This document shows, piece after piece, positions 1 through 64,000 of a stretch of DNA of 64,000 nucleotides (position 1 is its first letter; every line of letters begins with the position of its first letter). A program made the position numbers and the translations under genes. The notes beneath the pieces were generated by a model. It was not told where the DNA came from and did not search any database. It saw nothing but the letters and a program-made list of their open reading frames with translations. This DNA comes from Patescibacteria group bacterium (GTDB lineage Bacteria; Patescibacteriota; Patescibacteriia; 2-02-FULL-49-11). The stretch lies in the NCBI GenBank assembly GCA_041645165.1, contig JBAZQN010000004.1, positions 18,789-82,788 of the forward strand, written 5' to 3'.

Positions 1-16
1 CCTATACGTAAGCGCG

Positions 17-931
17 GTGTGCCTCATTGCGCTTCTTTTCCAATATGTGAATTATTATTTTCCTGATCCTCTGCAGTACTATGAGACGATCTTCGGTGTG
101 CTGCGCCGCACCATCGCCACGGTGATCGTGGTGTTCCCCGTGTACGTGGCGACCGCATGGTATTTCCAAAAAGAAGCGGTGAAGGACCCTGCGCGGCGGG
201 ATATTAAAATCCGCAAATGGCTTGTGTATCTCACCTTGTTTGTGTCCGCAGTGACGGTCATTGTCGACCTCGTGGTGCTCGTCCATCGCTACCTGGGAGG
301 TGAGCTCACTCCCCGTTTTGGACTGAAAGTGCTCGCGGTGCTGCTCGTGGCGGCAGGACTCTTCTGGTATTATCTCTGGGATCTGAAACGGCAGGTAAGC
401 GTACTTCCGATAAAAATAAAAAATATTCTGCGCGCAACGGTCGGCATCGTAGGGATAGTGATCATCGGGGGATTCTTCCTCGTCGGCTCGCCCCAGAAAC
501 AAAGGCTGATACGGTTCGACGCGCAACGAATCACAGACCTGCAAATGATACAAAATGAAGTGATATATTTCTGGCAGCAAAAAAATTCCCTTCCGCAGGC
601 GCTTGAAGAACTTAACAATGATATCAGCGGGTTTCGCGCGCCTCTGGACCCAGAAACAAATGAACAATATGAATACGGCATCAAAGGCCCACTTGTGTTC
701 GAGCTCTGTGCGAACTTTAATACCACAGGAGACGAAGAGAACGCCCGGCGCGGCATTAAAACTGCACCAATCTACGGTACCGCTCAACAGAACTGGAACT
801 GGGAACATGGGATCGGCCGTGTGTGTTTTAAGCGCACCATTGACCCGGAAATTTATGGTAACAAAGAGGGAAACACTATCCGCCCGACACCGCTCCCCTC
901 GCCTCTGCCTGCCCAAAATATACCAGACTAA
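17..931 (+). CDS. DUF5671-like integral membrane protein. GTG start at 17, and the frame is open back to position 2, so it may be 5'-truncated by the window edge
   Basis: Several N-terminal hydrophobic helices followed by a soluble tail (QKQRLIRFD...EQYEYG), typical of the DUF5671 family by recall. The antisense ORF 2..1054 has no recognisable features. Confidence 0.5.
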   Translation: MCLIALLFQYVNYYFPDPLQYYETIFGVLRRTIATVIVVFPVYVATAWYFQKEAVKDPARRDIKIRKWLVYLTLFVSAVTVIVDLVVLVHRYLGGELTPRFGLKVLAVLLVAAGLFWYYLWDLKRQVSVLPIKIKNILRATVGIVGIVIIGGFFLVGSPQKQRLIRFDAQRITDLQMIQNEVIYFWQQKNSLPQALEELNNDISGFRAPLDPETNEQYEYGIKGPLVFELCANFNTTGDEENARRGIKTAPIYGTAQQNWNWEHGIGRVCFKRTIDPEIYGNKEGNTIRPTPLPSPLPAQNIPD

Positions 932-946
932 TAGCGCATAATTGCC

Positions 947-1642
947 ATGTCTACTGTAGTTAAAGTAGTCTATTTTCTGCTCTTTCTCGGACTGGTCGTC
1001 CTTCCGCATTTTATCGTAGAAGACATACTCTTTCTCCCGCAAGCATACGCGCAATCGCTCGGCTCGCTGGTGCTCGTGTGCGTTGGGCTACTTTTTTATT
1101 ACCTCCATAAATGGGATTTGCGAAGAATGGAAAAAAAACTGGAAATATCGACTGACAAGCTCAATGACGCTTATACCTACCTAGGCACGGTGAACCGCCG
1201 TTTACCGCTCTTGGAAGGCGTGACTACTGACCTGTTACGCACGTCTGATATGGAAAATAACAAAAAGAAGGAGGTATTTGTAAGCCTCCTCGCGACGGTC
1301 GTCACCTCTCTCGTGCGTGCGGACTGGGGCATGTTCCGCTTTATTGAAGTAGAAAGTAAAAATACCGTAAAAGAATTCATCTACACCCAAAAAAACTACG
1401 TGCTCCTTAAAACAGAATTCAGCAACCAAGAACTGCTGGATACGCGTAGCAACACAGGGCGTATACATGAGCTACGCGATCTCTATGTGCTCCACACCTC
1501 TGATGCCACCACCTCTCTGCCATGCTTCTTAATTTTCCCTAAAGGAGATGAAGAGATCGGTGACGTACTGACGGTTATACAAAGCATCGTGGATCAGGCG
1601 CAGCTTTTTTTTAAATACTACTACCCCACCGCAGCGCACTAA
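947..1642 (+). CDS. hypothetical membrane protein
   Basis: ATG ORF of 231 aa with two N-terminal TM helices. No recognisable catalytic motif. Confidence 0.4.
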   Translation: MSTVVKVVYFLLFLGLVVLPHFIVEDILFLPQAYAQSLGSLVLVCVGLLFYYLHKWDLRRMEKKLEISTDKLNDAYTYLGTVNRRLPLLEGVTTDLLRTSDMENNKKKEVFVSLLATVVTSLVRADWGMFRFIEVESKNTVKEFIYTQKNYVLLKTEFSNQELLDTRSNTGRIHELRDLYVLHTSDATTSLPCFLIFPKGDEEIGDVLTVIQSIVDQAQLFFKYYYPTAAH

Positions 1643-1730
1643 GGTAAAGCGCGCTCTTTTAGTCTTTCCACCACCTCTCTGCGGTGGTGTATTCGTCCCA
1701 GGCTTTCATCGACTATTTTTAAGGCGGGCC

Positions 1731-1779
1731 CTTAAAAAACAAAGTGCTGAAGTGATTGCTTAAATTCACACTCAGCACT
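1731..1779 (-). terminator. Rho-independent terminator for the minus-strand radical SAM operon
   Basis: Hairpin agtgctgaagtg...cactcagcact followed on the minus strand by a T-run (plus-strand aaaaaac at 1733-1739). It sits directly after the stop of CDS 1808..3202. Confidence 0.4.
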
Positions 1780-1807
1780 TTACGATAAGGCTCGCTCTGT
1801 GAGTAAA

Positions 1808-3202
1808 TCACTCATAGCTGACCCTTAGAATAGCCTGATAAAGATTCTCATTTTCCTTTACCAGCATTCCAAACTCCGGCAATAGCTGATCCGGAAAATT
1901 AGCGACTCTAGCCGTGTAAGGCATTGAGTCGCTGTTGAAGTATTTTTGCAAATCGGCGTATCGCCGGTGAAATTCTTCCACCGACATATGATGGGGCTTA
2001 AGTACTGTTTGCCGTAACGAGAAATGATCCGAATTATCAGTTAATAGATTGTTCGGATTGGTCCTCTCGTATAATACAGTCCCCTTAAATGGAGTGAGTA
2101 CGAAAAAGTGACAAGAAGTTAGCCCGAGCTCCATGCTCGTATAATTCAGAAGGTGGTCAAAATCATCTTGCGTGAAATTTTGATTTATCATTGACGTACC
2201 GTGTACGCTCACGGCATTTTGTCTGCAAATATTTATTGCCTTAGCATGCGATGTCGTCGTGTCCTCCTTTTTGTATGCCTCAAGCTGTTTGTCCGAGAAT
2301 CCATCAATGCCAATCCAAGCCTCCACCAAACCTGCACTTGCCCATTTTTCCAGCAGCCAAGGATTCTTTGCGACCGTGTCTGCACGGGTGTACATAATGA
2401 ATCTCTTGTTAATCCCCGAACTAATGATAGCCCCAGCTAATTCAAACATATAATCCGCTTCGATGAACGACTCATCGTCGGCTAAAAATATGTTCTCGGG
2501 AGTTAACGAGGCAATCTCTTGCACAATCCCAGCGATGTCTCGAATCTCATAACGCGGACAAATTTTCCAAAGGCAACAGAAGTTACATCTATATGGACAA
2601 CCGCTGGAAGTCTTGATTGATACCACTGGCTGTAAAACCTGCTCAAACCCCGGTCTGCCGATCGCAATATGATATTTGTACCGCGTAGATAATTCCCGAT
2701 TGGGATTCGGATAACTTTGTAATGTAACCGATGGCACAAAGCTAGTATCAATCATTGCTTGAACTACTTTCAGTCTTCTTCCTTGGGCGATCATCTTCAC
2801 TGTCACGGGAAAATTACCCATGGGATTCCTCCATATGACAACGTCGACTTTCTGAAAGAAATCGTATGGCCACAACATCACATGTATTCCTCCGACTACT
2901 GTTATGATCTTGCGATCGATATCTTTAGTTATCTGGGCGAGTTGCAACACTCTCCCAGTATTGGAGGATGTTCTTGCAGAAAAGGCAATGACATCGGGCT
3001 GAAAAGCCCTGATCGTCTGCCTAAATGCAGTATCCGGCTCCGCTTCATTATTCAAATCAATTAGACAGAGATCGTGGTAGTCCTCTACTGTCGCCGCAAC
3101 ATAACTCAACCCCAACGGTTCAAAATTATAAAAGTGCATCCCCGCGTTGACCACTGGATTGAGAGAATCTGGCTGCACAAACAATATCTTCATTTTAATC
3201 AC
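1808..3202 (-). CDS. B12-binding domain radical SAM protein (class B rSAM-like)
   Basis: N-terminal Rossmann-like B12-binding region (ILFVQPD...VIAFSA...VVGGIH). Canonical CxxxCxxC motif SSGCPYRCNFCC. 464 aa. Confidence 0.8.
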   Translation of the reverse strand: MIKMKILFVQPDSLNPVVNAGMHFYNFEPLGLSYVAATVEDYHDLCLIDLNNEAEPDTAFRQTIRAFQPDVIAFSARTSSNTGRVLQLAQITKDIDRKIITVVGGIHVMLWPYDFFQKVDVVIWRNPMGNFPVTVKMIAQGRRLKVVQAMIDTSFVPSVTLQSYPNPNRELSTRYKYHIAIGRPGFEQVLQPVVSIKTSSGCPYRCNFCCLWKICPRYEIRDIAGIVQEIASLTPENIFLADDESFIEADYMFELAGAIISSGINKRFIMYTRADTVAKNPWLLEKWASAGLVEAWIGIDGFSDKQLEAYKKEDTTTSHAKAINICRQNAVSVHGTSMINQNFTQDDFDHLLNYTSMELGLTSCHFFVLTPFKGTVLYERTNPNNLLTDNSDHFSLRQTVLKPHHMSVEEFHRRYADLQKYFNSDSMPYTARVANFPDQLLPEFGMLVKENENLYQAILRVSYE

Positions 3203-3241
3203 CTCTCTTTTTTGTATTTTATTTTTAACTGATTTTTAAGC

Positions 3242-4321
3242 TTAGCATGGGCATTCCAGAATACCCGCACTTATTTTCGGGAAGCATCTCCCCACCCACC
3301 TTTCTTTCCCGTACTTTCTATCCTTTATCTTACTGCACCGTTGCCACAACTCCGCGAGCGAAGAGTCGCGTATATTCCCAACAGTATCATCAGCCTCACA
3401 GAGTTTAATGTTCCCGATATCGTCCATATACATCCCGGCGCGAGCAATATCGCATGGTAAACCACCTGGGAATGCAACGGGGTCGGGGAAATAAATTCCT
3501 TCATGTTCTCTCAAAGTAACAAGTCTTTGTATGAGGTTTGTAATCTCACGAGGGCATGGAGAGTACTTTACTCTGATTTCAGGATCAGCCACCTTTCCAA
3601 TTGGCATTAATGGACAGACGAGCGGATAGATATTATTATGCAGTGCAAAATTAAAGATATATGCTATCTTGCCGTAGTTCTGTTTCAGGAGGACAATTCC
3701 GAAACCCAGCCTCGTAGGATGATATCTATTGAAGCCAGCAGACAGTAGGCGTGTGAGAGCTTTATTTCTCAAGGTAGAATATCCTTTCCGTTGGACGATG
3801 CTATCCTGCTGTTGTCTCTCGTACTTGAGCATTACCGTAGCTCCTATATCATGAAGTTTCCGCACGATTCCATCACACGAAAGGTGGTGAATTTTTTGTG
3901 CGAGTTCATCCGATCCCAGCACATCTCCACAGGTGAATAAAACAGGAATCACGCCAAGATTTCTGATCTTAGCGAGCAGAGGGAGTATATCTTTCCGTAG
4001 TAATGGTTCTCCTTCACCGAGAATTTTGATACTTTTCCCTCCTAGTGCTGCAAACTCTTCAAACACCCGTACAATCTCATCTTGTGTTAATTTAGGTCCA
4101 TGATTTACGCCGAAATACCCGCAATAGAAGCACTTGTTCAAACATCCACCTGGTAATGCACAGTCCATCGTGAGAGGGATGTTGTTTTTTCTTGCCTGCA
4201 CAATATCTTTATCAGAGAATGTGCCTCCCTCATATCCAAAAATTTTTGTTGTGTTTTTCATTTTTTGTCTCCTTATTTTTTTCATGTTAAAGAACATGCT
4301 TTTTATTTTTGTTATTTCCAT
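3242..4321 (-). CDS. radical SAM protein with Cys-rich C-terminal (SPASM/twitch-like) domain. Start may be an internal Met (e.g. 4285)
   Basis: CxxxCxxC motif CLNKCFYC preceded by GGC. At least seven additional Cys in the last ~120 aa (SPCP, LPCD, KLCE, QRCS, GRCF, LECPC). Confidence 0.75.
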   Translation of the reverse strand: MEITKIKSMFFNMKKIRRQKMKNTTKIFGYEGGTFSDKDIVQARKNNIPLTMDCALPGGCLNKCFYCGYFGVNHGPKLTQDEIVRVFEEFAALGGKSIKILGEGEPLLRKDILPLLAKIRNLGVIPVLFTCGDVLGSDELAQKIHHLSCDGIVRKLHDIGATVMLKYERQQQDSIVQRKGYSTLRNKALTRLLSAGFNRYHPTRLGFGIVLLKQNYGKIAYIFNFALHNNIYPLVCPLMPIGKVADPEIRVKYSPCPREITNLIQRLVTLREHEGIYFPDPVAFPGGLPCDIARAGMYMDDIGNIKLCEADDTVGNIRDSSLAELWQRCSKIKDRKYGKERWVGRCFPKISAGILECPC

Positions 4322-5624
4322 TTATAGAGTCTATTGATAACCCTTCTTTCAATGCACCCAGTATGCCAGCTGCCTCCAGATAATTCCGCGCTCGGTAAAT
4401 ATTACTCTTGCTGACATTTAGTTTATCAGGTGTCACATCTAAGACTGTGGTATTATTTGTCACCGTGATGATCGGAATATGTAACTTATTTGCAATCAAT
4501 ACTGGGATGCCTCCGCAAGATGTTTCTGGACATACAACCGCTTGTACATCATTCCGAGTAACAACACTTGAGTATTTTTCCTGTGTAAATATTATTCTTG
4601 GAGCTTTTGATAGCCCTTTAAGCACACACACCAGACCGCTTTGCGAAACATATTCGCCGGCAGAGCGAGAATCAACCACGGAATATCCAACTGGTTTGTA
4701 ATTGAGAAGCGGCGCATGTCCGCAGGGCACGCCAAAACAATAACCAATCAGATGAGAAATAATCGCTTCCACGCCGCCGATAAGATTTGGCCATTTACCT
4801 CTTAAGTGTTTTTGGTACAAATTAGCATCAATCCCGTGAATAATAGAGGTTACCGCAATCGCGTCCGTGCCTGCTTTGAGAAGTTTTTCTGCATTCTTGA
4901 GCAACCCCTCTACATTTTTTATTGTTCCAACCATTGTTCCTGAAGGCGTCCTTTCGATTATCGCTCCAATACTCTCCGACATAACCTCTATAGCCGCGAC
5001 GTTAATGCCGTGTACCGCTTGCATAGCATTAACGATATTTTCAACTAATGCGAGTCCTTGTTTATCTACTTTCTCAATAAGAAGTCCAATTTTATTATTT
5101 CTGACTGGTGCAAAGCCGATATTCCCTAGCATTAATTGATCAATCATGAATCCTTCAACATAGAGTGCACTGTTTGGAATATTAAAAAAATCAGATGCGT
5201 TGTACACATTTGGGTGTGTAATCATGACATCTGATACCGTGGCAAGTAATTGATTTGCTGGCGCGGCATCGCCTGCAAAACCACCAATACTAGCACCAAT
5301 GCCGGTCGGAACTATATGAACTAACCCATAATGAGTGGAAGTTGTCTTTGTTTCATTGAGAGTAAGGACGAAAGGGTATTGGACTGAGACATTTGTAATA
5401 GTTGCCTCAACAATTGCCTGGCGACCCTTGATTGAATTTATACTCCATCGAAGAGGAAAATAGTTTTTTAATTGTTTATGAAATATTTTTAAGACACCGT
5501 CAAAGATGCTCTGACTTTTCTGCAGGCTTATCTTGAGTATCACGTTTTTTATACCTACTGTTCTTGTCATACTCCTGCGCTCTTTCCCACGCGAGTTTCC
5601 AAATTTCCTTCTGAGCTTGTGCAA
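4287..5624 (-). CDS. conserved hypothetical protein, possibly DUF3326-like. Start uncertain; possible internal start near 5570
   Basis: Long ORF with a glycine-rich motif VPTGIGASIGGFAGDA that I recall from the DUF3326 family. It is translationally coupled between the two rSAM genes and the TrmB gene. No catalytic assignment is possible. Confidence 0.45.
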   Translation of the reverse strand: MHKLRRKFGNSRGKERRSMTRTVGIKNVILKISLQKSQSIFDGVLKIFHKQLKNYFPLRWSINSIKGRQAIVEATITNVSVQYPFVLTLNETKTTSTHYGLVHIVPTGIGASIGGFAGDAAPANQLLATVSDVMITHPNVYNASDFFNIPNSALYVEGFMIDQLMLGNIGFAPVRNNKIGLLIEKVDKQGLALVENIVNAMQAVHGINVAAIEVMSESIGAIIERTPSGTMVGTIKNVEGLLKNAEKLLKAGTDAIAVTSIIHGIDANLYQKHLRGKWPNLIGGVEAIISHLIGYCFGVPCGHAPLLNYKPVGYSVVDSRSAGEYVSQSGLVCVLKGLSKAPRIIFTQEKYSSVVTRNDVQAVVCPETSCGGIPVLIANKLHIPIITVTNNTTVLDVTPDKLNVSKSNIYRARNYLEAAGILGALKEGLSIDSINGNNKNKKHVL

Positions 5625-6354
5625 AGGCGTGGCTTTTAATAATCATTCCGAACTTCTGTTCAAACTCCATAATTGCCACCTTATCGCTATAAATATTTAC
5701 CTCAAGTCCGAAATCGAAAGGAAGATCAACTAATTTGCTTTCACGGAGATGATTTTTGTCTCGGGCTTTGACGGATTGTGCGTATTTGGTATTCGGCATT
5801 ATAACCTTAATCGGTATTTTTTTATTTGTTCGCCTGTTGAAGTAATTTTCTATAAAATTTCCCAAGCGTTCATACACGATCTTGCCGCCGGCGTAAGCCA
5901 GAATTTCTTCTGAAGAGGTAAGCGTATCTTCATATACTTTCTTAATGCCCTCGATCCCTTCGTAAAAGCTTATTTCCGGTTTTTCTGTTCCAGTTTTATA
6001 AATTGTTTGCAGTTGGGCAATGATATCATCAACACTCAACTCGAGCTTTTTAGCGTTTCTCGTTACTCTTAAAACTATATCCTTAAGCCGCGCCGGGCTT
6101 AATGCCTTGATCGCCTTCCCTCTCCGCTTGTCTACAAGCAATTCAATCAACCCTTTCTCCAAAAGTGAATCAAGAACTTTATATCCCGTCACGCGGTCTA
6201 TGTGCGCCGCTTGTGAAATTTCTGGCACAGAAGCGATCCCCAAGGTAAGGGAGGCGGTATAAAATTTGATTTCACTATGAGATAAACCTAATTTCTTTAA
6301 AAAGTTGGTTATTTTTTCTTGTGGAAGCATATATTTTAGTTGATATATAGTCAA
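5500..6354 (-). CDS. TrmB-family HTH transcriptional regulator (paralog A). The likely true start is the internal Met at 6330
   Basis: N-terminal HTH (SHSEIKFYTASLTLGIASVPEISQAAHIDRVTGYKVLDSLLEKGLI) with a TrmB-like C-domain. It has two paralogs in this window (16887.., 47673..) sharing the FYEG..G....YED and K.PIK motifs. Confidence 0.7.
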   Translation of the reverse strand: MTIYQLKYMLPQEKITNFLKKLGLSHSEIKFYTASLTLGIASVPEISQAAHIDRVTGYKVLDSLLEKGLIELLVDKRRGKAIKALSPARLKDIVLRVTRNAKKLELSVDDIIAQLQTIYKTGTEKPEISFYEGIEGIKKVYEDTLTSSEEILAYAGGKIVYERLGNFIENYFNRRTNKKIPIKVIMPNTKYAQSVKARDKNHLRESKLVDLPFDFGLEVNIYSDKVAIMEFEQKFGMIIKSHAFAQAQKEIWKLAWERAQEYDKNSRYKKRDTQDKPAEKSEHL

Positions 6355-6410
6355 ATAATTATTATATTGTTAGAAAAAATAAGTTTGGTTAGCCAATAAT
6401 ATGATATCTT

Positions 6411-6431
6411 TTAGTTGACGATGTGTCAACT
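6411..6431. promoter_or_regulatory. perfect inverted repeat TAGTTGAC-N5-GTCAACTA in the promoter region of the rSAM/TrmB operon; candidate operator
   Basis: tagttgacgatgtgtcaacta sits in an AT-rich region upstream of the TrmB-A start. Confidence 0.3.
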
Positions 6432-6508
6432 AATAATAAAACCAACTCTGTAAGAGTGGCTGATAAAGATAATTATATAATCCCCATTACGGGGAATAAA
6501 TGAAATGC

Positions 6509-9500
6509 TTAGCCTTTCCACCACCTCTCTGCGGTGGTGTATTCGTCCCAGGCTTTCGCGGAGAGATCGTCTTCTTTTGTGGTGCTGAGTGAACGCAAAT
6601 ACATTTTCGCGATTTTGAGGTCAGTATGGAGAGGGATATGGCTGTCCACCGCCAATCTTCTGATAAAAAAGCCGTCAGTCCGCGAAGACGAGGTCTGACG
6701 GCGTTCAGGGATATTAATAACACAATCAACTTTCCTCCCCCTTATCCATTCGCTGACATTGGGGCTCCCCCCTTCGCTCACCTTGCGCAAGCACAACGTT
6801 TCGATGCCGTTATCCTCCAAAAAATTCGCGGTATGCTCCGTGGCGGCGAAAACGAATCCCTGACGGGAAAGTGCCTGGATATCAAAAAGAAGAATACCTT
6901 TGGCGGTATCTGGGCCGATCGAAAGGAGTATTGTTTTTTTAGGATAATAATTGCCTGCCGCCGCAATCGCCTTCAAAAAAGCCTCCTCATAAGAATCGCC
7001 GAAACAGGCCACCTCGCCGGTGGACGCCATTTCCACCGTAGGCTTCGGGTCCGCGCCTTTAATGCGGCTAAAGGAATACTTAGGCGCTTTCACGGCCACA
7101 TAATCAAGGTCAAGGGTACGGTAATCTCCGCGGATATCCTCACCGAGCATGGCGCGGGTGGCGAAATCAATAAAATTATAACGAGACACCTTTGACACGA
7201 AAGGAAATGACCGGCTTGCGCGAAGATTGCACTCAATCACCTGGATGCGGTTGTCTTTGACGAGGAATTGGATATTGAAGGGGCCGGTGATATCTAACTC
7301 TTTCACGATATTCCTGCATACGAGCTTCACCCGCCGCGTCGTTTCAAGGAACAGCCGCTGTGGGGGATAGACGACGGTCGCGTCGCCCGAATGGACTCCC
7401 GCGTGCTCCACGTGTTCGGTAACCGCATATAGCACCAGCTCACCCTTTTGCGCGACACCGTCGATCTCCACCTCTTTGGCGCCCTCAATGAATTTCGAGA
7501 CGACCACGGGATGATCCGGCGTCACGGCCGATGCCGCAGTAAGATAGCGGGTAAGCTCTTCCTCATCCTCCGCGACATTCATGGCCGATCCTGAAAGCAC
7601 GTAGGACGGGCGCACGAGTACGGGAAATCCCGCGGCATTGGCAAACGCGCACGCTTCGCGCACGGTAGTGAGCTCTTTCCATGCAGGCTGGTCTATATTG
7701 AGCCGGTCAAGAAGCGCGGAAAACTTGTGCCGATCCTCTGCGCGGTCTATATTCCGGGCTGACGTGCCCCACAGGGGCACTTTGGCGTGCGCAAGAGACA
7801 GCGCAAGGTTATTCGGCACCTGCCCTCCCATAGAGACCACCAATCCCCTCGGACGCTCAAATTCGCAGATATCCAGGATGCGCTCCAAGGTCAATTCCTC
7901 GAAGTAGAGGCGATCAGACATGTCATAGTCAGTGGAGACCGTCTCGGGATTTGAATTGACCACAATCGTGCGAATTTTCTTGTGCCGCAAAGTTTTGGCA
8001 GTATTCACGCAGCACCAGTCAAATTCAACTGAAGAGCCGATGCGATAGGGGCCGGAACCAAGCACGATGGCGGGGCGCCGCTCACGCGTTACATCATGTG
8101 CGCTCCCGTGGTAAGTGCAGTAGAGGTAATTGGTCTTCGCGGGAAATTCTCCCGCGGTCGTATCAATTTGTTTTACCGTAGGCACCACGCCGCATTGTTT
8201 CCTCAACCTGCGGACCGCGTGTTCTGTATGGGCGCACGCCTCAGCGATGCACGCATCTGAAAATCCTAACTGTTTAAGTTTTTTTAATGCAGGTGTGTTG
8301 CGCCTCACTTCGTCCCATCCTTTTGCGCGTAAGGACGCATACGCTCCCGCAAGCGTTTTGAGATGCGAGAGAAACCATGGATCAATGCCGCTCAAGCGCG
8401 CGATGCGGGAGACGTTCACCTTGTGCCCTAGCGCAAAGGTAAAGGCAAAAAGGCGCGACGGCGTAGGAATGCGGATATCGCGGAGCGCTTTCTCAAGGTC
8501 ATGATATCCGTTATTCATAAACAGTTCTTTTCCCAAGCACAACATCCTCACCGCCTTTTGAAGCGCCTCAGGGAAACTGCGCCCCAGCGCCATCACTTCG
8601 CCCACGCTTTTCATCTCTGAACCTATAGTAAGCTCGGCGGCGCGGAATTTCGTAAGGTCCCACCGGGGAATTTTTACTGCGATATAATCAAGAGCCGGTT
8701 CGAAAAAGCTGCCGGTCGCGCGCGTAATCGCATTGGGTATCGCATGGAGCGGAATCCCAAGCGCCGCTTTGGTCGCCACAAATGCCAGAGGATATCCCGT
8801 GGCTTTTGACGCGAGCGCAGACGAGCGGGAAAGGCGCGCATTCACCTCTATCACTCTGATACGAGGCATGACACGGCTTTTCACCCGAGGTTTCGGCTCT
8901 ACTGCAAACTGGATATTGCATTCTCCCACAATATCCAGGTGATGCGCCACCTTGAGCGCCATGGCGCGCAATAAATGGTATTCCTTATTGGAAAGCGTTT
9001 GCGAGGGAGCAACCACGATGCTTTCGCCCGTGTGGATGCCCATGGGATCCATATTTTCCATATTGCACACGGTAACCGCATTGCCAAAAGAATCCCGCAT
9101 GATCTCATATTCAATTTCCTTCCAACCTCCCAAGTACTCTTCCAAAAGGGCCTCTCCCCCCTGCGACAGCGCAGTGTTTAATAACTCCCTTAATTCACGC
9201 GGGTTGCGCGCATAACCAGACCCTAAACCTCCCAGCGAAAAACCAACACGTACCATGACCGGATAGGCAATGCGTTTTGCGAAGAGAAGCCCCTCCTCCA
9301 TATTCTTCACGGTGGTGCCGCGCGGCACCGCGATCCCGATCTTTTGAAGCCGCGCAGAAAAAGCAGCCCTGTCTTCAGTGTCATGAATCGTTTTCAGGGA
9401 AGTGCCTAAAACGCGGACCCGATGCCGCTTCAGAACGCCCTCGCGATCCAACTCAAGTCCGAGGTTCAATGCAGACTGGCCTCCCACATTCAAGAGGATG

Positions 9501-9769
9501 GCATCAGGGTGCTCCCGCGCGATAATGCGCGCAGCAAAATGAAGGGTCAGGGGAAGAAAATATACCCGATCCGCAAAATCCGCGTCAGTCTGCACGGTGG
9601 CGATGTTGGGATTTAAGAGAACAGTTTTGATGCCTTCTTCCTTAAGCGCCTTAATCGCCTGCGAACCGGAATAATCAAACTCTCCGGCTTGGCCGATTTT
9701 CAAACCGCCGGAACCGATGATAAATACTTTCTTCGGAAGGGTCTTTTTTGATAATGTGTTTTGCATCAC
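6509..9769 (-). CDS. carB: carbamoyl-phosphate synthase large subunit
   Basis: 1086 aa with duplicated ATP-grasp halves. N-terminus KKVFIIGSGGLKIGQAGEFDYSGSQA. C-terminal MGS-like domain. The last 15 codons are encoded by a dispersed 47-bp repeat (see findings). Confidence 0.95.
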   Translation of the reverse strand: MMQNTLSKKTLPKKVFIIGSGGLKIGQAGEFDYSGSQAIKALKEEGIKTVLLNPNIATVQTDADFADRVYFLPLTLHFAARIIAREHPDAILLNVGGQSALNLGLELDREGVLKRHRVRVLGTSLKTIHDTEDRAAFSARLQKIGIAVPRGTTVKNMEEGLLFAKRIAYPVMVRVGFSLGGLGSGYARNPRELRELLNTALSQGGEALLEEYLGGWKEIEYEIMRDSFGNAVTVCNMENMDPMGIHTGESIVVAPSQTLSNKEYHLLRAMALKVAHHLDIVGECNIQFAVEPKPRVKSRVMPRIRVIEVNARLSRSSALASKATGYPLAFVATKAALGIPLHAIPNAITRATGSFFEPALDYIAVKIPRWDLTKFRAAELTIGSEMKSVGEVMALGRSFPEALQKAVRMLCLGKELFMNNGYHDLEKALRDIRIPTPSRLFAFTFALGHKVNVSRIARLSGIDPWFLSHLKTLAGAYASLRAKGWDEVRRNTPALKKLKQLGFSDACIAEACAHTEHAVRRLRKQCGVVPTVKQIDTTAGEFPAKTNYLYCTYHGSAHDVTRERRPAIVLGSGPYRIGSSVEFDWCCVNTAKTLRHKKIRTIVVNSNPETVSTDYDMSDRLYFEELTLERILDICEFERPRGLVVSMGGQVPNNLALSLAHAKVPLWGTSARNIDRAEDRHKFSALLDRLNIDQPAWKELTTVREACAFANAAGFPVLVRPSYVLSGSAMNVAEDEEELTRYLTAASAVTPDHPVVVSKFIEGAKEVEIDGVAQKGELVLYAVTEHVEHAGVHSGDATVVYPPQRLFLETTRRVKLVCRNIVKELDITGPFNIQFLVKDNRIQVIECNLRASRSFPFVSKVSRYNFIDFATRAMLGEDIRGDYRTLDLDYVAVKAPKYSFSRIKGADPKPTVEMASTGEVACFGDSYEEAFLKAIAAAGNYYPKKTILLSIGPDTAKGILLFDIQALSRQGFVFAATEHTANFLEDNGIETLCLRKVSEGGSPNVSEWIRGRKVDCVINIPERRQTSSSRTDGFFIRRLAVDSHIPLHTDLKIAKMYLRSLSTTKEDDLSAKAWDEYTTAERWWKG

Positions 9770-9777
9770 AAAGGATA

Positions 9778-9886
9778 TAAATCAAAATGCAAATCTCAAA
9801 ATCCAAAATGAAAGTGTAAAATTTATAAATTTTGATTTATCATTTTGATTTTTGATTTTTGGATTTTACATTTATACGGTAAGGTG
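9778..9886. repeat. AT-rich inverted-repeat element (family caaaatgcaaa...cattttgatttttgatttttggattttacatt) between carA and carB
   Basis: Imperfect ~40-bp palindrome. The right arm 9841-9872 is identical to 62931-62962, and the left arm matches 62868-62895 with 2 mismatches. Confidence 0.7.
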
Positions 9887-9895
9887 CAGTATCCT

Positions 9896-11032
9896 TCATA
9901 GTAATTTTACAAACTCATCAAACAGATAATTCGTATCATTCGGTCCTGGATGCGCTTCGGGATGAAATTGCACCGAGATAAACGGCAGCCTCCGGTGTGC
10001 GATACCTTCAACGGTCTTGTCGTTGGCATTGCGGAACGATACGCGCCACTGCTTCGGCAGAGAAGATTCGCGCACCGCATATCCATGGTTCTGCGAGGTG
10101 AGCACGCAACGATGGGTGCCTTCAATGCGGCACGGCTGATTCTGCCCTCGATGGCCATAGGGCAACTTATATGTGTGAGCTCCCGCGGCAAGCCCCATCA
10201 ATTGGCTCCCAAGACAGATGCCAAAGAGGGGACGCTTTTGCCGAAACGCTTTTTGCAGAAGAGCGATAGTAGCGCGGCACTGCATGGGATCTCCCGGCCC
10301 ATTTGAAACCACAATGCCGTGAGCGCGAAGCCGGGTAAAATCATAGTCATAGGGCACGCGGGTGACCCGCACTCCGCGCGCTACAAGCGAACGCACGATA
10401 CTTTCTTTCGCGCCGCAATCAACTAAAATGACGTGCTTTGCGCCTCGCCCGACATGCGATACGCGCGGTACCGTGACCTGTGCCACAAGATTTTCTTCGT
10501 TGGGATCTTTGTTTTCCACATACGCATGACTGTGCACAATCGTCCCGCGCATCACCCCGTGCGCTCTGATCTTTTTAGTAAGCGCGCGGGTATCTACGCC
10601 CGCAAGGCAGGGCACTCCTTCCCTTATCAGCCACCGCGAAAAAGAATGCACGCCCTCCCAATGGCTCCAATGCTCAACGCACTCGCTTACAATCACCCCA
10701 CGGACCTGCATCTTTTTTGACTCCCAGCTCTTAGCGGATGGGACGCCGTAATTGCCAATAAGCGGATACGTAAACACGAGTATCTGCCCCCTAAATGAGG
10801 GGTCAGTGAGCGACTCGACATAGCCGACCATGCCGGTGGTAAATACTACCTCCCCCCCCGCAGATACAGGCGCCCCGCAGGACACCCCAGACCATCGTGT
10901 GCCGTCCACAAGGGCAAGTTCGCCCGCTAAAGGTGCCTTCCTAAAAGGCCAAAAAAATCCCCCTTGTGGGGGAATGGGAAAAACGGCAGTAGTTTGGGTG
11001 TTGGGCGCACGTCTGGTAGAGCGAAGAGGCAT
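9896..11032 (-). CDS. carA: carbamoyl-phosphate synthase small subunit (glutamine amidotransferase)
   Basis: GEVVFTTGMVGYVESLTDPSFRGQILVFTYPLIGNYG. GATase triad region GICLGSQLMGLAAG...HGYAV...FHPEA. The N-terminal ~40 aa are atypical and contain a GC palindrome. Confidence 0.9.
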   Translation of the reverse strand: MPLRSTRRAPNTQTTAVFPIPPQGGFFWPFRKAPLAGELALVDGTRWSGVSCGAPVSAGGEVVFTTGMVGYVESLTDPSFRGQILVFTYPLIGNYGVPSAKSWESKKMQVRGVIVSECVEHWSHWEGVHSFSRWLIREGVPCLAGVDTRALTKKIRAHGVMRGTIVHSHAYVENKDPNEENLVAQVTVPRVSHVGRGAKHVILVDCGAKESIVRSLVARGVRVTRVPYDYDFTRLRAHGIVVSNGPGDPMQCRATIALLQKAFRQKRPLFGICLGSQLMGLAAGAHTYKLPYGHRGQNQPCRIEGTHRCVLTSQNHGYAVRESSLPKQWRVSFRNANDKTVEGIAHRRLPFISVQFHPEAHPGPNDTNYLFDEFVKLL

Positions 11033-11336
11033 GGATGGAAAGGTTGAATTAAACCTTTATCTAAGACGCCCTGTAAAAATAACTTCACGCTTTGATTAAC
11101 TGCCTTGCCTGAAATAATAGCATTATATACAAGAACGACCCTATAAGTTATTTTTTCTGGCACCCTAAAAGACAGTATAACGGCAAAAAGGCTATCAAAC
11201 AAGTGGTTTAAGTCGAGTGTGCCCCCCCTGCCATCTTTAGGGGGCTCTAAGGCAAGATATTTTTCCACAGGCAGATGAATCCAAAGTGTTCATTTTTTCG
11301 CTTAAGTACGAATAAATTCAGCATTTTCCTCCCTTC

Positions 11337-11365
11337 TTGACTTTAGCTCTTTTCTCTGCTATACT
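11337..11365 (+). promoter_or_regulatory. near-consensus sigma70-type promoter TTGACT-N17-TATACT
   Basis: ttgact at 11337-11342, a 17-nt spacer, and tatact at 11360-11365. It lies ~550 nt upstream of the next + strand CDS. Confidence 0.45.
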
Positions 11366-11731
11366 GCTGATGTAAAAATAAAGTCACCCAAGTTAAGAAG
11401 CGGAGAGCGGAGGTCTCATCTTAGCTTTAAAAACCAAACTTAAGGTATTACCTCCGTTTTCTACTTCTCGAGGATAATATTCGCCGATATTATCCGCAGT
11501 TATAAAAATAACTGAAAAAATAAAAATAAAAAGTTTTATTTCGTACGCAATTACCCTTAAAAAAGGTATTGAATGTACGAGGAGGGAGGTAGAGAATATA
11601 GGGCTATTTAAAAATTCGGCAATAGCCTAAAGGGGCTTACATCATCATCTCCGCTTTTACCCACCAGGGTGAGAACGGGGTGGGTATTAGTCCCTTGAGG
11701 CCCACGCTGGACCCTATATTCTTTTTTATTC

Positions 11732-11758
11732 GGCCCCTAGCGGGGCCTCATTTTTTTT
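11732..11758 (+). terminator. Rho-independent terminator (ggcccc-tagc-ggggcc followed by T9)
   Basis: GC hairpin immediately followed by tcatttttttttat. It closes a ~370-nt non-coding transcript from the promoter at 11337. Confidence 0.45.
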
Positions 11759-11913
11759 ATTGCGCACTTATCCTATACATGGTAGTATCAATACACCTTA
11801 GGCGCCATAAAAAAAATAACAAATCCAGCCATTGGCATGATAGTTCTGGAAAACAAGGCTAAACCTTATGCTTAAGTGAAATGTTATTTTTTTAAGCGCC
11901 CTTACCTCATGAT

Positions 11914-12303
11914 ATGACTTTTCCGCTTTCACTTATCAAAGAGCAAAAAAAGAAACTCGAGCAAGAGCGCGACCAGCTGAAAAAACAGCTTGACGCCATC
12001 TCGAAACGCGGCAAGGGGAAAAAGCCCCGCGGGCTTGATGCGAAATTCCCCTCGTACGGAGACAAGGAGGATGAGAACGCCGCAGAGGTTGCCCAATATT
12101 CTGATGATCTTTCGCTCGAAGAGACGCTTGACCATGCGCTCGCCGACGTAGAGGGCGCACTGAAACGCATAGAGAACAGCACGTATGGCGTATGCCGGCA
12201 CTGCGGCGAAGCGATCGACCAACGGCGCCTTAACGCGCGCCCCTCTTCTTCCTCATGCGTAAAATGCAAACAGAGGCTGAAATCCGGCGGAGGAAAAAAA
12301 TAA
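11914..12303 (+). CDS. DksA/TraR-family C4 zinc-finger protein
   Basis: Coiled-coil N-terminus followed by CRHCGEAI...RRLNARP....CVKCK, the DksA/TraR signature. Confidence 0.7.
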   Translation: MTFPLSLIKEQKKKLEQERDQLKKQLDAISKRGKGKKPRGLDAKFPSYGDKEDENAAEVAQYSDDLSLEETLDHALADVEGALKRIENSTYGVCRHCGEAIDQRRLNARPSSSSCVKCKQRLKSGGGKK

Positions 12304-12327
12304 TATTCCATTGCGCGTAATCAGTGT

Positions 12328-12768
12328 ATGGATGTGAGGAAGTATTGCGGAGATAACAACAATGACATAATCGTATCCGCGCTTTTCGTACTCGACCGTG
12401 TATTGAAATGGCGCGCGCTCACCCATCCTCCTTCCCCCCCGGATGGTTTTTTTGTATATCACCAAAATCCCGGCATCGCGTTCTCACTGCCTCTAGCACC
12501 TATCCCGCTGATCACACTGCTTATCCTTGGCGTCGCGACAGTCGCGTGGCTGTATATCCAGCAACGTAAAAAATCAGTGCGGCACGCGCTCCCCTACCTC
12601 CTCATACTCGCAGGCGCCGTTTCCAATATCATCGACCGTCCGCTCTCAGGCGGAGTGATTGACTATTTTTTTCTTCCCCCTTTGGGATTGTATTTTAACA
12701 TTGCGGATGTCATGATAGTGGGAGGAATACTATTGCTTATCTTCAATAAAGATGAGAAGATAACATAA
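12328..12768 (+). CDS. lspA: lipoprotein signal peptidase (signal peptidase II)
   Basis: HQNPGIAFSL, AVSNIIDRPLSGGVIDYF, YFNIADVMIVGG motifs. Four TM segments. Confidence 0.8.
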   Translation: MDVRKYCGDNNNDIIVSALFVLDRVLKWRALTHPPSPPDGFFVYHQNPGIAFSLPLAPIPLITLLILGVATVAWLYIQQRKKSVRHALPYLLILAGAVSNIIDRPLSGGVIDYFFLPPLGLYFNIADVMIVGGILLLIFNKDEKIT

Positions 12769-12794
12769 TCCTTGAATGGATAAAATATAATATA

Positions 12795-12925
12795 AAATCA
12801 GGTCATGAATTTTCAATTCTCAATTTACAATTTTCAATCAATGACCTCATGTCTCTATTCTCATACATTGAACCATTGATTCATTGAAAATTATTTGAAA
12901 ATTGATACCTGAAAATTTAGGTACT
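12795..12925. repeat. AT-rich hairpin-rich intergenic element (aattttcaa / ttgaaaatt word family)
   Basis: ggtcatgaattttcaattctcaatttacaattttcaatcaatgacc hairpin plus cattgaa...ttgaaaatt repeats. The same words recur at 29190-29369. Confidence 0.5.
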
Positions 12926-12930
12926 AACTT

Positions 12931-14454
12931 ATGGCTACCAAAGTCTTTTCTGCGGCAATCGTAGGTTTGGAGAGCGAGCTCGTCGAAGTGGAGGCTGATG
13001 TCGGCAATGCGCCGTCCGCATTTATCATCGTGGGGCTCCCTGATAAAGCCGTGGAGGAATCAAAGGAGCGTATCAGATCAGCAATGAAAAATTCCGGATT
13101 GGAATTTCCGCGCCCCAAGGTCACGGTGAACCTCGCGCCCGCAGATTTGAAAAAAGAAGGCCCGAGCTACGATCTGCCCATCGCGGTGTCCGTGCTTGCC
13201 ACGCAAGAAGCGTTCATGTGGGCTCCTGAAGACCAGCGTGCGCTGTTTGTGGGGGAATTGTCCCTTGATGGCCACTTGAGACCTATCCCGGGCGCGCTTT
13301 CCATCAGTCTCCTTGCGAAACGTAAGGGGTTCCCGCGGATTTTCCTCCCTGTGGAAAACGCGGCAGAGGCTAACCTTGTGCCCGACTTGGAAATCATGCC
13401 GGTTACTACGCTGTCAGCGCTCGTACTCCACCTTACAGGTGAACGCCAAATAGCGCCGCTTAATTACACCCCTCCCGCCCCTCCGGAGGGTTCAACAAGC
13501 CGGTATGATATGTGCTATATCCAAGGCCAGGAGCACGTGAAGCGCGCGCTCGAGATCGCTGCCGCGGGCGGGCACAATGTGCTGATGTCCGGACCGCCCG
13601 GCGCGGGGAAAACCCTGCTGGCGAGAACCCTCCCTTCCATACTCCCCACCCTCACGCTAGAGGAAGCGCTCGAGGTTACCCGCCTTTATTCTGTGTCAGG
13701 CGTGATGCCAAAGGAATCCCCGCTCCTCTGGGAACGGCCGTTCCGCGCCCCTCACCATACGGCGTCAGGAGTCGCGGTGGTGGGCGGAGGCACCATTCCC
13801 CGCCCGGGGGAAATCAGCCTCGCGCATCGCGGTATTTTATTCCTTGATGAATTTCCGGAATTCGGACGGGCGGTGCTTGAAAATCTGCGCCAGCCGCTGG
13901 AAGACGGCGTGGTGGCGGTCTCCCGCGCGGCAGGCACCATGCAATTCCCCGCGAAATTCATGCTCATCGCGGCCATGAACCCATGCCCCTGCGGTTATGC
14001 CACTGACCCGACGCGCCATTGCCTCTGTAGTGTGGGACAAGTGATGAAATACCAAAAACGGCTTTCAGGGCCGCTCCTCGATAGGATCGACATCCACACA
14101 GAAGTCCCAAGGCTCAAATTCGAGAAACTTGCCGACACTGCGGTTGCTGAATCCTCATCTGCGATCAGGAAACGCGTAGAGCAGGCGCGGCAGAAGCAAT
14201 ATGCACGCTTCAAAGGGTCCCCCATCCTTACCAATGCCGAAATGTCGTCGCGTGAAGTGCGCGAGTATTGTCCGGTGAGCGTTGGAATACAAACCATCCT
14301 TAAAAACGCGGTCACCACCATGCATCTCTCCGCGCGAGGCTATTACCGCGTGCTCAAAATCGCGCGCACCATCGCGGATCTCGGCGGCGAAGAGCCGATT
14401 ACCACTTCACACGTCACCGAAGCGCTCCAATATCGGCCGAAGGTGGGAGAATGA
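12931..14454 (+). CDS. YifB/ComM-family Mg-chelatase-like AAA+ ATPase
   Basis: Lon-like N-terminal domain. Walker A LMSGPPGAGKT and Walker B ILFLDEF. C-terminal MgChelatase domain. 507 aa. Confidence 0.9.
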   Translation: MATKVFSAAIVGLESELVEVEADVGNAPSAFIIVGLPDKAVEESKERIRSAMKNSGLEFPRPKVTVNLAPADLKKEGPSYDLPIAVSVLATQEAFMWAPEDQRALFVGELSLDGHLRPIPGALSISLLAKRKGFPRIFLPVENAAEANLVPDLEIMPVTTLSALVLHLTGERQIAPLNYTPPAPPEGSTSRYDMCYIQGQEHVKRALEIAAAGGHNVLMSGPPGAGKTLLARTLPSILPTLTLEEALEVTRLYSVSGVMPKESPLLWERPFRAPHHTASGVAVVGGGTIPRPGEISLAHRGILFLDEFPEFGRAVLENLRQPLEDGVVAVSRAAGTMQFPAKFMLIAAMNPCPCGYATDPTRHCLCSVGQVMKYQKRLSGPLLDRIDIHTEVPRLKFEKLADTAVAESSSAIRKRVEQARQKQYARFKGSPILTNAEMSSREVREYCPVSVGIQTILKNAVTTMHLSARGYYRVLKIARTIADLGGEEPITTSHVTEALQYRPKVGE

Positions 14455-14579
14455 GACAGTCTTCAGTTTATTAGTTTTTCAGTTCATCAGTCGTCAGATT
14501 GGAGGGCGGTATTGATATAGTGTATTCAATAAACGCAAGAAGTCCCCAGGATGCACGAAGTATCTGGGGACTTTCGGTT

Positions 14580-15950
14580 TTAACGATCGAATGGCATCTT
14601 GCGATTAATCCATTCGATCAATTTCTGTCGCCACCGAGGTCGTTTCCCGCCTTGAGGAAGGAGAGGGAAGGTGGTGTTTTTCCCAAATGGCGTGAGAAGG
14701 ATGATGATGGTAAGGTAGGCAAGGTTGCTTGCCCACCTATGCCATCTGCGTGGGTGGGTGAGGGGAGAGCCCAGCGCGGCGAAGTCGAGGTTATAGAAGA
14801 AACTTGGATGACGAACTGTCTTCTCTACTGGCGCGGCGAAATTTACACTCATCCAGTTGTCGTTCTTCGGGATGAACATCTTCGCTAGATATGGTCTTGC
14901 CACTGCTCCGCAGAAGAAACTTTTACGAACACTGTACCAAACAGTCTTCGCAAGCGTTCGTAAGTTATCTTCAGGAAAGCCAAACACCATCAACAGCTCC
15001 GCCGTAATCCCGACTTCACGGCAAATTTCCAGAACACGGTCACCGAGGGATAACCGGTTGTGGGTTTTATTCTCATCACGCCAGACTTTCTCATCCGTAC
15101 CGTCGAAACCGAACCCAACCGCAAAGAGGTTGGCTTTCATTACCAATTCGTGAAAGTTCGGCAAGGTTTTATAGGCAGTGATAAATGAGGAAATGCAGGA
15201 GAGTCCACGGATGCGAATCTGCACCCCGGTCTTCTCACTCACATCTCCCACAATGGTGAGAAAGTCAGCGAACAACCGCGGGCTTTGAAACAAGTCCAAA
15301 CTGGAGATATAGAATTGTAATTTGGACAGTCCAAATTCTCTTGCCTTACCTGCGAGGTATTGCAGGTCGGTCCGAATCTTCTCGAGAGAACGGAACCGTT
15401 CCTGTCGTGATTTTGCCGCACCGCAGAATCGGCACGCAAAACGGCAGCCCTGCGCTACAAAGAGACCTGCTTCTTGCTCGAGATAAAGTTTCAACGCCTC
15501 GTCCGAGATAGTTTTGTACATCTTAACGCAGTCGATCTCAAACACATCTGGAAGTTGGTTAACGCCGAGTGCTTTTTTCAAGGTGCTATCATTGTTAATT
15601 TGGATAGGTTTATCGCCGAAGAGCGTTTTGAACTGATTAGGAAGCAATCCTTCAGTCACTTGTCCGCCAATAAGAATCGTGGCGCGAGGATTAACTTGAT
15701 ACACTTGGTTCGAGAACTGAATAGCGTCCGGCATATTAGAACTACCAACAAGAGAGGTACCAATAAAATCAGCTGCACGGACTTTATCTTGTACCCATTG
15801 CTCGTCAAGGGAGTTAAGATTGAGATCAATCAACTCGACCTCAAAGCCTGCCTCAATAAGTTGTGCACCCACAACGATCAGGGTGCTGGGCAGGTATATT
15901 TGCCGTTTCCCAAACGGGTACGGCAGATTAAACAGTGATATCTTTTTCAT
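14580..15950 (-). CDS. radical SAM protein with N-terminal B12-binding-like domain (second rSAM locus). The C-terminal ~50 aa are low-complexity and may be over-extended
   Basis: CxxxCxxC motif AQGCRFACRFCGA. N-terminal Rossmann-like domain. A glycine-rich GFGFDG region. Confidence 0.7.
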   Translation of the reverse strand: MKKISLFNLPYPFGKRQIYLPSTLIVVGAQLIEAGFEVELIDLNLNSLDEQWVQDKVRAADFIGTSLVGSSNMPDAIQFSNQVYQVNPRATILIGGQVTEGLLPNQFKTLFGDKPIQINNDSTLKKALGVNQLPDVFEIDCVKMYKTISDEALKLYLEQEAGLFVAQGCRFACRFCGAAKSRQERFRSLEKIRTDLQYLAGKAREFGLSKLQFYISSLDLFQSPRLFADFLTIVGDVSEKTGVQIRIRGLSCISSFITAYKTLPNFHELVMKANLFAVGFGFDGTDEKVWRDENKTHNRLSLGDRVLEICREVGITAELLMVFGFPEDNLRTLAKTVWYSVRKSFFCGAVARPYLAKMFIPKNDNWMSVNFAAPVEKTVRHPSFFYNLDFAALGSPLTHPRRWHRWASNLAYLTIIILLTPFGKNTTFPLLPQGGKRPRWRQKLIEWINRKMPFDR

Positions 15951-15985
15951 GATTTAGCTCCTTTTTAAATTGTCAAAGAATTTTC
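15951..15985 (-). promoter_or_regulatory. conserved leader motif TTGACAATTTAAA(AA)GGAG immediately upstream of the start codon (copy 1)
   Basis: Minus-strand reading: ttctttgacaatttaaaaaggagctaaatcATG. It is almost identical to the leader of the adjacent gene (16560-16595). Confidence 0.4.
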
Positions 15986-16004
15986 GATTTTAGTTTTAGG
16001 ACTC

Positions 16005-16559
16005 TTACCAAGAGAATTCGAGCCCCAGCAGGTTTCCTGCCCACTGGGTTGGTTTCCAAAGCCTCACTTTACAGCAGAAGCGCCCCCATCTGGCTTTGAC
16101 AAAGGGTCCAACTTTAAGCTGACGGCTCTCATTGAAGATCCAAATAAACTGTTCCCCAATTCCAATATCGAGTGATTTCTTTTTAAGAAGATGGAGGTCT
16201 GTGAGGTGGTAAAGCCATCTCCCCTTCCTAGTCACTGAAACTTGATTAAGGCCAGTGACATATTTGTTATCGACATAGCACTCAAAAGAAAATCCTGCAT
16301 AATGGCCAAACAGTATCCCAATGGCTGGGATAATCTTGAGTGGAGTGATTTGGAATGGTGTCGATTTGCCGATGAATGTTTCTAAGGTTTTTTCAAAGTG
16401 GTTATATCTTGCATCTATCCAAATTCCGCCCACTTTGATACTCCCCCATAGAAATGGCTCTATCCCTTTTTCGGTAGAAGCCATGAACAGCGTAAAATCT
16501 TGCGCGGACGCGGTGTCCACGCATGCGAGGGCTAAAAGCACAAATAATATCTTTTTCAT
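16005..16559 (-). CDS. hypothetical secreted protein (signal peptide MKKILFVLLALACVDTASA)
   Basis: Classic Sec signal peptide. 184 aa. Aromatic-rich with a C-terminal EFSW. It is paired with the rSAM gene and shares its leader motif. Confidence 0.5.
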   Translation of the reverse strand: MKKILFVLLALACVDTASAQDFTLFMASTEKGIEPFLWGSIKVGGIWIDARYNHFEKTLETFIGKSTPFQITPLKIIPAIGILFGHYAGFSFECYVDNKYVTGLNQVSVTRKGRWLYHLTDLHLLKKKSLDIGIGEQFIWIFNESRQLKVGPFVKARWGRFCCKVRLWKPTQWAGNLLGLEFSW

Positions 16560-16595
16560 TGTATTTCTCCTTTAAATTGTCAATGATTCTATATT
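16560..16595 (-). promoter_or_regulatory. conserved leader motif TTGACAATTTAAAGGAG (copy 2)
   Basis: Minus-strand reading: tcattgacaatttaaaggagaaatacaATG. Confidence 0.4.
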
Positions 16596-16799
16596 TCTAT
16601 ATTTCGGATTTTAACGAGGTAGTATATGCCTGTGATAGCAAATGTATAGGCTATCTAAGACACTTACATTAGATATTGCAATTTTTTGGCTAATATAATA
16701 TAATAAAAGTGTCGGGGAAGTTTCCACAACATTGTCATGTAGAAGCCACTTTACGCCTTGAATAACGCAAGTTCACGCCATTGGTCATAACTCCCCTAG

Positions 16800-16875
16800 C
16801 CCCTCTTATCCTAAAGAGGGGGGAAATTGTGCGACACCCTCACCTTAATCCTCTCCCTTTCTAGGAAGAGGGGGT
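16800..16875. repeat. two GC-rich palindromes (cccctcttatcctaaagagggg; ctctccctttctaggaagaggg) upstream of TrmB paralog B
   Basis: Members of the CCCCTC..TTA..TAA..GAGGGG hairpin family seen throughout the window. Confidence 0.7.
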
Positions 16876-16886
16876 ACGAAAGGAAT

Positions 16887-17648
16887 ATGAAAGAAGATTT
16901 ATTAAAAATACTCGCAGATATTGGATTTTCGGAGAAAGAGGCGAAAGTGTATCTCGCCCTGCTTGCGCTTGAAGCGGCGACGGCGAATGAGATCGCAAAA
17001 AAAGCAGACATCAATCGGACATCAGCATATGATGTGTTGGAAATTTTAATTAAAAGAGGAGTGGTGAGCAAATACAAGAAGAAGAGCCGAACGTTTTTTA
17101 ACGTGAGCGATCCGAGGAAACTCATTGCATATCTCGAGCATGAAAAAGCTGATCACGAGAAGACGATTGAGAAACAGAAGACAGCGGTGTCCGTAATCCT
17201 GCCCGAGCTTATTTCTTTGCAAATGCCCTTAAGCACGAGGCCGAAGGTGCAGTTCTATGAAGGCGAAAAAGGAATGCGGGAGGCGTATGAAGATACGCTT
17301 AACGCGAAGGAAGGAATCTTGGCATATGCAAACGTTGAGACTGTTCATGCGGGTATTCCGAATTTTTTTCCGGAGTATTATCAGAGGAGGACAAAACTAG
17401 GAGTACCTATTAAAGCAATTTTTACAGAAAACGAACTTTCGCGTGAACGCGCTTCTCATAATCGGGAAGAGCTACGCCAAACAAAATTTTTACCTGATGC
17501 AAGCATGAAATTCTCGCCCGAGGTGAACATCTATAATAATAAAGTACTTATCGCGTCATGGCAGGAAAAAATGGCTGTGATTATTGAGTCCAAGGAATAC
17601 GCAGATCTCATGCGGCTGACGTATCAGTTGTTATGGGATCGGCTTTGA
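16887..17648 (+). CDS. TrmB-family HTH transcriptional regulator (paralog B). The ORF-track TTG start at 16827 is probably upstream of the true ATG
   Basis: MKEDLLKILADIGFSEKEAKVYLALL aligns with the N-termini of paralogs A and C. An RBS-like aaaggaa precedes the ATG. Confidence 0.7.
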   Translation: MKEDLLKILADIGFSEKEAKVYLALLALEAATANEIAKKADINRTSAYDVLEILIKRGVVSKYKKKSRTFFNVSDPRKLIAYLEHEKADHEKTIEKQKTAVSVILPELISLQMPLSTRPKVQFYEGEKGMREAYEDTLNAKEGILAYANVETVHAGIPNFFPEYYQRRTKLGVPIKAIFTENELSRERASHNREELRQTKFLPDASMKFSPEVNIYNNKVLIASWQEKMAVIIESKEYADLMRLTYQLLWDRL

Positions 17649-17760
17649 CTTTCTAGTGCCGTTACAATATAGTTTTCGGTGATGCGTTTCCATAATTCAT
17701 CCTATTTTATTATATATTTTATGAATGGTATATCTGAAATTCAAATTGTAACGGTACTAG

Positions 17761-17786
17761 ATTCCGGATCAAGTCCGGAATGACAC
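17761..17786 (+). promoter_or_regulatory. ATTCCGGATCAAGTCCGGAATGACAC palindromic leader element immediately upstream of pyrC
   Basis: Perfect hairpin attccgga-tcaag-tccggaat followed by gacacatacctATG. A near-identical GGAATGACAC.TAC..T-ATG tail precedes pyrD. Confidence 0.5.
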
Positions 17787-17792
17787 ATACCT

Positions 17793-19058
17793 ATGTCCCA
17801 ACTCATTCGTTTCCCCGGCATGGTGGATATGCATGTGCATATGCGCGAGCCAGGGATGGCTCAAAAAGAAGACTGGCTCACGGGAACTTCTGCGGCAGTC
17901 GCAGGCGGAGTGGTTGCGGTCGTTGATATGCCGAATACCATTCCGCCCACGTTCACGAGTGAGGCATTAGATGAAAAGGAAAAAATCGCGCGCGAGAAAG
18001 CCCTTTGTGATTACGGATTCTATTTCGGTTCTGACGGCAGCAACCTTGGTGAATTTGAAAAAGTATATGACCGCGTATTAGGGTTAAAACTTTATTTGGA
18101 TGAAACCACAGGTGCGCCACCTCGTCATTCCCATGGAAATGGGAATCCAGATAGTAAAAATAAATCGATTCCTGTTTTTTCTGGATCCCCGATCAAGGCC
18201 TGCCCCGCACTTGATGCGGGGTCGGTGATGACATTGAAGCAGGGGGCGAACACGTTATTACTTGAGGATGAAAAAATAATTAAAAGCATATTTCGCGCCT
18301 GGCCGCGCGGCAAGCCGATTCTTGTGCACGCGGAAGGCGAGAAGCTTGCACGCGCGATTATCCTAGCTCAAAAGAATTACCAAAAACTCCACTGCTGCCA
18401 TATTGCCACGAAAAAGGATATAGAAGTAATCGCAAAGGCCAAGATGAAGGGAATATCACTCACCTGCGAAGTCTCACCGCATCATTTATTCCTCACCAAT
18501 AAGGACAGAACGCGGCTAGGATCACTCGCAATGATGAAACCGGAGCTGGGTACGGAGGCGGATCAACAAGCATTGTGGAATCATATTCAAAAAGGCACTG
18601 TTGATTGCATTGCTACGGACCATGCACCGCATACACTTGAGGAAAAATTGACCTCAGATCAACACAGTGACCCCTCCTCTGTCCCCCCCTTACTAAGGGG
18701 GGGATGGGGGGGTCCTTGGGGCGTGCCCGGGTTAGAGACTGCAATGCCTCTGCTTTTAACTGCGGTTGAAGACGGAAAATTAACCCATGAAGAACTCACG
18801 CGACTTACCAATATAAATCCGTGCCGTATATTGGGAATACGTCCTGCAGGACAGACGTATGTGGAAGTAGAAACCGGCATACAATACCAACTGGATGAAA
18901 GAACGCTAAAAACCAAATGCGGCTGGTCGCCGTTTGCTGACATGACGTTGAAAGCGCGCGTGGCGCGTACGATCATTCGTGGCGTTGAGGTATATAAAGA
19001 TGGTAAGATAGTGGCAGCGAAAGGCGTGGGAAGGCCGATCTTGTCATCTCCGACTTGA
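17793..19058 (+). CDS. pyrC: dihydroorotase
   Basis: Metal-binding DMHVHMREPG, DHAPH and amidohydrolase fold. It contains two in-frame palindrome-encoded insertions (HSHGNGNPDS at 18127-18146; DPSSVPPLLRGGWGGPWG around 18682-18702). Confidence 0.85.
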   Translation: MSQLIRFPGMVDMHVHMREPGMAQKEDWLTGTSAAVAGGVVAVVDMPNTIPPTFTSEALDEKEKIAREKALCDYGFYFGSDGSNLGEFEKVYDRVLGLKLYLDETTGAPPRHSHGNGNPDSKNKSIPVFSGSPIKACPALDAGSVMTLKQGANTLLLEDEKIIKSIFRAWPRGKPILVHAEGEKLARAIILAQKNYQKLHCCHIATKKDIEVIAKAKMKGISLTCEVSPHHLFLTNKDRTRLGSLAMMKPELGTEADQQALWNHIQKGTVDCIATDHAPHTLEEKLTSDQHSDPSSVPPLLRGGWGGPWGVPGLETAMPLLLTAVEDGKLTHEELTRLTNINPCRILGIRPAGQTYVEVETGIQYQLDERTLKTKCGWSPFADMTLKARVARTIIRGVEVYKDGKIVAAKGVGRPILSSPT

Positions 19059-19105
19059 TCGGAGATCTAGTCAAAACATTAAAAAAAACAATTCATTTCT
19101 ATTGA

Positions 19106-19160
19106 TTTCTGGATTCCCGCTGGAGCCTGTCCCGTACCGCGATACGGGGCGGGAATGACA
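19106..19160 (+). promoter_or_regulatory. TTTCTGGATTCCCGC...GCGGGAATGACA inverted-repeat element upstream of pyrD
   Basis: The same terminal 15-mer and 12-mer recur at 40973-41003. It encloses the cccgtaccgcgatacggg hairpin. Confidence 0.5.
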
Positions 19161-19169
19161 CCTACAACT

Positions 19170-20090
19170 ATGACTACACTACAAACCACATTTTGCGGCG
19201 TAGAATTTGAGAATCCTTTAATTTTGCCTTCTGGCATCATTACTGAAATCCCCGCGCATAAAAAAGCAGAAGACGCAGGAGCAGGAGGCGTAACGCTCAA
19301 ATCCTTTACCGTGCAGCCGCGCGAAGGGCACCCCTTGCCGCGCATTATAAAATATGACCATGGTTTCTTAAATTCCGTAGGCCTGCGTAATGCGGGTATT
19401 GAAAAAGGCAAAGAGGCGGTCAAGGAATATCTCTTGCACGCGGGCGTCCCCACCATCGTGAGCGTATTTGCGACAAATGTGAAAGATTTTGTCCGGCTGG
19501 CGGAAACGTTTGCGCCGCTTAACCCTGCGATGATTGAGCTTAATCTAAGCTGTCCGAATGTGGAAGACGAATTTGGCGACCCAAGCGGCAATACTGCCGA
19601 GAGCGCGGGCAATGCAGTGAAAGCAGTGAAAAAGGTTGCGGGCGCGGTGCCGCTTATCGCAAAACTGTCACCTAATGTGGCGAGCATTGCGGATGTGGCG
19701 AAATCGTGCGAAGCGGCAGGCGCCGATGCGATTTCTGCCATTAATACGGTAGGGCCGGGCATGGTTATTGACATTAAAACGCGTAAACCTGTGCTCGGGC
19801 ATCTCAAAGGAGGCGTTTCGGGCGCGGGGATTTTTCCGGTTGCCGTGGCGAAAATCTATGAGCTCTATGACGCGGTAAAGATTCCCATCCTCGGCATGGG
19901 AGGCGTGACGAGCTGGCAGAATGCGGTTGAGATGATGATGGCGGGCGCGTCCCTGGTAGGCGTGGGTTCGGCAGTATACAGCAAAGGATATGTAGTGTTT
20001 GAGGAGATAAAGGAAGGACTCACAAGATACCTGGAGGAGAATGGATTCAATAATATTAATGAGGTGGTGGGGTTAGCGCACAACCATTAA
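19170..20090 (+). CDS. pyrD: dihydroorotate dehydrogenase catalytic subunit (class 1). The ORF-track start at 19155 lies inside the upstream repeat; the Met at 19170 is favoured
   Basis: FENPLILPSG, NSVGLRN, LSCPN, IAKLSPN, MGGV..W motifs. Confidence 0.85.
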   Translation: MTTLQTTFCGVEFENPLILPSGIITEIPAHKKAEDAGAGGVTLKSFTVQPREGHPLPRIIKYDHGFLNSVGLRNAGIEKGKEAVKEYLLHAGVPTIVSVFATNVKDFVRLAETFAPLNPAMIELNLSCPNVEDEFGDPSGNTAESAGNAVKAVKKVAGAVPLIAKLSPNVASIADVAKSCEAAGADAISAINTVGPGMVIDIKTRKPVLGHLKGGVSGAGIFPVAVAKIYELYDAVKIPILGMGGVTSWQNAVEMMMAGASLVGVGSAVYSKGYVVFEEIKEGLTRYLEENGFNNINEVVGLAHNH

Positions 20091-20199
20091 ATCCCAATGA
20101 CCATCCTTCGACAAGCTCAGGATGACAAGAAGTCATTGTCATGGTGAGCCGAGTCGAACCATGGAATTTAGTGCTTGGAGCTTAGAATTTTATTGAGAT

Positions 20200-21195
20200 A
20201 TGACTTTTTTTGAAAAACTCACCGCGGCCATGCAGCAAAATAACAGCCTCCTCTGTATAGGCCTTGATAGCGATTTCGAAAAAATCCCTGAATGTTTAAA
20301 GAAAAAGACGAGAGGGGATAACACACCCCCGCCCGATGGGCGACCCCTCTCAAGAGGGGATTACTCAAGCCGGCAGCGGGCGGAAATAATTCTGGCATTT
20401 AACCGCGCGATCATTGATGCGACGAAAGACGCAGTGTGCGCATACAAACCGAACAGCGCATTTTATGAAGCGCTAGGCGGGCGGGGTCTTGAAATTCTCA
20501 AACAGACAATCCAGTATATCCGCGAACGCGCGCCTGCTATTCCTGTCATTCTCGACGCAAAACGCGGGGACATTGGCTCCACCAATGCCTCGTATGTCCA
20601 ATTCGCCTTTTCGTATCTGAAAGCTGACGCAATTACCCTCCATCCCTACCTTGGGAGAGAAGCGCTCCAGCCGTTCCTTGATCAAAAAGAGAAAGGAATA
20701 TTCGTATTGTGCCGTACCTCGAATCCGGGAGCGGGTGAATTTCAAGACTTGAAGGTGTTTCGTTTTCAGGGTCATTCTGACCCCGCAAATGCGGGGGAAG
20801 AATCCCCCACGAATGTGGACCGGCATGCGCCGGAGACCCTTCGACACACTCAGGGTGACACTAATGGCGAAGAATTGTATAAGGTGGTGTCGCGCCAAGT
20901 AGCGGAAGAATGGAATGCAAATGGCAATTGCGGGCTGGTCGTTGGCGCGACCTATCCTGAAGAGCTAAGAGAAGTCCGCACCATCGTCGGTAATATGCCA
21001 ATTCTCGTACCCGGCATCGGCACGCAAGGCGGCGACGTGGAAAAGACGGTACGGGCTGGCATCACGGCTCAAGGAAACAGCATAATCGTCAACTCCTCAC
21101 GCGGGATTATCTTTGCTTCGTCAGACGAAGATTTTGCCGAGGCGGCAAAAATAGAAGTATTGAAGTTAAGAGATCAGATTAATCAATATAGATAA
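20200..21195 (+). CDS. pyrF: orotidine 5'-phosphate decarboxylase (long type 2 form)
   Basis: LCIGLDSD, DAKRGDIGST and VPGIGTQGG motifs. Two in-frame palindromic insertions at 20329-20357 and 20781-20796. Confidence 0.85.
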   Translation: MTFFEKLTAAMQQNNSLLCIGLDSDFEKIPECLKKKTRGDNTPPPDGRPLSRGDYSSRQRAEIILAFNRAIIDATKDAVCAYKPNSAFYEALGGRGLEILKQTIQYIRERAPAIPVILDAKRGDIGSTNASYVQFAFSYLKADAITLHPYLGREALQPFLDQKEKGIFVLCRTSNPGAGEFQDLKVFRFQGHSDPANAGEESPTNVDRHAPETLRHTQGDTNGEELYKVVSRQVAEEWNANGNCGLVVGATYPEELREVRTIVGNMPILVPGIGTQGGDVEKTVRAGITAQGNSIIVNSSRGIIFASSDEDFAEAAKIEVLKLRDQINQYR

Positions 21196-21215
21196 TTATG
21201 AAATGAGAATATAAT

Positions 21216-21701
21216 ATGCAAAAAATTATTATTGGAGTAATGGGACCAGGAGAGAGTGCCGCCGAATCAGACAGAGAACATGCTTATCAAATGGGGAAAC
21301 TTATTGCCCAAGCAGGGTGGGTATTGTTAACCGGCGGTCGGAATAGAGGGGTGATGGATGCTGCGAGTAAAGGTGCAAAAGAGCATGGTGGCCTTACCAT
21401 AGGAATCTTACCTACCTCAGATCCAAATACTGTGTCTGATGCTGTTGACATGCCGATATTTACAGAAATGAAAAGCGCACGGAATAATATCAATGTACTC
21501 TCTAGTAGAGTAATCGTGGTATGTGGTATGAGTGCGGGAACTGCTTCTGAAGTTGCAATGGCTCTCGTGGCAAACAAACCAATCATTCTCATTGATCAAA
21601 ACAAAATAAGTAAGGATTTTTTTCAAACTTTAGGAAAAGAAAAGGTCAATTTTGTAGATACACCTCTAGAAGCTCTTGATAAGATAAAACACTTATTATG
21701 A
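21216..21701 (+). CDS. LOG-family / TIGR00725-like Rossmann-fold nucleotide-binding protein
   Basis: IGVMGPG....GGRNRGVMDAASKGA...GMSAGTASEVAMAL, resembling the PGGxGTxxE LOG signature. Confidence 0.55.
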   Translation: MQKIIIGVMGPGESAAESDREHAYQMGKLIAQAGWVLLTGGRNRGVMDAASKGAKEHGGLTIGILPTSDPNTVSDAVDMPIFTEMKSARNNINVLSSRVIVVCGMSAGTASEVAMALVANKPIILIDQNKISKDFFQTLGKEKVNFVDTPLEALDKIKHLL

Positions 21702-22333
21702 CCAACGAACAAGTGCTTGAATTTTTTAAAAACACTGGCGGTTATATCACAGATAGCCATATAGTGTACACCTCGGGAAAGCATGGATCGGCGTATTTGA
21801 ACAAAGACGCGATTTATCCGCACACTAGTCTCGTGTCTGAGCTTTGCAAGGTTTTTGCTCAAGAATTCAAAGGGAAAGGGATTGAGGCGGTAGCCGCGCC
21901 CGCACTCGGCGGCATTATACTTTCCCAGTGGACTGCGCACTATTTAAGCCTTATGGAAAAACGCGAGATACTCGCGGTATATACAGAAAAAACACCTGAC
22001 AACGGACAGATGTTTACGCGGGGGTATGATAAATGCGTTGCGGGAAAAAAGGTGCTGGTCGTGGAAGATATTTTAAATACTGGCGGATCGGTGCGCAAAG
22101 TGGTGGACGCGGTGCGGCAGGCGGGCGGCACGGCGGTCGCGGCAGCCGCGCTCGTCAACCGCGGGAGAGTTACATCGAAAGATGTGGGAGAGGTTCCGCT
22201 CTTCACCCTTGCTTCAATCAACCTCGAAGCGTGGAACGAACACGAGTGCCCTTTGTGCAAACAAGGAATTCCTGTAAACACCATCGTCGGCAAGGGGAGA
22301 GAATATCTGAAAAAGCAACAAAGCAACTCATGA
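21698..22333 (+). CDS. pyrE: orotate phosphoribosyltransferase
   Basis: PRPP-binding VLVVEDILNTGGS. 211 aa. Its start overlaps the stop of the upstream gene. Confidence 0.85.
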   Translation: MTNEQVLEFFKNTGGYITDSHIVYTSGKHGSAYLNKDAIYPHTSLVSELCKVFAQEFKGKGIEAVAAPALGGIILSQWTAHYLSLMEKREILAVYTEKTPDNGQMFTRGYDKCVAGKKVLVVEDILNTGGSVRKVVDAVRQAGGTAVAAAALVNRGRVTSKDVGEVPLFTLASINLEAWNEHECPLCKQGIPVNTIVGKGREYLKKQQSNS

Positions 22334-22992
22334 ATAATAAATCGCGAAAGATTATTGCCTTTACAAGCCTGGCCGGCTGCTGCATTTCTTTGGTTCTTAT
22401 TCTTATTTTATCAGCACTTGATCAAAATTATAATCCCGTGACAATGGCACTGAGTACATTAGGAGGAGTGAATGGGATAAAAGGAATCATCTTTAACAGC
22501 GGCCTCGCGCTGTTCGGGATACTGCTCATCAACTTCAGTGCAGGATTGCATCAAACGATAAATAATGGAAAGGGATCAAAAATGGGTCCAATAATGACCG
22601 CAATCGGCGGCCTCGGCATGATTGGTGCAGCCTTATTTCACTGTGACGCGGGTTGTACAAACATTCTTTTAAGAATGACACTGGCAGGAGCCGCGCATAT
22701 TTACCTTACTATTATTGCCGGCACTATATTAGCACTGTCGCCTTTTTTTATTCTCACAAGATTGCAGAAAGACACTGAATGGCGAGGATATCAACTATTT
22801 ACGTTGATGTGCGGCGTACTGATTTTCATTCCAAACGTAATTTTTTGGATAAATCACTTTATGGGCAACGGGTCATCCGTCGGCAATATCATGCAGAAAA
22901 TTTCAATATTTTTTCTTCTTCTCTGGGTGGGAGTTATGTCAGAAAAAATGTGGCGATTGCCAAATCGTTCTTCAGTTATACGAGCAACTTAA
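22330..22992 (+). CDS. hypothetical polytopic membrane protein (DUF998-like?)
   Basis: The ATGA overlap with the pyrE stop gives MNNKSRKIIAFTSL... with ~6 TM helices. The ORF-track entry 22033..22992 begins in another gene, so the start was trimmed. Confidence 0.5.
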   Translation: MNNKSRKIIAFTSLAGCCISLVLILILSALDQNYNPVTMALSTLGGVNGIKGIIFNSGLALFGILLINFSAGLHQTINNGKGSKMGPIMTAIGGLGMIGAALFHCDAGCTNILLRMTLAGAAHIYLTIIAGTILALSPFFILTRLQKDTEWRGYQLFTLMCGVLIFIPNVIFWINHFMGNGSSVGNIMQKISIFFLLLWVGVMSEKMWRLPNRSSVIRAT

Positions 22993-23006
22993 TTGAAACG
23001 ACACCA

Positions 23007-26000
23007 TTATTTCTGAATTCGTTCCTCCATCTCTTTCAGCCTCTGCCGCTCCTTTTCAACCACCGATGGAGGCGCTTTGGAGAGAAAAACAGGATCTGAG
23101 AGACGGCGTTTAAGATCGACAATATACTTTTCCTGCGCTTCCCTATCTTTAGGAGAAGTTTTTTCTTTTTTTGGTACGTCTAACAAAAGATGGATATGGG
23201 AAAGGCTTAAGGTTGGTTTCTCAATCTTTTCGGTGAGCGTTAAAGTAACCTTTGTAAGATGCTCGATTAGTGCCGAGTGATCAGCAATGACCTCTCTTAA
23301 TTCTTTAAGGCGTATGGCAATGGCGCCCTTGATCTTCTCTTTTGGATTCAACTTTTCCTCGGCACGGAATGCCCTTAATACAGTAATGAGCTCTTGCAAT
23401 TGCGTAAATTGCGATATTGCTAAACTGTTAAATTGCTGCTTACTTGGTTGCGGCCACGACTGAATAAGGAGAAGGTTTTGATTGACACCCCCTCTCTGTC
23501 TCCCCCTTTCTAGGGGGAGAACCTGAGCGGAGAAATTTTTCCATAATTCTTCGGTAATGAAAGGCGTGAAAGGATGCCAAAGCTTGATAATCTGTTCAAG
23601 CGTATGGAGCAATATTGAGTCGGTGGATTTCTCTAAACTTTGTTTTTTTTGAAACTTTGCGATCTCGATATACCAATCGGCAAATTTTCCCCAAGTGAAA
23701 TCATAAAGATTCTCAATCGCCGCGCTGTAGCGGTATTCTTCCATGGCTTTAGTCGTGCTCTCAATGATCGAGTCTAATTCTGACAGAATCCACTGATCCG
23801 CCAATGTGGCAGGTTGGGGTGTTTGTATCCTTGTGTCCTTGTTTCCTTGTTTCCTTGTATCTGCAGTAGTGAGGATGAAACGACCGATATTCCAAAGTTT
23901 ATTCACAAAATTGCGGTAACCTGCGATTTTTTCCTCATAGAGCCTGATGTCATTACCTGGCGTGGTGCCCACCACGAGCGAGAGCCGCACGGGATCGGCG
24001 CCGAATTTGGCGACCATATCGAGAGGATCTATGCCGTTGCCCGCGGATTTTGACATTTTTTTGCCATCACGATCGCGCACAAGCCCGTGGAGATACACCG
24101 TACGGAAAGGAATGTCGCCTACCGCATAGAGCGTCATGATGATCATGCGGGCAACCCAAAAGAAAAGGATATCATATCCTGTTTCCATGACACTGGTGGG
24201 ATGGTAAGTGAGGAAATCATTTCTCTCCAGGGGTTTACCCGCCGAAGTGGCAACGGAGGCGGGCCAGCCGAGCGTTGAAAATGTCCAGAGCGACGAAGAA
24301 AACCACGTGTCCAGAGTATCGGGATCTTGCTGTAGCGTTACAGAACCGCAGGTGGGACACCGAGAAGGGACTTCAGCAGAAACGATTACTGTGCCGCATA
24401 CTCCCATCTTAACCGACGGGTCAAACGTATAAGTATATATCCAGGCAGGGGTATTGTCGTCGACGTTTTTATGAGGATAATGCCGTGTAAAGGCAGCTCG
24501 TAACTCTTCACACTTCTTATACGTCTTTCCATGTGCCGCATCATTTAAATCAATTTCACCTACCGTCGTATTCTCGATATTTGTGATTTTCCCATAGCCG
24601 AACACTTTACGCGTGGCGCTGTCCTCAAACACCACCACGTCTCCTACATTAAATTCATAATCGCGGAGGCGGTAGGTTTTCGTTTTATTATCGAACACTT
24701 GTGGTACCACATCTTCGGCAAATCCCATTCGCTTTACCGCATTGCTCCCGCAATACCACACGGGAATTTGGTGCCCGAACCAGATTTGCCTCGAAATGCA
24801 CCAGTCATGGAGATTTTCCATCCAATGGAAATACGTCTTATTGAACCGGTCGGGAATAATCTTAATTCCTCCTCCCGAACGCACGGCCCACAATGCAAGT
24901 TCTTTCAAGGTCGCAGTGACGTCACACCCTCCCTTCGTCCCTCCCTTTTTAGGGAGGGAACCTGTAGCGTAGAACCGTCTCGCAAGGTTTAGATTCTTGA
25001 TCTTAAATGGTTTATCAACCGCGATAAACCATTGCAGGGAGGGAAGCGGCTCTATGGGAGTGCCGCAACGATAGCAGAGCGAGATATTATGCACATAATT
25101 CTCATCAATCTTTTCCACTAATCCCTTTTTCTTAAAAATTTCCACTATTTCTTCCCGCGCCTCGCGCGCATTTCTCCCCGCGAATGCGCCTGCCGCGTCG
25201 GTGAGCTTCCCCTCTTCATCAATAATTTTCACCACCGGAAGCTTGTATTTCTGCGCAAGGAGAAAATCCTCGAAGCTATGCGCCGGGGTAATGGTCATGG
25301 CGCCCGTCCCGAATTCCATGTCTGCGACAGGATCCGCGATCACGCGCGCTTTTACTTTTCCGCTTATCCACTCCACCTCGAGCTCTTTGCCGACAAGGTC
25401 TTTGTATCTTTTGTCTTTCGGGTGCACGATGATGGTCTTGTCCTGGAATTTGGTTTCCGGACGCGCGGTGCCGATGACGACAGGGCCATATTTGAAATAA
25501 TAAAATTTTGTCTTCTGTTCTTTATATTCCACTTCATCGTCCGCGAGAGTGGATTTGCAACGAGGGCACCAATTCACAATTCTGTTGCCGCGGTAGATGA
25601 GCCCATCATCGTACATTTTTTTAAACACCGTGCGCACCGCGAGAGAAAGGTCGGGGTCCAGCGTATAGCGCTCCCTCGACCAATCGCAGGAAGACCCCAT
25701 ACGGCGAATCTGCGTTTCAATCCGGTGGCGGGTGCCTTGCACAAATTCGTTGATTCTTTTCACGAGTTCTTTTCTTCCGATTTCGTGGCGGGTTTTCCCT
25801 TCTTTCTTATAAATCTCCTTCTCCACCACATTTTGCGTCGCAATGGCCGCATGATCCACGCCCGGCACCCAGAGCGCGCGCTTCCCCTGCATCCTCGCAA
25901 AGCGTGTCATAAGATCTTCAATGGTCAAAAACATGGCATGGCCAATATGAAGAGAGCCGGTCACATTCGGCGGCGGCATGGAGAGAGAGAATGACTCTTT

Positions 26001-26114
26001 CCGCGCGCCCAGCAGGTTATCAGGATTGAAAAAACCCGATGATTCCCATGCGCGGTATGATTGCTCTTCATCTTTATGTTCGTAGGCTTTCGGTAACAAA
26101 TTCGTAGATGCCAT
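23007..26114 (-). CDS. valS: valine--tRNA ligase
   Basis: HIGHA and KMSKS motifs. 1035 aa with a C-terminal coiled-coil. It carries at least two in-frame GC-palindrome insertions (23501-23520, 24939-24958) and a tandem octamer tract (23824-23856). Confidence 0.95.
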   Translation of the reverse strand: MASTNLLPKAYEHKDEEQSYRAWESSGFFNPDNLLGARKESFSLSMPPPNVTGSLHIGHAMFLTIEDLMTRFARMQGKRALWVPGVDHAAIATQNVVEKEIYKKEGKTRHEIGRKELVKRINEFVQGTRHRIETQIRRMGSSCDWSRERYTLDPDLSLAVRTVFKKMYDDGLIYRGNRIVNWCPRCKSTLADDEVEYKEQKTKFYYFKYGPVVIGTARPETKFQDKTIIVHPKDKRYKDLVGKELEVEWISGKVKARVIADPVADMEFGTGAMTITPAHSFEDFLLAQKYKLPVVKIIDEEGKLTDAAGAFAGRNAREAREEIVEIFKKKGLVEKIDENYVHNISLCYRCGTPIEPLPSLQWFIAVDKPFKIKNLNLARRFYATGSLPKKGGTKGGCDVTATLKELALWAVRSGGGIKIIPDRFNKTYFHWMENLHDWCISRQIWFGHQIPVWYCGSNAVKRMGFAEDVVPQVFDNKTKTYRLRDYEFNVGDVVVFEDSATRKVFGYGKITNIENTTVGEIDLNDAAHGKTYKKCEELRAAFTRHYPHKNVDDNTPAWIYTYTFDPSVKMGVCGTVIVSAEVPSRCPTCGSVTLQQDPDTLDTWFSSSLWTFSTLGWPASVATSAGKPLERNDFLTYHPTSVMETGYDILFFWVARMIIMTLYAVGDIPFRTVYLHGLVRDRDGKKMSKSAGNGIDPLDMVAKFGADPVRLSLVVGTTPGNDIRLYEEKIAGYRNFVNKLWNIGRFILTTADTRKQGNKDTRIQTPQPATLADQWILSELDSIIESTTKAMEEYRYSAAIENLYDFTWGKFADWYIEIAKFQKKQSLEKSTDSILLHTLEQIIKLWHPFTPFITEELWKNFSAQVLPLERGRQRGGVNQNLLLIQSWPQPSKQQFNSLAISQFTQLQELITVLRAFRAEEKLNPKEKIKGAIAIRLKELREVIADHSALIEHLTKVTLTLTEKIEKPTLSLSHIHLLLDVPKKEKTSPKDREAQEKYIVDLKRRLSDPVFLSKAPPSVVEKERQRLKEMEERIQK

Positions 26115-26368
26115 ATGATGCTATTATCATGTCTATTATACTCCTGATTGAAAATAAAAAACCACCTAACAAATGTTAGGGGCCCTGGATGAGGGCGGTA
26201 CCACCCCTATTCCCCGATGAGATCGGAGCACTTTTCTTGAGCGTTCACGGGCTCGTCCCGGCCGGGTCTACTATTCCGAAACATTCGGAGATTCTTCCGG
26301 CAGCTTTACCCCTTTGGGTAACTCTGGTGACAAATCAGAGCTAAAGCTTGTATAAGCACTCTTTAAAA
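26115..26368 (-). promoter_or_regulatory. T-box riboswitch-like leader of valS
   Basis: The minus strand reads aatAGGGGTGGTACCGCCC (T-box consensus AGGGUGGNACCGCG), followed by hairpin cctaaca-ttt-gttagg plus a U-run, then AGGAG and ATG. A 254-nt leader sits between tsaE and valS. Confidence 0.6.
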
Positions 26369-26824
26369 CTAACTGAATCGCCGATTTGTGTCAAGCAACC
26401 GTTCCCCGTCTTTATGAGTGTGCGAAAAGTTTATCCAGAGAGTGCGTGCGGGAAGTAAGGATTTTACCTTTTCAGCCCACTCGATCACCGTAAGGGCGTG
26501 GGGATCATCAAGATGCTCACGGATACCGATATCGATAAGCTGCTGCGGAGTATGGAGACGATAGTAGTCAACATGAACGAGGGTAGTTATATTGTTCAAT
26601 TGTTTTGGAAGCGTGTAGGTGTGAAGGAGAACGAACGTAGGGCTGGTGATATGTTTCTTAACGCCTAAGGCGCGGGCGAGGCCTTGCACGAATGTGGTTT
26701 TTCCCGCGCCCAAAGGGCCGACTAACCCCACCACATCGCCGCCATGCAAACCTTTTACTAACCGAGAAGCTAATTTGTTGGTGTCTGCAACAGAATGGCT
26801 AATCATAACTTCTTTATTTCGCAT
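26369..26824 (-). CDS. tsaE: tRNA threonylcarbamoyladenosine biosynthesis protein TsaE
   Basis: P-loop GPLGAGKTTFVQGLARALG and the TSPTF motif. 151 aa. Confidence 0.8.
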   Translation of the reverse strand: MRNKEVMISHSVADTNKLASRLVKGLHGGDVVGLVGPLGAGKTTFVQGLARALGVKKHITSPTFVLLHTYTLPKQLNNITTLVHVDYYRLHTPQQLIDIGIREHLDDPHALTVIEWAEKVKSLLPARTLWINFSHTHKDGERLLDTNRRFS

Positions 26825-27952
26825 CTAATACTTCGCATAACCTACCGTGAGCATATCAGACCCGATGACCTTGCGAGTAACATTTTCCAATTTAAACGCT
26901 GATTTTAAAAAGCGCGCGCCAATTCCTCCCACCGAAGAGACTGCTTCGCGGCCGCCGATCACCAAAGGAGCGTGAAACCAATATACTTTCTGTACAGCAC
27001 GGGCATCGAAAAATCGCCCTATCGTTTCGCCGCCTCCCTCCACTAACACTGAGTGAATACCACGCTCCCCCAATCGTTTGAGCAGTGCATGGATGGAAAT
27101 TTCTGTATGATTAAATTGCCACACCTCAAAATCTGATTTTCGTAATTTTTTTATCTTTGCCGTGGGCGCTCTTTCACTCACGCATACAATGACATTTTTA
27201 TCCCTCAATACTTTCGCGCGCACGGGAACCCTTGCCGCAGGATCCACGATGATCCTCACCGGATCCGGCACTCCTTTTGCCCTTGCTCCCAAATGCGGAT
27301 TATCAGAGAGCACCGTGTGAATGCCGACGAGAACTGATTGGTAGGTGCTTCTTAAATCCCGCGCATAAGTGCGTGCCGCCTGCGAGGTAATCCATTTTGA
27401 GTCGCCCATCCTTGTCGTAATTTTTCCGTCCAAACTTGTCGCGACCTTCACTGCCACAAACGGCAACCACCCTCCCCGTCTCCCCCCTGAAAGGGGGGAG
27501 GATGTGGGGGGTCGATGATAAAAAAAGAACTCCTCATTCAATCGTTCTGCTTCTCGTCGCATTATTCCCACTTGAACCTTAATACCTCCTCGCCTTAATG
27601 CCTTTATGCCATTTCCCCTGACCAACGGATTGGGATCCTGGATCGCGCATACCACCTTCTTAATGCTAGCGCTGATAATCGCTTCTATGCAGGGCGGCGT
27701 CTTGCCCCAATGGGAACATGGCTCAAGTGTGACGTAAAGCGTGGCTCCCTTGGGATTCACCCGGCACCGCGACAATGCAACCGCTTCCGCGTGCGGCCCT
27801 CCATATCTCGCATGATAGCCTTCGCCAATCACCTGCCCACTCTTGACAATCACAGCCCCTACTTGGGGATTGGGAGCCACGGCAGTCACCGTCGCGCGAC
27901 GGGCGAGCGCAAGCGCGCGAGCCATATATTTCATTTCATCTGTCCCCTTCAT
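26825..27952 (-). CDS. ribD: bifunctional riboflavin biosynthesis deaminase/reductase
   Basis: CMP/dCMP deaminase zinc motif HAEAVAL...LEPCSHWGKTPPC plus a RibD C-terminal reductase domain. In-frame palindrome insertion at 27481-27501 (PLSGGRRGGWLP). Confidence 0.9.
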   Translation of the reverse strand: MKGTDEMKYMARALALARRATVTAVAPNPQVGAVIVKSGQVIGEGYHARYGGPHAEAVALSRCRVNPKGATLYVTLEPCSHWGKTPPCIEAIISASIKKVVCAIQDPNPLVRGNGIKALRRGGIKVQVGIMRREAERLNEEFFFYHRPPTSSPLSGGRRGGWLPFVAVKVATSLDGKITTRMGDSKWITSQAARTYARDLRSTYQSVLVGIHTVLSDNPHLGARAKGVPDPVRIIVDPAARVPVRAKVLRDKNVIVCVSERAPTAKIKKLRKSDFEVWQFNHTEISIHALLKRLGERGIHSVLVEGGGETIGRFFDARAVQKVYWFHAPLVIGGREAVSSVGGIGARFLKSAFKLENVTRKVIGSDMLTVGYAKY

Positions 27953-27963
27953 AGAGAACTGCG

Positions 27964-29229
27964 TTATCTGCGATCTAAAATGGTGAGCAAATGCCCCAGC
28001 CGGTCGCGTTTGGTTTTAAGATATTTTTTGTTATATCTCCCGGGTTTCACTTCCAGCGGCACGCGCTCTACAATCTTCAATCCGTACCGGGCTATGCCGG
28101 TAATTTTCTCGGGATTATTAGTAAGCAAACGAATTTTTTTTATACCCAGATCGGCAATAATCTGTGCGCCGACATGATAATCCCGCATATCAACGGGCAG
28201 CCTTAATTTGGTATGCGCCGAAACAGTATCTTCTCCCTGATCTTGCAGCGCATACGCGCGAATCTTGTTGGTAAGCCCGATGCCGCGCCCTTCCTGATTC
28301 AGATAAATGATCGCGCCCTCACCCGCATCATTTATTTTTTGCATCGCACGCGTTAACTGCGGGCGGCAGTCGCACCGCAGGGAATGGAACGTATCGCCGG
28401 TCAGGCATTGGGAATGAACGCGCAGGAGCGTCGGTTTTCCCGCTACAGGCTTTCCCTTCACCAGCGCGACATGTTCAATACCGCTGATGAGCGAACGATA
28501 CACATACATCTTGAACGTGCCGAGCTCTGTGGGGAGCGAAGCGCTCGCAACCCGGCGCACCAATGGTTCGCGTGCGCGACGATACGCAATTAATTCAGCG
28601 ATGGTAAGATAAGGCAAATGATGATGGCGTGCAATATGTTTCAACTGCGCGCGCCGCGCTGATCTTCCACTTTTCTCTAAAATCTCACAGACCACTGCGA
28701 CGGGTTTCAATCCCGCAAGCTGCATCAGGTCAACGGCCGCTTCCGTGTGCCCTGCCCGATAGAGCGTGCCGCCGGGATAACTTCTTAATGGGAAAACATG
28801 CCCGGGACGGGCAAGGTCATAGGGGCGCGTGCGAGGATTTGCCAACGCCCGTATCGTCGTCGCGCGATCATAAGCAGATATGCCTGTGGTGATTCCTCGC
28901 TTTGCGTCCACTGATACGGTAAATTCGCAATGCGTCACCTCATTATTCTCTTCCTCAGGCACCATCGGAGGCAAGTGCAGCTCTTCCGCGCGTTCCCGTG
29001 TCATAGGTACGCACACAATTCCTCGGCCTACTTTAAGAAAAAAATTGATCGTTTTGGGTGTCGCAAATTCTGCAGCCATGACGAAATCACCCTCATTCTC
29101 CCGCTTCTCATCATCAGCCACAATAATTATTTTTTCACGCTTCAGCGCGTGCAATGCTGATTCAATTTTCTTATAGTTTTCCATAGATCGTGTACGAAAT
29201 CCAAAAACTCTAGAATTTTCAACACTCAA
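27964..29229 (-). CDS. ribBA: bifunctional 3,4-dihydroxy-2-butanone-4-phosphate synthase / GTP cyclohydrolase II
   Basis: RibB ENEGDFV plus the RibA zinc site CLTGDTFHSLRCDC. 421 aa. Confidence 0.9.
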   Translation of the reverse strand: MSVENSRVFGFRTRSMENYKKIESALHALKREKIIIVADDEKRENEGDFVMAAEFATPKTINFFLKVGRGIVCVPMTRERAEELHLPPMVPEEENNEVTHCEFTVSVDAKRGITTGISAYDRATTIRALANPRTRPYDLARPGHVFPLRSYPGGTLYRAGHTEAAVDLMQLAGLKPVAVVCEILEKSGRSARRAQLKHIARHHHLPYLTIAELIAYRRAREPLVRRVASASLPTELGTFKMYVYRSLISGIEHVALVKGKPVAGKPTLLRVHSQCLTGDTFHSLRCDCRPQLTRAMQKINDAGEGAIIYLNQEGRGIGLTNKIRAYALQDQGEDTVSAHTKLRLPVDMRDYHVGAQIIADLGIKKIRLLTNNPEKITGIARYGLKIVERVPLEVKPGRYNKKYLKTKRDRLGHLLTILDRR

Positions 29230-29369
29230 TTTTCAATTTTTCCCCCGACTTGTCGGGGGATCCCGTTGCGGCGGGACAATCAATATCTCAATGTCACAAT
29301 TTTCAAACGTTTGATAATTGTTTCATTGAAATTAAATGAAAATTGAAGCTTGAAAATTATCAAAACAGT
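29190..29369. repeat. AT-rich hairpin-rich intergenic element between ribBA and ribH (contains cccccgacttgtcggggg and cccgttgcggcgggacaa hairpins)
   Basis: It shares words with the 9778, 12795, 37141 and 62866 elements (cgaaatccaaaaactc; aattttcaa; gcgggacaa). Confidence 0.55.
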
Positions 29370-29849
29370 TTAGGGTTGAGAGTTTAAATTTTTCATCAAT
29401 GTGACCATTTCCACTGCCGCGTTTGCCACTTCGTATCCTTTATTGTCCTTACCCTGCCCTGACCGCGCATCGGCCTGCTCAAGAGTATCGGTGGTGAGCA
29501 CGCCAAACAAGACCGGCATGTGCGCGCGGAGATTCAGCTCCATGATACCCGAGGATACGGCGCGGGAAATATACTCAAAGTGCGGCGTTTCGCCGCGGAT
29601 AACGACGCCAAGGCAGATAACGGCATCTGCCGCTTGTCTCTCTGCGACCACCGCGGCAACAAGGGGGATCTCAAATGCGCCCGGCACATAATACGCGACA
29701 ATATCCTTTTCCGCCACACCGGCTTCTTCGAGCGCTTTTCTGGCGCCCCGCTCAAGCCCCTTCGTCACCTGCTCATTAAAACGCGACATGATGAGCGCGA
29801 ATTTCATGCCTTTCCCAGATAGGTTTTTTGAAAATATATTATTTTCCAT
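29370..29849 (-). CDS. ribH: 6,7-dimethyl-8-ribityllumazine synthase
   Basis: MKFALIMSRFNEQVTKGL...; ~159 aa lumazine synthase fold. Confidence 0.9.
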   Translation of the reverse strand: MENNIFSKNLSGKGMKFALIMSRFNEQVTKGLERGARKALEEAGVAEKDIVAYYVPGAFEIPLVAAVVAERQAADAVICLGVVIRGETPHFEYISRAVSSGIMELNLRAHMPVLFGVLTTDTLEQADARSGQGKDNKGYEVANAAVEMVTLMKNLNSQP

Positions 29850-30432
29850 AGGTCATGAGTCTGTCAAGATAACGCGCAAGAATATCAACCTCAATATTCA
29901 CCATATCCCCGACATGCCAATTCCCAAGGACAGTATGGGTAAGCGTATACGGAATGAGTGCTACCGTAAAGACCTTGCCACGCACACGGGCAACCGTAAG
30001 ACTAATACCGTCAATTGCAACGGCTCCTTGAGCTGCAATATAACGCATAAACGATTGAGGAACTTTGATGATCATACGAACCTCTCTCTGTCGTCGTACC
30101 ACCCTCAAGACCTTTCCCACCCCATCAATATGACCAGTCACAAAATGCCCACTCATCTCATCGCCGCTGCGTAATGGGCGCTCGAGATTCACCTTATCGC
30201 CGACACGCCAACAGTGAAAGGTAGTACGGCGACCTGTCTCGGGCATAATGTCCACCGTACACTGCCGACTTTTGTATTCCACGACGCTCACGCATATACC
30301 GTTCACCGCCAATGACATACCCTGTATCAATGTCCCAAAACCAGACGGCAAATCGACCGTAAGCCGCCAGCCATCCGTAGTCGGGACAATGCGCCGTATC
30401 GTACCTAATGATTGAACAATACCAGTAAACAT
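29839..30432 (-). CDS. ribE: riboflavin synthase alpha subunit
   Basis: MFTGIVQSLG...SLAVNGICVSV / SLTVARV duplicated lumazine-binding repeats. Confidence 0.9.
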   Translation of the reverse strand: MFTGIVQSLGTIRRIVPTTDGWRLTVDLPSGFGTLIQGMSLAVNGICVSVVEYKSRQCTVDIMPETGRRTTFHCWRVGDKVNLERPLRSGDEMSGHFVTGHIDGVGKVLRVVRRQREVRMIIKVPQSFMRYIAAQGAVAIDGISLTVARVRGKVFTVALIPYTLTHTVLGNWHVGDMVNIEVDILARYLDRLMTYGK

Positions 30433-30532
30433 AACAAATTATGATCGTGGCGATAGTTACCCTTATTCTACCTTCTTTCTGGTCTCACGAAAATACCACG
30501 AACGACCGGCTTTTGCTATACTCATTACCAAT

Positions 30533-31735
30533 ATGCTGAAAAAAGCAACAATCCTGGGTATTAAAAGGAACGTGTTCTTCTTGAGCGTGGTGTCGCTTCT
30601 TAATGACGCGTCCTCTGACATGATCTATCCTTTGATCCCGCTGTTTTTGTCTTCCGTGCTCGGCGCGAGCTATACCACCATCGGCATCATTGAAGGCATC
30701 GCGGAAAGCACTGCCGCGACACTGCGCATCTTCTCCGGGGCATTGTCGGATCGCCTAAAAAAAAGAAAAATATTTGCGGTCATCGGCTACAGCTTTTCCA
30801 CGGTGGTGAAACCAATACTTGCGGTCGCCACCATGCCGTGGCACGTGCTGGTCGTGAGATTTTTGGACCGGGCCGGCAAAGCCACCCGCTCAGCCCCGCG
30901 CGATGCCTTGATCGCGGATTCCATTGAGGCGACGGAGCGCGGCAAGTCATTCGGCTTCCACAAAATGATGGATACCATGGGCGCGGCCATTGGCCCCTTG
31001 TTCGCCTTTATGCTCCTACGAGTGTTCCAAGGCAATTTCCGCCCTGTGTTCCTCTTGTCATTTGTCGCAGGCGCGGTCGCGGTGGGCACGCTTATTCTGT
31101 TCACCTCTGATGCCACACAAGTGTTCCTCCACCCGATCCAAGACCCTGTGAAAGCAAAATTCGCCCCGCACCATTTGAAAGAATTGCTGCGCGGGCCCTT
31201 TCTCCTCTTTCTTGCCGCGTCCACTTTGTTCGCGCTCGGCAATGCGTCTGACGCGTTTCTCCTTTTGCGCGCGCAGAACCTTGGCGTCGCAACTGCCCTT
31301 ATCCCAATCATTTACTTCGTGTTCAATATTGTCTTTGCGGGTTTTTCGTACCCCTTAGGTAGACTCTCTGACAAAATAAACCGCAAGACGCTCATCATCG
31401 CGGGGTATTTTATTTTTATTTTGGTATACCTTGGATTTGCCAATGCGACCGCCCCATGGCATGCGTGGGCGCTGTTCGGGGCGTACGGACTCTACTTCGC
31501 CTTCACTGAAGGAGTGCAGAAGGCGCTCATTGCCGACTTCGTGCCTGAAACGCTGCGCGCAACCGCCTATGGCGCCTTTAACACGCTTACCGGACTCGCA
31601 CTCCTTCCCGCAAGCATCATCGCAGGATCTCTATGGCAGCGCTTTGGCGCTCAAGCTCCTTTCCTCTGGGGCAGCTTCACTGCCATTGGCGCCATCCTCT
31701 TATTCCTACCGCTGTTCTCCCATAAAAGAGAGTAA
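30533..31735 (+). CDS. MFS transporter
   Basis: 12 predicted TMs. The D-R-x-G-K-like motif RFLDRAGKATR between TM2 and TM3. Confidence 0.8.
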   Translation: MLKKATILGIKRNVFFLSVVSLLNDASSDMIYPLIPLFLSSVLGASYTTIGIIEGIAESTAATLRIFSGALSDRLKKRKIFAVIGYSFSTVVKPILAVATMPWHVLVVRFLDRAGKATRSAPRDALIADSIEATERGKSFGFHKMMDTMGAAIGPLFAFMLLRVFQGNFRPVFLLSFVAGAVAVGTLILFTSDATQVFLHPIQDPVKAKFAPHHLKELLRGPFLLFLAASTLFALGNASDAFLLLRAQNLGVATALIPIIYFVFNIVFAGFSYPLGRLSDKINRKTLIIAGYFIFILVYLGFANATAPWHAWALFGAYGLYFAFTEGVQKALIADFVPETLRATAYGAFNTLTGLALLPASIIAGSLWQRFGAQAPFLWGSFTAIGAILLFLPLFSHKRE

Positions 31736-32003
31736 CAGCGTAAATCCGTGAGATAACCTTTCTCCAATATATAGAGATATCATATTGCGAATGAGTACTT
31801 GAGTGAACACGAGCGAAGGCGCGCCACAATTCGCCGTGAGGATTGTGTGAGCAAGCCCCGATAAGCTGTGGAAATTGTAAATGGAGGCTTATCGGGGCGG
31901 TCCCGCCAGGGATGCGAGTTCCGCAACCAGAATTGGGGTGCGCCCGAGCAGAAGTCCTGTTGCATGGTGTGAGTTCTATAACTACACTCCTGTAAAAAGA
32001 ACT

Positions 32004-32035
32004 CTCTCCCTAGGGGGAGAGAATTCTTATTTTCA
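32004..32035. terminator. bidirectional terminator-like hairpin ctctccc-tagg-gggagag followed by a T-run, between convergent genes
   Basis: A member of the GC palindrome family, followed by aattcttatttt. Confidence 0.4.
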
Positions 32036-32059
32036 GCAACGCCGTTGCCTGCAAATTAA

Positions 32060-34036
32060 TTATTGCGCCGGTAGGGTTGCCGGTTGGCCTGCGCCTGTGG
32101 GAGGAACTGTTTGCCCTTGGAACATGCCCTGCCCTTGAGGATTAAATCCGCCTCCTCCCATAAATCCCTGGCCTCCATTCTCTCCATCCATTACTTCCTG
32201 CTTTTCAAATCCCTGCGGTAACTGGAAATTGTAATTTACTCCCTTATCCGCTCTCACCGTCGGCATATATTCAGCGCCTCCACGCAGCTGATCAAGCGTA
32301 TCAGAGATTTGCTCTTTGGTCGCAAATACTGATTCTACCTTATCGATAAGGTCATCAGCGGTAAAATTCTTTGAAGCTACTAGTTGCTTTAGCTCTTCAA
32401 TCTGTGCTTTGAGCGCCGTGAGCAACTCCTCTGCGCCGCTGGTGTCAATTTTCTTGCTCTTAAACTTCTTAATCTGCTGCTCAAAAGTTTTTATCTCCTG
32501 CTTCGCGCTCGTTAATCCTTTGCTTACATTGAGCGCCATTTCCACGGAAGTGCGCGCGTTCTTCACATTATCCATCTGTCCGTAAAAATCATCTTCAATC
32601 TTTTCTAGCGCCGCTTCGGGATCTGTTGTGGTAAGAGCTTTGGCATCCTTAAGCGCAGTGCCCAGCAGCGATACTTCCTGCTTATATTGATTCAAAAATT
32701 CCGTGAGATCTACTTTCTTGTTTGCCTTTACCTGTTTTTCAATACGAGTCGCATCGCGTTCTGCGGTCTTAATATCTTTCTCGGCTTGCTTCACCATACC
32801 GCAAATCCTCGTAAGGTTACCGAGCTTCGGCCCCCACTCCTGCATCACCGATCCCACATCTTCAATATCAGTAATGACCTCCTCGAGCGCATCCGCGGTC
32901 TCTGCCGCTTGAATTTTGGTAACCATGCCGTCAGCAGCGCTTAAGGCATTTGATAATTCTTCCGGAAGACCGACTCCGCATTTTTGCAGTTTCGTTTTGA
33001 TCTTCGCGACACTCGTCTTCATCATTTTAACCCCCTTCGCGAATTGTCCCATCCCTTGCTTCATCTGCTTGAAACGCATTTCATCCATTTTCTTCATTTG
33101 CTCTTCCGACGGGCCGCCTTGCTCTCCTTGACCGAATTGCCCTCCTTGATCGCCCTGCCCAAACCCTCCTTGATTACCAGGGCCAAATCCTTGACCACCG
33201 CCCCATTGAGTATTCCCTCCATTTCCTCCGGGACCGCCCATGCCCCCGCCTTGGCTTTGATTGTAATTACTACAAGGACCTGGCATATCAACGCCATTCA
33301 CGCGGCAGGTCGTGGTCTGCGGTTCATTGTAGCCAGCCCCACCAGAGCCACCAGTGCCCATCGGACCAGGCTGATACTGGCCGCCGGACGGAGGTTGATA
33401 TCCGCCAGAAGGCTGGTTGTACATTCCTTGATCGCCGCTTGGCGGTGGTGGCACACCTCCGCTTGAACCGCTCGGCGGGGGCGGCATGCTGCCGTCTTGC
33501 GCGGCATTCACCGTACTCTCTCCTAACACTGCACCTCCCAAGATATAGGTCACATACGTTTTCTTTGACTCGGGACTTTGCATGAGCGCAATACGCACTG
33601 CAGAACCATTCTTAGTAAACGTAAGTCCGTCATCGCTTTGTCGCCAACAATGCTGGCTTAAATTTTGAGAATAAAAAGAAGCAACTGATTCTGGCGTTGC
33701 TTTCATGGTATAGATAACGTGTGCGCCGTTCCCGTCGAAGCTGATCCGCTTGGCAGTATCGTATAAAGGCACGTTCGTGATGAGTCCGCGCACTTCCTGT
33801 CCTTGTGGTACACTCGCGCATACTATTCTCCCCTCTGCGCTATGTGCGACACGCTGTGATGCCCAGAGTGAGCTGATCGGCTCTGCACTCGTCATCTCGC
33901 TGTACTGGCTCGAGATGAGCGATGCAGCAAAAAGCGATGCTGCGCCGACCACAGCAATGCCGGATATTGCTTTTAGCATATGTTTTTGTTTTAATTTTCG
34001 GCTCACGCTACCGAAATGCTTAGTAATTACGTTCAT
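32060..34036 (-). CDS. secreted protein with a long G/Q/P-rich low-complexity region and a C-terminal coiled-coil. Start taken at an internal Met giving the signal peptide
   Basis: Signal peptide MLKAISGIAVVGAASLFAAS. A GGxGxG/QGG repeat block. KEL-rich heptad-like region. Confidence 0.5.
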   Translation of the reverse strand: MNVITKHFGSVSRKLKQKHMLKAISGIAVVGAASLFAASLISSQYSEMTSAEPISSLWASQRVAHSAEGRIVCASVPQGQEVRGLITNVPLYDTAKRISFDGNGAHVIYTMKATPESVASFYSQNLSQHCWRQSDDGLTFTKNGSAVRIALMQSPESKKTYVTYILGGAVLGESTVNAAQDGSMPPPPSGSSGGVPPPPSGDQGMYNQPSGGYQPPSGGQYQPGPMGTGGSGGAGYNEPQTTTCRVNGVDMPGPCSNYNQSQGGGMGGPGGNGGNTQWGGGQGFGPGNQGGFGQGDQGGQFGQGEQGGPSEEQMKKMDEMRFKQMKQGMGQFAKGVKMMKTSVAKIKTKLQKCGVGLPEELSNALSAADGMVTKIQAAETADALEEVITDIEDVGSVMQEWGPKLGNLTRICGMVKQAEKDIKTAERDATRIEKQVKANKKVDLTEFLNQYKQEVSLLGTALKDAKALTTTDPEAALEKIEDDFYGQMDNVKNARTSVEMALNVSKGLTSAKQEIKTFEQQIKKFKSKKIDTSGAEELLTALKAQIEELKQLVASKNFTADDLIDKVESVFATKEQISDTLDQLRGGAEYMPTVRADKGVNYNFQLPQGFEKQEVMDGENGGQGFMGGGGFNPQGQGMFQGQTVPPTGAGQPATLPAQ

Positions 34037-34076
34037 TATAACACGGATTTCACCAAAATGCAACTTTATTATCCAT

Positions 34077-34457
34077 TCAATCTAAGCGGGTCGTGTTATT
34101 TTCTTTTTTAAACCAATTTATAAAAAATAAAATTCCAATAAAAAATGCAGGTCCCGCAATAATGAGCGACCAAGATATCATATACCATTCAAATGGACTC
34201 ATCATGAGCATAATAATATAGAGCACTCCGGCGAGTGTAAAAGCAATTCCTCCCACTATTTCATATTTCCATGAGATTAAGAGAACTGCCAATAAAATAA
34301 ACGCGGGAATATTGTGCATCAACAGTCCTACAATTGTTTGCCAAAAGCCAAGCTTTAACTCAAAAACATCTAATGAAAACAACACGAGGAAGAGGATGAA
34401 CATGATCGATAAGCCCCTTGGCGTCCAATATATAAATTTGCTAACCCTTTTTTCCAT
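34077..34457 (-). CDS. small membrane protein (4 TM), in an AT-rich island
   Basis: Strongly hydrophobic 126 aa. The codon usage is AT-rich like its neighbour. Confidence 0.4.
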   Translation of the reverse strand: MEKRVSKFIYWTPRGLSIMFILFLVLFSLDVFELKLGFWQTIVGLLMHNIPAFILLAVLLISWKYEIVGGIAFTLAGVLYIIMLMMSPFEWYMISWSLIIAGPAFFIGILFFINWFKKENNTTRLD

Positions 34458-34495
34458 ATTTCTGCATTAGGAAATATCAATATCTGGGGCTATTT

Positions 34496-36001
34496 TTATT
34501 TTAAAATTATATTGTCTTGTATCTCGGAAACTTCACTCACTTCAGCTCCATATCTCTTTATAATACTCAAAGTGTTGTTATCGATATAAAAATTAAACTC
34601 CTCACTACCATTTTTCTTTTGTAATTCAACGGCTTTATTGTAAAAAGTATAATTCTTGCCAACATTAATTTTTATTAAAACTCCACCAGCCATACTTAGT
34701 AGCGACTCACCAATACTCGGCCCCCTTTCTTCTAAAAATCCTATGAAGCCCGCACCTTGCCACATGGTTGGCATGTCCATATTATAAAAAGAATACTTAA
34801 TAACTGGATCAGGAGATATGATGTCGCTGTATTTATCTAAGAATTTAAAATACAGCGCAGCGTTTTTACTGCCAAAAAATTCATGACTCACGTTAAGCTC
34901 TAACTTAACTAAAGCAGAAGAGTTATTTTTAATTTCGTCTAACTCTCTTAAGTACTTTTCTAATACTTCAACATTCTGATTCAATTCAATTAATTTTTCG
35001 CCGCTTAATTTAGCTATTGATATGCCGACTAGCTTCACTATTAGACCATCATCTTTATCGCGAATTAATTGGTCACCAAATAATAATAGCTGATAAAGAT
35101 TTTCTTTTGCCTGCGAAAATTGATTGTGTGAAATTTGCTCATCCGTCAATTTAATAATCCCACGACTGAATGCACGCAAATTATTTAAAGGTACAATCAT
35201 ACTGTTACGATATAATATTATATCATCTGGCATATATTCTTCTGACAAACTCAAATACCCGGCTTGATTTAACAGGCGTAATACTTCCAGGTCGCCTTCA
35301 CTAGGTATAATATAATTAAAAGCACTTACTTCTGTATCATCCTTTTGTTGTTTCCTATTATTCAAATTATTTATGAGTTCAATAAATTTTGTCGCCGAGT
35401 TACCGTTTCGATCAAAACTATATCCCGTAATATTATTTATATTAATAGTGGGATATAGATAGAAATCTTCCTGAATGTCTGCATTTTTATAATTTTTGTT
35501 AAAGTTAATTCTATAAAGATAGAAATTCGCAGTATAACTAACAACTAGTAATAAAGTAATAGCAACAAATATTTTTCTACGCTTTTTTAAAATAAAAACA
35601 GAATATATAATATTTAAATAAACATAATTAAAAAAACAAATAAGTACAATATATACATAAAAAGGTGTGTGGTATGTGCTTGATATATTACTCGAATTAA
35701 GATAGAAAAAAGCAAATAACGTACCTAAAATTAATTGCAGTAATACCGTGGCAGTAATCAATTTTGAAATATTATTTTGAACTAACTCTTTGTTATTTTT
35801 ATTTAATATTTTAATAGTAAGAATAAATGCAACAGCTATAAATAAGATCTTAACAATTATACTAATTAGAAGAATGTTCAATAGTCTGACTGTTGAATAG
35901 CCTGATAGATTTAAAAGGGTGCTATAAGCACCATAAAGCAAACCGTAAAGCAGTCCATTCAAAAATAACATTTTTATTAATAATAATGTAAATTTTTTCA
36001 T
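34496..36001 (-). CDS. hypothetical membrane protein (N-terminal ~6 TM plus a large N/K/I/Y-rich soluble domain), in an AT-rich island
   Basis: 501-aa ORF with composition sharply different from the flanking genes. Confidence 0.5.
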   Translation of the reverse strand: MKKFTLLLIKMLFLNGLLYGLLYGAYSTLLNLSGYSTVRLLNILLISIIVKILFIAVAFILTIKILNKNNKELVQNNISKLITATVLLQLILGTLFAFFYLNSSNISSTYHTPFYVYIVLICFFNYVYLNIIYSVFILKKRRKIFVAITLLLVVSYTANFYLYRINFNKNYKNADIQEDFYLYPTININNITGYSFDRNGNSATKFIELINNLNNRKQQKDDTEVSAFNYIIPSEGDLEVLRLLNQAGYLSLSEEYMPDDIILYRNSMIVPLNNLRAFSRGIIKLTDEQISHNQFSQAKENLYQLLLFGDQLIRDKDDGLIVKLVGISIAKLSGEKLIELNQNVEVLEKYLRELDEIKNNSSALVKLELNVSHEFFGSKNAALYFKFLDKYSDIISPDPVIKYSFYNMDMPTMWQGAGFIGFLEERGPSIGESLLSMAGGVLIKINVGKNYTFYNKAVELQKKNGSEEFNFYIDNNTLSIIKRYGAEVSEVSEIQDNIILK

Positions 36002-36215
36002 AAATAATTTAAAAATAATAAAACTCCGTATGTGATTAGTATACCAAATTTGAGACTGTAGAACAATACTTTTGAGAATGTTTTTTCAAGAAAACGAGTC
36101 GTTTAAATCGTGTAATAAGGGCTTAAAATTTCCGAAAGTCGAAAAATAGCTACCTTCGTTTGAGTTTTTCTACTGTCTCAAATTTGCATGACATGATATG
36201 TAGAATCAAAAAACA

Positions 36216-37136
36216 TTACATTCCGCGCGCAAGTTTTAAGGCGCCCATGTAGGGAGGCTTTTTTAGAAGCACGATGTGCACCTTTGGCGCCGTGTGGTGC
36301 ACAGCTTTTTTGAACGATGACAAGAGAATGTCGCCTGCCTGAAATACGCCTCCCCAGAGGATTAAGTCAAACGCGCGCGAGGAAAGCCCAGATCTCCGTA
36401 TGACCGCACACGCCATTGAGCCAAGCTCAAGGGCGGCGTGCGCGACGATACTGCGCGCCACTTTATCGCCGCGATGAGCGGCGCGCACGCACAGAGGCGC
36501 CAATGCCGCGAGAGAAGTTTTATTGAATGAGGAAGTGTAAACTTTGTCCACGGCTTCGCGCATGTTCTTCACTCCAAGCTGTCTACAGAGCAACGGTTCA
36601 AGCGCACTGCGCCCTCCCCTGCCGTCAAAACTTTTCACCGCAGCCCGCAAGGTCTCGCTCCCTATCGCATACGCGCTTCCCTCATCAGAGAGCAAGGAGC
36701 CCAAGCCCCCTGCATAAGCCTCGCCCTTAGGCCCCACTGCATACGCGTTTGATCCTGTGCCTGCAATCACTGCTACGCCATATGGTTTATCAGTGCCTGC
36801 GGCAAGCGCAATCACGACATCATTTACCACTCTGAAACGATCTCCAATCTTTTTCTTAAAATGCTTGAAAATTTTCTGCGATAACATCTGCCAATCCTGC
36901 AGAGAGTCAACGCCCGACAGCCCAAATACTGCATACGCGTACGACGGAAATTTTACACACGCCTTTTTCTCCGCGGCGAACAACGCCTTCCGAATATTTT
37001 CCATCGCCCCTTTCAATCCTGCGACTTTATACAAAGAAGGGCCAGCAATTCCCGTCCCCACCACTTTTCCATGTTCATTCGCAATCGCTGCGGCCGTGCT
37101 CGTACCTCCCCCGTCTACTCCAAGATAATAATGCAT
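36216..37136 (-). CDS. BadF/BadG/BcrA/BcrD-type ATPase (N-acetylglucosamine-kinase-like sugar kinase)
   Basis: LGVDGGGTST phosphate-1 motif. IAGTGSNAY and a GGG tail, typical of the ASKHA fold. Confidence 0.65.
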   Translation of the reverse strand: MHYYLGVDGGGTSTAAAIANEHGKVVGTGIAGPSLYKVAGLKGAMENIRKALFAAEKKACVKFPSYAYAVFGLSGVDSLQDWQMLSQKIFKHFKKKIGDRFRVVNDVVIALAAGTDKPYGVAVIAGTGSNAYAVGPKGEAYAGGLGSLLSDEGSAYAIGSETLRAAVKSFDGRGGRSALEPLLCRQLGVKNMREAVDKVYTSSFNKTSLAALAPLCVRAAHRGDKVARSIVAHAALELGSMACAVIRRSGLSSRAFDLILWGGVFQAGDILLSSFKKAVHHTAPKVHIVLLKKPPYMGALKLARGM

Positions 37137-37140
37137 AAAT

Positions 37141-37262
37141 TCGAAATACGAAACTCTAAATCCTAAACAAATTCGAAACTCAAATATACAAAATCCAAAA
37201 CAATTTTGAACATTCGAATTTTGGATTTGGTGCTTGTTTAAAAATTAGGATTTCTGATTTAG
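37141..37262. repeat. AT-rich inverted/direct repeat element (aaaatccaaaa...ttttggattt; taggattt x2)
   Basis: Related by shared words to the elements at 9778 and 62866. Confidence 0.5.
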
Positions 37263-38156
37263 GATTTTCACGCTGTGTCCTCCAAACTCCTGCCGCAGCG
37301 CCGCGACCACTTTGTGCGCGAAACCGTCCTTGCACTGCCGCGAGCGCGCGCGCTCCTGAAGCGCAGCCTTAATGGCCGGCACACGCACGCCACGTCGCTT
37401 TGCTTCTTCAACCGTCCAATTCCCCGTCGTCCCTCCCTCAACATACGGCGCAATGCGTCTGAATCCTGGATTTTTGAGCGCATCTCTCGCCCATGCGATT
37501 AACCGCGAATCAATAATGCTCTTCTTCGTCCACACGTCAGCGACCTCGGCAAGTTTTAATTTAAAAAGTGATCCGTGCAATACCGCCAAGCCTTCACCAA
37601 TCGCTTCCATCATCCCCACCTCAATGCCATTGTGCACGGTCTTTACCAAATGTCCGGCGCCTGAGGCTCCGCAATAAAGATAGCCCCCTCGAGGACGGCT
37701 CATAATCTTTAATAAGGGTTCAAGCATCTTGAAAGCTTTTTTCTCTCCTCCCGCCATAAAACACCATCCGTTGCGCGCGCCGCTTGTACCCCCGCTCGTG
37801 CCAATGTCCAGAAAATATATCCCTTTGCGCTTTAATGCCTTTGCCCGCCGCTGAGAATCAAGATAATTAGAATTCCCCCCGTCAATCACAATATCACCCT
37901 TTCGTAACTGACCAACTAATAAACTGATTAACTGAGTAACTGGCCTACCCTGCGGCACCATGAGCCAAATGATCTTCCTCCCTTTAAGCCGTGAGGCTGC
38001 ATCCCGCGCTGACGACGCAATCACCGCACCTGCCCGCTTCAGGGCAGGATAGGCTTGAGAAGAGCGGTTATACGCCACCACGCTCACTCCATTCTTCAGG
38101 AGACGGAGCGCCATCGCCCCGCCCATTTTTCCAAGTCCTATAAATCCAATGGTCAT
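37245..38156 (-). CDS. 6-phosphogluconate dehydrogenase (decarboxylating)-like, short NAD(P)-binding form
   Basis: MTIGFIGLGKMGGAMALRL Rossmann N-terminus. 6PGDH C-domain-like GTSGGTSGARNGW...HNGIE. 303 aa. Confidence 0.7.
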   Translation of the reverse strand: MTIGFIGLGKMGGAMALRLLKNGVSVVAYNRSSQAYPALKRAGAVIASSARDAASRLKGRKIIWLMVPQGRPVTQLISLLVGQLRKGDIVIDGGNSNYLDSQRRAKALKRKGIYFLDIGTSGGTSGARNGWCFMAGGEKKAFKMLEPLLKIMSRPRGGYLYCGASGAGHLVKTVHNGIEVGMMEAIGEGLAVLHGSLFKLKLAEVADVWTKKSIIDSRLIAWARDALKNPGFRRIAPYVEGGTTGNWTVEEAKRRGVRVPAIKAALQERARSRQCKDGFAHKVVAALRQEFGGHSVKILNQKS

Positions 38157-38167
38157 ACGCGTATTTT

Positions 38168-39301
38168 TTAGGCTTTGGGTGACACGTCGAGTACTATTTT
38201 CAGCTGGTTCGGATCCTGCAAGTCAAACGCTTTGGAGAAATCCTTCAGAGGAAACCGATGGGAAATGGCCCGTGTGAGGATGTGGTGATAATGCTCTTCA
38301 ATCTCCTGCACCATGGCAACCGCCTTCTTGAAATGCTCGCGGTTCCCGTTCACGCTCCCGATAATCACCTGATTCTGCCTGACTATTTGCCGCAGAAGAA
38401 GGTCCGCGTCAAACTCCTCATTCCTCCCAGACACCCGCGGCACGCCGGTCATGAGGTAGATCGCGTTCCTGCTCATCACCGGGATAAAATCAATGGCGAG
38501 CTTGCTCGCGCCTGACGCTTCAAAGATAAGGTCAATCCGATCAATGCCCTGCGCCACCTGTTGGGCGGTGAACGCATTGCCGTCAATATAACTTGCGCCA
38601 AGTTCCTTGATGAATTGCACTTTGATATTATCCTCCGGCACAATCTCCACGTTATAAAGCTCCATACCGTGAAGCGCGAGTACCGCGGTTGCCAAAAATC
38701 CGAGAGGTCCTGCGCCAATCACAATGCCCTTCTTGCACCCTCCCCAATCTGTCGTGCCCCAACCATGCTGACGGTGGGGGCAGAAAAACGGCACACGCTG
38801 CTGGATCATGAGCATCTGCTCCATCGCCTTCATGATGATACTCATGGGCTCAATCCACACGCTGATAGGACCAAGATCTTTGGGAATCGTGACAAGATGA
38901 TGCGCGTGCTCCACGACATACTCCGTCAGAAACCCGTGCAGCTTATGGATGCCCCGCTCCTTATACAGGCCGGTATAGCAGTAATCGCTCTGATGGTTGC
39001 GGCACGCGGAACAGATACCGCACCCCCTTCTCACGGTCGGCACCACATAATCCCCGGGCTTTATGTCTTTCACCTCTTTCCCCACCGCTTCTACGACGCC
39101 GTAACTCTCGTGCCCCAGCACGAGGAAATCCTCTTGCGCCGGCGCATCCACAAGGTGATGGCGGTACAGCGACTTGTCAGTGCCGTCAATCCCCGTGGCG
39201 ATTATCTTTATCAATACCTCATCTGGCCGCTCAATGCGGGGCTTGGGGATATCAAAGGCAAATATTCCTGGTTCTTTTAATTTTAATCCCGCGGCAAACA
39301 T
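38168..39301 (-). CDS. zinc-dependent medium-chain dehydrogenase (glucose/sugar dehydrogenase-like)
   Basis: GHESYGVV catalytic-Zn region, structural-Zn CGICSACRNHQSDYC, and a GAGPLG nucleotide-binding motif. Confidence 0.7.
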   Translation of the reverse strand: MFAAGLKLKEPGIFAFDIPKPRIERPDEVLIKIIATGIDGTDKSLYRHHLVDAPAQEDFLVLGHESYGVVEAVGKEVKDIKPGDYVVPTVRRGCGICSACRNHQSDYCYTGLYKERGIHKLHGFLTEYVVEHAHHLVTIPKDLGPISVWIEPMSIIMKAMEQMLMIQQRVPFFCPHRQHGWGTTDWGGCKKGIVIGAGPLGFLATAVLALHGMELYNVEIVPEDNIKVQFIKELGASYIDGNAFTAQQVAQGIDRIDLIFEASGASKLAIDFIPVMSRNAIYLMTGVPRVSGRNEEFDADLLLRQIVRQNQVIIGSVNGNREHFKKAVAMVQEIEEHYHHILTRAISHRFPLKDFSKAFDLQDPNQLKIVLDVSPKA

Positions 39302-39445
39302 AGGAATAAGAATTTATTATATGCGGTGCGAAGGTTTCAATAGATATACGCAGATATTCTTCAACTGTTTCAGTATATCCTTGTGTTTCCTATTGTACTA
39401 TACTATCATCAATTTACACCAATCACACCCTCTAACCCATTAATT

Positions 39446-40174
39446 ATGAAACTTTTCATTGATTCAGCCAATCTCGAAGAAATCAAAACCGCGCTATCAT
39501 GGGGCATGGTGGACGGCTGTACCACCAACCCTACGCTTGCCGCCAAGAACGGCGCTAGCCCCGTTAGAAGTAATCCCGCTCAGCGGGATGCAGTTCCGAC
39601 GCTGGAACGGACTTCTAACGGGGTAAACGATTTCCTCCCCATCGCGAAGCAAATCCTCTCGCTCGTCCCCGGACCTGTCAGCCTTGAAGTGCTCTCCCAA
39701 GACTATGCAGGCATGACGCGGGAAGGAGTGGCGCTCGCAAAACTTGGGAAAAATGTAGTCGTGAAGCTCCCCACCACTATTGAAGGCTTGAAAGCATGCC
39801 GTGCGCTCGTCAATAAAAAAATACGCGTCAATATGACGCTGGTATTCTCAGCTCTGCAAGCCTTGCTCGTCGCCAAATCCGGCGCGACCTATGTTTCTCC
39901 ATTTGTCGGACGGCTGGATGACGCGGGGCACGACGGCAACGAGGTGGTGCAAGAAATTATTGAAATCTACGATAATTATGGATTTAAGACCCAGGTCCTG
40001 TATGCCAGCGTCCGCTCACCCTTGCACGTGAAACAAGCGGCGCTCATGGGATGCGACATTGCCACGTGTCCCTTCTCCGTTTTGGAAAAACTGGTCCAGC
40101 ACCCCTTAACCGACACCGGGCTTAGCAAATTCCTCTCGGACTGGAAAAAGTCAGGGTTGAAACCTCTTGTCTAA
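39446..40174 (+). CDS. transaldolase / fructose-6-phosphate aldolase family protein (Fsa/TalC type). Start trimmed to the Met matching family N-termini
   Basis: MKLFIDSANLEEIK...GCTTNP...KLPTT...SPFVGR motifs. It contains a 65-nt in-frame nested-palindrome insertion at 39559-39623. Confidence 0.85.
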   Translation: MKLFIDSANLEEIKTALSWGMVDGCTTNPTLAAKNGASPVRSNPAQRDAVPTLERTSNGVNDFLPIAKQILSLVPGPVSLEVLSQDYAGMTREGVALAKLGKNVVVKLPTTIEGLKACRALVNKKIRVNMTLVFSALQALLVAKSGATYVSPFVGRLDDAGHDGNEVVQEIIEIYDNYGFKTQVLYASVRSPLHVKQAALMGCDIATCPFSVLEKLVQHPLTDTGLSKFLSDWKKSGLKPLV

Positions 40175-40184
40175 CTCCCCTAAC

Positions 40185-40241
40185 CCCTCTTACTCTAAGA
40201 GGGGTACTCGTTTCTACTCCTCCTCTTGAGATAAGAGGAGG
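40185..40241. repeat. two GC-rich palindromes (cccctcttactctaagagggg; cctcctcttgagataagaggagg) downstream of the transaldolase gene
   Basis: Same hairpin family as 16800, 54038 and 54137. Confidence 0.7.
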
Positions 40242-40324
40242 CTGGGTGGAGTTATGAATCAAATAATACAGAACGCCTCGACCGAAAAATCACGATCGAG
40301 GCTTTCTTTTTTCGCATGCGCTGG

Positions 40325-40783
40325 CTACTTCCCGAGTAGACGAAACTTGTCACTATGTACGAGAATCTCCCTCCCCAGTTTCACGAAAACGGAATCTTCG
40401 TAGACGTATGTATCCCCATACCGTACGTAGACGAGTTTTAAGTGATGAACACCGGGAGTGGTTAAAATCTCATCCGGCGCATCACCAACCCGCTCGCCGT
40501 CAAGGAACATCTGCGCACCGTTCCGGTCGAGGTTCACAAAGACCTTGACACTGATCATGGGAAGCACCGCCGGAACGACTAACTTGATTTGTCCGGATAC
40601 GACTTCGAATGAAACGTCAGTGCACACCTCGAAGGCGATGGGGATGCCCTTGACGTACCCTACGAATTTTCCACGCTCGACCATCATGACCGAGTCGAAC
40701 GTGGCCACGGTCTGAGCAACTCCGACGAACGGTATCGACAACGCGAGCACCAACACGAATAAAAAAGCAACGCTTTTCATAAC
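40325..40783 (-). CDS. hypothetical secreted protein. Start taken at the Met giving signal peptide MKSVAFLFVLVLALSIPFVGVAQT
   Basis: Signal peptide after an internal Met. The upstream part of the ORF-track entry lacks RBS support. Confidence 0.4.
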   Translation of the reverse strand, partial: VMKSVAFLFVLVLALSIPFVGVAQTVATFDSVMMVERGKFVGYVKGIPIAFEVCTDVSFEVVSGQIKLVVPAVLPMISVKVFVNLDRNGAQMFLDGERVGDAPDEILTTPGVHHLKLVYVRYGDTYVYEDSVFVKLGREILVHSDKFRLLGK

Positions 40784-40858
40784 GTACTCCCTTCGTGAGT
40801 TTGATGAGTTTGAAATGAATCGATTTTGGGAATTATTTTCACCTCTTTGTACCACGAA

Positions 40859-40874
40859 CTCTCTCTCTCTCTCT
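40859..40874. repeat. (CT)8 dinucleotide microsatellite
   Basis: ctctctctctctctct sits directly upstream of the secreted-protein gene. Confidence 0.9.
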
Positions 40875-40916
40875 GTCAAGTTTAGACGCTGTGAATAATA
40901 GCCTATCCATTCCGTC

Positions 40917-41003
40917 ATTCCAGACTTGATCTGGAATCCAGAAAAATATACAAAATCGACGTTTCTTTTGGCTTTCTGGATTCCCGCCTTCGCGGGAATG
41001 ACA
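40917..41003. repeat. two ATTCC/GGAAT-family hairpin elements (attccagacttgatctggaat; tttctggattcccgc-cttc-gcgggaatgaca)
   Basis: The second copy has the same terminal sequences as the element upstream of pyrD (19106-19160). Confidence 0.7.
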
Positions 41004-41155
41004 GCTGACGCTGAAAAAGTTTATTAATTTACGTTCCCTAAGACGCGGACATGCGCGGAATGTCTCGCGAGCTTTAACGCGGAACTACGCGGAAATAAAA
41101 AAAAGGCCTATGGCCCGATGGTGTGTAATGGCGTTCTAAAGGCTTGTAAGGGCTT

Positions 41156-41782
41156 CTATTTCAACAGAATCGCTCTCACCGGCGACGCTTCAATGCCGAT
41201 AATCTTCAATGGCAAGCAGACGAGAGTGTACTTGCCCGGTTTTACTCCCGTCAGATTCACTCCTTCCACTATGGCAACACCCGCGCGCAGTAGACTCTTA
41301 TGCACGGGATGGCCGGGGTTGCCGCGGCGTTCCACGGAGAGATAATCAACGCCCACTAATTTAATTTTCTTCGCGGCAAGAAATTTGGCGGCATCGTTTC
41401 CTATCGCGCCATAGTCCTGATAAAATCTCTTCGTTAATAAATGTTTCCCGTTGCCCAGATTAAAAAGCAGCCGTTCGCCGCGTTTGATATGAAACCGTGC
41501 TAAATCCTTTACCTCAACTTCTTTCCTCTTCCCTATATTCAATCTTAAAACCCTGCACGGCCCGACAAGGTTATCTAGCGGAATTGTTTCAAGCGGTTTG
41601 CCGGATGACAAAAAATGCGCCGGAGCATCAAGGTGAGTGCCGGTATGCGCGCCGAACGAAAGGTTTGACACCCTGACGCCGTCCTTCGAAAAAGTCCGCA
41701 CCGGCCGCGTGCGCAATCCCTGTTCTCCCGGCCATACCACGAGCGAGGAAGTAAGCGGTAAGGTTACGTCAATTATTTTCAT
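41156..41782 (-). CDS. cyclase-family protein (kynurenine formamidase-like)
   Basis: GTHLDAPAHF metal-binding motif. ~208 aa from the internal Met. Confidence 0.65.
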   Translation of the reverse strand: MKIIDVTLPLTSSLVVWPGEQGLRTRPVRTFSKDGVRVSNLSFGAHTGTHLDAPAHFLSSGKPLETIPLDNLVGPCRVLRLNIGKRKEVEVKDLARFHIKRGERLLFNLGNGKHLLTKRFYQDYGAIGNDAAKFLAAKKIKLVGVDYLSVERRGNPGHPVHKSLLRAGVAIVEGVNLTGVKPGKYTLVCLPLKIIGIEASPVRAILLK

Positions 41783-41916
41783 AAAGAGAAGGTACACGAA
41801 TTGTACCATTTCGCGGATAAGGAATCAAAGTTAAACATGTGATTTATTACCATAATTTCCCTCTTTTTGGTTGATTTTTTTGTCATTTTAAGGTAGGCTG
41901 GTGGCGAGGCTGTCCT

Positions 41917-43491
41917 ATGCCTACTACATTGACCAAACCTATTGCGCAGCTGCTGGATGCATGCCAATCTCCCGAACAGGAAGCGCATAAAGAAACCGTC
42001 ATCCACGTCGACGAAATGGTATCGCGCGCCGCTTTTTTGTATGAAAAAATCCGCAACGCCGTTGACTACCGTGAAGACCACCTCTTAAGGCGAGGCGCGA
42101 TAGAGCGGATGCTGAAGCGCCTGCTCGTGCGCGGCGCGAAAAGCGAAGCAGTGGCCAAACCTCTCATCATTGAACTTATCCGTGCGCGCTACCTGAATAA
42201 TGATGCGCTTCCGGAAAGAATCATCGGTGAAGTCGGGATTATTCTTGAACGCTATATCGCGCTGTGGAATGCCGCGCCCGCGGAAGTGCAGACGAACGCA
42301 GACCTTTTTTCTTGGATGCTGGGAGTCGCGGCGCGCGAAGTCGAGGAGGCGGTTGCGCCATCCCCGCATATCGACAAACTCGTGGAATCGATGTACCGGT
42401 CGCTGGTGGCGCATATCAAGCTCCCCAGCCGCATGACGGACGAGCGCGAAAAAAATACCCAGCTCTTCATCGCCATCCATCGCGCGCTGGTGCAATCGGA
42501 TTTGCCCACTATCCGCTACAAACTCTTCGCCATTTACGCGCCGGGATGGAAAACGATCAATCCGGAACAAATCGGCTCATTGGGATGGAACATCGCTGCC
42601 ATCTCCCAGGCGATAGAACGCGACCTCTCACACCCCGTCGGCGAGTCATTTGCGCGCCATCTCAAAAGATACGCTGCCGCATTCACCGTGCTCCATGACA
42701 TTATTGAAGAAAAGCCGAAGGAAGCGACCGCAGTCCTTACGAACCCCGCCTCGCTCGAAGATCGGGTGCGGAAAGCATGCCAGCTGCGCTACCGAAAAGC
42801 AAAAGAAAAACTGGGCCGTTCCGCAGTGAGGTCCATCATCTTCATCTTCTTTACTAAAATGCTCATCGCCATCGTCCTTGAGATTCCTTATGAAATCTAC
42901 CTCATTAAGTCCTTTAATCCCATTCCGCTGCTTATCAATATCACCATACCTCCCTTCCTTCTGTTCCTTGTCGCGACCACCACCAAAGTGCCCACCAAAA
43001 AAAACACCGAGGCCATTATCGCGACGGTGCGGGACCTCGTGGAAGAAGGGCGCACCATGACCCCTATAGAGATCAAACGCTACTCAAAGCCTATCTTTTC
43101 ATCCATCATGCTCAGCATCGCCTACCTTACGCTCTATGGCGTGACATTCGGCTTTATTATCTGGGGATTGCGCACGCTCCATTTCAATATCATCTCAGGC
43201 GCGCTCTTCCTCCTCTTCTTGTCCCTCGTGTCGTTCTTCGCCATCCGCATCAGGCAAGGGGTGCGCAGGCTGGTGATCATAGAAAGGAAAGAAAATGTAT
43301 TCACCTTCCTCTTTGACCTCTTTACCATTCCGATCATCCGCGCCGGCCGCTGGATCTCCATCAAGTCCTCAAACATCAATATCTTTGTCTTCGTTCTTGA
43401 TTTTCTCATCGAAACCCCGTTTAAATCCCTCCTTGACGTCACGGAAGAATTCACGACGTTTATCAAGGAAAAGAAAGAGGAAGTGCTCTAG
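41917..43491 (+). CDS. hypothetical protein with an N-terminal soluble domain and C-terminal TM helices
   Basis: 524-aa ORF with no recognisable motif, upstream of proBA. Confidence 0.45.
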   Translation: MPTTLTKPIAQLLDACQSPEQEAHKETVIHVDEMVSRAAFLYEKIRNAVDYREDHLLRRGAIERMLKRLLVRGAKSEAVAKPLIIELIRARYLNNDALPERIIGEVGIILERYIALWNAAPAEVQTNADLFSWMLGVAAREVEEAVAPSPHIDKLVESMYRSLVAHIKLPSRMTDEREKNTQLFIAIHRALVQSDLPTIRYKLFAIYAPGWKTINPEQIGSLGWNIAAISQAIERDLSHPVGESFARHLKRYAAAFTVLHDIIEEKPKEATAVLTNPASLEDRVRKACQLRYRKAKEKLGRSAVRSIIFIFFTKMLIAIVLEIPYEIYLIKSFNPIPLLINITIPPFLLFLVATTTKVPTKKNTEAIIATVRDLVEEGRTMTPIEIKRYSKPIFSSIMLSIAYLTLYGVTFGFIIWGLRTLHFNIISGALFLLFLSLVSFFAIRIRQGVRRLVIIERKENVFTFLFDLFTIPIIRAGRWISIKSSNINIFVFVLDFLIETPFKSLLDVTEEFTTFIKEKKEEVL

Positions 43492-43654
43492 TGAGAAACT
43501 CTAAGTGCTAAGTTCTAAATTCTAAACATGATTCGACAAGCGTTCGACTGAGCTCACGCCGAAGGCTCACCATGACAACCGTCTTTGTCACCCTGAGCCA
43601 GACGAAGGGTGTTTGAATTTGAAGCTTGGAACTTTGATTTTTTGCACTCAAACC

Positions 43655-44788
43655 ATGCCGTTACAAACTTATAAAAGGGTCATTATAAAAATTGGCACGG
43701 GAGTACTGACGAATAACGACGGCCAACTCGACCGCGCGCAACTGTCGTCTTCATTTGAAGATCTTGCCGGCGTGATCGCGCAGGGTATCCACGCAGTGCT
43801 TGTCACCTCGGGAGCGGTCGCGATGGGGAGAAGCGCGCTCACCGTCCCTCCCCGCAACGAGCACAGCCGCCAGGCGTGCGCAGCGATCGGCCAACCGCTG
43901 CTGATGCATGCGTACGGGGAGCTGGCGGCGCGCCACGGCCTTACCATTGCCCAGCTTCTTATCACGCGTGAGGATTTTGATAACCGCGCGCGCTATCTCA
44001 ATATCCGCAATACGCTCCATGCGCTCCTCAACATGAACGTGCTGCCGATTATTAATGAGAATGACGTCGTCGCGGTGGACATCGCAGGGGGCGACGCGTT
44101 TGGCGGCAATGATGCGGTGGCCGCCATGGTAGGGCTTCTTATCGACGCAGACCTTCTCTTGATCCTTGGCGAAACGGACGGGGTGCTCGATGCCCCGCCT
44201 GAAACCGGAAGGGCGCAGCGCATTCCCGTAGTGGAACAAATAAACGAGGAACTTCTTGGCGTCGTGGGGAAAGACTCACCCTTGGGGAGAGGCGGCATGA
44301 AAAGGAAACTGGAAGCGGCCAAACTTGCGACCCATTCAGGCATTGAAACCATTATCGCCAACGGGCGGCAAGAAGGGGTGATCACCAACATCATCCTGCA
44401 TGCCGCTGACACGGGCACCCGGTGTATGCCCGCGCAAGAAGCACATTCAAGCCGCGGCCGGTGGCTCATCGGAGGCGTGGTGCAAAAAGGTTCGGTCACG
44501 GTGGACACGGAAGCCGCCAAGGCGCTCCAAAAGGGAAAAAGCCTTCTCCCGATAGGAATCCTAGAGGTCCAAGGGAATTTCGGACGCGGCGAAGCCATTC
44601 GCGTGCTCGATGAACGCGGCGCCAGTATTGCCGTAGGGCTTGCCAATTATGCTTCAGGAGATTTAGATAAAATCAAACGCCTTCCTTCTTCCGAGATTGA
44701 AGCGATGCTCGGCTATTCTGCGGGTGATGAAGCGATTCACAAAGACAATCTCGCGCTTACCAACAGTACTTTAACGTATGGGAAATAA
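43655..44788 (+). CDS. proB: glutamate 5-kinase with C-terminal PUA domain. Start trimmed to MPLQTYKRVIIKIGTG
   Basis: Amino-acid kinase fold KRVIIKIGTGVL...; PUA-like tail GSVTVDTEAAKAL..GKSLLPIGI. Confidence 0.85.
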   Translation: MPLQTYKRVIIKIGTGVLTNNDGQLDRAQLSSSFEDLAGVIAQGIHAVLVTSGAVAMGRSALTVPPRNEHSRQACAAIGQPLLMHAYGELAARHGLTIAQLLITREDFDNRARYLNIRNTLHALLNMNVLPIINENDVVAVDIAGGDAFGGNDAVAAMVGLLIDADLLLILGETDGVLDAPPETGRAQRIPVVEQINEELLGVVGKDSPLGRGGMKRKLEAAKLATHSGIETIIANGRQEGVITNIILHAADTGTRCMPAQEAHSSRGRWLIGGVVQKGSVTVDTEAAKALQKGKSLLPIGILEVQGNFGRGEAIRVLDERGASIAVGLANYASGDLDKIKRLPSSEIEAMLGYSAGDEAIHKDNLALTNSTLTYGK

Positions 44789-46085
44789 TTTTTCTCCGCT
44801 TACGATTGCACAACGCGCACGGACCGCAAGCCTTGCACTCCAGGCAAGCTCTGCCGTAGTGAGAAGCCGCGCTCTTTTGCTTTCCGCGAGAAACCTTGTA
44901 CGCCATAAGCGTGCCATTATTGCCGCGAATAAGGCAGACCTCGCGCAGGCAAAGGGAAAAGTGCCGCAGGCGTTTCTTGACCGCCTTTCGCTGAACGCGA
45001 AACGGTTCCGGGATATGGAGGAAGCGGTACAAGAAATTGCGCGCCAAAGCGATCCGTTGAATGAGCTCGTGGAGCAGAAGAAACTGAAAAACGGCGTAGT
45101 GCTTAAAAAAGTGCGCGTGCCTATCGGCGTGCTTTTTATCATCTATGAAGCCCGCCCCCATGTAACTGCGGACGCCGCTGCTTTAGCGCTCCGCGCAGGA
45201 AACGCCGTCATCCTCAAAGGGGGGTCCGAGGCGCGGAGCACCAATCGCCTTATCGCTCAATGTTTCCAACAAGCGCTAAAAAGCGCAGGACTTCCCCTCC
45301 ATGCCGTGCAATTCATTGATACCGCCGACCGCACCGTCGTGAAAAAACTGTTAAAATGTGCCGACGACATTGACCTTGTCATACCCCGCGGCGGCTATGG
45401 CCTCGTGAAGTGGGCGCGCAAGGAATCTGACATTCCTTCGCTTTCCCACGCGGAAGGGCTTGACCATACCTATGTGGATGCGTCTGCGGACATTCCGCTG
45501 GCACTCAAGGTGATAGTGAATGCGAAGACGAGCTTCCCTGCAGCCTGCAACTCGCTTGATACCCTCTTGGTGCATAAAAAAATCGCTCCACAATTATTAC
45601 CATTATTGCAGAATGGGTTAATACCCTATCACGTAGAACTGAGATGTGATACCGCTGCTCTGCGCATTTTCAAATCAAGGAAACCGCCTCTCATATCCCC
45701 TCCTTACCAAGGAGGGGAAGGGGAGGTCTCCATAAAAGCGGCAACCGCGAAGGACTGGGATACTGAATATTTAAGTTTAACCATGGGCATTAGAATAGTG
45801 CCAAACGTCGACGAAGCAATTGCGCACATCAATGCGCACGGCTCAAAACATTCTGAAGGCATTATCGCGCGCGATAAAAAAACAATCGCGTTATTCAAAA
45901 AAAATGTGGATGCAGCAGGTATATTCGTAAATTGCTCCACCCGCCTTCACGACGGCGGCGTCTTCGGGCTTGGGGCGGAAATGGGCATCAACACCGGCAA
46001 GCTCCATGCCCGCGGCCCGGTCGGCGCCAGGGAGCTTACGACCTACAAATGGATCGCGGAAGGGAAGGGACAAATTCGCACGTAA
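44778..46085 (+). CDS. proA: gamma-glutamyl phosphate reductase
   Basis: ALDH-like fold, catalytic Cys region FVNCSTRLHDGG, 435 aa. In-frame palindrome insertion at 45697-45717 (SPPYQGGEGE). Confidence 0.9.
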   Translation: MGNNFSPLTIAQRARTASLALQASSAVVRSRALLLSARNLVRHKRAIIAANKADLAQAKGKVPQAFLDRLSLNAKRFRDMEEAVQEIARQSDPLNELVEQKKLKNGVVLKKVRVPIGVLFIIYEARPHVTADAAALALRAGNAVILKGGSEARSTNRLIAQCFQQALKSAGLPLHAVQFIDTADRTVVKKLLKCADDIDLVIPRGGYGLVKWARKESDIPSLSHAEGLDHTYVDASADIPLALKVIVNAKTSFPAACNSLDTLLVHKKIAPQLLPLLQNGLIPYHVELRCDTAALRIFKSRKPPLISPPYQGGEGEVSIKAATAKDWDTEYLSLTMGIRIVPNVDEAIAHINAHGSKHSEGIIARDKKTIALFKKNVDAAGIFVNCSTRLHDGGVFGLGAEMGINTGKLHARGPVGARELTTYKWIAEGKGQIRT

Positions 46086-46273
46086 GGGTAAACAATCCAG
46101 TGTAAAACGCATACGTCACAACTCTAATTACGACAATGCCATAATCATATCCCCCGCTATTAGCAACGATCGTGGTATTTAGGCACAGGTATCTTTTCTA
46201 GTTTCCTCCTCCCGTGAAAATATAACTTTCATAACAAACCGCGTAATCATTTAACAGTTTAACAATTTATTTT

Positions 46274-46522
46274 ATGCGCTCAAAAACCGCGCTCAAAATC
46301 ATCCTCGTCATCGGCCTCGCCGGCTTAACATTCTCCGGTTACTTATCCTACTGGGAACTCCTCCGCGGCACGTGCCAGAACTCGCTCGTCTCCTGCGGCA
46401 CCGGCGCCGCACCCGTCACCACGTACCTCAAATACCCCGCCTGCGTCTACGGATTCTTCATGTATCTGCTCGTCACTCTCATCGCCATCTTGGGCTTAAT
46501 AAAAAAAGAACAAGTTCAATAA
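46274..46522 (+). CDS. small hypothetical membrane protein (2 TM, Cys pair CQNSLVSC)
   Basis: 82-aa ORF with two hydrophobic helices. Confidence 0.35.
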   Translation: MRSKTALKIILVIGLAGLTFSGYLSYWELLRGTCQNSLVSCGTGAAPVTTYLKYPACVYGFFMYLLVTLIAILGLIKKEQVQ

Positions 46523-46590
46523 TCTCTCTTCACGCTCACTCATAGAAACCCACTTCTGGCCTATTCCAAAAGTGGGTTTTATCTTTTAAT

Positions 46591-47559
46591 TCATAACTTT
46601 TTAAATACCGCTAAAATTGCCCCGCGCTTCAGATGACTACTCCCTCCATCGCCTACTGTCTGCCAATATCTCTCCAATACGAATTGCGGAAACAATCCGC
46701 GTAATTGATCGATGGTATAGCTTCTCGTGAGAAAGCGTTCTCTTCCGGCACGCATCTCAACTGCCCTGATCGTGTGTACTTCGGTGATTGCCCACTGCAC
46801 CACGTCCATGCATTCATCCATAAATTGATACAGCCACGGATTATCCCTATAAAGTTCCAGAGTATAGTCATCATCAATTGCCTGTCTCACGCCTATCACC
46901 AGATAATCGCCGGGAACGAGAAACCTCGTGAACATCGCAGCTGCCATTTGCTGGTCAGGAAAATTACTTAAGGTATTACCGATGAGAAAATAAACATACG
47001 ATTCACCATCTATGCATATTGGTAGCTCCCCTAAATGTTGGAAGTATCCATGCACGCCACGACTGAGTATTGCTCCCTTAGATTCAGGCCGCACTGACTT
47101 GCTTACCTGATACACTCCCGCAAAAAAATAATCAAGAAATAACGAATTAAGATCAATCGCTTCTACGAGTAAGGGCTTACTGTTATCCGCAGAAACCACA
47201 CAATATTCAACGATTTTTATTTCTACGTCCCCCGTGCCAACTCCCAAGAAAGACATTACTCTTCCGTGTGTCCTACGATTGAGCCACGGGAGTGCCTTCT
47301 CTATTAACGGCAACTCCTGCAAAACCGAACTATATGGATTGACACAGGCAGGAAGTGCGAGCCAAAAAACGCCGCGTTTCTCAAAATGTTCCTCCACGGC
47401 ACTCCTGTCCCAATATTCGCCAAGTTGCGTATACCGAGGAATGCTTTGCGCCTTGATTTTCTCAAATAATACTTGCGCCGGCTCAAATCCGCCTATTCTC
47501 GTAGGAACGCCCTCTGAGCACAGGTGATTATTTCCTTCGCTATTTACAATATTTACCAT
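46591..47559 (-). CDS. SAM-dependent methyltransferase, EgtD-like (Methyltransf_33)
   Basis: MSFLGVGTGDVEIKI (cf. ELGSGTSEKT), YFLIGNTLSNFP (cf. FLGSTIGNL) and LVPGDYLVIG (cf. LQPGDSLLLG) align by recall with histidine N-alpha-methyltransferase family motifs. Confidence 0.55.
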   Translation of the reverse strand: MVNIVNSEGNNHLCSEGVPTRIGGFEPAQVLFEKIKAQSIPRYTQLGEYWDRSAVEEHFEKRGVFWLALPACVNPYSSVLQELPLIEKALPWLNRRTHGRVMSFLGVGTGDVEIKIVEYCVVSADNSKPLLVEAIDLNSLFLDYFFAGVYQVSKSVRPESKGAILSRGVHGYFQHLGELPICIDGESYVYFLIGNTLSNFPDQQMAAAMFTRFLVPGDYLVIGVRQAIDDDYTLELYRDNPWLYQFMDECMDVVQWAITEVHTIRAVEMRAGRERFLTRSYTIDQLRGLFPQFVLERYWQTVGDGGSSHLKRGAILAVFKKL

Positions 47560-47672
47560 ACGGCGTAGTATATCTCTGTTAATTATTTCGACAATAAAAT
47601 TTTATTTATTTCGCTAAAATTAAAGAAAATTAACCACCTCCAACTTATTATGTAGAAATAAATTACAACTAT

Positions 47673-48404
47673 ATGCGCCATATAGAATCCATCCTTCATA
47701 CCCTCGGATTCAATAAAAAAGAAGCAAGGGTGTACCTTGCTTCCCTAAGGCTCGGACAAGCGCCTGCGAGTGAAATCGCGCGGGAAGTAACTCTTAACCG
47801 CGTGACTACCTATGAGGTGCTCAAGCGTCTGGTACACAGAGGCCTCGCCTCGGTTACAGAACAAAAACACGTAAAATATTTCAGCGTCTTGGGGCCTGAC
47901 AAGCTTTTCCAGCATTTCAAAACGAATATGGATGCACTGCAACAACACATGAAAGAACTCCTCTCCCTCACGCAAGGGAAAGGAGCGCGGCCGCGGGTCT
48001 CTTTCTATGAGGGCGCAGAAGGCTTGCGGGACGTCTACCGCGATTTTCACGCCTACCGCAATAGCGAAGCGCTCTCTTTTACCAACTGCAGAGCGCTCTA
48101 CGAAGGAATAGGCAAAAATTTCCTGTACCAAACCTACAAGAACCGACAGGCGCTCGGCATCACCGTGAGATCTCTCTGCCCTGACAATCCTGAAGATATT
48201 GCAGAGCAGCGGCAAGACGCGCGCGCGTCACGCCGCATCAAATTATTTCCCCACGAGAAATACCGCATCCCCAACGAAATGATCGTGTATGCGGATAAAG
48301 TGGCGCTCATGTCTTTCACCGACAAAATATCTATCGTGATAGAAAATAAAGAAATCGCAGAATCACTGCGAACGATCTGGCACATGGTTTGGGATCGGTA
48401 CTAA
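47673..48404 (+). CDS. TrmB-family HTH transcriptional regulator (paralog C)
   Basis: LGFNKKEARVYLASLRLG..ASEIA. It ends in WDRY like paralog B (WDRL). Confidence 0.7.
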   Translation: MRHIESILHTLGFNKKEARVYLASLRLGQAPASEIAREVTLNRVTTYEVLKRLVHRGLASVTEQKHVKYFSVLGPDKLFQHFKTNMDALQQHMKELLSLTQGKGARPRVSFYEGAEGLRDVYRDFHAYRNSEALSFTNCRALYEGIGKNFLYQTYKNRQALGITVRSLCPDNPEDIAEQRQDARASRRIKLFPHEKYRIPNEMIVYADKVALMSFTDKISIVIENKEIAESLRTIWHMVWDRY

Positions 48405-48422
48405 ACGCTTTCGTTATAATAT

Positions 48423-50507
48423 TTAACGTCGCATGGTTTTGATTACTTTGCCGAGGATGCCATCCGCATTATCTCCCTCTTCATCGATATCTATCATGCC
48501 TGCATCGTCGCCCCCGCCGTCTTCGATCATCCACCGCTGGTAGACCTTTTTAGGTAATTCGCGCACAAAGAGCGAAGGGCGGCCGAGGAGGTAGCCTGAA
48601 GACAGATATGAGGTTTCAGGATAGGTGAGGATGAGCTCTTCCTGCGCCCTCGTCACCGCAACGTAAAAAAGCCGCCGCTCTTCTTCCAGCTCCTTTCCCC
48701 GCTCAAGCGTGCGCGCATTGGGAAAATGCCCGTCCACCAATCCAATAACAAACACTGTCTTCCACTCAAGGCCTTTCGCCTGATGGATGGTGGAAAGTAT
48801 CAGTTTGTCCTCATCCTGCGCCATGGACGCCCCCTTCACTTCTCCGCGGAATCCCTCGCCCAACGCCGCATCCGCGAGAAGCGCGGACAAGTCCTGATAG
48901 CGGTTCGCAAAATTGGCAAGCGTTTCCAAATCAAGGATCCTCTCTTCCGCATCGTCAAACGCATCCTTTGCATATTCCCGATAACGGCGCGCCAAGACTG
49001 CAGTAATAATCTCACCCGGCCCTTTAACCGCGGATATGGCAAATGCCCGCAGATCATCCCATACTTCTCCCACGCCCCGCTCAACGCGGGAAGAAAGACC
49101 CTGCATTTCCTTCATCTCATCAGCGATCGTGAGATATTGATCAGGCGACTGTTTCACCAGGCGCCAAATGCGGTCTGCGGTTTGCGCGCCGATGCCTTCG
49201 TAGAGCTGCAGCACCCTGCGCCACGCAAGCTCATCTGCAGGGTTTGCCAAAATCCTCACATACCCCAGCACGTCTTTGATATGCGCCTGCTCAAAATATC
49301 TTAAACCTCCCCGCTTCAGGTAAGGAATATCGTGTTTGGCAAGCTCAAGCTCAAGCTCGAGCGTCTGATGCGACGCGCGGAACAGCACCGCCATGTCATG
49401 GAGGCTCATGTGCGCTTCTGCGCGCGCGAGCACCTGCGCGACCACATAGGACGCCTGAGCTTCAGGATCCGGCGCGGATGCCAAAAGAGGCACGATGCCT
49501 GACTTGCGCGAAGTGCGCAGCTCTTTTTTATAACGTGCGGAGTTATGCCGGATGCTCTCGTTCGCAAGAGTGAGTATCTCCGGCCGGGACCGGTAATTTG
49601 TTTCAAGGCGAAACACTTTCGCCTTGGGATAGCGGTCGGTAAATTCCAAAATATTCCCTATGTCAGCGGCGCGGAATGAGTAAATCGACTGCGCGTCATC
49701 GCCCACCACCAGGAGATTCCCATGCACCGAGGCGAGCAAGTGGGTAATCCCCGCCTGCAGGCGGTTCGTATCCTGGTACTCGTCCACCAGCACGTACTTG
49801 AACCGCGACGAGAGCTTTTCCCGCACCTGCGGGAATTGTTCCAGCAGCCGCAGGAGATTCACCAAGAGATCGTCAAAATCCATCGCGTTCATCGCGCGCT
49901 TCTTCTCCTCATAGGCGCGCGCAAACTCGGGGAAAAAATTCTTAAATTTTATAAACTGCGGATAATGGTCATCTATCGCGTGTTCAATCGATATGCCGCT
50001 GTTGGCGGCAAAGGAGAGCACGCGGCGGACGGCGTCTGCTTTCGGGAATACGCTGCCGGCGGCGTGAGGCCCTTCTGTTACCAGAACTGACCGCATCAGC
50101 CGCTCCGCGTCATCCTCGTCCAAAATCTGGAATTGGGGCTTGAAATCAAGCTTCCCCGCATACACGCGCAGGATGCGGTTGGCGATATGATGGAAAGTGC
50201 CGCCCCATAAGCCCTTCACCTCGCCCTTCACGAGCGCGGCGGCGCGGGACAGCATGGCATGCGCTGCCTTATTCGTAAACGTCAATAGCAGGATGCGGTC
50301 GGCAGGCGTGCCGTGCGCGATGAGCCACGCCACCCGATACACCAGCGTCCGCGTCTTGCCGGAACCCGCGCCCGCGAGCACGAGACAAGGCCCCTCCGCA
50401 TCCCGCACCACGGCGAATTGTTCAGAATTGAGTTCATTTTTATAATCAATGTCCGCACGCTCCCTCGAAAGGGGTCCCGCGTGTCGTTGACTGCTTTGTA
50501 CATCCAT
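48423..50507 (-). CDS. UvrD/PcrA/Rep-family ATP-dependent DNA helicase. Start set to MDVQSS, which has TATAAT-like upstream support
   Basis: Walker A AGAGSGKTRTL. Motifs LTFTNKAA, VDEYQDTN, GDDAQSIYSFRAA and the C-terminal VTRAQEELIL. Confidence 0.85.
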   Translation of the reverse strand: MDVQSSQRHAGPLSRERADIDYKNELNSEQFAVVRDAEGPCLVLAGAGSGKTRTLVYRVAWLIAHGTPADRILLLTFTNKAAHAMLSRAAALVKGEVKGLWGGTFHHIANRILRVYAGKLDFKPQFQILDEDDAERLMRSVLVTEGPHAAGSVFPKADAVRRVLSFAANSGISIEHAIDDHYPQFIKFKNFFPEFARAYEEKKRAMNAMDFDDLLVNLLRLLEQFPQVREKLSSRFKYVLVDEYQDTNRLQAGITHLLASVHGNLLVVGDDAQSIYSFRAADIGNILEFTDRYPKAKVFRLETNYRSRPEILTLANESIRHNSARYKKELRTSRKSGIVPLLASAPDPEAQASYVVAQVLARAEAHMSLHDMAVLFRASHQTLELELELAKHDIPYLKRGGLRYFEQAHIKDVLGYVRILANPADELAWRRVLQLYEGIGAQTADRIWRLVKQSPDQYLTIADEMKEMQGLSSRVERGVGEVWDDLRAFAISAVKGPGEIITAVLARRYREYAKDAFDDAEERILDLETLANFANRYQDLSALLADAALGEGFRGEVKGASMAQDEDKLILSTIHQAKGLEWKTVFVIGLVDGHFPNARTLERGKELEEERRLFYVAVTRAQEELILTYPETSYLSSGYLLGRPSLFVRELPKKVYQRWMIEDGGGDDAGMIDIDEEGDNADGILGKVIKTMRR

Positions 50508-50682
50508 GGTGTTAAGTGGTATAGTATTAATGAAACTATTATACCTTAATTTTGAATTTTTCATTGTTTTAAGGTATATACCCGCTAAATTTTGTCCCAC
50601 CTATCGCGGGCGACAGATTAAATATCTTCAAAAACGAAAACTTATTAATAACGCACGTACTACGTGCAAAACTTAGGCGGGT

Positions 50683-51726
50683 ATGACTCCTTCCATTGAC
50701 ACCATCTTTAAACACGCGGTGGACGAGGGCGCCTCCGACATCCATCTCATGGTCGGCAAGCCCCCCATCATCCGCATTGACGGCCTCCTGAAAGATACCG
50801 ACTTTCCCCTCCTCTCCCATAAAGTCATCGACGACCTCATCTCCTCAATGCTCAATGAGCACCAGCGGGAGATTTTTCTTTCAGAGAAGGAGTTTGATTT
50901 TTCCTATGAACTGCCAAACGTCTCCCGGTTCCGCGTCAACCTCCATGTGGAGCGGGGAAATCCCGCGCTCGCGGCGCGCGTGGTGTCCGCGCGCATCCCC
51001 ACCATGGAAGACCTCCTGATGCCGGAAGTGGTCTATGAGCTGGTGCGCCTGCCGCAAGGGTTAATTCTCGTGACCGGCCCCACCGGCTGCGGCAAATCAA
51101 CGTCGCTTGCGGCCATGGTCAACCTTATTAATGCGGAACGCCGCGCCCATATCATCACCTTGGAAGACCCGATTGAATTTTTGCACACGAGCGACAAATC
51201 CATCATCAAGCAAAGGCAATACGGCACTGATTTCCTTTCGTTCGCGGAAGCGCTGAAACATGTCCTGCGCCAGGATCCCAATGTTATCATGGTGGGCGAA
51301 ATGCGCGATTTGGAAACGGTCGCGGCAACCATCACGCTCGCGGAGACCGGCCATCTCGTGCTTGCCACCCTTCATACCTTGAACGCGGCGCAGACCGTCG
51401 ACCGCATCATAGACATCTTCCCGCCCTACCAGCAAACCCAAGTGCGGCTTCAGCTCTCCCTTTCCCTGCGGGGTGTCATCTCGCAGCAGCTCCTCCCGAA
51501 AAAAGGTGCGGGCCGCGTGGCATCACGGGAAATCCTCATAAATAATCCCGCAGTATCGAACCTCATCCGCGAAAATAAAATCGCCCAGATCAAATCCGTG
51601 ATACAAACCTCAGCGGAAGACGGCATGGTGACCATGGATCAGGACCTGAAACGGCTCTATAAGGAACGCGTGATTGAACACGAGGTGGCGGTCGCCCACA
51701 TGCTCGACCCGCACCTGCTCGATTAG
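50683..51726 (+). CDS. pilT: type IV pilus retraction ATPase
   Basis: ASDIHL, Walker A GPTGCGKST, Walker B IIMVGEMRD and the AHxxA-like HTLNAAQ. Confidence 0.9.
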   Translation: MTPSIDTIFKHAVDEGASDIHLMVGKPPIIRIDGLLKDTDFPLLSHKVIDDLISSMLNEHQREIFLSEKEFDFSYELPNVSRFRVNLHVERGNPALAARVVSARIPTMEDLLMPEVVYELVRLPQGLILVTGPTGCGKSTSLAAMVNLINAERRAHIITLEDPIEFLHTSDKSIIKQRQYGTDFLSFAEALKHVLRQDPNVIMVGEMRDLETVAATITLAETGHLVLATLHTLNAAQTVDRIIDIFPPYQQTQVRLQLSLSLRGVISQQLLPKKGAGRVASREILINNPAVSNLIRENKIAQIKSVIQTSAEDGMVTMDQDLKRLYKERVIEHEVAVAHMLDPHLLD

Positions 51727-51868
51727 TCTTAAAATTAAAATGGAGAATCATTCAGTGTATTTCCGTATAAACTTCGGGTATTTCCGTGAGAGAAGCTTAT
51801 ACACTGAATGCACACGGAACTTCCACTGAACGACACTGAAAAAATAATTCATCCTTGTCTTTAAATAT

Positions 51869-52855
51869 ATGCCTCCCCGCACTGCACCCCATCCCGCGCA
51901 CCACGAGGCGCTTGCCGCGCTCCGCACCCTGCCCCTTGCTACAGGACTTTCAGAAGGGGAGCTTGCAACCTTGTCTGAATACCTGACCTCTGCCAGTTAC
52001 CCGAAGGGGAAAGTGGTATTCGAGCAGGGAGGAAGGCGCGATGCGCTTCTCCTTATCACGCAAGGGCGCCTTTCTATCTATAAAGAATTTGGCGATGCGC
52101 CGGAAGTGTTTGCCGTGCTCCATCCCGGCAATTTCTGCTGCGAAGAAGCGCTTACTGACCAACGCTCTGTCCATTCAAAAAGCGGCCAAGCGCTTGATGA
52201 ACTGAAAACGCTTGAGCTTACCTACACCGCGTTTCGAGCGCTGTCATCAGAGCACCCGCGCCTGGCCATATTTCTCCTTGAAAAACTCCTGCAATCGGTG
52301 GCCGAGAGGCTCCACCATACTGATAATAGGCTCATTACTCTCTACCACACCGGCCGCATCATCAGCATCACGCTTCCCCTTGAAGAAATGGGGCGCCAGA
52401 TCCTCGCCGCGCTCCATGAGGTGATCCGCGCAAAGCGCTCGCTCTTCGTGTCATTCCTCCCGTCCCTCAACCGCATCCTGCTTCTCGCGCATTATGGATT
52501 CGCCGTCCCGCCTTTCGGCGGCGAGGACCACATCCCATTAAGCCAAGATCCGGTGCTCGGGCTCATCGCCGCAAATAACGCGACCATCCTGGTCACGAGA
52601 GACAGCCCTTTGCCTCATACCGTCGACGTGGCGTACACGAGCCCCTCCATGGTAGGCGTACCGATCAAGGAGGAGGGGAAAACCATAGGCGCGATCCTGA
52701 TGCTCGATAAGCAGAACGATGAATTTAATCTTAATAATGTGATGCTCCTTGAAATCGTCGCGCGGCAAATCGCCGGCGCCATTACCGAAGGGGAAGCGCT
52801 CCACCGCCATCAGGCAGAGGAGGAGCTCAAAAGAGTTTACATCAGACCATTTTAA
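51869..52855 (+). CDS. cyclic-nucleotide-binding domain protein with C-terminal GAF-like domain
   Basis: cNMP-binding beta-roll FEQGGRRDALLLITQGRLSIY. A C-terminal GAF-like region. Confidence 0.55.
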   Translation: MPPRTAPHPAHHEALAALRTLPLATGLSEGELATLSEYLTSASYPKGKVVFEQGGRRDALLLITQGRLSIYKEFGDAPEVFAVLHPGNFCCEEALTDQRSVHSKSGQALDELKTLELTYTAFRALSSEHPRLAIFLLEKLLQSVAERLHHTDNRLITLYHTGRIISITLPLEEMGRQILAALHEVIRAKRSLFVSFLPSLNRILLLAHYGFAVPPFGGEDHIPLSQDPVLGLIAANNATILVTRDSPLPHTVDVAYTSPSMVGVPIKEEGKTIGAILMLDKQNDEFNLNNVMLLEIVARQIAGAITEGEALHRHQAEEELKRVYIRPF

Positions 52856-52883
52856 AACTGGAAAATGAATAGGGGACACACTG

Positions 52884-52920
52884 ATCCATCCCTTGGGGGT
52901 GGATTTGATTTTTTGAGCAT
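52884..52920 (+). terminator. Rho-independent terminator (atccatccc-ttg-ggggtggat followed by a T-run)
   Basis: Hairpin followed by ttgattttttga immediately after the cNMP/GAF gene. Confidence 0.45.
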
Positions 52921-52941
52921 ATCGTTATACACTGCTGCCGC

Positions 52942-53013
52942 GCCCTCGTGGTGAAATGGATATCACAACAGGCTTCGGACCTGTTGTTGGGGGTTCGAAT
53001 CCCTCCGAGGGCA
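52942..53013 (+). tRNA. tRNA-Arg (anticodon TCG), no encoded CCA
   Basis: Manual cloverleaf: acceptor GCCCTCG/CGAGGGC, D-stem GTGA/TCAC, anticodon stem ACAGG/CCTGT with loop CTTCGGA, T-arm GGGGG-TTCGAAT-CCCTC. Confidence 0.7.
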
Positions 53014-53139
53014 TAGTGGTTCGCCCGATCATACGATCGGGCGTCAGGTCGCATGACCTGACGACTCCCTCCGGACGCACTAATAAAATGGTGGAAAACA
53101 TTTATTAACCATAAATTAATATTTAAAGCTAAAAATTAT

Positions 53140-53757
53140 ATGAATACGAATCAAAAAGGTTTTATTAATAATATTTTAGTCGTAGTAATTATTGTGCTCG
53201 TCGTAGGGGTAGCTGGCTATTTTGCTATTATAAAAAAGCCGGAACCGATTACTCAACAACCAGTACCAACTCTGACTCAAACGACCGCCCCAACAAATAC
53301 TCTTGTAGTTCCGACACCGACAACAATAGATGAAACTGCAAATTGGACAATATACAATAACCCTGGGTTAAATTTTTCAATTAATTATCCTAATGACTTT
53401 CAGCTTACAGAGGATAATGCGACGAGTAAATTGTTTTCTGGTACAGATGGGCATTTTTGGATTTTTGTAGAAAATAATACAAAAAATTTGGATGCGGCCG
53501 GAATAAAGGATGACTATTACAAACATGATGAATATGGGTATCAATATCAAGATACTTTTGTCAAAGTTGCAGGCGCTAATGCATACAAGCAGGGACGATA
53601 TGATTTAGGTGTCATAGAAAGATATTATATTCCAAAAAATGGCAAGATTTATAAGGTTGGATTTGAATTTAACTTCGACACTCCTAATCAAAACATAAAA
53701 GAAAATAAAATAAATTTGATAAGAAATATAATCTCGACCTTTAAGTTTGAAAATTAA
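53140..53757 (+). CDS. hypothetical membrane-anchored protein, AT-rich, between two tRNA genes
   Basis: N-terminal TM anchor ILVVVIIVLVVGVAGYFAII, then a T/P-rich linker and an N/K/Y-rich domain. Composition differs from the flanks. Confidence 0.5.
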   Translation: MNTNQKGFINNILVVVIIVLVVGVAGYFAIIKKPEPITQQPVPTLTQTTAPTNTLVVPTPTTIDETANWTIYNNPGLNFSINYPNDFQLTEDNATSKLFSGTDGHFWIFVENNTKNLDAAGIKDDYYKHDEYGYQYQDTFVKVAGANAYKQGRYDLGVIERYYIPKNGKIYKVGFEFNFDTPNQNIKENKINLIRNIISTFKFEN

Positions 53758-53844
53758 GTTTGTTTTTCTGAATTGTAAAAGAGTTTGCCACAAAAAAACT
53801 TGTCATGCCAGAGGCAGATCCGCCTCCGGCGGAAAATTGTCAGC

Positions 53845-53873
53845 GGTGCGGCTCCGCCGCACCCTGCATTTTT
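53845..53873 (+). terminator. Rho-independent terminator (ggtgcggc-tcc-gccgcacc followed by T7)
   Basis: Clean 8-bp GC stem plus ctgcatttttta. It lies inside the spurious ORF 53805..54029. Confidence 0.45.
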
Positions 53874-54037
53874 TACGGAGGGTTCTCGCCGCCGCAGGCG
53901 GTGAAAGCGGTTCGCACTAATCCAAAAATAGAGCAAATGAAACATATGGAATGGCTGAATGTTATTTTTCTCATTGGCTCTACAGACATTTATGGGAGTA
54001 ATCCACGGTACCTCGAAGCGCGGCATTAGTACTTTAT

Positions 54038-54200
54038 CCCCCTCATAATATAAGAGGGGTGTGGGGAGTTATGAGTGTTGCGTGAAAAAGGCTTTTGTGT
54101 GACAAAAAAGAGGCAGGCCCGTTCATTTATAACTCACCCCCTCCCTTATCTTAAGGGAGGGAATTAGCAGGTCGCTCACCGTACCCCTCTTACTAACAGA
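54038..54200. repeat. cluster of GC-rich palindromes (ccccctcataatataagagggg; ccctcccttatcttaagggaggg; half-copy cccctcttactaa) upstream of tRNA-Lys
   Basis: It shares aactc(a)cccct...cccctcttact flanks with 40176-40260. Confidence 0.7.
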
Positions 54201-54270
54201 AAAGTCAGATGAAACCATAAATCAAAGAAGGATTGCATGAATCATAAGATATTGATAGAGTAGGTGTTGT

Positions 54271-54346
54271 GGGTCGCTAGCTCAATTGGCAGAGCAGGGG
54301 CCTCTTAAGCCCAAGGTTCTGGGTCCGATTCCCAGGCGACCCACCA
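54271..54346 (+). tRNA. tRNA-Lys (anticodon CTT) with encoded CCA
   Basis: Acceptor GGGTCGC/GCGACCC. D-arm GCTC-AATTGGC-AGAGC. Anticodon loop CTCTTAA. T-arm CTGGG-TCCGATT-CCCAG. Terminal ACCA. The first anticodon-stem pair is a mismatch. Confidence 0.65.
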
Positions 54347-54538
54347 TTTCTACCATAAACGGCGCAAGCCGTTTCTTTGTTTGTCAAACACCTGCATTAC
54401 CCGCTACAATGCATATATCATAAACTATCTGCGTGAATCCGCGTTCGACCGCATTACGGTACCAACTCTGTGTAAAACGGATGCAATTGCGGCCGACCAT
54501 CTGCGTTAATCTGCGTAAAATTTTTCTTGTATCTTGTT

Positions 54539-56086
54539 ATGCTTACCCATACGGCTAAACCACTTGTCCTCATCATCCGTGACGGATGGGGCGTCGCGCC
54601 TCCCGGCCCGGGAAACGCCGTAGCGCTCTCGCGCACGCCGCACCATGACGAGTACCGCAAAAAATACCCGTTCGCGCTCCTTGAAGCGTCAGGCGAGTCA
54701 ATCGGCCTCCCGCCAGGTTTCCATGGAAATTCCGAAGTGGGGCACCTTACCATGGGCGCCGGCAGGCCTGTCAAACAAGAGCTCACCTTTATCCACGAGG
54801 AAATTGCCTCTGGCGCTTTTTTCCGTAATAAAAAACTCATCGATGCATTCGCCTCGTGCCGCGATAAGGGAAAAACACTCCACCTCATCGGCATCCTGCA
54901 GGACGCCGGCGTACACGCGCATGAGGAGCATCTCTGGGCGCTCCTCACCCTTGCGCAGCAACAACGCGTCGAACGTATGTATGTGCACGTACTTGCCGAC
55001 GGCAGAGACTCGCCGCCGCGCAGCGTACTCACGTTTTTAAAAAAACTGTCTGCACGTTTCCCTTCAGTGCCTGTGGGCACGGTCGCCGGGCGCTACTGGC
55101 TCGACCGCGCAGGCCATTGGCCGCTCATAGAAACGCTCTATCGCGCCCTTGTCTTCGGCGAAGCGCTTACCGCTAAAACCGCGGAAGACGCCGTCCAGAA
55201 TGCGTACCGCAATCACCGCACGCCAGACGGACAGCCCATGGTCGATGAATATATTCCTCCTTACCGCATTGGAAATTTTGAAAAAATAGAAGAAGATGAT
55301 ACCGTCTTCTTTTTCAACTTCCGCCAAGATCGCATGATTCAGCTCACCAAAGCATTTGTGGAACGTAGGTATGGAGGCCCGCCTGTGCGTTTCATCGCCC
55401 TCACGCGCCCCTATGACGAATTTCATAATTTTATATTTGCCCCTCATGAAGAAACGCAGACGCTCTCTCCCGTGCTGGGGGAAGTTTTAAGCGCCCATAA
55501 CGTGCGACAACTGCGCATCGCGGACAGCCAGAAATTCCGCCATGTAACCAGTTTCTTAAACGGCAAGCGCATTACACCGTTCCCGGGCGAGGATCGGCTG
55601 GAAATAAAAGTAGGGCCTTCTGCCCAGTACCGGGAACGGCCCGACATGGGAGCCATTGAAATCGCGGCAATCGCTCCTCCGGTCATCCGCCATAGCGTTT
55701 ATGATCTTATTATTATTAATTTTGCCAACTGCGACATGGTGGGGCACGTGGGTGACCTTCCGCTCGCGGTAAAAACAGTGGGTATCGTGGACCGCTGCGT
55801 GGGCGCGCTCGTGGAGGCCGCGCTTCTCTCGGGAGGCGAAGCGCTCTTAACTGCTGACCACGGCAACATCGAGCAAATGCATTATAATGGCGACCAAAAT
55901 GCGGTCTGCACGGCGCATTCCGCAAATCCCGTGGAATGCTTCTATATTTCCCACACCCCCCAAGGCACGCTCTCGCCGCAGGGATTCCTTTCAAGCATCG
56001 CGCCTACGGTGTTGGATCTGCTTGGTATTCCCATCCCTCCCGAGATGACGAGCCCGAGTCTTCTGGTAAGAAATAATATAAGTTGA
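54539..56086 (+). CDS. gpmI: 2,3-bisphosphoglycerate-independent phosphoglycerate mutase
   Basis: LIIRDGWG, the catalytic Ser region GNSEVGHLTMGAGR and the C-terminal metal-binding ADHGN. Confidence 0.9.
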   Translation: MLTHTAKPLVLIIRDGWGVAPPGPGNAVALSRTPHHDEYRKKYPFALLEASGESIGLPPGFHGNSEVGHLTMGAGRPVKQELTFIHEEIASGAFFRNKKLIDAFASCRDKGKTLHLIGILQDAGVHAHEEHLWALLTLAQQQRVERMYVHVLADGRDSPPRSVLTFLKKLSARFPSVPVGTVAGRYWLDRAGHWPLIETLYRALVFGEALTAKTAEDAVQNAYRNHRTPDGQPMVDEYIPPYRIGNFEKIEEDDTVFFFNFRQDRMIQLTKAFVERRYGGPPVRFIALTRPYDEFHNFIFAPHEETQTLSPVLGEVLSAHNVRQLRIADSQKFRHVTSFLNGKRITPFPGEDRLEIKVGPSAQYRERPDMGAIEIAAIAPPVIRHSVYDLIIINFANCDMVGHVGDLPLAVKTVGIVDRCVGALVEAALLSGGEALLTADHGNIEQMHYNGDQNAVCTAHSANPVECFYISHTPQGTLSPQGFLSSIAPTVLDLLGIPIPPEMTSPSLLVRNNIS

Positions 56087-56169
56087 GTCACGCCACAAAT
56101 CATGATACTATGCATAAGTCAATTCAGTTTCGCATGAATCCAATTTTTTAATCCGCGCCTCTCTATCCT

Positions 56170-57900
56170 ATGGACAGGTTTACCTGGAAAATCGGCGGAC
56201 AAGCAGGTTTCGGCATTGCCACCTCCGGCCAATTATTTTCGCGGATGTGCGTGGCTGCGGGCAGATTCGTGGCGGATTACAGTGAAAAACCAAACCGCAT
56301 CAGAGGAGGCCATAACACCCACCAAGTCACCATTGCGGACAAACCACTCTATGCGGCGTCACGGAAAGTGGATCTGCTCGTTGCCCTTGATAAAGATACG
56401 GCGTTTTTGCACCTTAAGGAACTCGCGCCCCGTGCCGCCGTCATTTATGACGGAGAAAAAAACACCCTTACTGTGGAAGATCTGGGACGGAAAGATGTAG
56501 TGCTTTATTCCGTGCCGCTCGCGCGCTTTGCCAAAGAAGTGGGCGGCGAGGAAGTTATGCGCAATACCGTGGCCCTTGGCGCGTCCCTCGCGTTCATGGG
56601 ATGCGATTTTACCCCGCTTGAGCGCGTCCTCACGAGCGCATTCGGCAAAAAACCAGAGCGCCTGGCCGCCAATCTCAAGGCCGCCCGTGAAGGATTCGAA
56701 TATGTCCGCGCGCAAGGAGGGGTCCACCACGCGTGCCCCCTCACCCAAAAACTCTCTTCTCCTCATATCGTAATCCCGGGCAACGAAGCAATGGCTTTGG
56801 GCGCCATCCAAGCTGGCTGCACCTTCTACGCCGCTTACCCGATGAGCCCTTCCTCTTCCATTCTGCATTACCTTGCGGGCAAGGCGGAAACCACTGGCAT
56901 GGTCGTGAAGCACGCGGAGGATGAAATTTCCGTCATCAATATGGCGCTGGGCGCGTCCTATGCCGGCGCACGCGCCATGATCGGCACGTCAGGCGGCGGA
57001 TTCTCGCTGATGGTGGAATCGCTCGGGCTCGCGGGAATCGCGGAGATCCCCCTCGTGATCGCGGAGGTTATGCGCCCCGGCCCTGCCACGGGCATGCCCA
57101 CCTGGACAGAAGCTTCTGACCTCCAATTTGTCATCCATGCGGCGCAAGGAGAATTTCCCCGCGTCGTGCTCGCGCCGGGCGACGTGGAAGAAGCCTTTCA
57201 CTACACGCTTCTCGCATTCAATCTTGCAGAGCGCTGGCAGGTGCCTGTCTTTCTTCTTTCTGATAAAAACCTTGGGGAACACAGCCGCAGCGTGCCTCCG
57301 TTTGATGCATCGGCCTACCGCATTGATCGAGGCAAACTCCTCACGCAAAAAGACTTGAGCGGCACGAAACCCTTCAAGCGGTATGTGCTTACCCGTGACG
57401 GCGTGTCCCCGCGCTCGCGGCCGGGCCTGAAAGGCGGCGTCTATCTTTCCAATTCTTATGAACATGACTACTTCGGCTACTCTGACGAATCCTCGAAAAT
57501 GCGCGTCGCGCAGGCTGACAAACGCATGAAAAAACTGGAGGGCATTGCTCATGAAATGCCAAAGCCTTTCATACTAGGCCCCTCAAAAGCTCCGCTTACG
57601 CTCGTCACCTGGGGATCCATGAAAGGGCCAGTGAGGGAAGCGATGGAGCGTCTTGGGGAAGAAAAAATGAAAGTAAACATGGTGCACTTCTCCGGCATGT
57701 GGCCATTCCCCAAAAGGTGGGCGGAAAAGCTGCTCTCCTCGCAGAAGCGTCTGGTGCTTGTCGAGAATAACGCCACGGCGCAGTTCGGCAGCTTGCTCAA
57801 AGAACAGACAGGTATCGATATCGAAGATAAACTGCTCAAATACGACGGAAGACCATGGTTCCCGGAAGAGCTTATTGTCGAGACAAAAAAACGACTATAA
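56170..57900 (+). CDS. korA: 2-oxoacid:ferredoxin oxidoreductase, fused gamma-alpha subunit
   Basis: N-terminal gamma-domain GGQAGFGIATSG followed by the alpha-subunit pyrimidine-binding domain. 576 aa. Confidence 0.8.
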   Translation: MDRFTWKIGGQAGFGIATSGQLFSRMCVAAGRFVADYSEKPNRIRGGHNTHQVTIADKPLYAASRKVDLLVALDKDTAFLHLKELAPRAAVIYDGEKNTLTVEDLGRKDVVLYSVPLARFAKEVGGEEVMRNTVALGASLAFMGCDFTPLERVLTSAFGKKPERLAANLKAAREGFEYVRAQGGVHHACPLTQKLSSPHIVIPGNEAMALGAIQAGCTFYAAYPMSPSSSILHYLAGKAETTGMVVKHAEDEISVINMALGASYAGARAMIGTSGGGFSLMVESLGLAGIAEIPLVIAEVMRPGPATGMPTWTEASDLQFVIHAAQGEFPRVVLAPGDVEEAFHYTLLAFNLAERWQVPVFLLSDKNLGEHSRSVPPFDASAYRIDRGKLLTQKDLSGTKPFKRYVLTRDGVSPRSRPGLKGGVYLSNSYEHDYFGYSDESSKMRVAQADKRMKKLEGIAHEMPKPFILGPSKAPLTLVTWGSMKGPVREAMERLGEEKMKVNMVHFSGMWPFPKRWAEKLLSSQKRLVLVENNATAQFGSLLKEQTGIDIEDKLLKYDGRPWFPEELIVETKKRL

Positions 57901-57946
57901 ATTTAGAAACGTCCCGCAGGGACACTATAATTTTGACTTTTGATTT

Positions 57947-58807
57947 ATGGCGGAAACAGCCGACTTCAATACTCCCCTTTTTCCCACCTGGTGCCCCGGC
58001 TGCGGCGATTTTAGCATTTGGTCGGCACTTAAGGAAGCATTCGTGGTATTGGGAATGGAACCGCACCAATGTGCGGTGGTCTATGGCATTGGGTGTTCCG
58101 GCAACATGTGCTCCTTCGTGAATACCTATGGCTTTGAGGGACTGCACGGCCGCGGCCTGCCCGTAGCCTGCGGTATAAAAATGGCAAACCACAATCTGCC
58201 GGTTATGATGGTGGGCGGAGACGGCGATCTTTTAGGCGAAGGTATGGGGCATTTCATCCATGCGTGCCGCGCCAATCACCACGTCACCACGCTCATCCAC
58301 AATAACCAAGTGTATGGGCTTACCACCGGCCAGACCGCGCCGACTTCCGAAAAAGGCGCCAAAACAAAATCAACGCCCGCAGGCGTCATTGAAGAGCAAA
58401 CGAATCCCATCACGCTCGCGCTCACCGCAGGCGCGACCTTTGTCGCGCGCGGCTTTTCAGGAGACATTCCCCACCTTACTGACCTTATCGTAAAAGCTAT
58501 TTCGCACAAAGGGTTTTCGGTGCTGGATGTGCTGCAGCCCTGCGTGACATTCAACAAAGTCAATACTTACGCATGGTTCAGAGAGAGGGTCTACAAGCTG
58601 GAAGAGTCGGGGTATCGGCAAACCACCAAACCAGCGGCGATCGAACGTGCCTTCGAGCCATGGCATGAAAAACTCCCCCTTGGCATCTTCTGGCAGGAGG
58701 AAAAGCCCACCTACGAAGACTCCCTGCCGCAGCTCAAAAACGGCCCCCTCGTCGAGCGCGACTTGTCCCATATCGATATCTCAAAACTCTTGGAGGAATT
58801 TAAATGA
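57947..58807 (+). CDS. korB: 2-oxoacid:ferredoxin oxidoreductase beta subunit (TPP-binding)
   Basis: WCPGCGDF and GDGD TPP-binding motifs. 286 aa. Confidence 0.9.
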   Translation: MAETADFNTPLFPTWCPGCGDFSIWSALKEAFVVLGMEPHQCAVVYGIGCSGNMCSFVNTYGFEGLHGRGLPVACGIKMANHNLPVMMVGGDGDLLGEGMGHFIHACRANHHVTTLIHNNQVYGLTTGQTAPTSEKGAKTKSTPAGVIEEQTNPITLALTAGATFVARGFSGDIPHLTDLIVKAISHKGFSVLDVLQPCVTFNKVNTYAWFRERVYKLEESGYRQTTKPAAIERAFEPWHEKLPLGIFWQEEKPTYEDSLPQLKNGPLVERDLSHIDISKLLEEFK

Positions 58808-58837
58808 GTTTTAAAAAAAAATTTCTGCATAGCCCAA

Positions 58838-58870
58838 GCAACCCTTTGATGTAAAGGGTTGCCTTTTTTA
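58838..58870. terminator. bidirectional Rho-independent terminator (gcaacccttt-gatgt-aaagggttgc followed by T-run)
   Basis: 10-bp perfect stem with ctttttta on the plus strand and an A-run on the minus side. Confidence 0.5.
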
Positions 58871-58876
58871 AAGCCA

Positions 58877-59092
58877 TCAGGAGCGCAATAACGCTACTAA
58901 CGCAAATATCCATGGAATTATATCAAACACAAAACGGTACTTCTGGATGGACGTTTTTTGCCCACCCAGTAATTGAATTGCCAACTCCAGCTTTCTATCT
59001 GGATTGAGATTGGCGAACCAGTCTAAATCCATTTCCATTACCCTTATGGTTTTTTTAATACCCCTTATAAACACCTTATCCAGCGCTTTCAT
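58877..59092 (-). CDS. small hypothetical protein (71 aa, AT-rich)
   Basis: ORF only, with a hydrophobic C-terminus. Weak support. Confidence 0.25.
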   Translation of the reverse strand: MKALDKVFIRGIKKTIRVMEMDLDWFANLNPDRKLELAIQLLGGQKTSIQKYRFVFDIIPWIFALVALLRS

Positions 59093-59388
59093 AATAATCT
59101 CCTCATTTTATAGAGATGTATTCCAGAGCCCTTGATATCTGTATTGTCAAAGACCGTTGTTTATTTAAGAACTTAAAAACCCGCCTTGTGACCTATACAA
59201 GCGGGTTGTCAATGTTCTCAATCGGTAGAGCCTTAAAAAAACCTTTCAGACCCTGCCGACGGAGAACCTCAAACGTTATGTTTTTAACGAACTTTCCTCC
59301 TTACGCCCCCATCATAGCGCATCTGGAATAAAAGTCAATGCCCTCTATGGAGTCTACTGCGCGACGCGGAAGACTTCCTCAAAAAAGC

Positions 59389-59799
59389 TCACACGAGCAT
59401 TTCAATTGGTATCTCAGTGACTACCTTAAGCGCCATATCATTGGTGACGAATTTCTCCGCGCTATGCGCAATCGCGGTGGCAATATGGATCGCATCTGGC
59501 GTGCGGAGCCGATACTTTCCGCGCAGATCAGAAGCAATATCCACGACGGATTCGTCAATCCCCGTAATCCGCACGTGGGGAAAATTTTTGATGAGTTCCT
59601 TATAGTGCGCAGCAAGTTCTTTCTTCCCTTGCAGTTTCGGTCCAGTCAAAATTTCGATCATGCCAATAACCGACAAGACTGCTTCATATTTCCCCTCCTG
59701 CACCAACAAGAGCGCCCTCCGCGCTCTGGAGAGAAATTGCGGATGCTCTTCGAGAAGATAAATGATAACGGAGGAATCTATGCCAATTACTTGTCCCAT
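59389..59799 (-). CDS. vapC: PIN-domain ribonuclease toxin VapC. Start at MGQVIGIDSS with a GGAGAG RBS
   Basis: PIN acidic residues IDSSVIIY...DAIHIATAI...FVTND. The ORF-track 5' extension lacks an RBS. Confidence 0.7.
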   Translation of the reverse strand: MGQVIGIDSSVIIYLLEEHPQFLSRARRALLLVQEGKYEAVLSVIGMIEILTGPKLQGKKELAAHYKELIKNFPHVRITGIDESVVDIASDLRGKYRLRTPDAIHIATAIAHSAEKFVTNDMALKVVTEIPIEMLV

Positions 59800-60029
59800 G
59801 AAGATCTCTCCTGAAGGATATAGGTGTCTGTACCACCGAGCGATTGCCATACCTCTTTCCCCAATCCTTGCAACGCTTGTACATAATCAGTCGGATGCTT
59901 TGTCAGCACCGCTCTTGTATCATCAAGTGGATGAATCACAATCTTCGCCCCTGCTTTCAAGTGCAACCGATCCCTCACCTCCCGAGGAACCACAATTTGG
60001 TACTTTTGCGATAGAGTAGCTATTCCCAT
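59787..60029 (-). CDS. vapB: AbrB/MazE/SpoVT-fold antitoxin VapB
   Basis: KYQIVVPREVRDRLHLKAGAKIVIHPLDD swapped-hairpin motif. Its stop overlaps the vapC start by 13 nt. Confidence 0.65.
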   Translation of the reverse strand: MGIATLSQKYQIVVPREVRDRLHLKAGAKIVIHPLDDTRAVLTKHPTDYVQALQGLGKEVWQSLGGTDTYILQERSSWDK

Positions 60030-60115
60030 AAATACTTTACTTATACTATAAGTACTTTACATTATATCAGTTGTAAATAACCTGTCAATTATGTTTGTGG
60101 ACTTATATGCCCCAA

Positions 60116-61813
60116 TTACTGCGCGACGCGGAAAACTTCTTCGAGGGTCGTCATCCCTGCCATTGCTTTCATGATGCCGTCCTGCAGCATCGTCATCATG
60201 CCGGCTTTGACCGCCAAGTCGCGTATCTGATATTCGGAAATGGCGCCTGAAAGGATCACGCGCTCGATATCGGAGCTCATGCGCAGCAGCTCGTATATCC
60301 CGATCCTCCCTTTATAGCCGATGCCCTGGCACGCGGGGCACCCTTTCGTCGCCACATATTTCGGCTCCTGCACTCCGAATGTTTGTGCAACGGCAGGAGG
60401 AAGAGAGGAGAGCGCTGCCTGCACCCGCTCTGCGTATTCCGGCGGAAGCGGGCCGGGGAGGGCGCATTTCTTGCACACGCGCCTGACCAGTCTCTGCGCC
60501 AGCACGTCGCTCAATGCAGGCGCCAAGAGATAGGGTTTTGCCCCCATCGAGAGGAAACGCGGAATCGCGCCGGCCGCATCGTTCGTGTGCAGAGTTGAAA
60601 ATACCAAGTGACCTGTGAGCGCAGCCTGAAGTGCTATGTCCACCGTCTCTAGGTCCCGCATTTCTCCCACGAGAATTATATCAGGATCCTGGCGGACAAT
60701 TGAGCGAAGCCCGTTCGCGAACGTGTAGTCATGGGAAGGGTCTACCTGGCTCTGGTTAACCCCTTCCAGTTTGTATTCAATGGGATCTTCAATCGTAATG
60801 ATCTTGGTGGAAGGATCATTCAGGAGGCGCAAAACGGCATAAAGGGTCGTAGTTTTTCCTGAACCGGTAGGGCCGCAGACCACAATCATGCCGTTGGGGC
60901 GCTCAACCTCTTGCCGCAGCGCGGCGCCCACAAAGGGACCGAATCCCAAATCTTCAAACGTCAGGCGGATGGCTTCTCCCCGCAAGAGGCGCATGACAAT
61001 ACTCTCTCCGAACGCGGTGGGAAGCGTGGATACGCGCACGTCAACCCGCTCGCCTTCCAGATTGAGCGTCGCGCGGCCGTCCTGCGGCCGGTTTTCCACG
61101 TTGATTTTTAACCCTGACAACAGCTTCAGGCGTGAAATAAGCGCATGGTAGCGCTCACGGTCGATCGTGGCGATGGTATGCAGGATGCCGTCAATGCGGA
61201 ACCTCACGGCCACACCGCTCTCCTCCGCTTCAATGTGCACATCAGATGCATCTACTGCGATGGATGCGGCCATCAGCAGCACAATAAGGTCAGTGAGTGA
61301 TACGGAGGCAAACTTATCGGTCAGGTCCATCACATTGGTAATGGACTCTTTAAATTTTTTCAGCGTGTCCTCGGGAATATCCACCCCATGCATGGGCACA
61401 TAAATTTTTGGAAGCATGCGATAGAGCTCAAACGCGTGGGCAAGGCTCTGTTCGCTCATGAGCGCCACGCTCACCGAAGCCTTGTGCGTATGCCCAAGGT
61501 CTGCAATCAGTTCAAGAAAATGTTCATTGTGGGGATCAACCGTGGCGAGCCGTATTTCGTGGTGGGGCGTGTATGCGTAGCACACCGCTTGCGCGGATTT
61601 CGCCCGCTCATCAGAGATGAGGCCGAGCGCATCCGGCGCGATGGCAAACCCCCGCAGGTTGACATACGGCAAGCCCATTTCAAGCGCGCGCTCTTGCACG
61701 ATGCTCTCTTTTTCTTTCACCGCAATCTCTGACAGCCTATCCGTTAATAATTTCGAAGATTGATCCGCGTCAGTCTTTTGATTGGAAAATACAGGGAGGT
61801 TCGCTTTAATCAT
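60116..61813 (-). CDS. pilB: type IV pilus assembly / type II secretion ATPase (GspE/PilB family)
   Basis: N-terminal GSPII domain. Walker A GPTGSGKTTTL, Walker B ILVGEMRD and a zinc tetracysteine CKKC...CPAC. Confidence 0.9.
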   Translation of the reverse strand: MIKANLPVFSNQKTDADQSSKLLTDRLSEIAVKEKESIVQERALEMGLPYVNLRGFAIAPDALGLISDERAKSAQAVCYAYTPHHEIRLATVDPHNEHFLELIADLGHTHKASVSVALMSEQSLAHAFELYRMLPKIYVPMHGVDIPEDTLKKFKESITNVMDLTDKFASVSLTDLIVLLMAASIAVDASDVHIEAEESGVAVRFRIDGILHTIATIDRERYHALISRLKLLSGLKINVENRPQDGRATLNLEGERVDVRVSTLPTAFGESIVMRLLRGEAIRLTFEDLGFGPFVGAALRQEVERPNGMIVVCGPTGSGKTTTLYAVLRLLNDPSTKIITIEDPIEYKLEGVNQSQVDPSHDYTFANGLRSIVRQDPDIILVGEMRDLETVDIALQAALTGHLVFSTLHTNDAAGAIPRFLSMGAKPYLLAPALSDVLAQRLVRRVCKKCALPGPLPPEYAERVQAALSSLPPAVAQTFGVQEPKYVATKGCPACQGIGYKGRIGIYELLRMSSDIERVILSGAISEYQIRDLAVKAGMMTMLQDGIMKAMAGMTTLEEVFRVAQ

Positions 61814-61861
61814 GAGCGCTCAATTGAGAGTGGGAATATAAGACGGAGAGATCACATCCCC

Positions 61862-62857
61862 TTAGGATGCGCGGCGCTGGAACAGACGCGGCAGCAAGGC
61901 AATGACCCGCACCAATTTCGCAAACGGCGGGCTTTCCTTCAATCGGCTATACAGCAGGATCCACACCGCCTGCTGAAACGTTGCAAGGATCGCGCCCACG
62001 CACATAATGCTAAGGAAAAATGCGATCACCGCAGCACCCAGGGTTAGGCTTACCGCAAGCGGTACGCCGAGGATAAAACTCAAAAGTGCCAAAGGCCCGA
62101 AAATAATAATTATACCTAACACTGCAATGGAGAGCGCGACAATCGCGGCGGCCGTGGTGCCCAGGGTGAGAATGATGACGGTCTCCATCACGACAAGCCA
62201 GTGCGCGAGAAATAATTTCCATGCGCTGCGCAGCGCATCCAAGGGGGAGAGCGATTCCGTGAGCGAGGCAACGAGCGCAAGACGATACAAGAGGGAACAA
62301 AGGAGCCCTATAGGAACCAAACACGCAAAGCTCACGAGAAGGAATATGGCATACCACACGGAAGACCCGAAAGCGAGATAAAGGAGAAAAGGCGGCAGGC
62401 TGAAGATCGCCCATGCGAGGCTCGTGACAAGATGAAAGCCCACCGTGAGCGTGGTCGTGCGCCAAAAAGCGCGCTTACCCGCCGCGATCCCTTCTTCGAT
62501 GCGGCAATGCTCGCGGCGGCGCTCGCGCTCAATGCCCCAAATAAGCGCTCCTTGCGATACAAGCGCAAACCAAATGAGAAAGCACACCAGCAATAAAAGG
62601 AACGCCGACACGATATAAAATCCGGAGGGCAAGCCTAACCAGGGCGTGAACGTGAGCATGGAAAAATCAAATCCCCACTCCCTCACAGAAGACGCCCATA
62701 CGCCCAAGACGCTCAAGCGGTCAAAATTTCTAAACAACACGTTTATCTCTCCGCCGCTCACTAAGAGCGCACTGAAAAGCCCAAACAGCCACAGGTGTTT
62801 GGAATGTATGGTGAGCAACCACGCTCGCCTTAAGAGTGGACGATAGACGGAAGACAT
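61862..62857 (-). CDS. hypothetical polytopic membrane protein
   Basis: ~8 TM helices and no catalytic motif. Confidence 0.45.
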   Translation of the reverse strand: MSSVYRPLLRRAWLLTIHSKHLWLFGLFSALLVSGGEINVLFRNFDRLSVLGVWASSVREWGFDFSMLTFTPWLGLPSGFYIVSAFLLLLVCFLIWFALVSQGALIWGIERERRREHCRIEEGIAAGKRAFWRTTTLTVGFHLVTSLAWAIFSLPPFLLYLAFGSSVWYAIFLLVSFACLVPIGLLCSLLYRLALVASLTESLSPLDALRSAWKLFLAHWLVVMETVIILTLGTTAAAIVALSIAVLGIIIIFGPLALLSFILGVPLAVSLTLGAAVIAFFLSIMCVGAILATFQQAVWILLYSRLKESPPFAKLVRVIALLPRLFQRRAS

Positions 62858-62865
62858 AGGATATT

Positions 62866-62970
62866 AATTCAAAATGCAAAACTCAAAATGCAAAATTGTG
62901 GAGTCCCGCTTAAGCGGGACAACACTCCTTCATTTTGATTTTTGATTTTTGGATTTTACATTCGGTACGC
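62866..62970. repeat. AT-rich inverted-repeat element, second copy of the 9778-9886 family, enclosing a ggagtcccgcttaagcgggac hairpin
   Basis: The 32-mer cattttgatttttgatttttggattttacatt is identical to 9841-9872. Confidence 0.7.
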
Positions 62971-64000
62971 TATACCTTCGCCTTCACCACTGCGGGCCGC
63001 GGGCCCATGAGCGCGGCAAACGTTTCCCTCTCCAGGGTTTCTTTTTCTAAGAGCAAAGAGGCAACCTCATCCAGCTTATGCCGTGACTTCCGGATCACCG
63101 CTTGCGCCGTCGCACTTGCCTGATGAATGAATTTTGACACCTCTTTGTCTATCGCCTCTGCCACTTTTTCAGAATAATCCCGCTGTTCGGTGATCTCGCG
63201 CCCCAAAAATATAAGCTCTCCGTGCTCGCCAAACGTCCGGGGCCCCAACGCTTCACTCATGCCATACTCCGTCACCAGCTGCCGTGCAAGCTTGGTCGCA
63301 CGCTTGAGATCCGAGGTCGCGCCCGTCGTCACCTCGCTGAACACTTCTTTCTCCACCACGAATCCTGCGAGGAGCACCGCCAACTCGTCTAAAAATTCTG
63401 AATAAGATTTCAGATGCCGGTCTTCTTCGGGGAGCTTTAGCGTATATCCTCCCGCCTGTCCGCGGGAAATGATCGATACCTTATGCACCGGATCCGAATG
63501 GGGAAGCTGGTGCGCCACCACGGCATGGCCCGCCTCATGGTAGGCGGTAATATGCTTTTCCTCGTCAGAAAGGATATGACTCTTGCGCTCGGGCCCGAGC
63601 ATGACTTTTTCAATCGACTGGAACATCTCTTCCTGTGAAATTTTTTTCTTGTTTCTCCGCGCCGCGAGGATGGCCGCCTCATTGAACATATTGGCAATGT
63701 CCGCGCCCGAGAATCCCGGCGTGCGTTCGGCGACTTTTCGCAAATTCACATCTGCCGCGAGCGGCTTGCCTTTTGAATGAATATCAAGGATTTCATGGCG
63801 ATCGCGGATATCCGGCAATTCAATCATCACTCTCCGGTCAAACCGCCCGGGGCGCAGCAGCGCAAAATCAAGCACGTCGGGGCGATTGGTGGCGGCGACA
63901 ACCACGATGCCCGCATTCGGCTCAAACCCGTCCATTTCCACGAGAATTTGGTTCAGCGTCTGTTCCCGCTCGTCATGGCTCCCGCCCAGTCCGGCGCCGC
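62970..64000 (-). CDS. ftsH: ATP-dependent zinc metalloprotease FtsH (C-terminal portion; the 5' end lies beyond the window)
   Basis: AAA second region of homology [20 protein letters not shown]. Zinc-binding HEAGHAVV. The frame is open to the window edge. Confidence 0.9.

Follow-up and report, generated by a model that had tools for sequence, protein, structure and literature searches.

TrmBL2-like regulators with separate candidate operators, two of them beside radical SAM enzyme genes, in a Patescibacteria genome

Why should three related regulator genes in one Patescibacteria genome each lie close to a gene for an enzyme that uses SAM? The original prediction for the stretch of DNA analysed here, a window of 64,000 nt, was that its three TrmB-family paralogs are a lineage-specific expansion dedicated to SAM-dependent modification enzymes, possibly responding to a shared metabolite. 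The paralogs themselves were confirmed. In a family HMM scan P1 (276 aa, 5500..6330, minus strand), P2 (253 aa, 16887..17648, plus strand) and P3 (243 aa, 47673..48404, plus strand) were the sole full-length family members in the window, and their scores against the Pfam family TrmB (PF01978) were 41.5, 66.1 and 49.6 bits, respectively, above the cutoff of 25.6. Pairwise identity is 29-32%, with the alignment spanning the full length, and the three proteins have in common an F-Y-E-G-x-E-G motif, R167, K199/K217 and a C-terminal W-x-R. The one revision concerns the start of P1, previously placed at 6354; the ATG at 6330 is preferred over the TTG at 6354, in agreement with a 251-aa ortholog (P0121).

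The model of P2 (pLDDT 94.4) displays a winged helix-turn-helix (wHTH), followed by a helix comprising residues 78-111 and an alpha/beta domain. Over its full length it matches the fold of TrmBL2 best (E 2e-14), and TrmBL2 is also the only end-to-end PDB sequence match of the family profile (residues 11-262 aligned, E 5e-11); the profile match to TrmB (3QPH) is confined to residues 7-111. Profile and fold comparison alike revealed that the sugar-binding subdomain is absent from the paralogs. P1, P2 and P3 are bacterial TrmBL2-like regulators built of a wHTH, then a long helix for dimerisation, then one alpha/beta domain at the C-terminus. The TrmBL2-wide match and the missing subdomain rule out a sugar-type TrmB identity, and the sugar-responsive baseline from which the original prediction started does not apply. 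Against the NCBIfam equivalogs the paralogs score 16-33 bits for TrmB/TrmBL1 (cutoffs 500-650) and 21.9 bits for TrmBL2 (cutoff 530).

The reference for TrmBL2 was the protein of Pyrococcus furiosus and Thermococcus kodakarensis (TK0471; PDB 5BOX, 5BPD, 5BPI and 5BQT). The CPR proteins resemble it in length (~250-265 aa), in the succession of extended winged HTH, dimerisation helix and one alpha/beta domain, in the conserved C-terminal W, and in lacking the sugar-binding subdomain. They differ in being bacterial and ~20% identical to TrmBL2, in possessing a near-invariant F/Y-E-G-x-E-G that is missing from TrmBL2, and in occurring as several paralogs per genome (as many as seven within 12.7 kb), which are each tied to a distinct, specific palindrome at their own promoter. 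TrmBL2, in comparison, is described as coating DNA as an abundant protein of chromatin (PMC4877046, PMC3031468). With TrmB/TrmBL1 (Tgr) of Thermococcales and VNG1451C of Halobacterium they share the N-terminal PF01978 winged helix and coiled coil and, as proposed here, palindromic operators. The sequence of the TGM is TATCAC-N5-GTGATA. This element is named as the operator of TrmB/TrmBL1-type sugar-sensing regulators, which are defined by an additional C-terminal sugar-binding subdomain (PMC4877046). The CPR proteins, by contrast, are without it and measure 243-276 aa rather than ~340.

P2 has at least 867 homologs at ~60% identity and was analysed in 80 orthologous loci; identity is 52-84% across Uhr-, Kerfeld-, Moran-, Falkow-, Magasanik-, Peregrini-, Peri- and Gracilibacteria. 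Its promoter (TTGCAA, 17 nt, TATAAT; 16676..16704, plus strand) has an architecture kept in more than 50 orthologous promoters. The candidate operator, TGTCGG-N7-TCCACAACA (16710..16731, plus strand), begins 5 nt past the -10 box and hence over the expected transcription start. It is the one strong P2 site that a PWM scan found in the window (score 28.2; shuffle maximum 19.5). The imperfect P2 palindrome, TGTCGA-N7-TCCACA, is conserved in P2 promoters and nearly confined to them. In 52 of 78 cases the P2 gene is preceded by the TCCACAA core, always oriented the same way and downstream of TTGACA...TGATATAAT. Of the 75 strong sites in the 80 loci, 62 belong to the P2 promoter itself and 7 to promoters of operons whose last gene is P2. 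In 498 kb of radical SAM loci there are six in total, five adjoining P2 orthologs and one upstream of an unpaired radical SAM gene. An RNA hairpin as the explanation of the palindrome is disfavoured by a conserved C.C mismatch at pair 4 of the half-sites (31 of 40 sites). Variants of the operator accompany other regulators: TGTCGA-N6-TCCACA in an intermediate group, and GTCGA-N7-TCGAC with a paralog at locus L025.

The neighbours of P2, positioned like all others by longest-ORF gene calls made in this analysis, include on the minus strand a 184-aa protein with an N-terminal signal peptide (16005..16559) and a B12-binding radical SAM enzyme (14580..15950), the divergent partner of P2. No family match was found for the 184-aa protein, nor was it found in orthologous P2 loci; orthologs of the B12-radical SAM enzyme (E 1e-54 to 1e-129) occupy the equivalent position in six other loci. 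The operon of these two genes has a promoter-like site (16621..16648, minus strand) whose -35 box corresponds to an upstream hexamer conserved in other loci (TGTGGA/TGTCGA) and degenerate in the window (TGTATA); that hexamer could be just the -35 box of the divergent promoter. At least ~60 nt separate the P2 operator from the divergent promoter as predicted, which counts against divergent control, and the PWM scan of the window returned no second P2-type site near the operon. With the operator distant and single, we therefore only infer control of the B12-radical SAM operon by P2 in this genome. Downstream of P2, and co-directional with it, are pyrC-pyrD-pyrF-...-pyrE, which the original neighbour list omitted.

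P1 is the first gene of an operon, P1-DUF3326-rSAM-B12-rSAM, with carA-carB directly upstream. The radical SAM enzyme (3242..4321, minus strand; PF04055) contains the C-terminal auxiliary-cluster cysteines of SPASM/twitch-like proteins and is below every NCBIfam cutoff. It falls in one homology cluster (at least 30% identity and 70% coverage) with 20 P2-paired enzymes, the alignment being full-length. The B12-binding enzyme (1808..3202, minus strand; PF02310 and PF04055) resembles HpnR/BchE, far under the cutoffs (HpnR 157 bits versus 650). The radical SAM and B12-radical SAM genes named beside P1 and P2 in the original prediction, and the secreted protein, were all recovered; the DUF3326 gene after P1 (4287..5570, minus strand; PF11805, 300.8 bits) had been overlooked. 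Its start is uncertain: 5570 is the position of the earliest ATG in the ORF, and the beginning of the Pfam domain is ~250 nt inside it. The gene is not in the orthologous operon of L008 or L009. At L009, which encodes a 93%-identical P1 ortholog, the order carA-carB-P1-rSAM-B12-rSAM is conserved.

The P1 promoter-like site (TTGACA, 17 nt, TATCAT, 11/12 matches; 6401..6429, minus strand) is overlapped at its -35 box by a first candidate operator, GTTGA-N7-TCAAC (6414..6430, unstranded), which is the single exact match in the window. A second candidate with one mismatch (6339..6355, likewise unstranded) ends 9 nt ahead of the P1 ATG; only three matches with up to one mismatch occur in the window, two of them within the 180-nt P1 promoter region. 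At L009 the half-sites of the first are conserved while two spacer bases differ, and the second has the same sequence. For P3 the candidate operator is TGTAGA-N7-TACAA (47651..47668, plus strand), which ends 4 nt ahead of the ATG and matches once in the window, against 0.27 expected. The P1 and P3 candidates were spotted by eye and their basis is one or two orthologous loci. The three promoter regions, for which the original prediction had proposed motif discovery, do not share an operator; each paralog has its own candidate palindrome beside the start codon. That the operators of P1, P2 and P3 differ says nothing on the ligand bound.

The pairing of regulator and radical SAM enzyme is real and is conserved well outside this genome. 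Of the 34 radical SAM genes in the 80 P2 loci, 31 are transcribed divergently from positions -1 to -3. This corresponds to 31 of the 219 genes there, compared with 3 of 672 at all other positions (odds ratio 36.8, p 7e-17). A divergent radical SAM gene is found one to three genes upstream of the P2 ortholog in 30 of 80 species, from at least seven named CPR lineages, and the same radical SAM family also pairs with regulators in the similarity range of P1. Several observations count against the coupling: 50 of the 80 P2 orthologs have other, highly variable genes upstream; a reciprocal scan found a divergent family member within ~400 nt at 9 of 58 radical SAM loci, so that from the enzyme side just 16% are paired; and the majority of unpaired radical SAM genes are without an operator. 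These data support the view, which we hold to be probable, that regulator and radical SAM enzyme form an old, recurrent and non-obligatory two-gene module of CPR bacteria.

It is conceivable, although unlikely, that the regulators are instead generic local ones, members of an abundant CPR family housed in a conserved divergent-promoter cassette with interchangeable cargo. Any gene arriving upstream would then come under control, and radical SAM genes would be one frequent kind, without a particular functional connection. The back-to-back promoter layout is indeed kept with or without radical SAM as the divergent gene, at 34 of 76 loci the gene upstream clusters with few others or with none, toxin-antitoxin and AAA_14 genes are inserted between promoter and P2 in several lineages, and on the tree orthologs with the pairing are mixed among those without it. 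A 37-fold enrichment of one superfamily, however, is hard to obtain from random cargo. Moreover, P2, the intermediate group and the P1 operon all have partners from one radical SAM family, and at L059, L062 and L065 an additional operator copy immediately precedes the radical SAM gene, at -2 or -3.

We favour, with reasonable confidence, three autoregulated local repressors, two of them coupled to uncharacterised radical SAM enzymes. Each regulator would bind its own imperfect palindrome by the start codon as a dimer or dimer of dimers. P2 would repress itself from TGTCGA-N7-TCCACA, which covers the transcription start immediately past the -10 box, P1 from its two GTTGA-N7-TCAAC copies, and P3 from TGTAGA-N7-TACAA. 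Because the control regions that contain the operators are short and shared, the same proteins probably control the adjacent genes as well. P1 would be co-transcribed with the DUF3326 gene and both radical SAM genes, P2 shares its back-to-back promoter region with the 184-aa/B12-radical SAM operon, and between P3 and the possible methyltransferase gene there is a common region of 113 nt. This genome would hold two copies of the regulator/radical-SAM module with diverged specificities. LysR-type and many MarR/IclR-type regulators control their own gene together with a neighbouring operon that is transcribed in the opposite direction. The CPR regulators resemble these in being divergent from a presumed target, in a candidate operator over their own promoter or transcription start, and in a C-terminal domain that may be available for an effector, but the fold of that domain is unrelated, and the P2 site in the window does not overlap the predicted divergent promoter. 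The pairing offers a first handle on gene regulation in the uncultivated, ultra-small CPR/Patescibacteria.

P3 bears on the original proposal of an expansion of TrmB regulators for SAM-dependent enzymes, both radical SAM and methyltransferases, under one metabolite, which we now regard as improbable. Thirty P3 homologs were found, the closest with 88, 52 and 47% identity over the full length. The divergent 322-aa neighbour (46591..47559, minus strand) contains the motifs LGVGTGD and FLIGNTLSNF, which weakly suggest the EgtD-like SAM methyltransferase first proposed. It is below the methyltransferase cutoffs (Pfam 19.1 bits versus 23; NCBIfam EgtD 13.9 versus 290.9), a PDB sequence search gave no match and the structure model was unusable. 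In favour of the proposal, all four SAM-type genes among the ~53 ORFs of the window are within two genes of a paralog (p ~0.012 for three randomly placed genes, in a test picked post hoc). At L011 the 52% P3 ortholog is divergent from a methyltransferase gene, two copies of the P3 operator occupy the equivalent intergenic region, one of them 7 nt from the methyltransferase start, and another paralog precedes the rRNA methyltransferase KsgA. The residues near-invariant in the C-terminal domain across the family (E125, G126, G129, R168, K219 and W250) are compatible with a common ligand class, if a ligand exists. However, P2 is pan-CPR and the family comprises 5,886 clusters (50% identity, E<=1e-30), at odds with a lineage-specific expansion. 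Nor is the family dedicated to SAM: the 60 flanking genes of 34 other paralogs (35 with the duplicate L008/L009 pair counted) belong most often to Peripla_BP_6 (7) and then Radical_SAM (4), with RecQ, RuvB, UvrC, DNA_alkylation and others rarer, and dehydrogenases and response regulators also occur. The P3-methyltransferase link is weak, recurring in one of four related loci; the methyltransferases of L011 and the window, the latter only putative, are mutually unrelated, and other P3 relatives adjoin binding proteins, ABC transporters or unknown genes. The three operators also differ. Conservation of the original pairings in relatives extends to radical SAM for P2 and P1 and only weakly to the methyltransferase for P3.

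Regulation of pyrimidine biosynthesis in this lineage, suggested by the window gene order with P2 heading pyrC-pyrD-pyrF-pyrE and P1 following carA-carB, is highly improbable. The P2-pyr order recurs in the two closest relatives, L013 (84%) and L014 (82%), carA-carB-P1 recurs in L009, and the interval from P2 to pyrC has no predicted terminator-like site. Against this, the pyr genes are in just two of 80 P2 loci, pyrC has its own promoter-like site (17645-17673), P1 its own 11/12 promoter after carB, and in window scans neither carA nor the pyr genes were preceded by anything resembling an operator. There is scarcely any likelihood that the paralogs are nucleoid-associated proteins that coat DNA with little specificity, repress globally and make neighbourhoods irrelevant, as might be drawn from the closest solved structure and sole end-to-end match, TrmBL2, which is described as a chromatin protein that is tetrameric, abundant and globally repressive (PMC3031468, PMC4877046). 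Against it are a high-information palindrome that tracks the P2 gene across CPR lineages, occurring once in the 64 kb of the window and, in 69 of 75 cases, in a promoter that serves P2 or its operon, the several paralogs per genome with distinct sites typical of specific regulators, and the sub-cutoff score for the TrmBL2 equivalog.

The paired radical SAM enzymes are of mixed types. No function could be assigned from the NCBIfam comparison, and clustering of neighbour genes revealed no conserved precursor-peptide or partner gene beside them. Their weak best matches are PqqE, anaerobic sulfatase maturase-like proteins, sactipeptide maturases, HpnR and BchE, and they reach no curated cutoff. 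Some resemble radical SAM/SPASM maturases, with CxxxCxxC, GxGEP and conserved C-terminal cysteines, and others combine B12-binding and radical SAM domains.

The three regulator paralogs of the window, P1 (5500-6330, reverse strand), P2 (16887-17648, forward strand) and P3 (47673-48404, forward strand), are real open reading frames. All three score above the Pfam cutoff for the TrmB family PF01978 (41.5, 66.1 and 49.6 bits, respectively, against 25.6), and a family HMM recovers exactly these three proteins in the window. Alignment confirmed the full-length homology and the shared motifs listed in the original prediction, with 29-32% identity among the paralogs. The AlphaFold model of P2, based on an alignment of 33 family members (pLDDT 94.4), displays a winged helix, a 34-residue helix (residues 78-111) and one alpha/beta domain. 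The helix, which fits the long amphipathic dimerisation helix that follows the HTH in the TrmB family, aligns with that of TrmBL2 and TrmB. In a Foldseek search of the PDB with this model the best matches were four TrmBL2 entries, aligned over the full length (E 2e-14, TM 0.39-0.57); the matches listed after these were isolated winged-helix proteins only, and no sugar-TrmB structure was among the 50 best matches listed. Consistent with this, the family profile aligns end to end with TrmBL2 (residues 11-262, E 5e-11), in contrast to TrmB (3QPH), where only residues 7-111, the HTH and coiled coil, are matched.

An additional C-terminal sugar-binding subdomain is a feature of TrmB and TrmBL1 that is missing in TrmBL2 (PMC4877046). 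This subdomain is absent from P1-P3, which stop at 243-276 residues, and, other than PF01978, no Pfam model with a match at E<=0.01 extends over the C-terminal domain. The expectation that the proteins, as TrmB regulators, would respond to sugars thus finds no footing in their architecture, their profile and fold matching TrmBL2 instead. TrmBL2 is the closest relative of the CPR (Patescibacteria) proteins by architecture (HTH, coiled coil, single C-terminal domain, ~260 residues), from which they differ in their specific candidate operators, their many paralogs per genome, their local gene partners and a distinct conserved C-terminal motif. An E-G-x-x-G sequence, R168, K219 and W250 are near-invariant across the family and mark a conserved site in the C-terminal domain. 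Against the NCBIfam equivalogs the overall scores were 16-33 bits, with cutoffs of 500-650; the best value for the sugar-TrmB and TrmBL1 models (NF040851, NF047390 and NF047392) was 32.8 bits, and P2 and P3 reached 21.9 and 20.1 bits, respectively, against a cutoff of 530 for the TrmBL2 model NF041141. Scores so far below the cutoffs identify the paralogs as relatives, and not members, of the named TrmB proteins.

The distribution of the family does not support the view that the paralogs are a lineage-specific expansion. The closest relatives of the window's genes are labelled Uhrbacteria. For P2, a word index lists more than 867 homologs at ~60% identity, and when a single genome was scanned for each species, 80 orthologs (52-84% identity) were recovered, belonging to Uhr-, Kerfeld-, Falkow-, Moran-, Portnoy-, Campbell-, Magasanik-, Komeili-, Peregrini-, Peri- and Gracilibacteria. 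An exhaustive profile search returned 5,886 family clusters (50% identity) at E<=1e-30. Compared with P2, P1 and P3 are less common and show greater divergence. The genome records of several loci (L015, L034, L037, L039, L042 and others) are titled ‘uncultured Gammaproteobacteria’ or ‘Bdellovibrionales’ yet encode P2 orthologs of 57-67% identity behind a CPR-type promoter; these taxonomic labels are probably wrong. The family also forms arrays, with five paralogs in 15 kb of locus L011 and seven in 12.7 kb of L033; the divergent neighbour of most of these is either a small gene or one for Peripla_BP_6. Outside the window, P0171, P0172, P0177, P0181 and other long members (510-1,080 residues) carry one winged helix and a coiled coil followed by three to seven tandem copies of the ~135-residue C-terminal domain, their lengths rising in steps of ~136 residues; we know of no earlier description of this architecture.

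P2 is divergent from the gene for a 184-residue protein with a signal peptide and from a B12-binding radical SAM (B12-rSAM) gene (14580-15950), confirming the proposed pairing with a B12-rSAM enzyme and a secreted protein. The conserved promoter of P2 orthologs comprises TTGACA, ~17 nt that include GGCT, and TGATATAAT; after ~6 nt comes the imperfect palindrome TGTCGA-N7-TCCACAACA. The estimated ATG follows within ~11 nt of the site in half of the site-bearing promoters and within 35 nt in approximately four-fifths. The candidate operator of P2 itself (16710-16731), which starts 5 nt past the -10 box, has a weight-matrix score of 28.2, compared with a shuffle maximum of 19.5, and no other strong match occurs in the 64 kb. 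A specific palindrome beside the gene, present once in this length of DNA, points indirectly away from a role like that of TrmBL2, an abundant, tetrameric archaeal chromatin protein that coats DNA largely independently of sequence. Of the 75 strong sites in the 80 P2 loci, the P2 promoter accounts for 62. Another seven belong to promoters of operons where inserted genes precede P2 (an AbiE toxin-antitoxin pair, an AAA_14/DUF4143 gene or a small ORF), three are directly upstream of an rSAM gene (L059, L062 and L065) and the remainder are at other paralogs. In several lineages (L016 and L026 (4549-5974); L017, L021, L059 and L079; L043) the conserved promoter/operator is separated from P2 by an AbiEii toxin-antitoxin pair, by an ATPase gene (AAA_14/DUF4143) or by a small ORF, apparently as insertions into the autoregulated transcription unit.

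Alternative explanations for the P2 control region were considered. The palindrome might fold as an RNA hairpin in place of serving as an operator; its fourth half-site pair, however, is a central C.C mismatch that is kept in 31 of 40 sites, which argues for a protein site and not an RNA stem. An extra TGTGGA/TGTCGA hexamer occurs 65-70 nt upstream of the main site, beside the divergent promoter, in 31 of 66 promoters, and may be an auxiliary half-site, the -35 box of the divergent promoter, or both. In the window a hairpin-rich leader of ~150 nt (16735-16886) separates the operator from the ATG, with a predicted fold of -51 kcal/mol for 16707-16900. A partly similar insert is present in L014 and none in L013, whose P2 is 84% identical and has its ATG 7 nt past the site; the leader is not a repeat element, as no other copy was found in the sequences compared. 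The genes pyrC, pyrD, pyrF, an LDcluster4 gene and pyrE follow P2 on the same strand, but a pyrimidine regulon is not supported, since pyr genes lie after P2 only in the two closest relatives. Both regulator/rSAM modules of the window are set among pyrimidine genes between 1808 and 22333 (carA-carB before P1 and pyrC-pyrD-pyrF-pyrE after P2), a setting kept only in the closest relatives L009, L013 and L014.

The coupling of P2 to radical SAM enzymes extends well beyond the window. Using an iterated HMM on our own longest-ORF gene calls, from which all neighbour positions derive, 34 rSAM genes were detected in the 80 P2 loci, of which 31 are on the divergent strand at positions -1, -2 or -3. 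These positions thus contain 31 rSAM genes among 219, compared with 3 of 672 elsewhere (odds ratio 36.8, p = 7e-17), and the divergent arrangement occurs in 30 of the 80 species, orthologs with and without an rSAM partner being interleaved. The partners are of two kinds, orthologs of the B12-rSAM gene at 14580-15950 (six loci) and SPASM/twitch-like enzymes of 375-500 residues (~25 loci); the rSAM enzyme of the P1 operon (3242-4321) is a full-length member of the latter family. The rSAM genes of the window score 46.7, 48.4 and 33.3 bits against PF04055 (cutoff 29.5) and contain the CxxxCxxC motif. Neither they nor the partners in the other loci reach a cutoff of the named NCBIfam subfamilies (PqqE, MoaA, NirJ, HpnR, BchE and peptide maturases), the best match being HpnR at 157 bits against 650 and all others at or below 61 bits against 131-750.

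Viewed from the SPASM/twitch-like enzymes, 58 metagenome loci extend far enough upstream of the rSAM gene, and in 9 of them a family member is encoded divergently at a distance of no more than ~400 nt. Of these nine regulators, two are P2 orthologs; the others make up an intermediate group (38-48% identity to P2, 32-41% to P1) with the candidate operator TGTCGA-N6-TCCACA. As the full-family alignment (A2) and the broad rSAM alignment (A5) were too diverse for pattern scans, narrower alignments (A3 and A6) were used, such that the genome scan is biased to, and sampled only, P2 orthologs and the metagenome scan a single rSAM subgroup. Pairing of regulator and rSAM enzyme is strongly enriched in both directions and is not obligatory. 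The proposed check on conservation of the pairing in related genomes found it, on the regulator side, in 30 of 80 P2 species and with a 93%-identical P1 ortholog, and in 9 of 58 loci seen from the rSAM side. An obligatory module can be discounted on the same count, and the unpaired rSAM genes, except in L114, have no operator. A conserved third partner between the rSAM gene and the regulator, such as a precursor peptide, is likewise not supported, as the genes located between them vary in kind (AbiE toxin-antitoxin pairs, an AAA_14 ATPase, a 100-residue protein and others). The 100-residue protein, which is conserved and starts MA(Q/R)(F/Y)FHGTSS...L..I...GL, lies between the rSAM gene and P2 in L027, L028 and L053. 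A distant paralog with 29% identity to P2 occurs in L032 (9272-12622), where it is transcribed divergently from a B12-rSAM and rSAM pair; this resembles the pair of the P1 operon of the window, which is not divergent from its regulator. L032 further encodes a P2 ortholog, likewise divergent from an rSAM gene of its own. The 440-residue neighbour of a P1-like regulator in L175, considered as a further partner, is not an rSAM enzyme.

Downstream of P1 and in the same orientation lie a DUF3326 gene (4287-5570), the rSAM gene (3242-4321) and a second B12-rSAM gene (1808-3202), confirming its placement beside a double-rSAM operon, with the DUF3326 gene in between. The P1 promoter, an 11/12 match, lies on the reverse strand after carA-carB. 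The 93%-identical ortholog keeps the order carA-carB-P1-rSAM-B12-rSAM and lacks DUF3326, which is missing from this operon in both L008 and L009. A 25-residue C-terminal tail of P1, absent from the ortholog, overlaps the DUF3326 ORF (5500-5575), and the interval 4001-6000 has a lower GC content (0.40). These features suggest that the DUF3326 gene, for which no functional literature was found, is a recent insertion. The candidate operator of P1, GTTGA-N7-TCAAC, is present in two copies, which are two of the three matches in the window; in L009 the half-sites are conserved and the spacer is changed. The first codons of P1 (6320-6330, ATG CTT CCA CAA G) contain TTCCACAAG, a match to the right half of the P2-type operator, the usual place of which is just before the ATG. 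This may be the remnant of an ancestral operator, or chance.

P3 is divergent from a gene for a 322-residue protein, described earlier as an EgtD-like methyltransferase, and is convergent with the gene for a UvrD helicase. The 322-residue protein has methyltransferase-like motifs (LGVGTGD and FLIGNTLSNF) and scores below the cutoffs of both Pfam Methyltransf_33 (19.1 bits against 23) and NCBIfam EgtD (13.9 against 290.9); a PDB sequence search gave no match, and the model, computed from the single sequence, has a pLDDT of 32.6. Among the relatives of P3, that in L011 (52% identity) is divergent from a methyltransferase unrelated to the 322-residue protein, those in L012 (47%) and L174 (39%) are beside binding proteins and that in L173 (43%) is beside small unknown genes. 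The candidate operator TGTAGA-N7-TACAA has one match in the window and occurs twice in L011, where the start of the methyltransferase gene is 7 nt away from one copy. A DNA-repair gene lies directly downstream of P3 and of its two closest full-length orthologs with usable flanks, namely UvrD (48423-50600, convergent) in the window, a DNA_alkylation repair protein (7752-8579, co-directional) in L011 and UvrC (7737-9578, co-directional) in L012.

The three rSAM-type genes and the gene for the 322-residue protein are the only annotated SAM-type enzyme genes of the window, and all three regulators are within two genes of one of them (p = 0.012 by random placement, in a test picked after the data were seen). 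The proposal that the paralogs are dedicated to SAM-dependent enzymes does not, however, survive comparison with other members of the family. The 60 genes flanking 34 other paralogs (35 with the duplicate L008/L009 pair) include as recurrent families Peripla_BP_6 (seven), Radical_SAM (four) and the DNA-repair family RecQ (two), along with single instances of RuvB, UvrC, DNA_alkylation, KsgA and others.

A candidate inverted repeat is found in an equivalent position at all three paralogs, with stronger support at P2 than at P1 and P3, whose operators were recognised by eye. A single operator common to the three was rejected, as neither P1 nor P3 has an upstream match to the P2 weight matrix; as to the motif discovery proposed for the three promoter regions, each region has a separate candidate palindrome. 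Our preferred reading is that each paralog would be an autorepressor acting on its own palindrome at or near the transcription start, and would probably control the adjacent genes as well, through a shared control region or an operon. Two of the three paralogs would belong to an ancient, recurrent regulator/rSAM module. We infer, in each case, DNA binding, repression, control of neighbours and the existence of a ligand. Control by P2 of the operon encoding the 184-residue protein and the B12-rSAM enzyme is the least secure, because there is no copy of the operator near its predicted promoter. It is also conceivable, albeit improbable, that the P2-type protein and its divergent rSAM enzyme are a CPR-wide sensor-effector module, in which the C-terminal domain binds a small molecule that the enzyme makes or consumes (SAM, 5'-deoxyadenosine or a product) and which controls a widespread, CPR-specific modification chemistry; if so, the conserved operator would allow regulon prediction in thousands of uncultivated genomes.

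Autoregulated winged-helix repressors beside their targets are commonplace, and the regulator/rSAM finding is no new principle; its value is mainly as a testable handle on CPR regulation and on unknown rSAM chemistry. The CPR comprises a large share of bacterial diversity and is almost entirely uncultivated. To our knowledge, next to nothing is known of its gene regulation, and literature searches found no paper in which TrmB is linked to Patescibacteria or to the candidate phyla radiation; nor did pairing TrmB with the names of CPR lineages, or with radical SAM, give anything relevant. The data identify a transcription factor that is 52-84% identical over many candidate phyla, a probable operator of this factor (TGTCGA-N7-TCCACA) whose conservation spans an equal range, and a statistically strong, recurrent coupling to uncharacterised rSAM enzymes. 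The P2-type protein and its 20-bp site offer a concrete and cheap experimental way into CPR regulation, and the motif is usable for regulon prediction from metagenomes. The automatic label ‘sugar-specific transcriptional regulator TrmB’, carried by many genes of the family, is thereby corrected.

Elsewhere in the window, 32060-36001 is a low-GC island (0.30 in 34001-36000 vs ~0.50 elsewhere) that contains ORFs of 501 and 667 residues without a Pfam match and a DUF7670 gene, and may have been acquired horizontally.

Follow-up and report, generated by a model that had tools for sequence, protein, structure and literature searches.

We consider it probable, at roughly 60%, that positions 9778-9873 and 62865-62962 of the window (the whole 64-kb stretch of Patescibacteria DNA analysed here) are two copies of a ~100-nt palindromic insertion element that has no open reading frame (ORF), and that they are miniature, MITE-like derivatives of a cassette of the intervening sequence (IVS) type, with a stem that is probably cut by RNase III. 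Their closest known relatives are the intervening sequences of 23S rRNA genes, which the original prediction did not consider. Elements of this kind have so far been known only inside rRNA genes, and here, as in many other bacteria, they also lie between ordinary genes. The origin and mobility of rRNA IVSs, and the function of the S23p/four-helix-bundle ORF that some of them carry, have been an open question since about 1990; according to the hypotheses reviewed so far, an IVS is either left over from transposition or is itself mobile, with an ORF that helps it move (PMC4990558). The intergenic copies offer a new handle on how IVS-type elements spread. A description of these sequences was not found in the searchable literature.

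Palindromic elements in the spacers of the window

The two copies share a perfect 33-nt match, TCATTTTGATTTTTGATTTTTGGATTTTACATT, at 9840-9872 and 62930-62962, and their opposite (left) arms, at 9778-9809 and 62865-62896, are 91% identical. Their cores are unlike, with copy 1 having an AT-only core and copy 2 a G+C-rich hairpin (GGAGTCCCGCTTAAGCGGGAC..ACTCC, 62900-62928, from sequence and alignment). The identical right arms, near-identical left arms, and differing cores that had been read from these spacers are thus all borne out, the right arm as a 33-mer. The copies do not stem from a local duplication, because they lie 53 kb apart in unrelated contexts and their arms recur in other genomes (at least 120 stretches) as well as in 7 JGI contigs; the exact 33-mer is absent from all loci of both the genome scan and the JGI scan. 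Within the window, a degenerate arm pattern has exactly four matches, which are the four arms of the two copies, with 0 matches expected from 100 dinucleotide-preserving shuffles. A hidden Markov model (HMM) trained on 131 arms from other genomes detects the same four arms and a weak, partial T-rich arm (AATTTTGACTTTTGATTT; 57921-57946, + strand; nhmmer E=0.22) immediately before the ATG at 57947.

In copy 1, the A-rich arm (9778-9827, + strand; nhmmer E=1.2e-10 with the arm HMM) consists of the heptads CAAAATG, CAAATCT, CAAAATC, and CAAAATG, and on the transcribed (-) strand it becomes a U-rich 3' arm that ends 14-17 nt upstream of the carB start. The T-rich arm (9825-9873, + strand; E=5.7e-8) includes the 33-mer, and the core at the junction, ..ATAAATTTTACACTTTCATTTTG, is similar to the post-stop junction, TTTTAACAYTTT, of an ORF-bearing cassette in another genome and of the ORF-less copies of that cassette (locus L082, below). 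Copy 1 occupies the entire carA-carB spacer (9770-9895, - strand), which is predicted to fold as a single long imperfect A:U-rich hairpin, with a minimum free energy (MFE) of -25.2 kcal/mol on the - strand and -28.6 kcal/mol on the + strand (z of -3.9 and -3.5). Copy 2, in the ftsH-orf331 spacer, has an A-rich arm at 62865-62910 (+ strand; 91% identity to copy 1; E=1.1e-10) and a T-rich arm that includes the identical 33-mer at 62924-62962 (+ strand; E=5.9e-8), and its type of core is also found in loci L092 and L038 and in the second insertion (IVS-2) of the 23S rRNA gene of locus L049. The fold predictions proposed earlier as a check give long imperfect hairpins for both copies on either strand, with MFE z values from -3.5 to -7.3. 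Both therefore have the complementary termini and long stem enclosing an insert that characterize an IVS. No Rfam family reaches its gathering score in the window, and the matches at E<=1, all sub-threshold and mostly to precursor hairpins of plant microRNAs, were set aside as generic AU hairpins.

The original prediction placed a single family at five or more sites in the window. The arm HMM restricts this family to two sites, and there are three word families in all. The five sites each lie between co-directional genes (carA>carB, ftsH>orf331, gnd>ROK-kinase, ribH>ribBA, and lspA>yifB), and the elements span the entire spacer from stop codon to start codon, so that their intergenic position stands while the emphasis on 3' ends does not. 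The sites at 37141-37262, 29190-29369, and 12795-12925 had been described as related, which is correct for their architecture of inverted, ~7-nt periodic A/T-rich arms, but their words belong to the two other families. One of these, with TTTTCAA heptads, has a copy with the T-rich arm first in the lspA-yifB spacer (12807-12917) and a second copy, with two G+C-rich hairpins in its core, in the ribH-ribBA spacer (29213-29358), both delineated from repeats and folding; their arms are 89% and 83% identical, their polarity is opposite to that of copies 1 and 2, and similar arms occur in four other loci (L008, L040, L046, and L118). The other family, with CTAAA/CGAAA heptads, forms a complete palindrome in the gnd-ROK kinase spacer (37137-37270; folding and alignment) that overlaps the last gnd codons at one end and aligns with elements in the ftsH spacers of two relatives (L132 and L135). 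Alignment also identified two one-armed members of the CTAAA family, one at 43493-43528 (+ strand) that is followed by G+C-rich REP-like repeats and one in reverse orientation at 20163-20191 (- strand) that adjoins such repeats. Separate G+C-rich REP-like repeats are present in the window as well. The elements lie inside operon-like gene runs and are therefore very probably transcribed, as had been anticipated.

The family in other genomes and in a 23S rRNA gene

The genome stretches that match the arm pattern are mostly from CPR bacteria; the family is abundant in CPR/Patescibacteria and is also present in metagenome-assembled genomes (MAGs) labelled as other phyla (labels as given), with full elements in loci L006, L009, L047, L063, L072, and L108. 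Each element consists of an A-rich heptad arm, a variable core that is either AT-only or a small G+C hairpin, and a complementary T-rich arm, with a median span of 102 nt. The A-rich arm comprises ~5-7 heptads, with the consensus WAATKC AAAATGC AAAAATC AAAATGC AAAATGA CAATTTA. Polarity is fixed: when a complementary arm was sought within 260 nt, the T-rich partner was downstream for 81 of 132 arms and upstream for only 6. Among these 81 elements the core is AT-only in 65 and has a G+C-rich segment in 16, and some cores hold nested G+C-rich REP-like repeats. The outer edge is sharp, with an abrupt drop in conservation 6 nt beyond the search pattern. Full elements lie between co-directional genes in 55 of 61 cases, with three in convergent and three in divergent spacers. 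Between the T-rich arm and the downstream ATG, distances peak sharply at 11-13 nt (24/53), also for one-armed copies, and spacing from the upstream stop codon is less tight. This preference for 11-13 nt could point to a host function instead of insertion. Members of the family occur between ribosomal-protein genes, upstream of the L16, L14, and L6 starts, and some arms lie inside ORFs (L019 and L039). Carriage by phages was considered and rejected, as IMG/VR viral contigs contain neither the arm pattern nor the four-helix-bundle subfamily.

The link between ORF-less and ORF-bearing forms is seen most directly in a Terrybacteria locus (L082), which has six copies within 8 kb, one element per gene. 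Five of these copies are ORF-less, with pairwise identities of 85-98%. The sixth bears an ORF, and it aligns with the others in two segments, one comprising the 5' arm and the first ~12 codons and one that starts at the stop codon and takes in the 3' arm. The ORF-less form probably arose from the ORF-bearing form by deletion, rather than a hairpin having captured an ORF. The cassette ORF, at 3949-4317 of L082, has its start codon inside the A-rich arm, and its product matches TIGR02436 with 80 bits (cut-off 24) and PF05635 with 66 bits (cut-off 33.8), models of the four-helix-bundle protein encoded in 23S rRNA intervening sequences. The same order of an arm with ATG, an ORF, and an arm is found in three further loci (L025, L022, and L128), one of which (L022) is decaying, with an in-frame stop. 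The optional S23p/PF05635 ORF in the loop of an IVS is thus present in these four relatives, and the window copies are ORF-less; tblastn found no four-helix-bundle gene in the 64-kb window.

A bacterial large-subunit rRNA gene in another locus (L049) carries a surplus of ~840 nt. Two insertions in this 23S rRNA gene are members of the family of copies 1 and 2, one of which aligns with copy 2 including its core, and the gene also has palindromes of a TTAAC/AACTG-type word family. The window copies themselves lie in protein-gene spacers, and it is through this gene that the family is placed in 23S rRNA helices. In published IVSs, terminal inverted repeats form a stem that RNase III cuts, the loop may hold an S23p ORF, and heptameric repeats in tandem precede the ORF start (PMC4990558). 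In CPR rRNA genes, short ORF-less insertions that are not introns have been reported along with 23S_rRNA_IVP ORFs (PMC11270868).

Proposed mechanism and alternative explanations

In the mechanism that we propose, a discrete-ended insertion multiplies within genomes, and it survives in the loops of rRNA helices and exactly between a stop codon and the next co-directional start codon, as the copies described above display. Upon transcription, the arms would pair to form a long A:U-rich stem, which would be cut by RNase III as in classical IVSs. Cutting would neutralise the insertion at the RNA level and leave the flanking cistrons functional, so that elements would be tolerated between cistrons because their arms form this stem. 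Cleavage by RNase III has been shown for classical IVSs and is proposed here by analogy only, with no rnc gene present within the sequences searched. Spread of the DNA copy may involve the four-helix-bundle protein.

A heptad palindrome of some kind is present in every orthologous spacer of close relatives, and in many cases its word family is a different one. A search for empty sites in the carA-carB, lspA-yifB, pyrF-pyrD, and ftsH-orf331 spacers of relatives with 56-90% protein identity found all of them occupied. Consequently, the boundaries of the insertion cannot be defined from orthologous spacers, and mobility of the window copies is deduced from paralogy and from the rRNA insertions. 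In a relative (L133), a base pair of the copy 2 core is changed from G:C to A:T, a double change that leaves the stem intact. Covariation between arms at variable heptad positions shows no excess (2.09 matches observed and 2.35 in shuffles), and consensus folding of the subfamily with G+C-rich cores gives one compensatory pair in 29; pairing of the arms is therefore carried by conserved positions alone. These statistics neither support nor oppose RNA structure beyond the conserved pairing.

Readings of the elements as terminators, promoters, or ribosome-binding sites are weaker than their reading as miniature IVS derivatives. As punctuation of host transcription, an element would act as an intrinsic terminator in both directions (A-tract, hairpin, U-tract) and might be coupled to the promoter of the next gene, an explanation that we regard as unlikely. 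The order of A-rich arm, core, and T-rich arm has the polarity of a bidirectional terminator, a G+C-rich core segment leads directly into the U-rich arm in copy 2 and in 16 of the 81 elements, and the elements are almost confined to spacers of tandem genes, where promoter-coupled terminators have been described (bioRxiv 10.64898/2026.08.19.745784). However, the core is AT-only in the other 65 elements, and a consensus terminator scan calls none of the elements; with the criterion of a G+C stem of >=5 pairs and a T-run within 0-2 nt there is no call in either window element, the closest being the bulged G+C hairpin of copy 2 followed by UUCAUUUUGAUUUUU. Convergent spacers, where terminators would be expected, and divergent spacers, where promoters would be expected, each account for only 3 of 61 elements. 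Furthermore, efficient termination would be harmful within a 23S rRNA gene and between ribosomal-protein genes, and one element per gene, as in the Terrybacteria locus, also fits this explanation poorly. The terminator or mRNA-stabiliser role suggested in the original prediction is accordingly not upheld. When -35 and -10 hexamers of sigma-70 type were sought upstream of the ATG with 16-18 nt spacing, copy 1 gave a match directed at carB (TTGAGA-16-TATCCT, 9/12 positions) and copy 2 none, and inspection of the family turned up no hexamer pair with a constant position. Just upstream of the window's tRNA genes there are, as judged by eye, ordinary-looking TTGNNN-N15-17-TANNNN promoters. A leaderless-mRNA promoter (TTGNNN-N17-TANNNT, with the transcript starting at the ATG) was rejected as the main role: neither A at -11 nor T at -7 is conserved, and the hexamer at -12 to -7 is the degenerate last heptad (GAATTW or GATTTW).

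A role in translation, in which U-rich heptads before the start codon load ribosomes independently of a Shine-Dalgarno (SD) sequence, for example via protein S1, is quite unlikely. In an extended form of this proposal, the A-rich arm by the upstream stop codon would mask the U-rich array until the upstream cistron is translated, giving translational coupling. The peak at 11-13 nt before the ATG, which includes one-armed copies, and the looser stop-codon side both fit, as do the spacers of these arms, which by eye have no GGAG, and the S1-domain gene that adjoins ftsH in relatives. There is an analogue in the TAACTGA heptamers that lie a few nt upstream of starts without canonical ribosome-binding sites (PMC4679880). 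Yet translation is irrelevant to the members in rRNA, and the 11-13 nt include the degenerate terminal heptad, with TT invariant at -9 and -8. An element that runs almost to the ATG is also what would be expected for insertion into a minimal spacer. The polarity of the TTTTCAA family is opposite, and word families are swapped between orthologous spacers. The lack of SD sequences was rejected as a specific signal, because SD-like words are at chance level across the genes of these loci, occurring in 135 of 691 genes without an arm and in 4 of 42 with an arm.

A classical MITE-, REP-, or Correia-type element driven by a transposase or RAYT, with an insertion-sequence enzyme acting in trans and any effect on RNA incidental, is very unlikely. 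The comparison with these classes made in the original prediction holds in the broad sense of small, dispersed palindromes: the elements are short, non-coding, and multicopy with terminal inverted repeats, with two copies in the window and six near-identical ones in the Terrybacteria locus, the G+C-rich REP-like repeats are nested in some cores, and the arms inside ORFs recall Rickettsia palindromic elements (RPEs). No flanking direct repeats mark a target-site duplication at the six Terrybacteria copies, the two window copies, or the rRNA insertions, although a duplication of 2 nt could easily go unnoticed in flanks so rich in AT. At ~120 loci, the intervals between arms that lie 0.3-3.5 kb from each other hold only four-helix-bundle ORFs or ordinary genes and no transposase, so that an autonomous transposase partner was rejected; all the ORF-bearing copies found that have these ends code for the four-helix-bundle protein, no enzyme for DNA mobility was identified, and IMG/VR viral contigs have no such element. 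REPs and REPINs, which are associated with a RAYT gene, are G+C-rich imperfect palindromes of 20-40 nt, and these elements differ from them in a length of ~100 nt, in ~40-nt heptad arms, and in spacers of 23-35% G+C. Correia elements (CREEs) are specific to Neisseria, with 26-bp terminal repeats, a TA duplication, and an IHF site, and here the termini differ and show no visible TA duplication, in a host that is an Uhrbacteria-like MAG of the Patescibacteria. Independent formation of the palindromes at each site by slippage or template switching in AT-rich spacers, with no element at all, is hardly credible. It would account for the 7-nt periodicity of the arms, for different word families in orthologous spacers, and for the heptamer number of the Coxiella IVS, which varies from strain to strain (PMC4990558). 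The non-repetitive core and junction common to different genomes already contradict this explanation, and it does not fit the sharp outer termini in fixed register, the polarity of 81 versus 6, the identical 33-mer in unrelated contexts, or one element type at two sites of a 23S rRNA gene.

Implications and comparison with known systems

Three forms are found together: numerous nearly identical copies that occupy separate loci of a single genome, ORF-bearing as well as ORF-less copies, and rRNA as well as intergenic locations. A mobile family that is active, or was until recently, would be expected to leave such a pattern. It makes the question of IVS mobility testable. If the reading of the elements as IVS derivatives is true, much of the "intergenic" sequence in CPR bacteria is repeat-derived and operon mRNAs may undergo cleavage between cistrons. 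TTG and ATG triplets in the arms can also mislead gene callers; several start codons differ between the NCBI annotation and our ORF calls. A bolder proposal, doubtful at present, is that heptad palindromes and four-helix-bundle cassettes form an unrecognised class of mobile element that invades rRNA helices and intercistronic spacers. Its sole gene product, an Avd/S23p-like protein, would be the mobility or maintenance factor. Possible activities of this factor are binding of the 7-nt repeats and either cooperation with a reverse transcriptase, from the host or a DGR, or hairpin targeting. In CPR bacteria the element could even have become a standard gene spacer at which RNase III cuts polycistronic mRNAs. 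Were this so, both the origin of rRNA IVSs and the function of S23p proteins would be accounted for.

Several known systems share features with the family. The STRR heptamer repeats of cyanobacteria are comparable tandem 7-nt intergenic units. The TAACTGA repeats of Beggiatoaceae, Cyanobacteria, and Bacteroidetes (MacGregor 2015, PMC4679880) are likewise intergenic tandem 7-nt units that end a few nt before start codons without a canonical ribosome-binding site, their distribution across phyla is patchy, and no mechanism for their transfer is known. In contrast to the family, both are direct repeats without a complementary arm, a known ORF-bearing form, or rRNA insertions, and their words differ, although palindromes of TTAAC/AACTG type do occur in the interrupted 23S rRNA gene. 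Promoter-coupled and bidirectional terminators (bioRxiv 10.64898/2026.08.19.745784) resemble the family in their A-tract, stem, and T-tract, their enrichment between tandem genes, and their short spacers. Most family cores, however, have no G+C-rich stem and there is no fixed -10 after the T-tract, members lie inside rRNA and runs of ribosomal-protein genes, and sequence rather than shape alone is conserved across genomes. Like the family, MITEs, CREEs, RPEs, and REPs are dispersed, short, and without coding capacity, end in inverted repeats, and occupy intergenic spacers within transcription units; as with MITEs, ends in common suggest derivation from a longer ORF-bearing element, and as with RPEs, some arms lie within ORFs. 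The family differs from them in the absence of a visible target-site duplication, in ORF copies that encode a four-helix-bundle protein instead of a transposase, in arms that are low-G+C heptad arrays, and in its spread over many CPR lineages rather than one genus.

The ORF-bearing 23S rRNA IVSs of Coxiella and Leptospira are the closest match. They differ from the family in that the window copies and most family copies lie in protein-gene spacers, that genomes carry many copies (the Terrybacteria locus has six within 8 kb), and that the insertion sites in the interrupted 23S rRNA gene, as judged by eye from the flanking rRNA sequence, are not helix 9, 25, or 45 as in classical IVSs. In common with the family, they have terminal inverted repeats that form a long stem, a loop that may encode a four-helix-bundle protein of the same protein family, heptameric tandem repeats that extend up to the ORF start, and short ORF-less forms, and members of the family themselves interrupt a 23S rRNA gene.

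Two heptad palindromes and other repeats in the window

The spacer between carA (9896-11032, minus strand) and carB (6509-9769, minus strand), at 9770-9895, and the spacer between ftsH (from 62970, minus strand) and a 331-aa ORF (orf331; 61862-62857, minus strand), at 62858-62969, each hold an AT-rich palindrome, referred to here as copy 1 (9778-9873) and copy 2 (62865-62962). As originally predicted, the two spacers have a right arm in common, near-identical left arms, and different cores: both contain the 33-mer TCATTTTGATTTTTGATTTTTGGATTTTACATT without a mismatch (9840-9872 and 62930-62962), their opposite arms match at 91% identity (9778-9809 and 62865-62896), and the core is AT-only in copy 1 and GGAGTCCCGCTTAAGCGGGAC..CTCC in copy 2. 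The arms are arrays of ~7-nt units (CAAAATG CAAATCT CAAAATC ...). Fold prediction, proposed earlier as a check, gave long imperfect hairpins for both spacers on either strand, with z-scores of -3.5 to -7.3. The degenerate arm pattern used for scans, AAAATSCAAAWMTCAAAAWNCAAAAT, matches exactly the four arms of copies 1 and 2 in the window, with no matches in 100 shuffles.

The original prediction placed one family at five or more intergenic sites. Its three further sites are inverted repeats too, with A/T-rich arms of 7-nt periodicity and co-directional genes on either side. A single sequence family is found at only two of the five, because an HMM trained on 131 arms taken from other genomes detects in the window only the four arms of copies 1 and 2, plus a weak partial match at 57921-57946. 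The remaining sites comprise a pair built from a TTTTCAA word family of reversed polarity (12807-12917 and 29213-29358) and an element of a third, CTAAA-type family (37137-37270), represented elsewhere in the window by one-armed copies at 43493-43528 and 20163-20191.

The window also holds REP-like repeats that are rich in G+C; they fall into three families, with most copies in spacers: TAACTCCCCTARCCCCTCTTA..AAGAGGGG (16785-16826, 40172-40204, 54033-54074), GTCATTCCC..GGGAATCCAG (18124-18164, 40962-41002), and TGTCACCCTGAGC..GAAGGGT (20836-20860, 43586-43610). Similar repeats adjoin or sit within AT-rich element cores elsewhere (for example in L003, L005, L028, L100, and L127 among the stretches compared). 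A 49-nt direct repeat, TTAG(T/C)CTTTCCACCACCTCTCTGCGGTGGTGTATTCGTCCCAGGCTTTC, includes a CCACC..GGTGG hairpin and occurs at 98% identity in a convergent spacer (1659-1707) and at the carB 3' end (6509-6557). The majority of window genes have no Shine-Dalgarno sequence, and several carry TATCCT, ATACCT, TGTCCT, or TTCCT directly 5' of the ATG (e.g. 9770-9775, 62858-62863, 56164-56169, 17787-17792, 41911-41916, 39302-39308). A strong AAAGGAG precedes a few genes (14580-15950, 16005-16559), and a near-identical block, ..CATTGACAATTTAAA(A)GGAG..ATG, lies upstream of two neighboring minus-strand genes (15951-16004 and 16560-16600) and may act as a promoter or operator common to both.

A dispersed family with fixed polarity

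One window protein falls in a 90% identity cluster with a Candidatus Uhrbacteria protein. Scanned over one genome per species, the arm pattern matched at least 120 stretches, a few of which are simple coding or tandem repeats (e.g. L093, L017). CPR lineages (Saccharibacteria, many Parcubacteria lineages, Microgenomates, Berkelbacteria) make up the majority of the matches listed; others are MAGs labeled, as given, Chlamydiae, Nitrospirae, Planctomycetota, Bacteroidetes, and others. In varied contexts, 7 JGI contigs carry the exact 27-mer from the window's arm. No family member was found in viral contigs, and none of the family's sequence strings in the searchable literature.

Among the matches listed, polarity is fixed, with a T-rich complementary partner within 260 nt downstream of the A-rich arm in 81/132 cases and upstream in only 6/132. 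Elements have a discrete terminus, because conservation continues for 6 nt (WAATKC) beyond the search pattern and is lost abruptly after that; at its inner end the arm typically reads ..AAAATGACA. Elements span a median of 102 nt, with cores that are AT-only in 65 of 81 and contain a G+C-rich segment in the other 16 (among the matches listed). Variable heptad positions show no covariation between the two arms (2.09 matches compared with 2.35 in shuffles), and pairing is carried by the conserved six of seven positions. Full elements listed with genes on both sides lie in co-directional spacers in 55/61 cases, against a background of 81% of gene pairs, and in convergent and divergent spacers in 3/61 each. 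The distance from the end of the T-rich arm to the next ATG shows a sharp preference for 11-13 nt (24 of 53 among the matches listed), seen also for one-armed copies, with looser spacing on the stop-codon side. Within these 11-13 nt lies one more degenerate heptad, in which the TT at -9 and -8 is invariant, and the element therefore fills nearly the whole distance between stop and start codons.

A single A-rich arm also lies within long ORFs in L019 (~1259-1284), L039 (~6834-6859), and L093 (~4240-4265), read through as a Lys/Asn/Gln-rich stretch and resembling the in-frame Rickettsia palindromic elements. By eye, the ORF is leucyl-tRNA-synthetase-like in L019 and PHP/PolX-like in L039.

Orthologous spacers show turnover. 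In L123 and L124, relatives with carA at 90% identity or more, the carA-carB spacer holds a heptad palindrome whose words differ from those in the window, the element in the lspA-yifB spacer runs A-then-T, whereas that of the window belongs to the T-then-A family, and between pyrF and pyrD lies a full palindrome, compared with a one-armed copy plus G+C-rich repeats in the window. In L133 (88% protein identity) the ftsH-orf331 spacer carries the window's element, whose core stem is preserved through a double change from G:C to A:T; in L132 (81%) and L135/L138 (56%) it carries a CTAAA-family element instead. No empty site was found in the orthologous spacers of these relatives. In the carA relatives the spacers are not simply saturated, because a nearby non-coding stretch of ~385 nt (11372-11757; L123 9380-9760, reverse complement) is ~95% identical over ~380 nt while its neighboring spacers are unalignable. 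This stretch (plus strand), in the 874-nt spacer upstream of carA (11033-11906), is a candidate structured non-coding RNA of ~385 nt, with a promoter-like TTGACT-17-TATACT and upstream TG (11337-11365), a predicted terminator at 11732-11757 (GGCCCCTAGCGGGGCC and then a T-run), and an MFE of -138 kcal/mol (z = -8.0); Rfam gave no match and ARAGORN no tmRNA call.

ORF-bearing cassettes and insertions in 23S rRNA

In L082, a stretch of a Terrybacteria MAG, six copies within 8 kb occupy almost every spacer of a co-directional gene run. Five are ORF-less, with pairwise identities of 85-98%, and the sixth holds a 123-aa ORF. The two forms align along the 5' arm and on into the ORF for ~12 codons (ATGCAAAATGACAGTGCAAAATTTAAAAATGAGTTTAA vs ATGCAAAATTACAATGTAAAATCAAAAAATAATTTTAA), and alignment resumes at the stop codon (TGATTTTAA|CATTTTAATTTGTCATTTT) and continues through the 3' arm. 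The encoded four-helix-bundle protein scores 80 bits against TIGR02436 (cut-off 24) and 66 bits against PF05635, '23S rRNA-intervening sequence protein' (cut-off 33.8). The same order of ATG-bearing arm, ORF, and arm occurs in L025 (Saccharibacteria MAG), L022 (Nealsonbacteria MAG), and L128 (JGI contig). In L022 (1267-1640) the ORF has an in-frame stop (..VVEAKS*SSKKDY..), so this cassette is decaying, in parallel with the S23p ORF of Coxiella, for which reductive evolution has been reported (PMC4990558); the cassette immediately follows a tRNA-like sequence. The junction motif of window copy 1, ..TTTTA(A)CACTTT.., resembles the post-stop junction in L082, both in the cassette and in the ORF-less copies.

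The bacterial LSU rRNA gene of L049, from a Saccharibacteria MAG, has ~840 nt of surplus sequence, including two insertions that are family members (~1105-1000 and ~705-585, rRNA strand). The second has a core, AAAATTATGGAGTCC.., in common with window copy 2, L092 (Uhrbacteria), and L038. This gene (minus strand) also contains a group I intron (236-466) and three more AT-rich heptad palindromes with TTAAC/AACAGTT words (1701-1790, 2421-2510, 2901-2970), which recall the TAACTGA heptamer repeats of Beggiatoaceae, Cyanobacteria, and Bacteroidetes (PMC4679880).

Origin of the element and its relation to rRNA intervening sequences

Copies 1 and 2 represent one discrete element that exists in multiple copies. 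It is insertional, because it interrupts rRNA, and it has both ends in common with a cassette for an intervening sequence (IVS)-type four-helix-bundle protein. We consider it highly probable that copies 1 and 2 belong to an IVS-type, cassette-related insertion family. The ORF-less form would have arisen from the cassette by internal deletion; the similar placement of the start codon within the arm in four distant lineages makes the alternative, a hairpin that captured an ORF, less likely. The arms would pair in the transcript and, by analogy with IVSs, there is about an even chance that RNase III cuts the stem, which would explain how rRNA loops and the junctions between cistrons tolerate the insertion. 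A history of insertion into spacers of minimal length, under purifying selection everywhere else, would account for the tight stop-to-start fit. To this explanation as a whole we assign a probability of about 0.6.

The terminator role originally suggested, or a promoter-coupled version of it, fits the order of A-tract, stem, and T-tract and the tandem-gene context, but is contradicted by the AT-only cores, the consensus scans, the rarity of elements in convergent and divergent spacers, and the presence of members within rRNA and in spacers of ribosomal-protein genes. A signal for translation initiation or coupling would account for the 11-13-nt spacing to the ATG; however, absence of Shine-Dalgarno sequences is general in these genomes, with such words 5' of first ATGs at about chance level at ~120 other loci among the matches listed, and the family lives in rRNA too. 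It is possible that an originally selfish element was put to secondary host use through effects on processing, stabilization, or translation.

The proposal of a MITE/REP/Correia-like element was right in spirit, in that the element is dispersed and multi-copy, but classical membership fails on target duplication, partner enzyme, and composition; neither a target duplication nor a transposase is visible for the family. Pure slippage fails to account for the polarity, for the sharp termini, or for non-repetitive cores being shared.

We know of no earlier report of the IVS kind occurring between cistrons as dispersed miniatures that have an ORF-bearing parent. The closest known kind of element to this insertional family is the rRNA IVS. 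In Coxiella, terminal inverted repeats of the IVS form a stem cut by RNase III, an S23p ORF lies in the loop, and tandem heptameric repeats of strain-variable number precede the ORF start, with origin and mobility still debated (PMC4990558). Short ORF-less non-intron insertions and 23S_rRNA_IVP ORFs have been reported in CPR rRNA genes (PMC11270868). The family described here resembles IVSs in its inverted-repeat ends, the four-helix-bundle ORF between its arms, the heptads before the ORF start, and its members in 23S rRNA.

Follow-up and report, generated by a model that had tools for sequence, protein, structure and literature searches.

Short repeats with class II intrastrand triplex-motif architecture reside in-frame in housekeeping genes of Patescibacteria

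We consider it likely that the hairpins scattered through a 64,000-nucleotide stretch of DNA from a Patescibacteria group bacterium (hereafter the window) are small, non-coding, G/C-rich repeats of the class II intrastrand-triplex-motif type, which are gained and lost and survive in-frame within genes as coil segments. Judged from sequence, their architecture is that of the kind known in E. coli as BoxC, PIT or TM_ECO (PMC4666352), so that the family is not "undescribed", as an earlier note on this DNA had proposed.

Results

Anatomy of the repeat

The window contains 17 perfect hairpins whose 5′ arm is entirely pyrimidine and 6 nt or longer; 100 dinucleotide shuffles of the same sequence gave 0.39 on average and never more than 3. 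Every hairpin listed in the earlier note was recovered in its place. For arms of at least 8 nt the count is 10 (0.01 in shuffles), and 8 of these hairpins are found with a mirror tail against 0 expected; hairpins with the purine arm first are not enriched in the window (2 versus 0.68 in shuffles). The two-arm palindrome pictured previously had missed a third segment: the parts run, in order, pyrimidine arm, loop, purine arm, ~3 nt spacer and purine tail, the tail mirroring the purine arm, with either A or T facing A. Stems measure 6–10 bp and whole elements about 33–47 nt, the spacer is 3 nt in most window copies (0 in those of pyrC and proA), and arm sequence is variable, with mirror pairs of arm and tail covarying (AAGAGGGG/GGGGAGTT, AGGGGGAGA/AGAGGGGGT, AAGAGGAGG/GGTGGAGTT and AAGGAGGGGA/AGGGGAGGTC) such that covariation extends three ways. 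Folding is strong (DNA-parameter MFE −10.7 to −21 kcal/mol, z-scores −1.6 to −4.8), the strongly folding copies having G/C stems of 9–10 bp. The window holds ten such copies, termed triplex-motif (TM) copies, five of them in-frame within housekeeping genes.

An independent evaluation of the tail used 857 kb of DNA from phyla other than the host's. There, 58 of 81 seed hairpins carry a perfect GGGG[A/T]GG tail at 2–5 nt and none (0/81) a direct-repeat tail; mirror tails also follow 70/96 non-seed hairpins, among which informative arms fit the mirror alone in 37 cases and the direct repeat alone in 0. Only 1/58 copies is two-sided, so an outer stem belonging to a nested palindrome does not account for the tail. 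Motif and tail rule together occur at no fewer than 120 loci in more than 15 phyla plus viral contigs, which does not support the earlier restriction of the family to "this lineage", and many copies with common flanks are found within single genomes of Thiomargarita, Pyrinomonadaceae and Nitrospira. Arms drawn from a C/T alphabet are of low complexity, and identical arms across phyla are therefore no proof of common descent or horizontal transfer.

Copies between genes

Upstream of a TrmB-family gene, the copy at 16789–16821 (minus strand) reads AACTCCCC tag CCCCTCTT atccta AAGAGGGG, its tail GGGGAGTT matching 8/8 at spacer 3 compared to 6/8 for the direct-repeat control. A near-identical copy between convergent genes (40173–40204, minus strand; tail 8/8, spacer 3) forms an inverted pair with the intergenic copy at 40219–40253 (plus strand; CCTCCTCTT gagat AAGAGGAGG ctg GGTGGAGTT), whose tail matches 9/9 with A-to-T substitutions (direct-repeat control, 6/9); the tails of the pair base-pair mutually. 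Upstream of tRNA-Lys lies a further copy (54039–54072, plus strand; CCCCTC ataatataa GAGGGG tgt GGGGAGTTAT; tail 6/6, spacer 3), and a degenerate intergenic one (54128–54161, minus strand; TATAACTCAC / CCCTCCCTT atctt AAGGGAGGG) has a 9–10 bp hairpin and a tail matching 6/9 only. The near-identical intergenic hairpins reported earlier thus stand for the regions of 16800, 40185 and 54038; those at 11223 (a weak stem of 6 bp around a 9-nt loop, tailless) and 32004 (terminator-like in both directions, where two genes converge) were rejected as family members.

In-frame insertions in housekeeping genes

Seven of the eight intragenic sites proposed earlier are in-frame, lineage-specific insertions (pyrC, pyrF twice, valS twice, ribD and proA), and alignment to orthologues or solved structures confirmed the expected lineage specificity of the palindrome-encoded segments, orthologues without one or another of them including those of the sister contig L003, human CAD, RibG, and E. 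coli and T. maritima ProA. The eighth, carA 10959, was rejected as an in-frame insertion: it occupies codons 21–25 of the longest ORF, and similarity to solved CarA/CPS starts only downstream of it, at aa 28–36, so that conserved sequence is not interrupted. Read on the coding strand, this leader hairpin resembles a terminator, its 6-bp stem running into T7, and it has no mirror tail.

Within pyrC (17793–19058, plus strand), an unstranded, two-sided TM copy at 18669–18714 (GACCCCTCC / tctg / TCCCCCCCTT / act / AAGGGGGGGA / TGGGGGGGTC; mirror tail 9/10 on the plus and 8/10 on the minus strand) encodes ..DPSSVPPLLRGGWGGPW.., with an AF2 pLDDT of 58–60 at the peptide versus 96–98 in its flanks. 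The 51-nt in-frame block at this site (18682) is missing in L003 and human CAD and found in P0122. The same gene carries a separate composite insertion, overlooked by the earlier note, of 138 nt (46 aa) at 18114–18251 (plus strand), directly after T105-T106-G107. Tested for membership, this hairpin-rich insertion is not a TM; its hairpin families are GTCATTCCCat..atGGGAATCCAG, TCCCCGA..TCGG and a nested CCCCGCA..TGCGGGG. It is missing in L003 and P0122, related insertions occupy the same site in P0124, P0127 and P0129, and AF2 pLDDT falls below 50 over aa 111–151. By alignment it maps between human CAD residue 1564 and about 1577, the DHOase region holding the catalytic flexible loop (1560–1570). 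Among relatives, PyrC length runs from 344 to 436 aa, and two sites carry differing insertions.

The first pyrF insertion (20317–20359, plus strand; 36 nt in-frame, missing in L003) holds the hairpins CGCCC gat GGGCG and CCCCTCT ca AGAGGGG, and a search for a mirror tail at this site found none. The second block (20770–20880, plus strand; GTCATTC[..CCCCGCA aa TGCGGGG..]GAATCC) represents a second hairpin family rather than a TM, its CCCCGCA/TGCGGGG hairpin at 20781 differing from those at the other listed sites; L003 is shorter there by about 72 nt, in gaps of 11 and 61 nt, and the block is extra relative to Leishmania OMPDC.

Two TM copies on the minus strand lie within valS (23007–26114, minus strand). 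That at 23487–23520 (arm AGGGGGAGA, tail AGAGGGGGT; 9/9, spacer 3) encodes ..AQVLPLERGRQRGGV.. (AF2 pLDDT 64–77) and is common to L003, where the spacer holds a nested 36-nt insertion, and L004, where the arm is decaying; it is missing in L005 and more distant ValRS. That at 24926–24959 (arm AGGGAGGGA, tail AGGGAGGGT; 9/9, spacer 3) encodes ..GSLPKKGGTKGGC.., modelled as coil (AF2 pLDDT 72), and its site (24939) is a net 45 nt longer than in L004 and L005, with a 54-nt block in place of 9 nt. L003 is without this copy and has its own TM (CCCCTCCTT/AAGGAGGGG) in the same ValRS loop, which has thus received two independent TMs.

The unstranded ribD copy (27466–27512; gene 26825–27952, minus strand; tails 9/9 on the plus and 8/9 on the minus strand) encodes ..PPTSSPLSGGRRGGW.. 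at the linker joining the deaminase and reductase domains, adds 13 aa relative to B. subtilis RibG and is common to L003 and L004. The proA copy, also unstranded (45682–45728; gene 44778–46085, plus strand; arm AAGGAGGGGA, tail AGGGGAGGTC; 9/10), encodes ..PPLISPPYQGGEGEV.., about 12 aa extra versus E. coli and T. maritima ProA.

Collectively, insertions of 36, 45, 51 and 138 nt are all multiples of 3 without in-frame stops, and the intragenic copies use all three reading frames, none with a stop. TM copies lie within long ORFs in 3/9 cases in Patescibacteria compared to 7/177 in other phyla (p = 0.008), and in 12 of 24 Patescibacteria copies once the window clade is included; the host genome is compact (88% coding). 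Sister genomes are without several window insertions and have their own elsewhere, and the predicted presence/absence polymorphism was observed (L003, L004, L005 and P0122). Furthermore, insertions recur at hot-spot loops, the ValRS loop and the DHOase loop region among them. The suggestion of placement in "surface loops" agrees with AF2 models, in which inserted peptides are coil of lowered confidence amid well-modelled secondary-structure elements, but fits less well the pyrC hot spot in the DHOase region with the catalytic flexible loop, where the insertion comprises other hairpin families and not the triplex motif.

Alternative origins

One alternative, which we regard as unlikely, is that each element was made locally at a polypyrimidine/polypurine run by template switching or slippage and later fixed, without being mobile. 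Arms differ in all intragenic copies, which therefore need not descend from one master copy, and the empty sites hold short runs (CCTCCC in L003 pyrC; GGAAAGGA in valS of L004 and L005); TMs have also been linked to replication stalling and local instability (Holder et al., PMC4666352). Template switching, however, yields inverted and not mirror repeats, so the tail rule could not be created that way. Near-identical copies moreover stand at unrelated loci, both at 16789 and 40173 in the window and as CCCCTCCTTAC[T/G/C]AAGGAGGGG, present twice in L003 valS and again in the window proA, and the multiple copies with common flanks in Thiomargarita, Pyrinomonadaceae and Nitrospira likewise argue against a local origin.

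A reading along the lines of the earlier note, in which a transposase such as a RAYT would move simple palindromes of two arms (RPE-, REP/REPIN- or MITE-like) and the tail would be incidental, appears quite unlikely. It would accommodate the recurrence of hairpins in intergenic and genic DNA, their polymorphism among sister genomes and the two-sided copies that fold as nested palindromes, but is weakened by the tail statistics—the mirror rule holds in the window and across phyla, direct and complementary rules do not—and by the rarity of those two-sided copies (1/58). The elements are 33–47 nt compared to about 100–150 bp for Rickettsia palindromic elements (RPEs) and have no conserved GTAG-type REP head; Pfam searches of the window plus 7.8 kb beyond (about 72 kb) found no Y1 transposase or RAYT, and no Rfam family matches the elements. 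The label "RPE-like" fits the in-frame behaviour only and not family membership, RPEs being longer and not triplex motifs.

Very unlikely, in our view, is that the RNA hairpin is the selected property (as an mRNA stabiliser, translational pause site or terminator) and that DNA-level structure is irrelevant. The 9–10 bp G/C stems do fold strongly (MFE −10.7 to −21 kcal/mol), and a number of the intergenic copies precede a gene or separate two convergent ones; a plain hairpin would nevertheless find the mirror tail superfluous, and intragenic copies occur in both orientations relative to mRNA (antisense in L028, sense in the window valS). Purine-motif triplexes are, furthermore, reported absent in RNA, and BoxC is without terminator or promoter activity (Holder et al., PMC4666352).

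It is highly improbable that the Gly/Pro-rich peptides belong natively to these proteins and were selected there, their DNA symmetry following from codon choice. Three genomes do conserve the ribD and valS TM1 peptides; yet such peptides are missing in orthologues otherwise 83–90% identical and in all solved homologues, and this DNA motif, found outside coding sequence too, is used in every one of the three frames. The ribD copy, in a comparison resting on 16 codons, is identical at 14–16/16 third-codon positions versus 46–71% in the remaining gene (p = 0.001–0.005), pointing to DNA-level constraint; conservation above the host gene is significant in this copy only and not in valS TM1. Finally, that the segments are untranslated, through RNA removal or ribosome bypass as exemplified by the mitochondrial "byp" elements of Magnusiomyces, or are assembly artefacts has a negligible probability: GC-rich hairpins can, as a general matter, disturb both assembly and translation, but no support was found here, bypass or excision would not need stop-free multiples of 3 nt, and the identity of PyrC and ProA in the ENA assembly and an independent Logan assembly, together with older insertions common to genomes from other samples, shows that they are not assembly artefacts.

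Discussion

The class II motif (BoxC/PIT/TM_ECO) has been reported as abundant in Enterobacteria and Cyanobacteria, and a published TM_ECO example (CCCTCTCCC ttga GGGAGAGGG tta GGGTGAGGG) forms a stable triplex in vitro; neither in vivo nor with duplex DNA was a triplex detected (Holder et al. 2015, PMC4666352). The window elements share with TM_ECO the succession of pyrimidine stem, 3–6 nt loop, purine stem, ~3 nt spacer and mirror purine stem (T/A opposite A), a similar total size (TM_ECO about 34–37 nt), occurrence singly or as inverted pairs, varying presence among close relatives and the lack of an associated transposase. The TM_ECO consensus (CCCTCNCCC..GGGNGAGGG..GGGNGAGGG) has 0 matches in the window, whose arms are variable (6–10 nt). 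The hosts differ as well (Patescibacteria versus Proteobacteria or Cyanobacteria), and in contrast to the 5/10 in-frame copies here, TM_ECO is "always located intergenically" in E. coli (PMC4666352).

Other known systems resemble the elements in part. By description, they share with cyanobacterial small dispersed repeats (SDR) a structured length of tens of nt, families defined by structure with compensatory changes over sequence, nested insertions and the lack of an identified mobilising enzyme. SDR are reportedly 21–27 nt hairpins confined to heterocystous cyanobacteria (described, it is said, by Elhai et al. in 2008), and we know of no triplex tail described for them. RPEs, said to have been described by Ogata et al. 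in 2000 and 2002, are likewise selfish-looking repeats in-frame in conserved genes, translated and tolerated in loops. They measure about 95–136 bp (PMC2267715). RPEs are plain palindromes that add about 30–50 aa and occur in Rickettsia only; the window elements, at 33–47 nt, add 12–17 aa and possess the mirror tail, and their motif class is spread over many phyla. REP/BIME and REPINs (RAYT-mobilised; PMC3116915) are also short G/C-rich hairpins, mostly intergenic and often in inverted pairs. The window elements differ from them by their third, mirror segment and their frequent gene residence; they lack a conserved REP head, and searches found no RAYT. The Cod-2 repeat of Corynebacterium diphtheriae (PMC2267715) is a further partial parallel, for which no triplex architecture is reported.

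Under the triplex-motif reading, the pyrimidine arm and its complementary purine arm would form the 6–10 bp hairpin, and the tail would fold back into the major groove of the single DNA strand through G.G-C, A.A-T and T.A-T triads; that such a triplex actually folds is suggested by analogy to CD and NMR on E. coli TM_ECO single strands. Spread may proceed by copy-and-paste, with a trans-acting factor or template switching between copies acting on the folded single strand at replication or repair; copies would come and go as species or genera diverge, persisting in intergenic spacers and, unusually often, within genes. There, only copies would survive whose added length is divisible by three and which bring in no in-frame stop, the ribosome presumably reading through them to yield Pro/Ser/Leu ... 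Gly/Arg/Glu-rich coil segments in permissive, variable-length loops of the enzymes, after which copies may stay conserved at the DNA level or decay. The encoded peptides would then be essentially neutral passengers. Weighing against this reading, Pfam detected no transposase in the window or the adjoining 7.8 kb, and the junctions of filled with empty sites show neither target-site duplications nor defined termini. The kind of element is already known; what is new is its frequent in-frame residence in housekeeping genes of Patescibacteria.

A mirror-repeat tail defines the hairpins as triplex motifs

The window belongs to a metagenomic contig of 101 kb (ENA ERZ27249422 k141_1052321), has a coding share of 88% and carries, among other housekeeping genes, carAB, pyrC/D/F/E, the riboflavin operon, valS and proBA; its PyrC and ProA are identical to proteins on contigs of an independent Logan assembly. 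Every hairpin named in the earlier note was found in the sequence. Perfect hairpins with an all-pyrimidine 5′ arm (at least 6 nt, at least four C) number 17, compared to a mean of 0.39 (maximum 3) in 100 dinucleotide shuffles, and 10 compared to 0.01 at arms of at least 8 nt; the purine-arm-first orientation yields 2 compared to 0.68. Counting G/C-rich hairpins of any kind (stem at least 7 bp) gave 29 versus 6.7 ± 1.9 expected. Since a pyrimidine-then-purine hairpin is the same on either strand, this asymmetry belongs to the element and not to strand bias.

The palindrome first described lacked the segment that defines the element. The purine arm is followed, after a gap of about 3 nt, by a purine-rich tail that mirrors it, as opposed to a direct or inverted repeat, with A or T opposite A. 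Arm and tail agree at 8/8 positions in the copies at 16800 and 40184 (arm AAGAGGGG, tail GGGGAGTT), at 9/9 in valS at 23499 (AGGGGGAGA, AGAGGGGGT) and 24938 (AGGGAGGGA, AGGGAGGGT), at 40219 (AAGAGGAGG, GGTGGAGTT) and in ribD (AGGGGGGAG, GTGGGGGGT), and at 9/10 in proA (AAGGAGGGGA, AGGGGAGGTC). Eight window copies whose arms reach 8 nt or more obey the mirror rule, and none in the shuffles does. Some copies carry a tail at either end (pyrC, ribD, proA), and two others form an inverted pair (40173-40253); in either arrangement the tails are able to pair with each other.

This architecture is that of a class II (purine-motif) intrastrand triplex, as in the E. coli BoxC, PIT and TM_ECO elements (PMC4666352), and the claim that the family was undescribed does not stand. 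As defined by Holder et al. 2015, a class II ITxF places on one strand, 5′ first, a pyrimidine-rich, a purine-rich and a reverse-Hoogsteen (G/A/T) block, the third being an antiparallel mirror of the purine block (G.G-C, A.A-T and T.A-T triads), with stems of 6–15 nt, at most one mismatch and loops of 1–6 nt. Nine window copies show this order (pyrimidine arm, purine arm, tail with at most one mismatch), and their tails score 6/6 to 9/9 and 9/10 as mirrors, the direct-repeat control being lower. The spacer between purine arm and tail is 0–5 nt, mostly 3, and the hairpin loop is 3–6 nt in most window copies when A-T extensions are counted; the 9-nt loop of the copy at 54039 falls outside the ITxF limit. 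By the TM_ECO data (PMC4666352), a single strand of such a triplex motif (TM) would be expected to fold as a hairpin plus third strand, of which our ViennaRNA folding describes the hairpin part only.

Hairpins and repeats outside the family

Four hairpins were set aside as members or insertions. The carA hairpin (10959) lies at codons 21–25 of the longest ORF, upstream of the start of similarity to solved CarA/CPS (aa 28–36), and reads on the coding strand as a 6-bp stem followed by T7, a terminator-like layout. This segment (window 10957-10982, minus strand), a leader or N-terminal extension, is perfectly conserved in L003, a contig from a sister genome, where its flanks are more variable. 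A leader or attenuator role is more likely for it, and it could act as a pyrimidine-responsive attenuator. The structure at 32004 is bidirectional and terminator-like between convergent genes, the hairpin at 11223 is weak, and the UvrD hairpin at 49818 lies inside a conserved motif. The intrinsic-terminator layout (G/C stem, then T-run) occurs only in non-members, namely the carA leader (10958) and the hairpin at 32003; T-runs are absent from TM copies.

A second hairpin repeat family, GTCATTCCC(gc)..(gc)GGGAATCCAG, encodes peptides such as RHSR..GNP and occurs at window 18114-18251, 40975-41003 and 20770-20810, as well as in L093, L129 and L130 (pyrC site 1). Some of its copies are intergenic and others sit in-frame within pyrC and pyrF, and additional hairpins are nested in its loop; as the sequence is also present in a Dehalococcoidia locus (L093), the family looks widespread. 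Separately, an identical 44-nt duplicate with the hairpin CACCACC tctctgc GGTGGTG is found at 1664-1707 and 6514-6557, one copy being intergenic and the other lying over the 3′ end of carB. The region 34000-36000 is a 30% G+C island within a contig of ~50% G+C, and its 501-aa ORF (34496-36001, minus strand) has no Pfam match. De novo pyrimidine and riboflavin synthesis are uncommon in CPR; the window encodes carAB, pyrC, pyrD, pyrF and pyrE at 6509-22333 and the riboflavin operon at 26825-30432. An LDcluster4-family gene (21216-21701) sits between pyrF and pyrE in the window and is not there in L003.

Triplex motifs interrupt conserved enzymes in-frame

In-frame insertion had been claimed at eight intragenic sites. 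Alignments to human CAD, to the sister contig L003 and the related L004 and L005, and to RibG and ProA bear this out as lineage-specific at seven (pyrC, two in pyrF, two in valS, ribD and proA), and carA drops out. Relative to the dihydroorotase of human CAD, PyrC has ~46 extra residues following ETTG (site 1) and a second extra segment of 17 residues (..DPSSVPPLLRGGWGGP..) preceding GVPGLET (site 2, near 18682). L003 (GCA_040960315.1) is fully syntenic with the window, its proteins being ~83–90% identical, and is missing both pyrC blocks (138 and 51 nt), a 36-nt pyrF block and ~72 nt (gaps of 11 and 61 nt) of a second pyrF block. The ribD copy (27481) adds 13 residues at the inter-domain linker relative to B. 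subtilis RibG, and the proA copy (45697) ~12 residues relative to E. coli and T. maritima ProA.

Presence/absence polymorphism was likewise found, copies in pyrC, pyrF and valS differing between the window and L003, L004 or L005. At valS 24939 the window has a net gain of 45 nt over L004 and L005; this copy is missing in L003, in which the same loop holds a different copy and a position empty in the window carries a second copy of its own. The valS 23501 copy is common to the window, L003 and L004 and missing in L005 and in more distant ValRS; it has gained a nested 36-nt insertion in L003, and its pyrimidine arm is decaying in L004. Wherever an insertion has clean boundaries, its length (138, 51, 45 or 36 nt) is divisible by three, and the motif is read in all three frames (PLLTKEG, VPPLLRGG, SPPYQGG), none of which contains an in-frame stop.

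Insertions recur at the same protein sites, mostly in loops

PyrC lengths in this clade span 344–436 aa, compared to ~350–355 aa in typical CPR homologues, and two sites have repeatedly received independent insertions. In P0122, the closest relative (85% identical), the TM is there at site 2 and the site-1 block is missing; P0123, the L003 protein, has neither insertion; P0127 carries a different TM at site 2; and P0124, P0127 and P0129 carry related hairpin blocks at site 1. In AlphaFold2 models (mean pLDDT 87.7 for PyrC and 90.9 for ValRS) confidence is lower at the insertions: PyrC aa 111-151 is coil with pLDDT below 50, PyrC aa ~290-310 forms short low-confidence helices (58–60), ValRS aa 383-398 is coil (72) and ValRS aa 862-880 is mostly coil (64–77).

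The proposal that insertions occupy surface loops is mostly borne out, and calls for qualification at pyrC site 1. By alignment offsets, PyrC K99 is the counterpart of Lys1556, which is carboxylated in human CAD, and T105/T106/G107 align with residues 1562/1563/1564, placing the 46-aa site-1 block (aa 108-153) between CAD residue 1564 and ~1577, directly after the residues aligned to Thr1562/Phe1563. The catalytic flexible loop of dihydroorotase comprises human CAD residues 1560–1570 (PMC12809426); as the block lies in the region holding this loop, a "harmless surface loop" is too simple a description there. Other hairpin families, rather than the triplex motif, make up this block.

ValRS holds two further extra segments. 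At aa 455-575 (window ~24392-24752) an additional ~110-aa domain has a confident beta-rich AF2 fold, is missing in all seven relatives aligned and has no Pfam match; an ASCH identity was dropped for lack of Pfam support. A 10-residue insertion, ASVATSAGKP (window 24231-24260, pLDDT below 50), is encoded by another G/C hairpin (CCGCC..GGCGG) and is common to L003 and a distant Komeilibacteria ValRS (P0018) and missing in the closer L004 and L005.

Genic copies are depleted overall and more frequent in CPR

TM_ECO "is always located intergenically" (PMC4666352), whereas 5/10 window copies are inside ORFs, and the encoded proteins can be aligned to solved enzymes before and after the insertion. 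Per base, copy density is nonetheless ~7-fold higher between genes than within them (5 in 7.8 kb versus 5 in 56 kb), which fits purifying selection against most genic insertions. Among the matches listed, copies obeying the tail rule lay inside long ORFs at 3/9 recognisable CPR loci and 7/177 loci from other phyla in the GTDB sample (Fisher p = 0.008), and at 12/24 when CPR loci and the window clade were combined. Genic copies occur beyond CPR too; in-frame copies missing from solved homologues were found both in a Chloracidobacterium DAP/ornithine-decarboxylase homologue and in a CPR RarA. A sense-strand bias of intragenic copies was discarded, the copy in L028 (a locus from another genome) being antisense. 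Five of the ten TM copies are clustered in the 11-kb pyr/valS/rib region (window 16.8–27.5 kb), and none was found in the 7.8 kb of contig past the window end (gyrA, S1, ftsH); this clustering may be a sign of local spread.

The tail rule holds across phyla and in viral contigs

The family had been placed in this lineage, to which it is not specific. A scan of one genome per GTDB species for the seed CCCCTCCTTANNAAGGAGGGG returned at least 120 loci, compared to an estimated ~4 expected by chance; the matches listed include Nitrospirota, Acidobacteriota, Thiomargarita/Thioploca, Ignavibacteria, Chlamydiota, Omnitrophota, Chloroflexota, Poribacteria, Planctomycetota, Bacteroidota, several CPR groups and others. 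Although the tail was outside the query, 58/81 of the plus-strand matches listed carry a perfect GGGG[A/T]GG tail at 2–5 nt (chance rate ~0.002 per site), and none of the 81 carries a direct-repeat tail. A reading of the tail as the outer stem of a nested palindrome was rejected: among these listed copies only 1/58 has tails on both sides, 57 being one-sided. Furthermore, the 857 kb covered by the listed loci contain 96 additional pyrimidine-then-purine hairpins whose arms differ from the seed, and 70 of these have mirror tails; of the arms that distinguish mirror from direct repeat, 37 are mirror-only and none direct-only. The tail pattern is three-way covariation, which goes beyond what composition alone or a palindrome, plain or nested, would explain. 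In IMG/VR the seed hairpin is present in 27 viral-contig stretches (L131-L157), with a perfect mirror tail in 15/19 plus-strand matches. The arms are of low complexity, and identical arms in different phyla are no proof of horizontal transfer.

Sequestration of a Shine-Dalgarno sequence (CCTCCTTA/AAGGAGG) was also considered and rejected, as most copies do not precede start codons and the tail follows mirror symmetry rather than ATG spacing. At the gathering score, Rfam identified two tRNAs only in the window, leaving the elements unmatched, and nothing at motif positions in 18 motif-bearing loci from other phyla. One Thiomargarita MAG contributes at least 7 of the at least 120 loci and contains a head-to-tail tandem TM array with a 41-nt period (L040, 7128-7312). 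A variant with an extra G/C hairpin between purine arm and mirror tail occurs in Acidobacteriota (L037, L045, L057, L062, L077, L116, L124), and the 36-nt insertion in valS of L003 (~7340-7380) falls exactly between purine arm and mirror tail, as in that variant.

Relationship to known repeat systems

BoxC has been re-described as PIT elements and studied as TM_ECO (Holder et al. 2015, PMC4666352). TM_ECO copies, e.g. CCCTCTCCCTTGAGGGAGAGGGTTAGGGTGAGGGT, agree with the window copies in block order, in a second loop of 3 nt and in having T opposite A. By the same study, RNA does not form purine-motif triplexes, no triplex was seen in vivo or on duplex DNA, and neither promoter nor terminator activity was found; TM loci are hypervariable from strain to strain, and G/C-rich TMs abound in Enterobacteria and Cyanobacteria (PMC4666352). 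The TM_ECO consensus, CCCTCNCCC N3-6 GGGNGAGGG N3 GGGNGAGGG, has 0 matches in the window, so that the window copies are members of the structural class and not of the TM_ECO sequence family; TM_ECO-like arms (GGGAGAGGG with GGGTGAGGG) are seen in some loci from other phyla. Like Rickettsia palindromic elements (RPEs), the window elements are tolerated in-frame in conserved protein genes; they are set apart by length (33–47 nt versus ~95–150 bp; PMC2267715). No RAYT (IS200/IS605-like Y1 transposase) was found among Pfam matches to genes over ~72 kb of contig, and MITE signs were likewise missing, with no target-site duplication at the filled-versus-empty junctions of pyrC, pyrF and valS and no parent IS seen. 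The elements are BoxC/PIT-type triplex-motif repeats that behave like RPEs within genes of a Patescibacteria lineage; our literature search found nothing on in-frame palindromic or triplex repeats in CPR.

Constraint on the DNA and a model of spread

The ribD copy is common to three genomes, and its third-codon positions are identical at 14–16 of 16 sites, compared to 46–71% in the remainder of ribD (Fisher p = 0.001–0.005). In the older valS copy, visibly decaying in L004, the third-codon excess is not significant. The sample is small, and points to constraint at the nucleotide level, or to homogenisation, in at least some of the copies.

We propose that new copies would arise by copy-and-paste on a folded single strand during replication or repair, driven by a trans-acting factor or by template switching between copies at stalled forks. 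Fixation would then be limited to frame-preserving, stop-free insertions in permissive loops, the encoded peptides being passengers. Purely local generation of each copy is countered by mirror repeats, which are beyond the reach of template switching, and by near-identical copies at unrelated loci. A classical transposon is disfavoured by the lack of target-site duplication, defined termini and transposase (Pfam, ~72 kb). A more tentative view, which we hold at rather less than even confidence, is that the triplex fold is the selected, mobility-conferring trait of a ~35-nt structure-defined mobile DNA, found in over 15 bacterial phyla and on viral contigs, that has repeatedly supplied new loops to essential enzymes in the gene-dense genomes of Patescibacteria.

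Discussion

To our knowledge, neither a function nor a way of spreading has been established for BoxC/PIT triplex motifs since the 1990s, and selfish repeats that colonise essential genes in-frame are known mainly from Rickettsia. If the triplex-fold reading is true, the elements described here would constitute a second, independent "RPE-like" system and the first comparative-genomic evidence, in the form of three-way covariation and of third-codon positions better conserved than those of the host gene, for the in vivo relevance of intrastrand DNA triplexes. Cross-phylum tail covariation and the nucleotide-level conservation of the ribD copy are evidence from natural selection that bears on triplex formation in cells, and both can be tested directly. 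In-frame colonisation, common in Patescibacteria and occasional in Acidobacteria, broadens the phenomenon. The insertions split local alignments, BLASTP covering only 42–49% of ValRS in close relatives, and can lead annotation, domain calling and the alignment of phylogenomic markers astray in CPR genomes; they also offer an explanation for some of the lineage-specific loops and length variation in CPR proteins.
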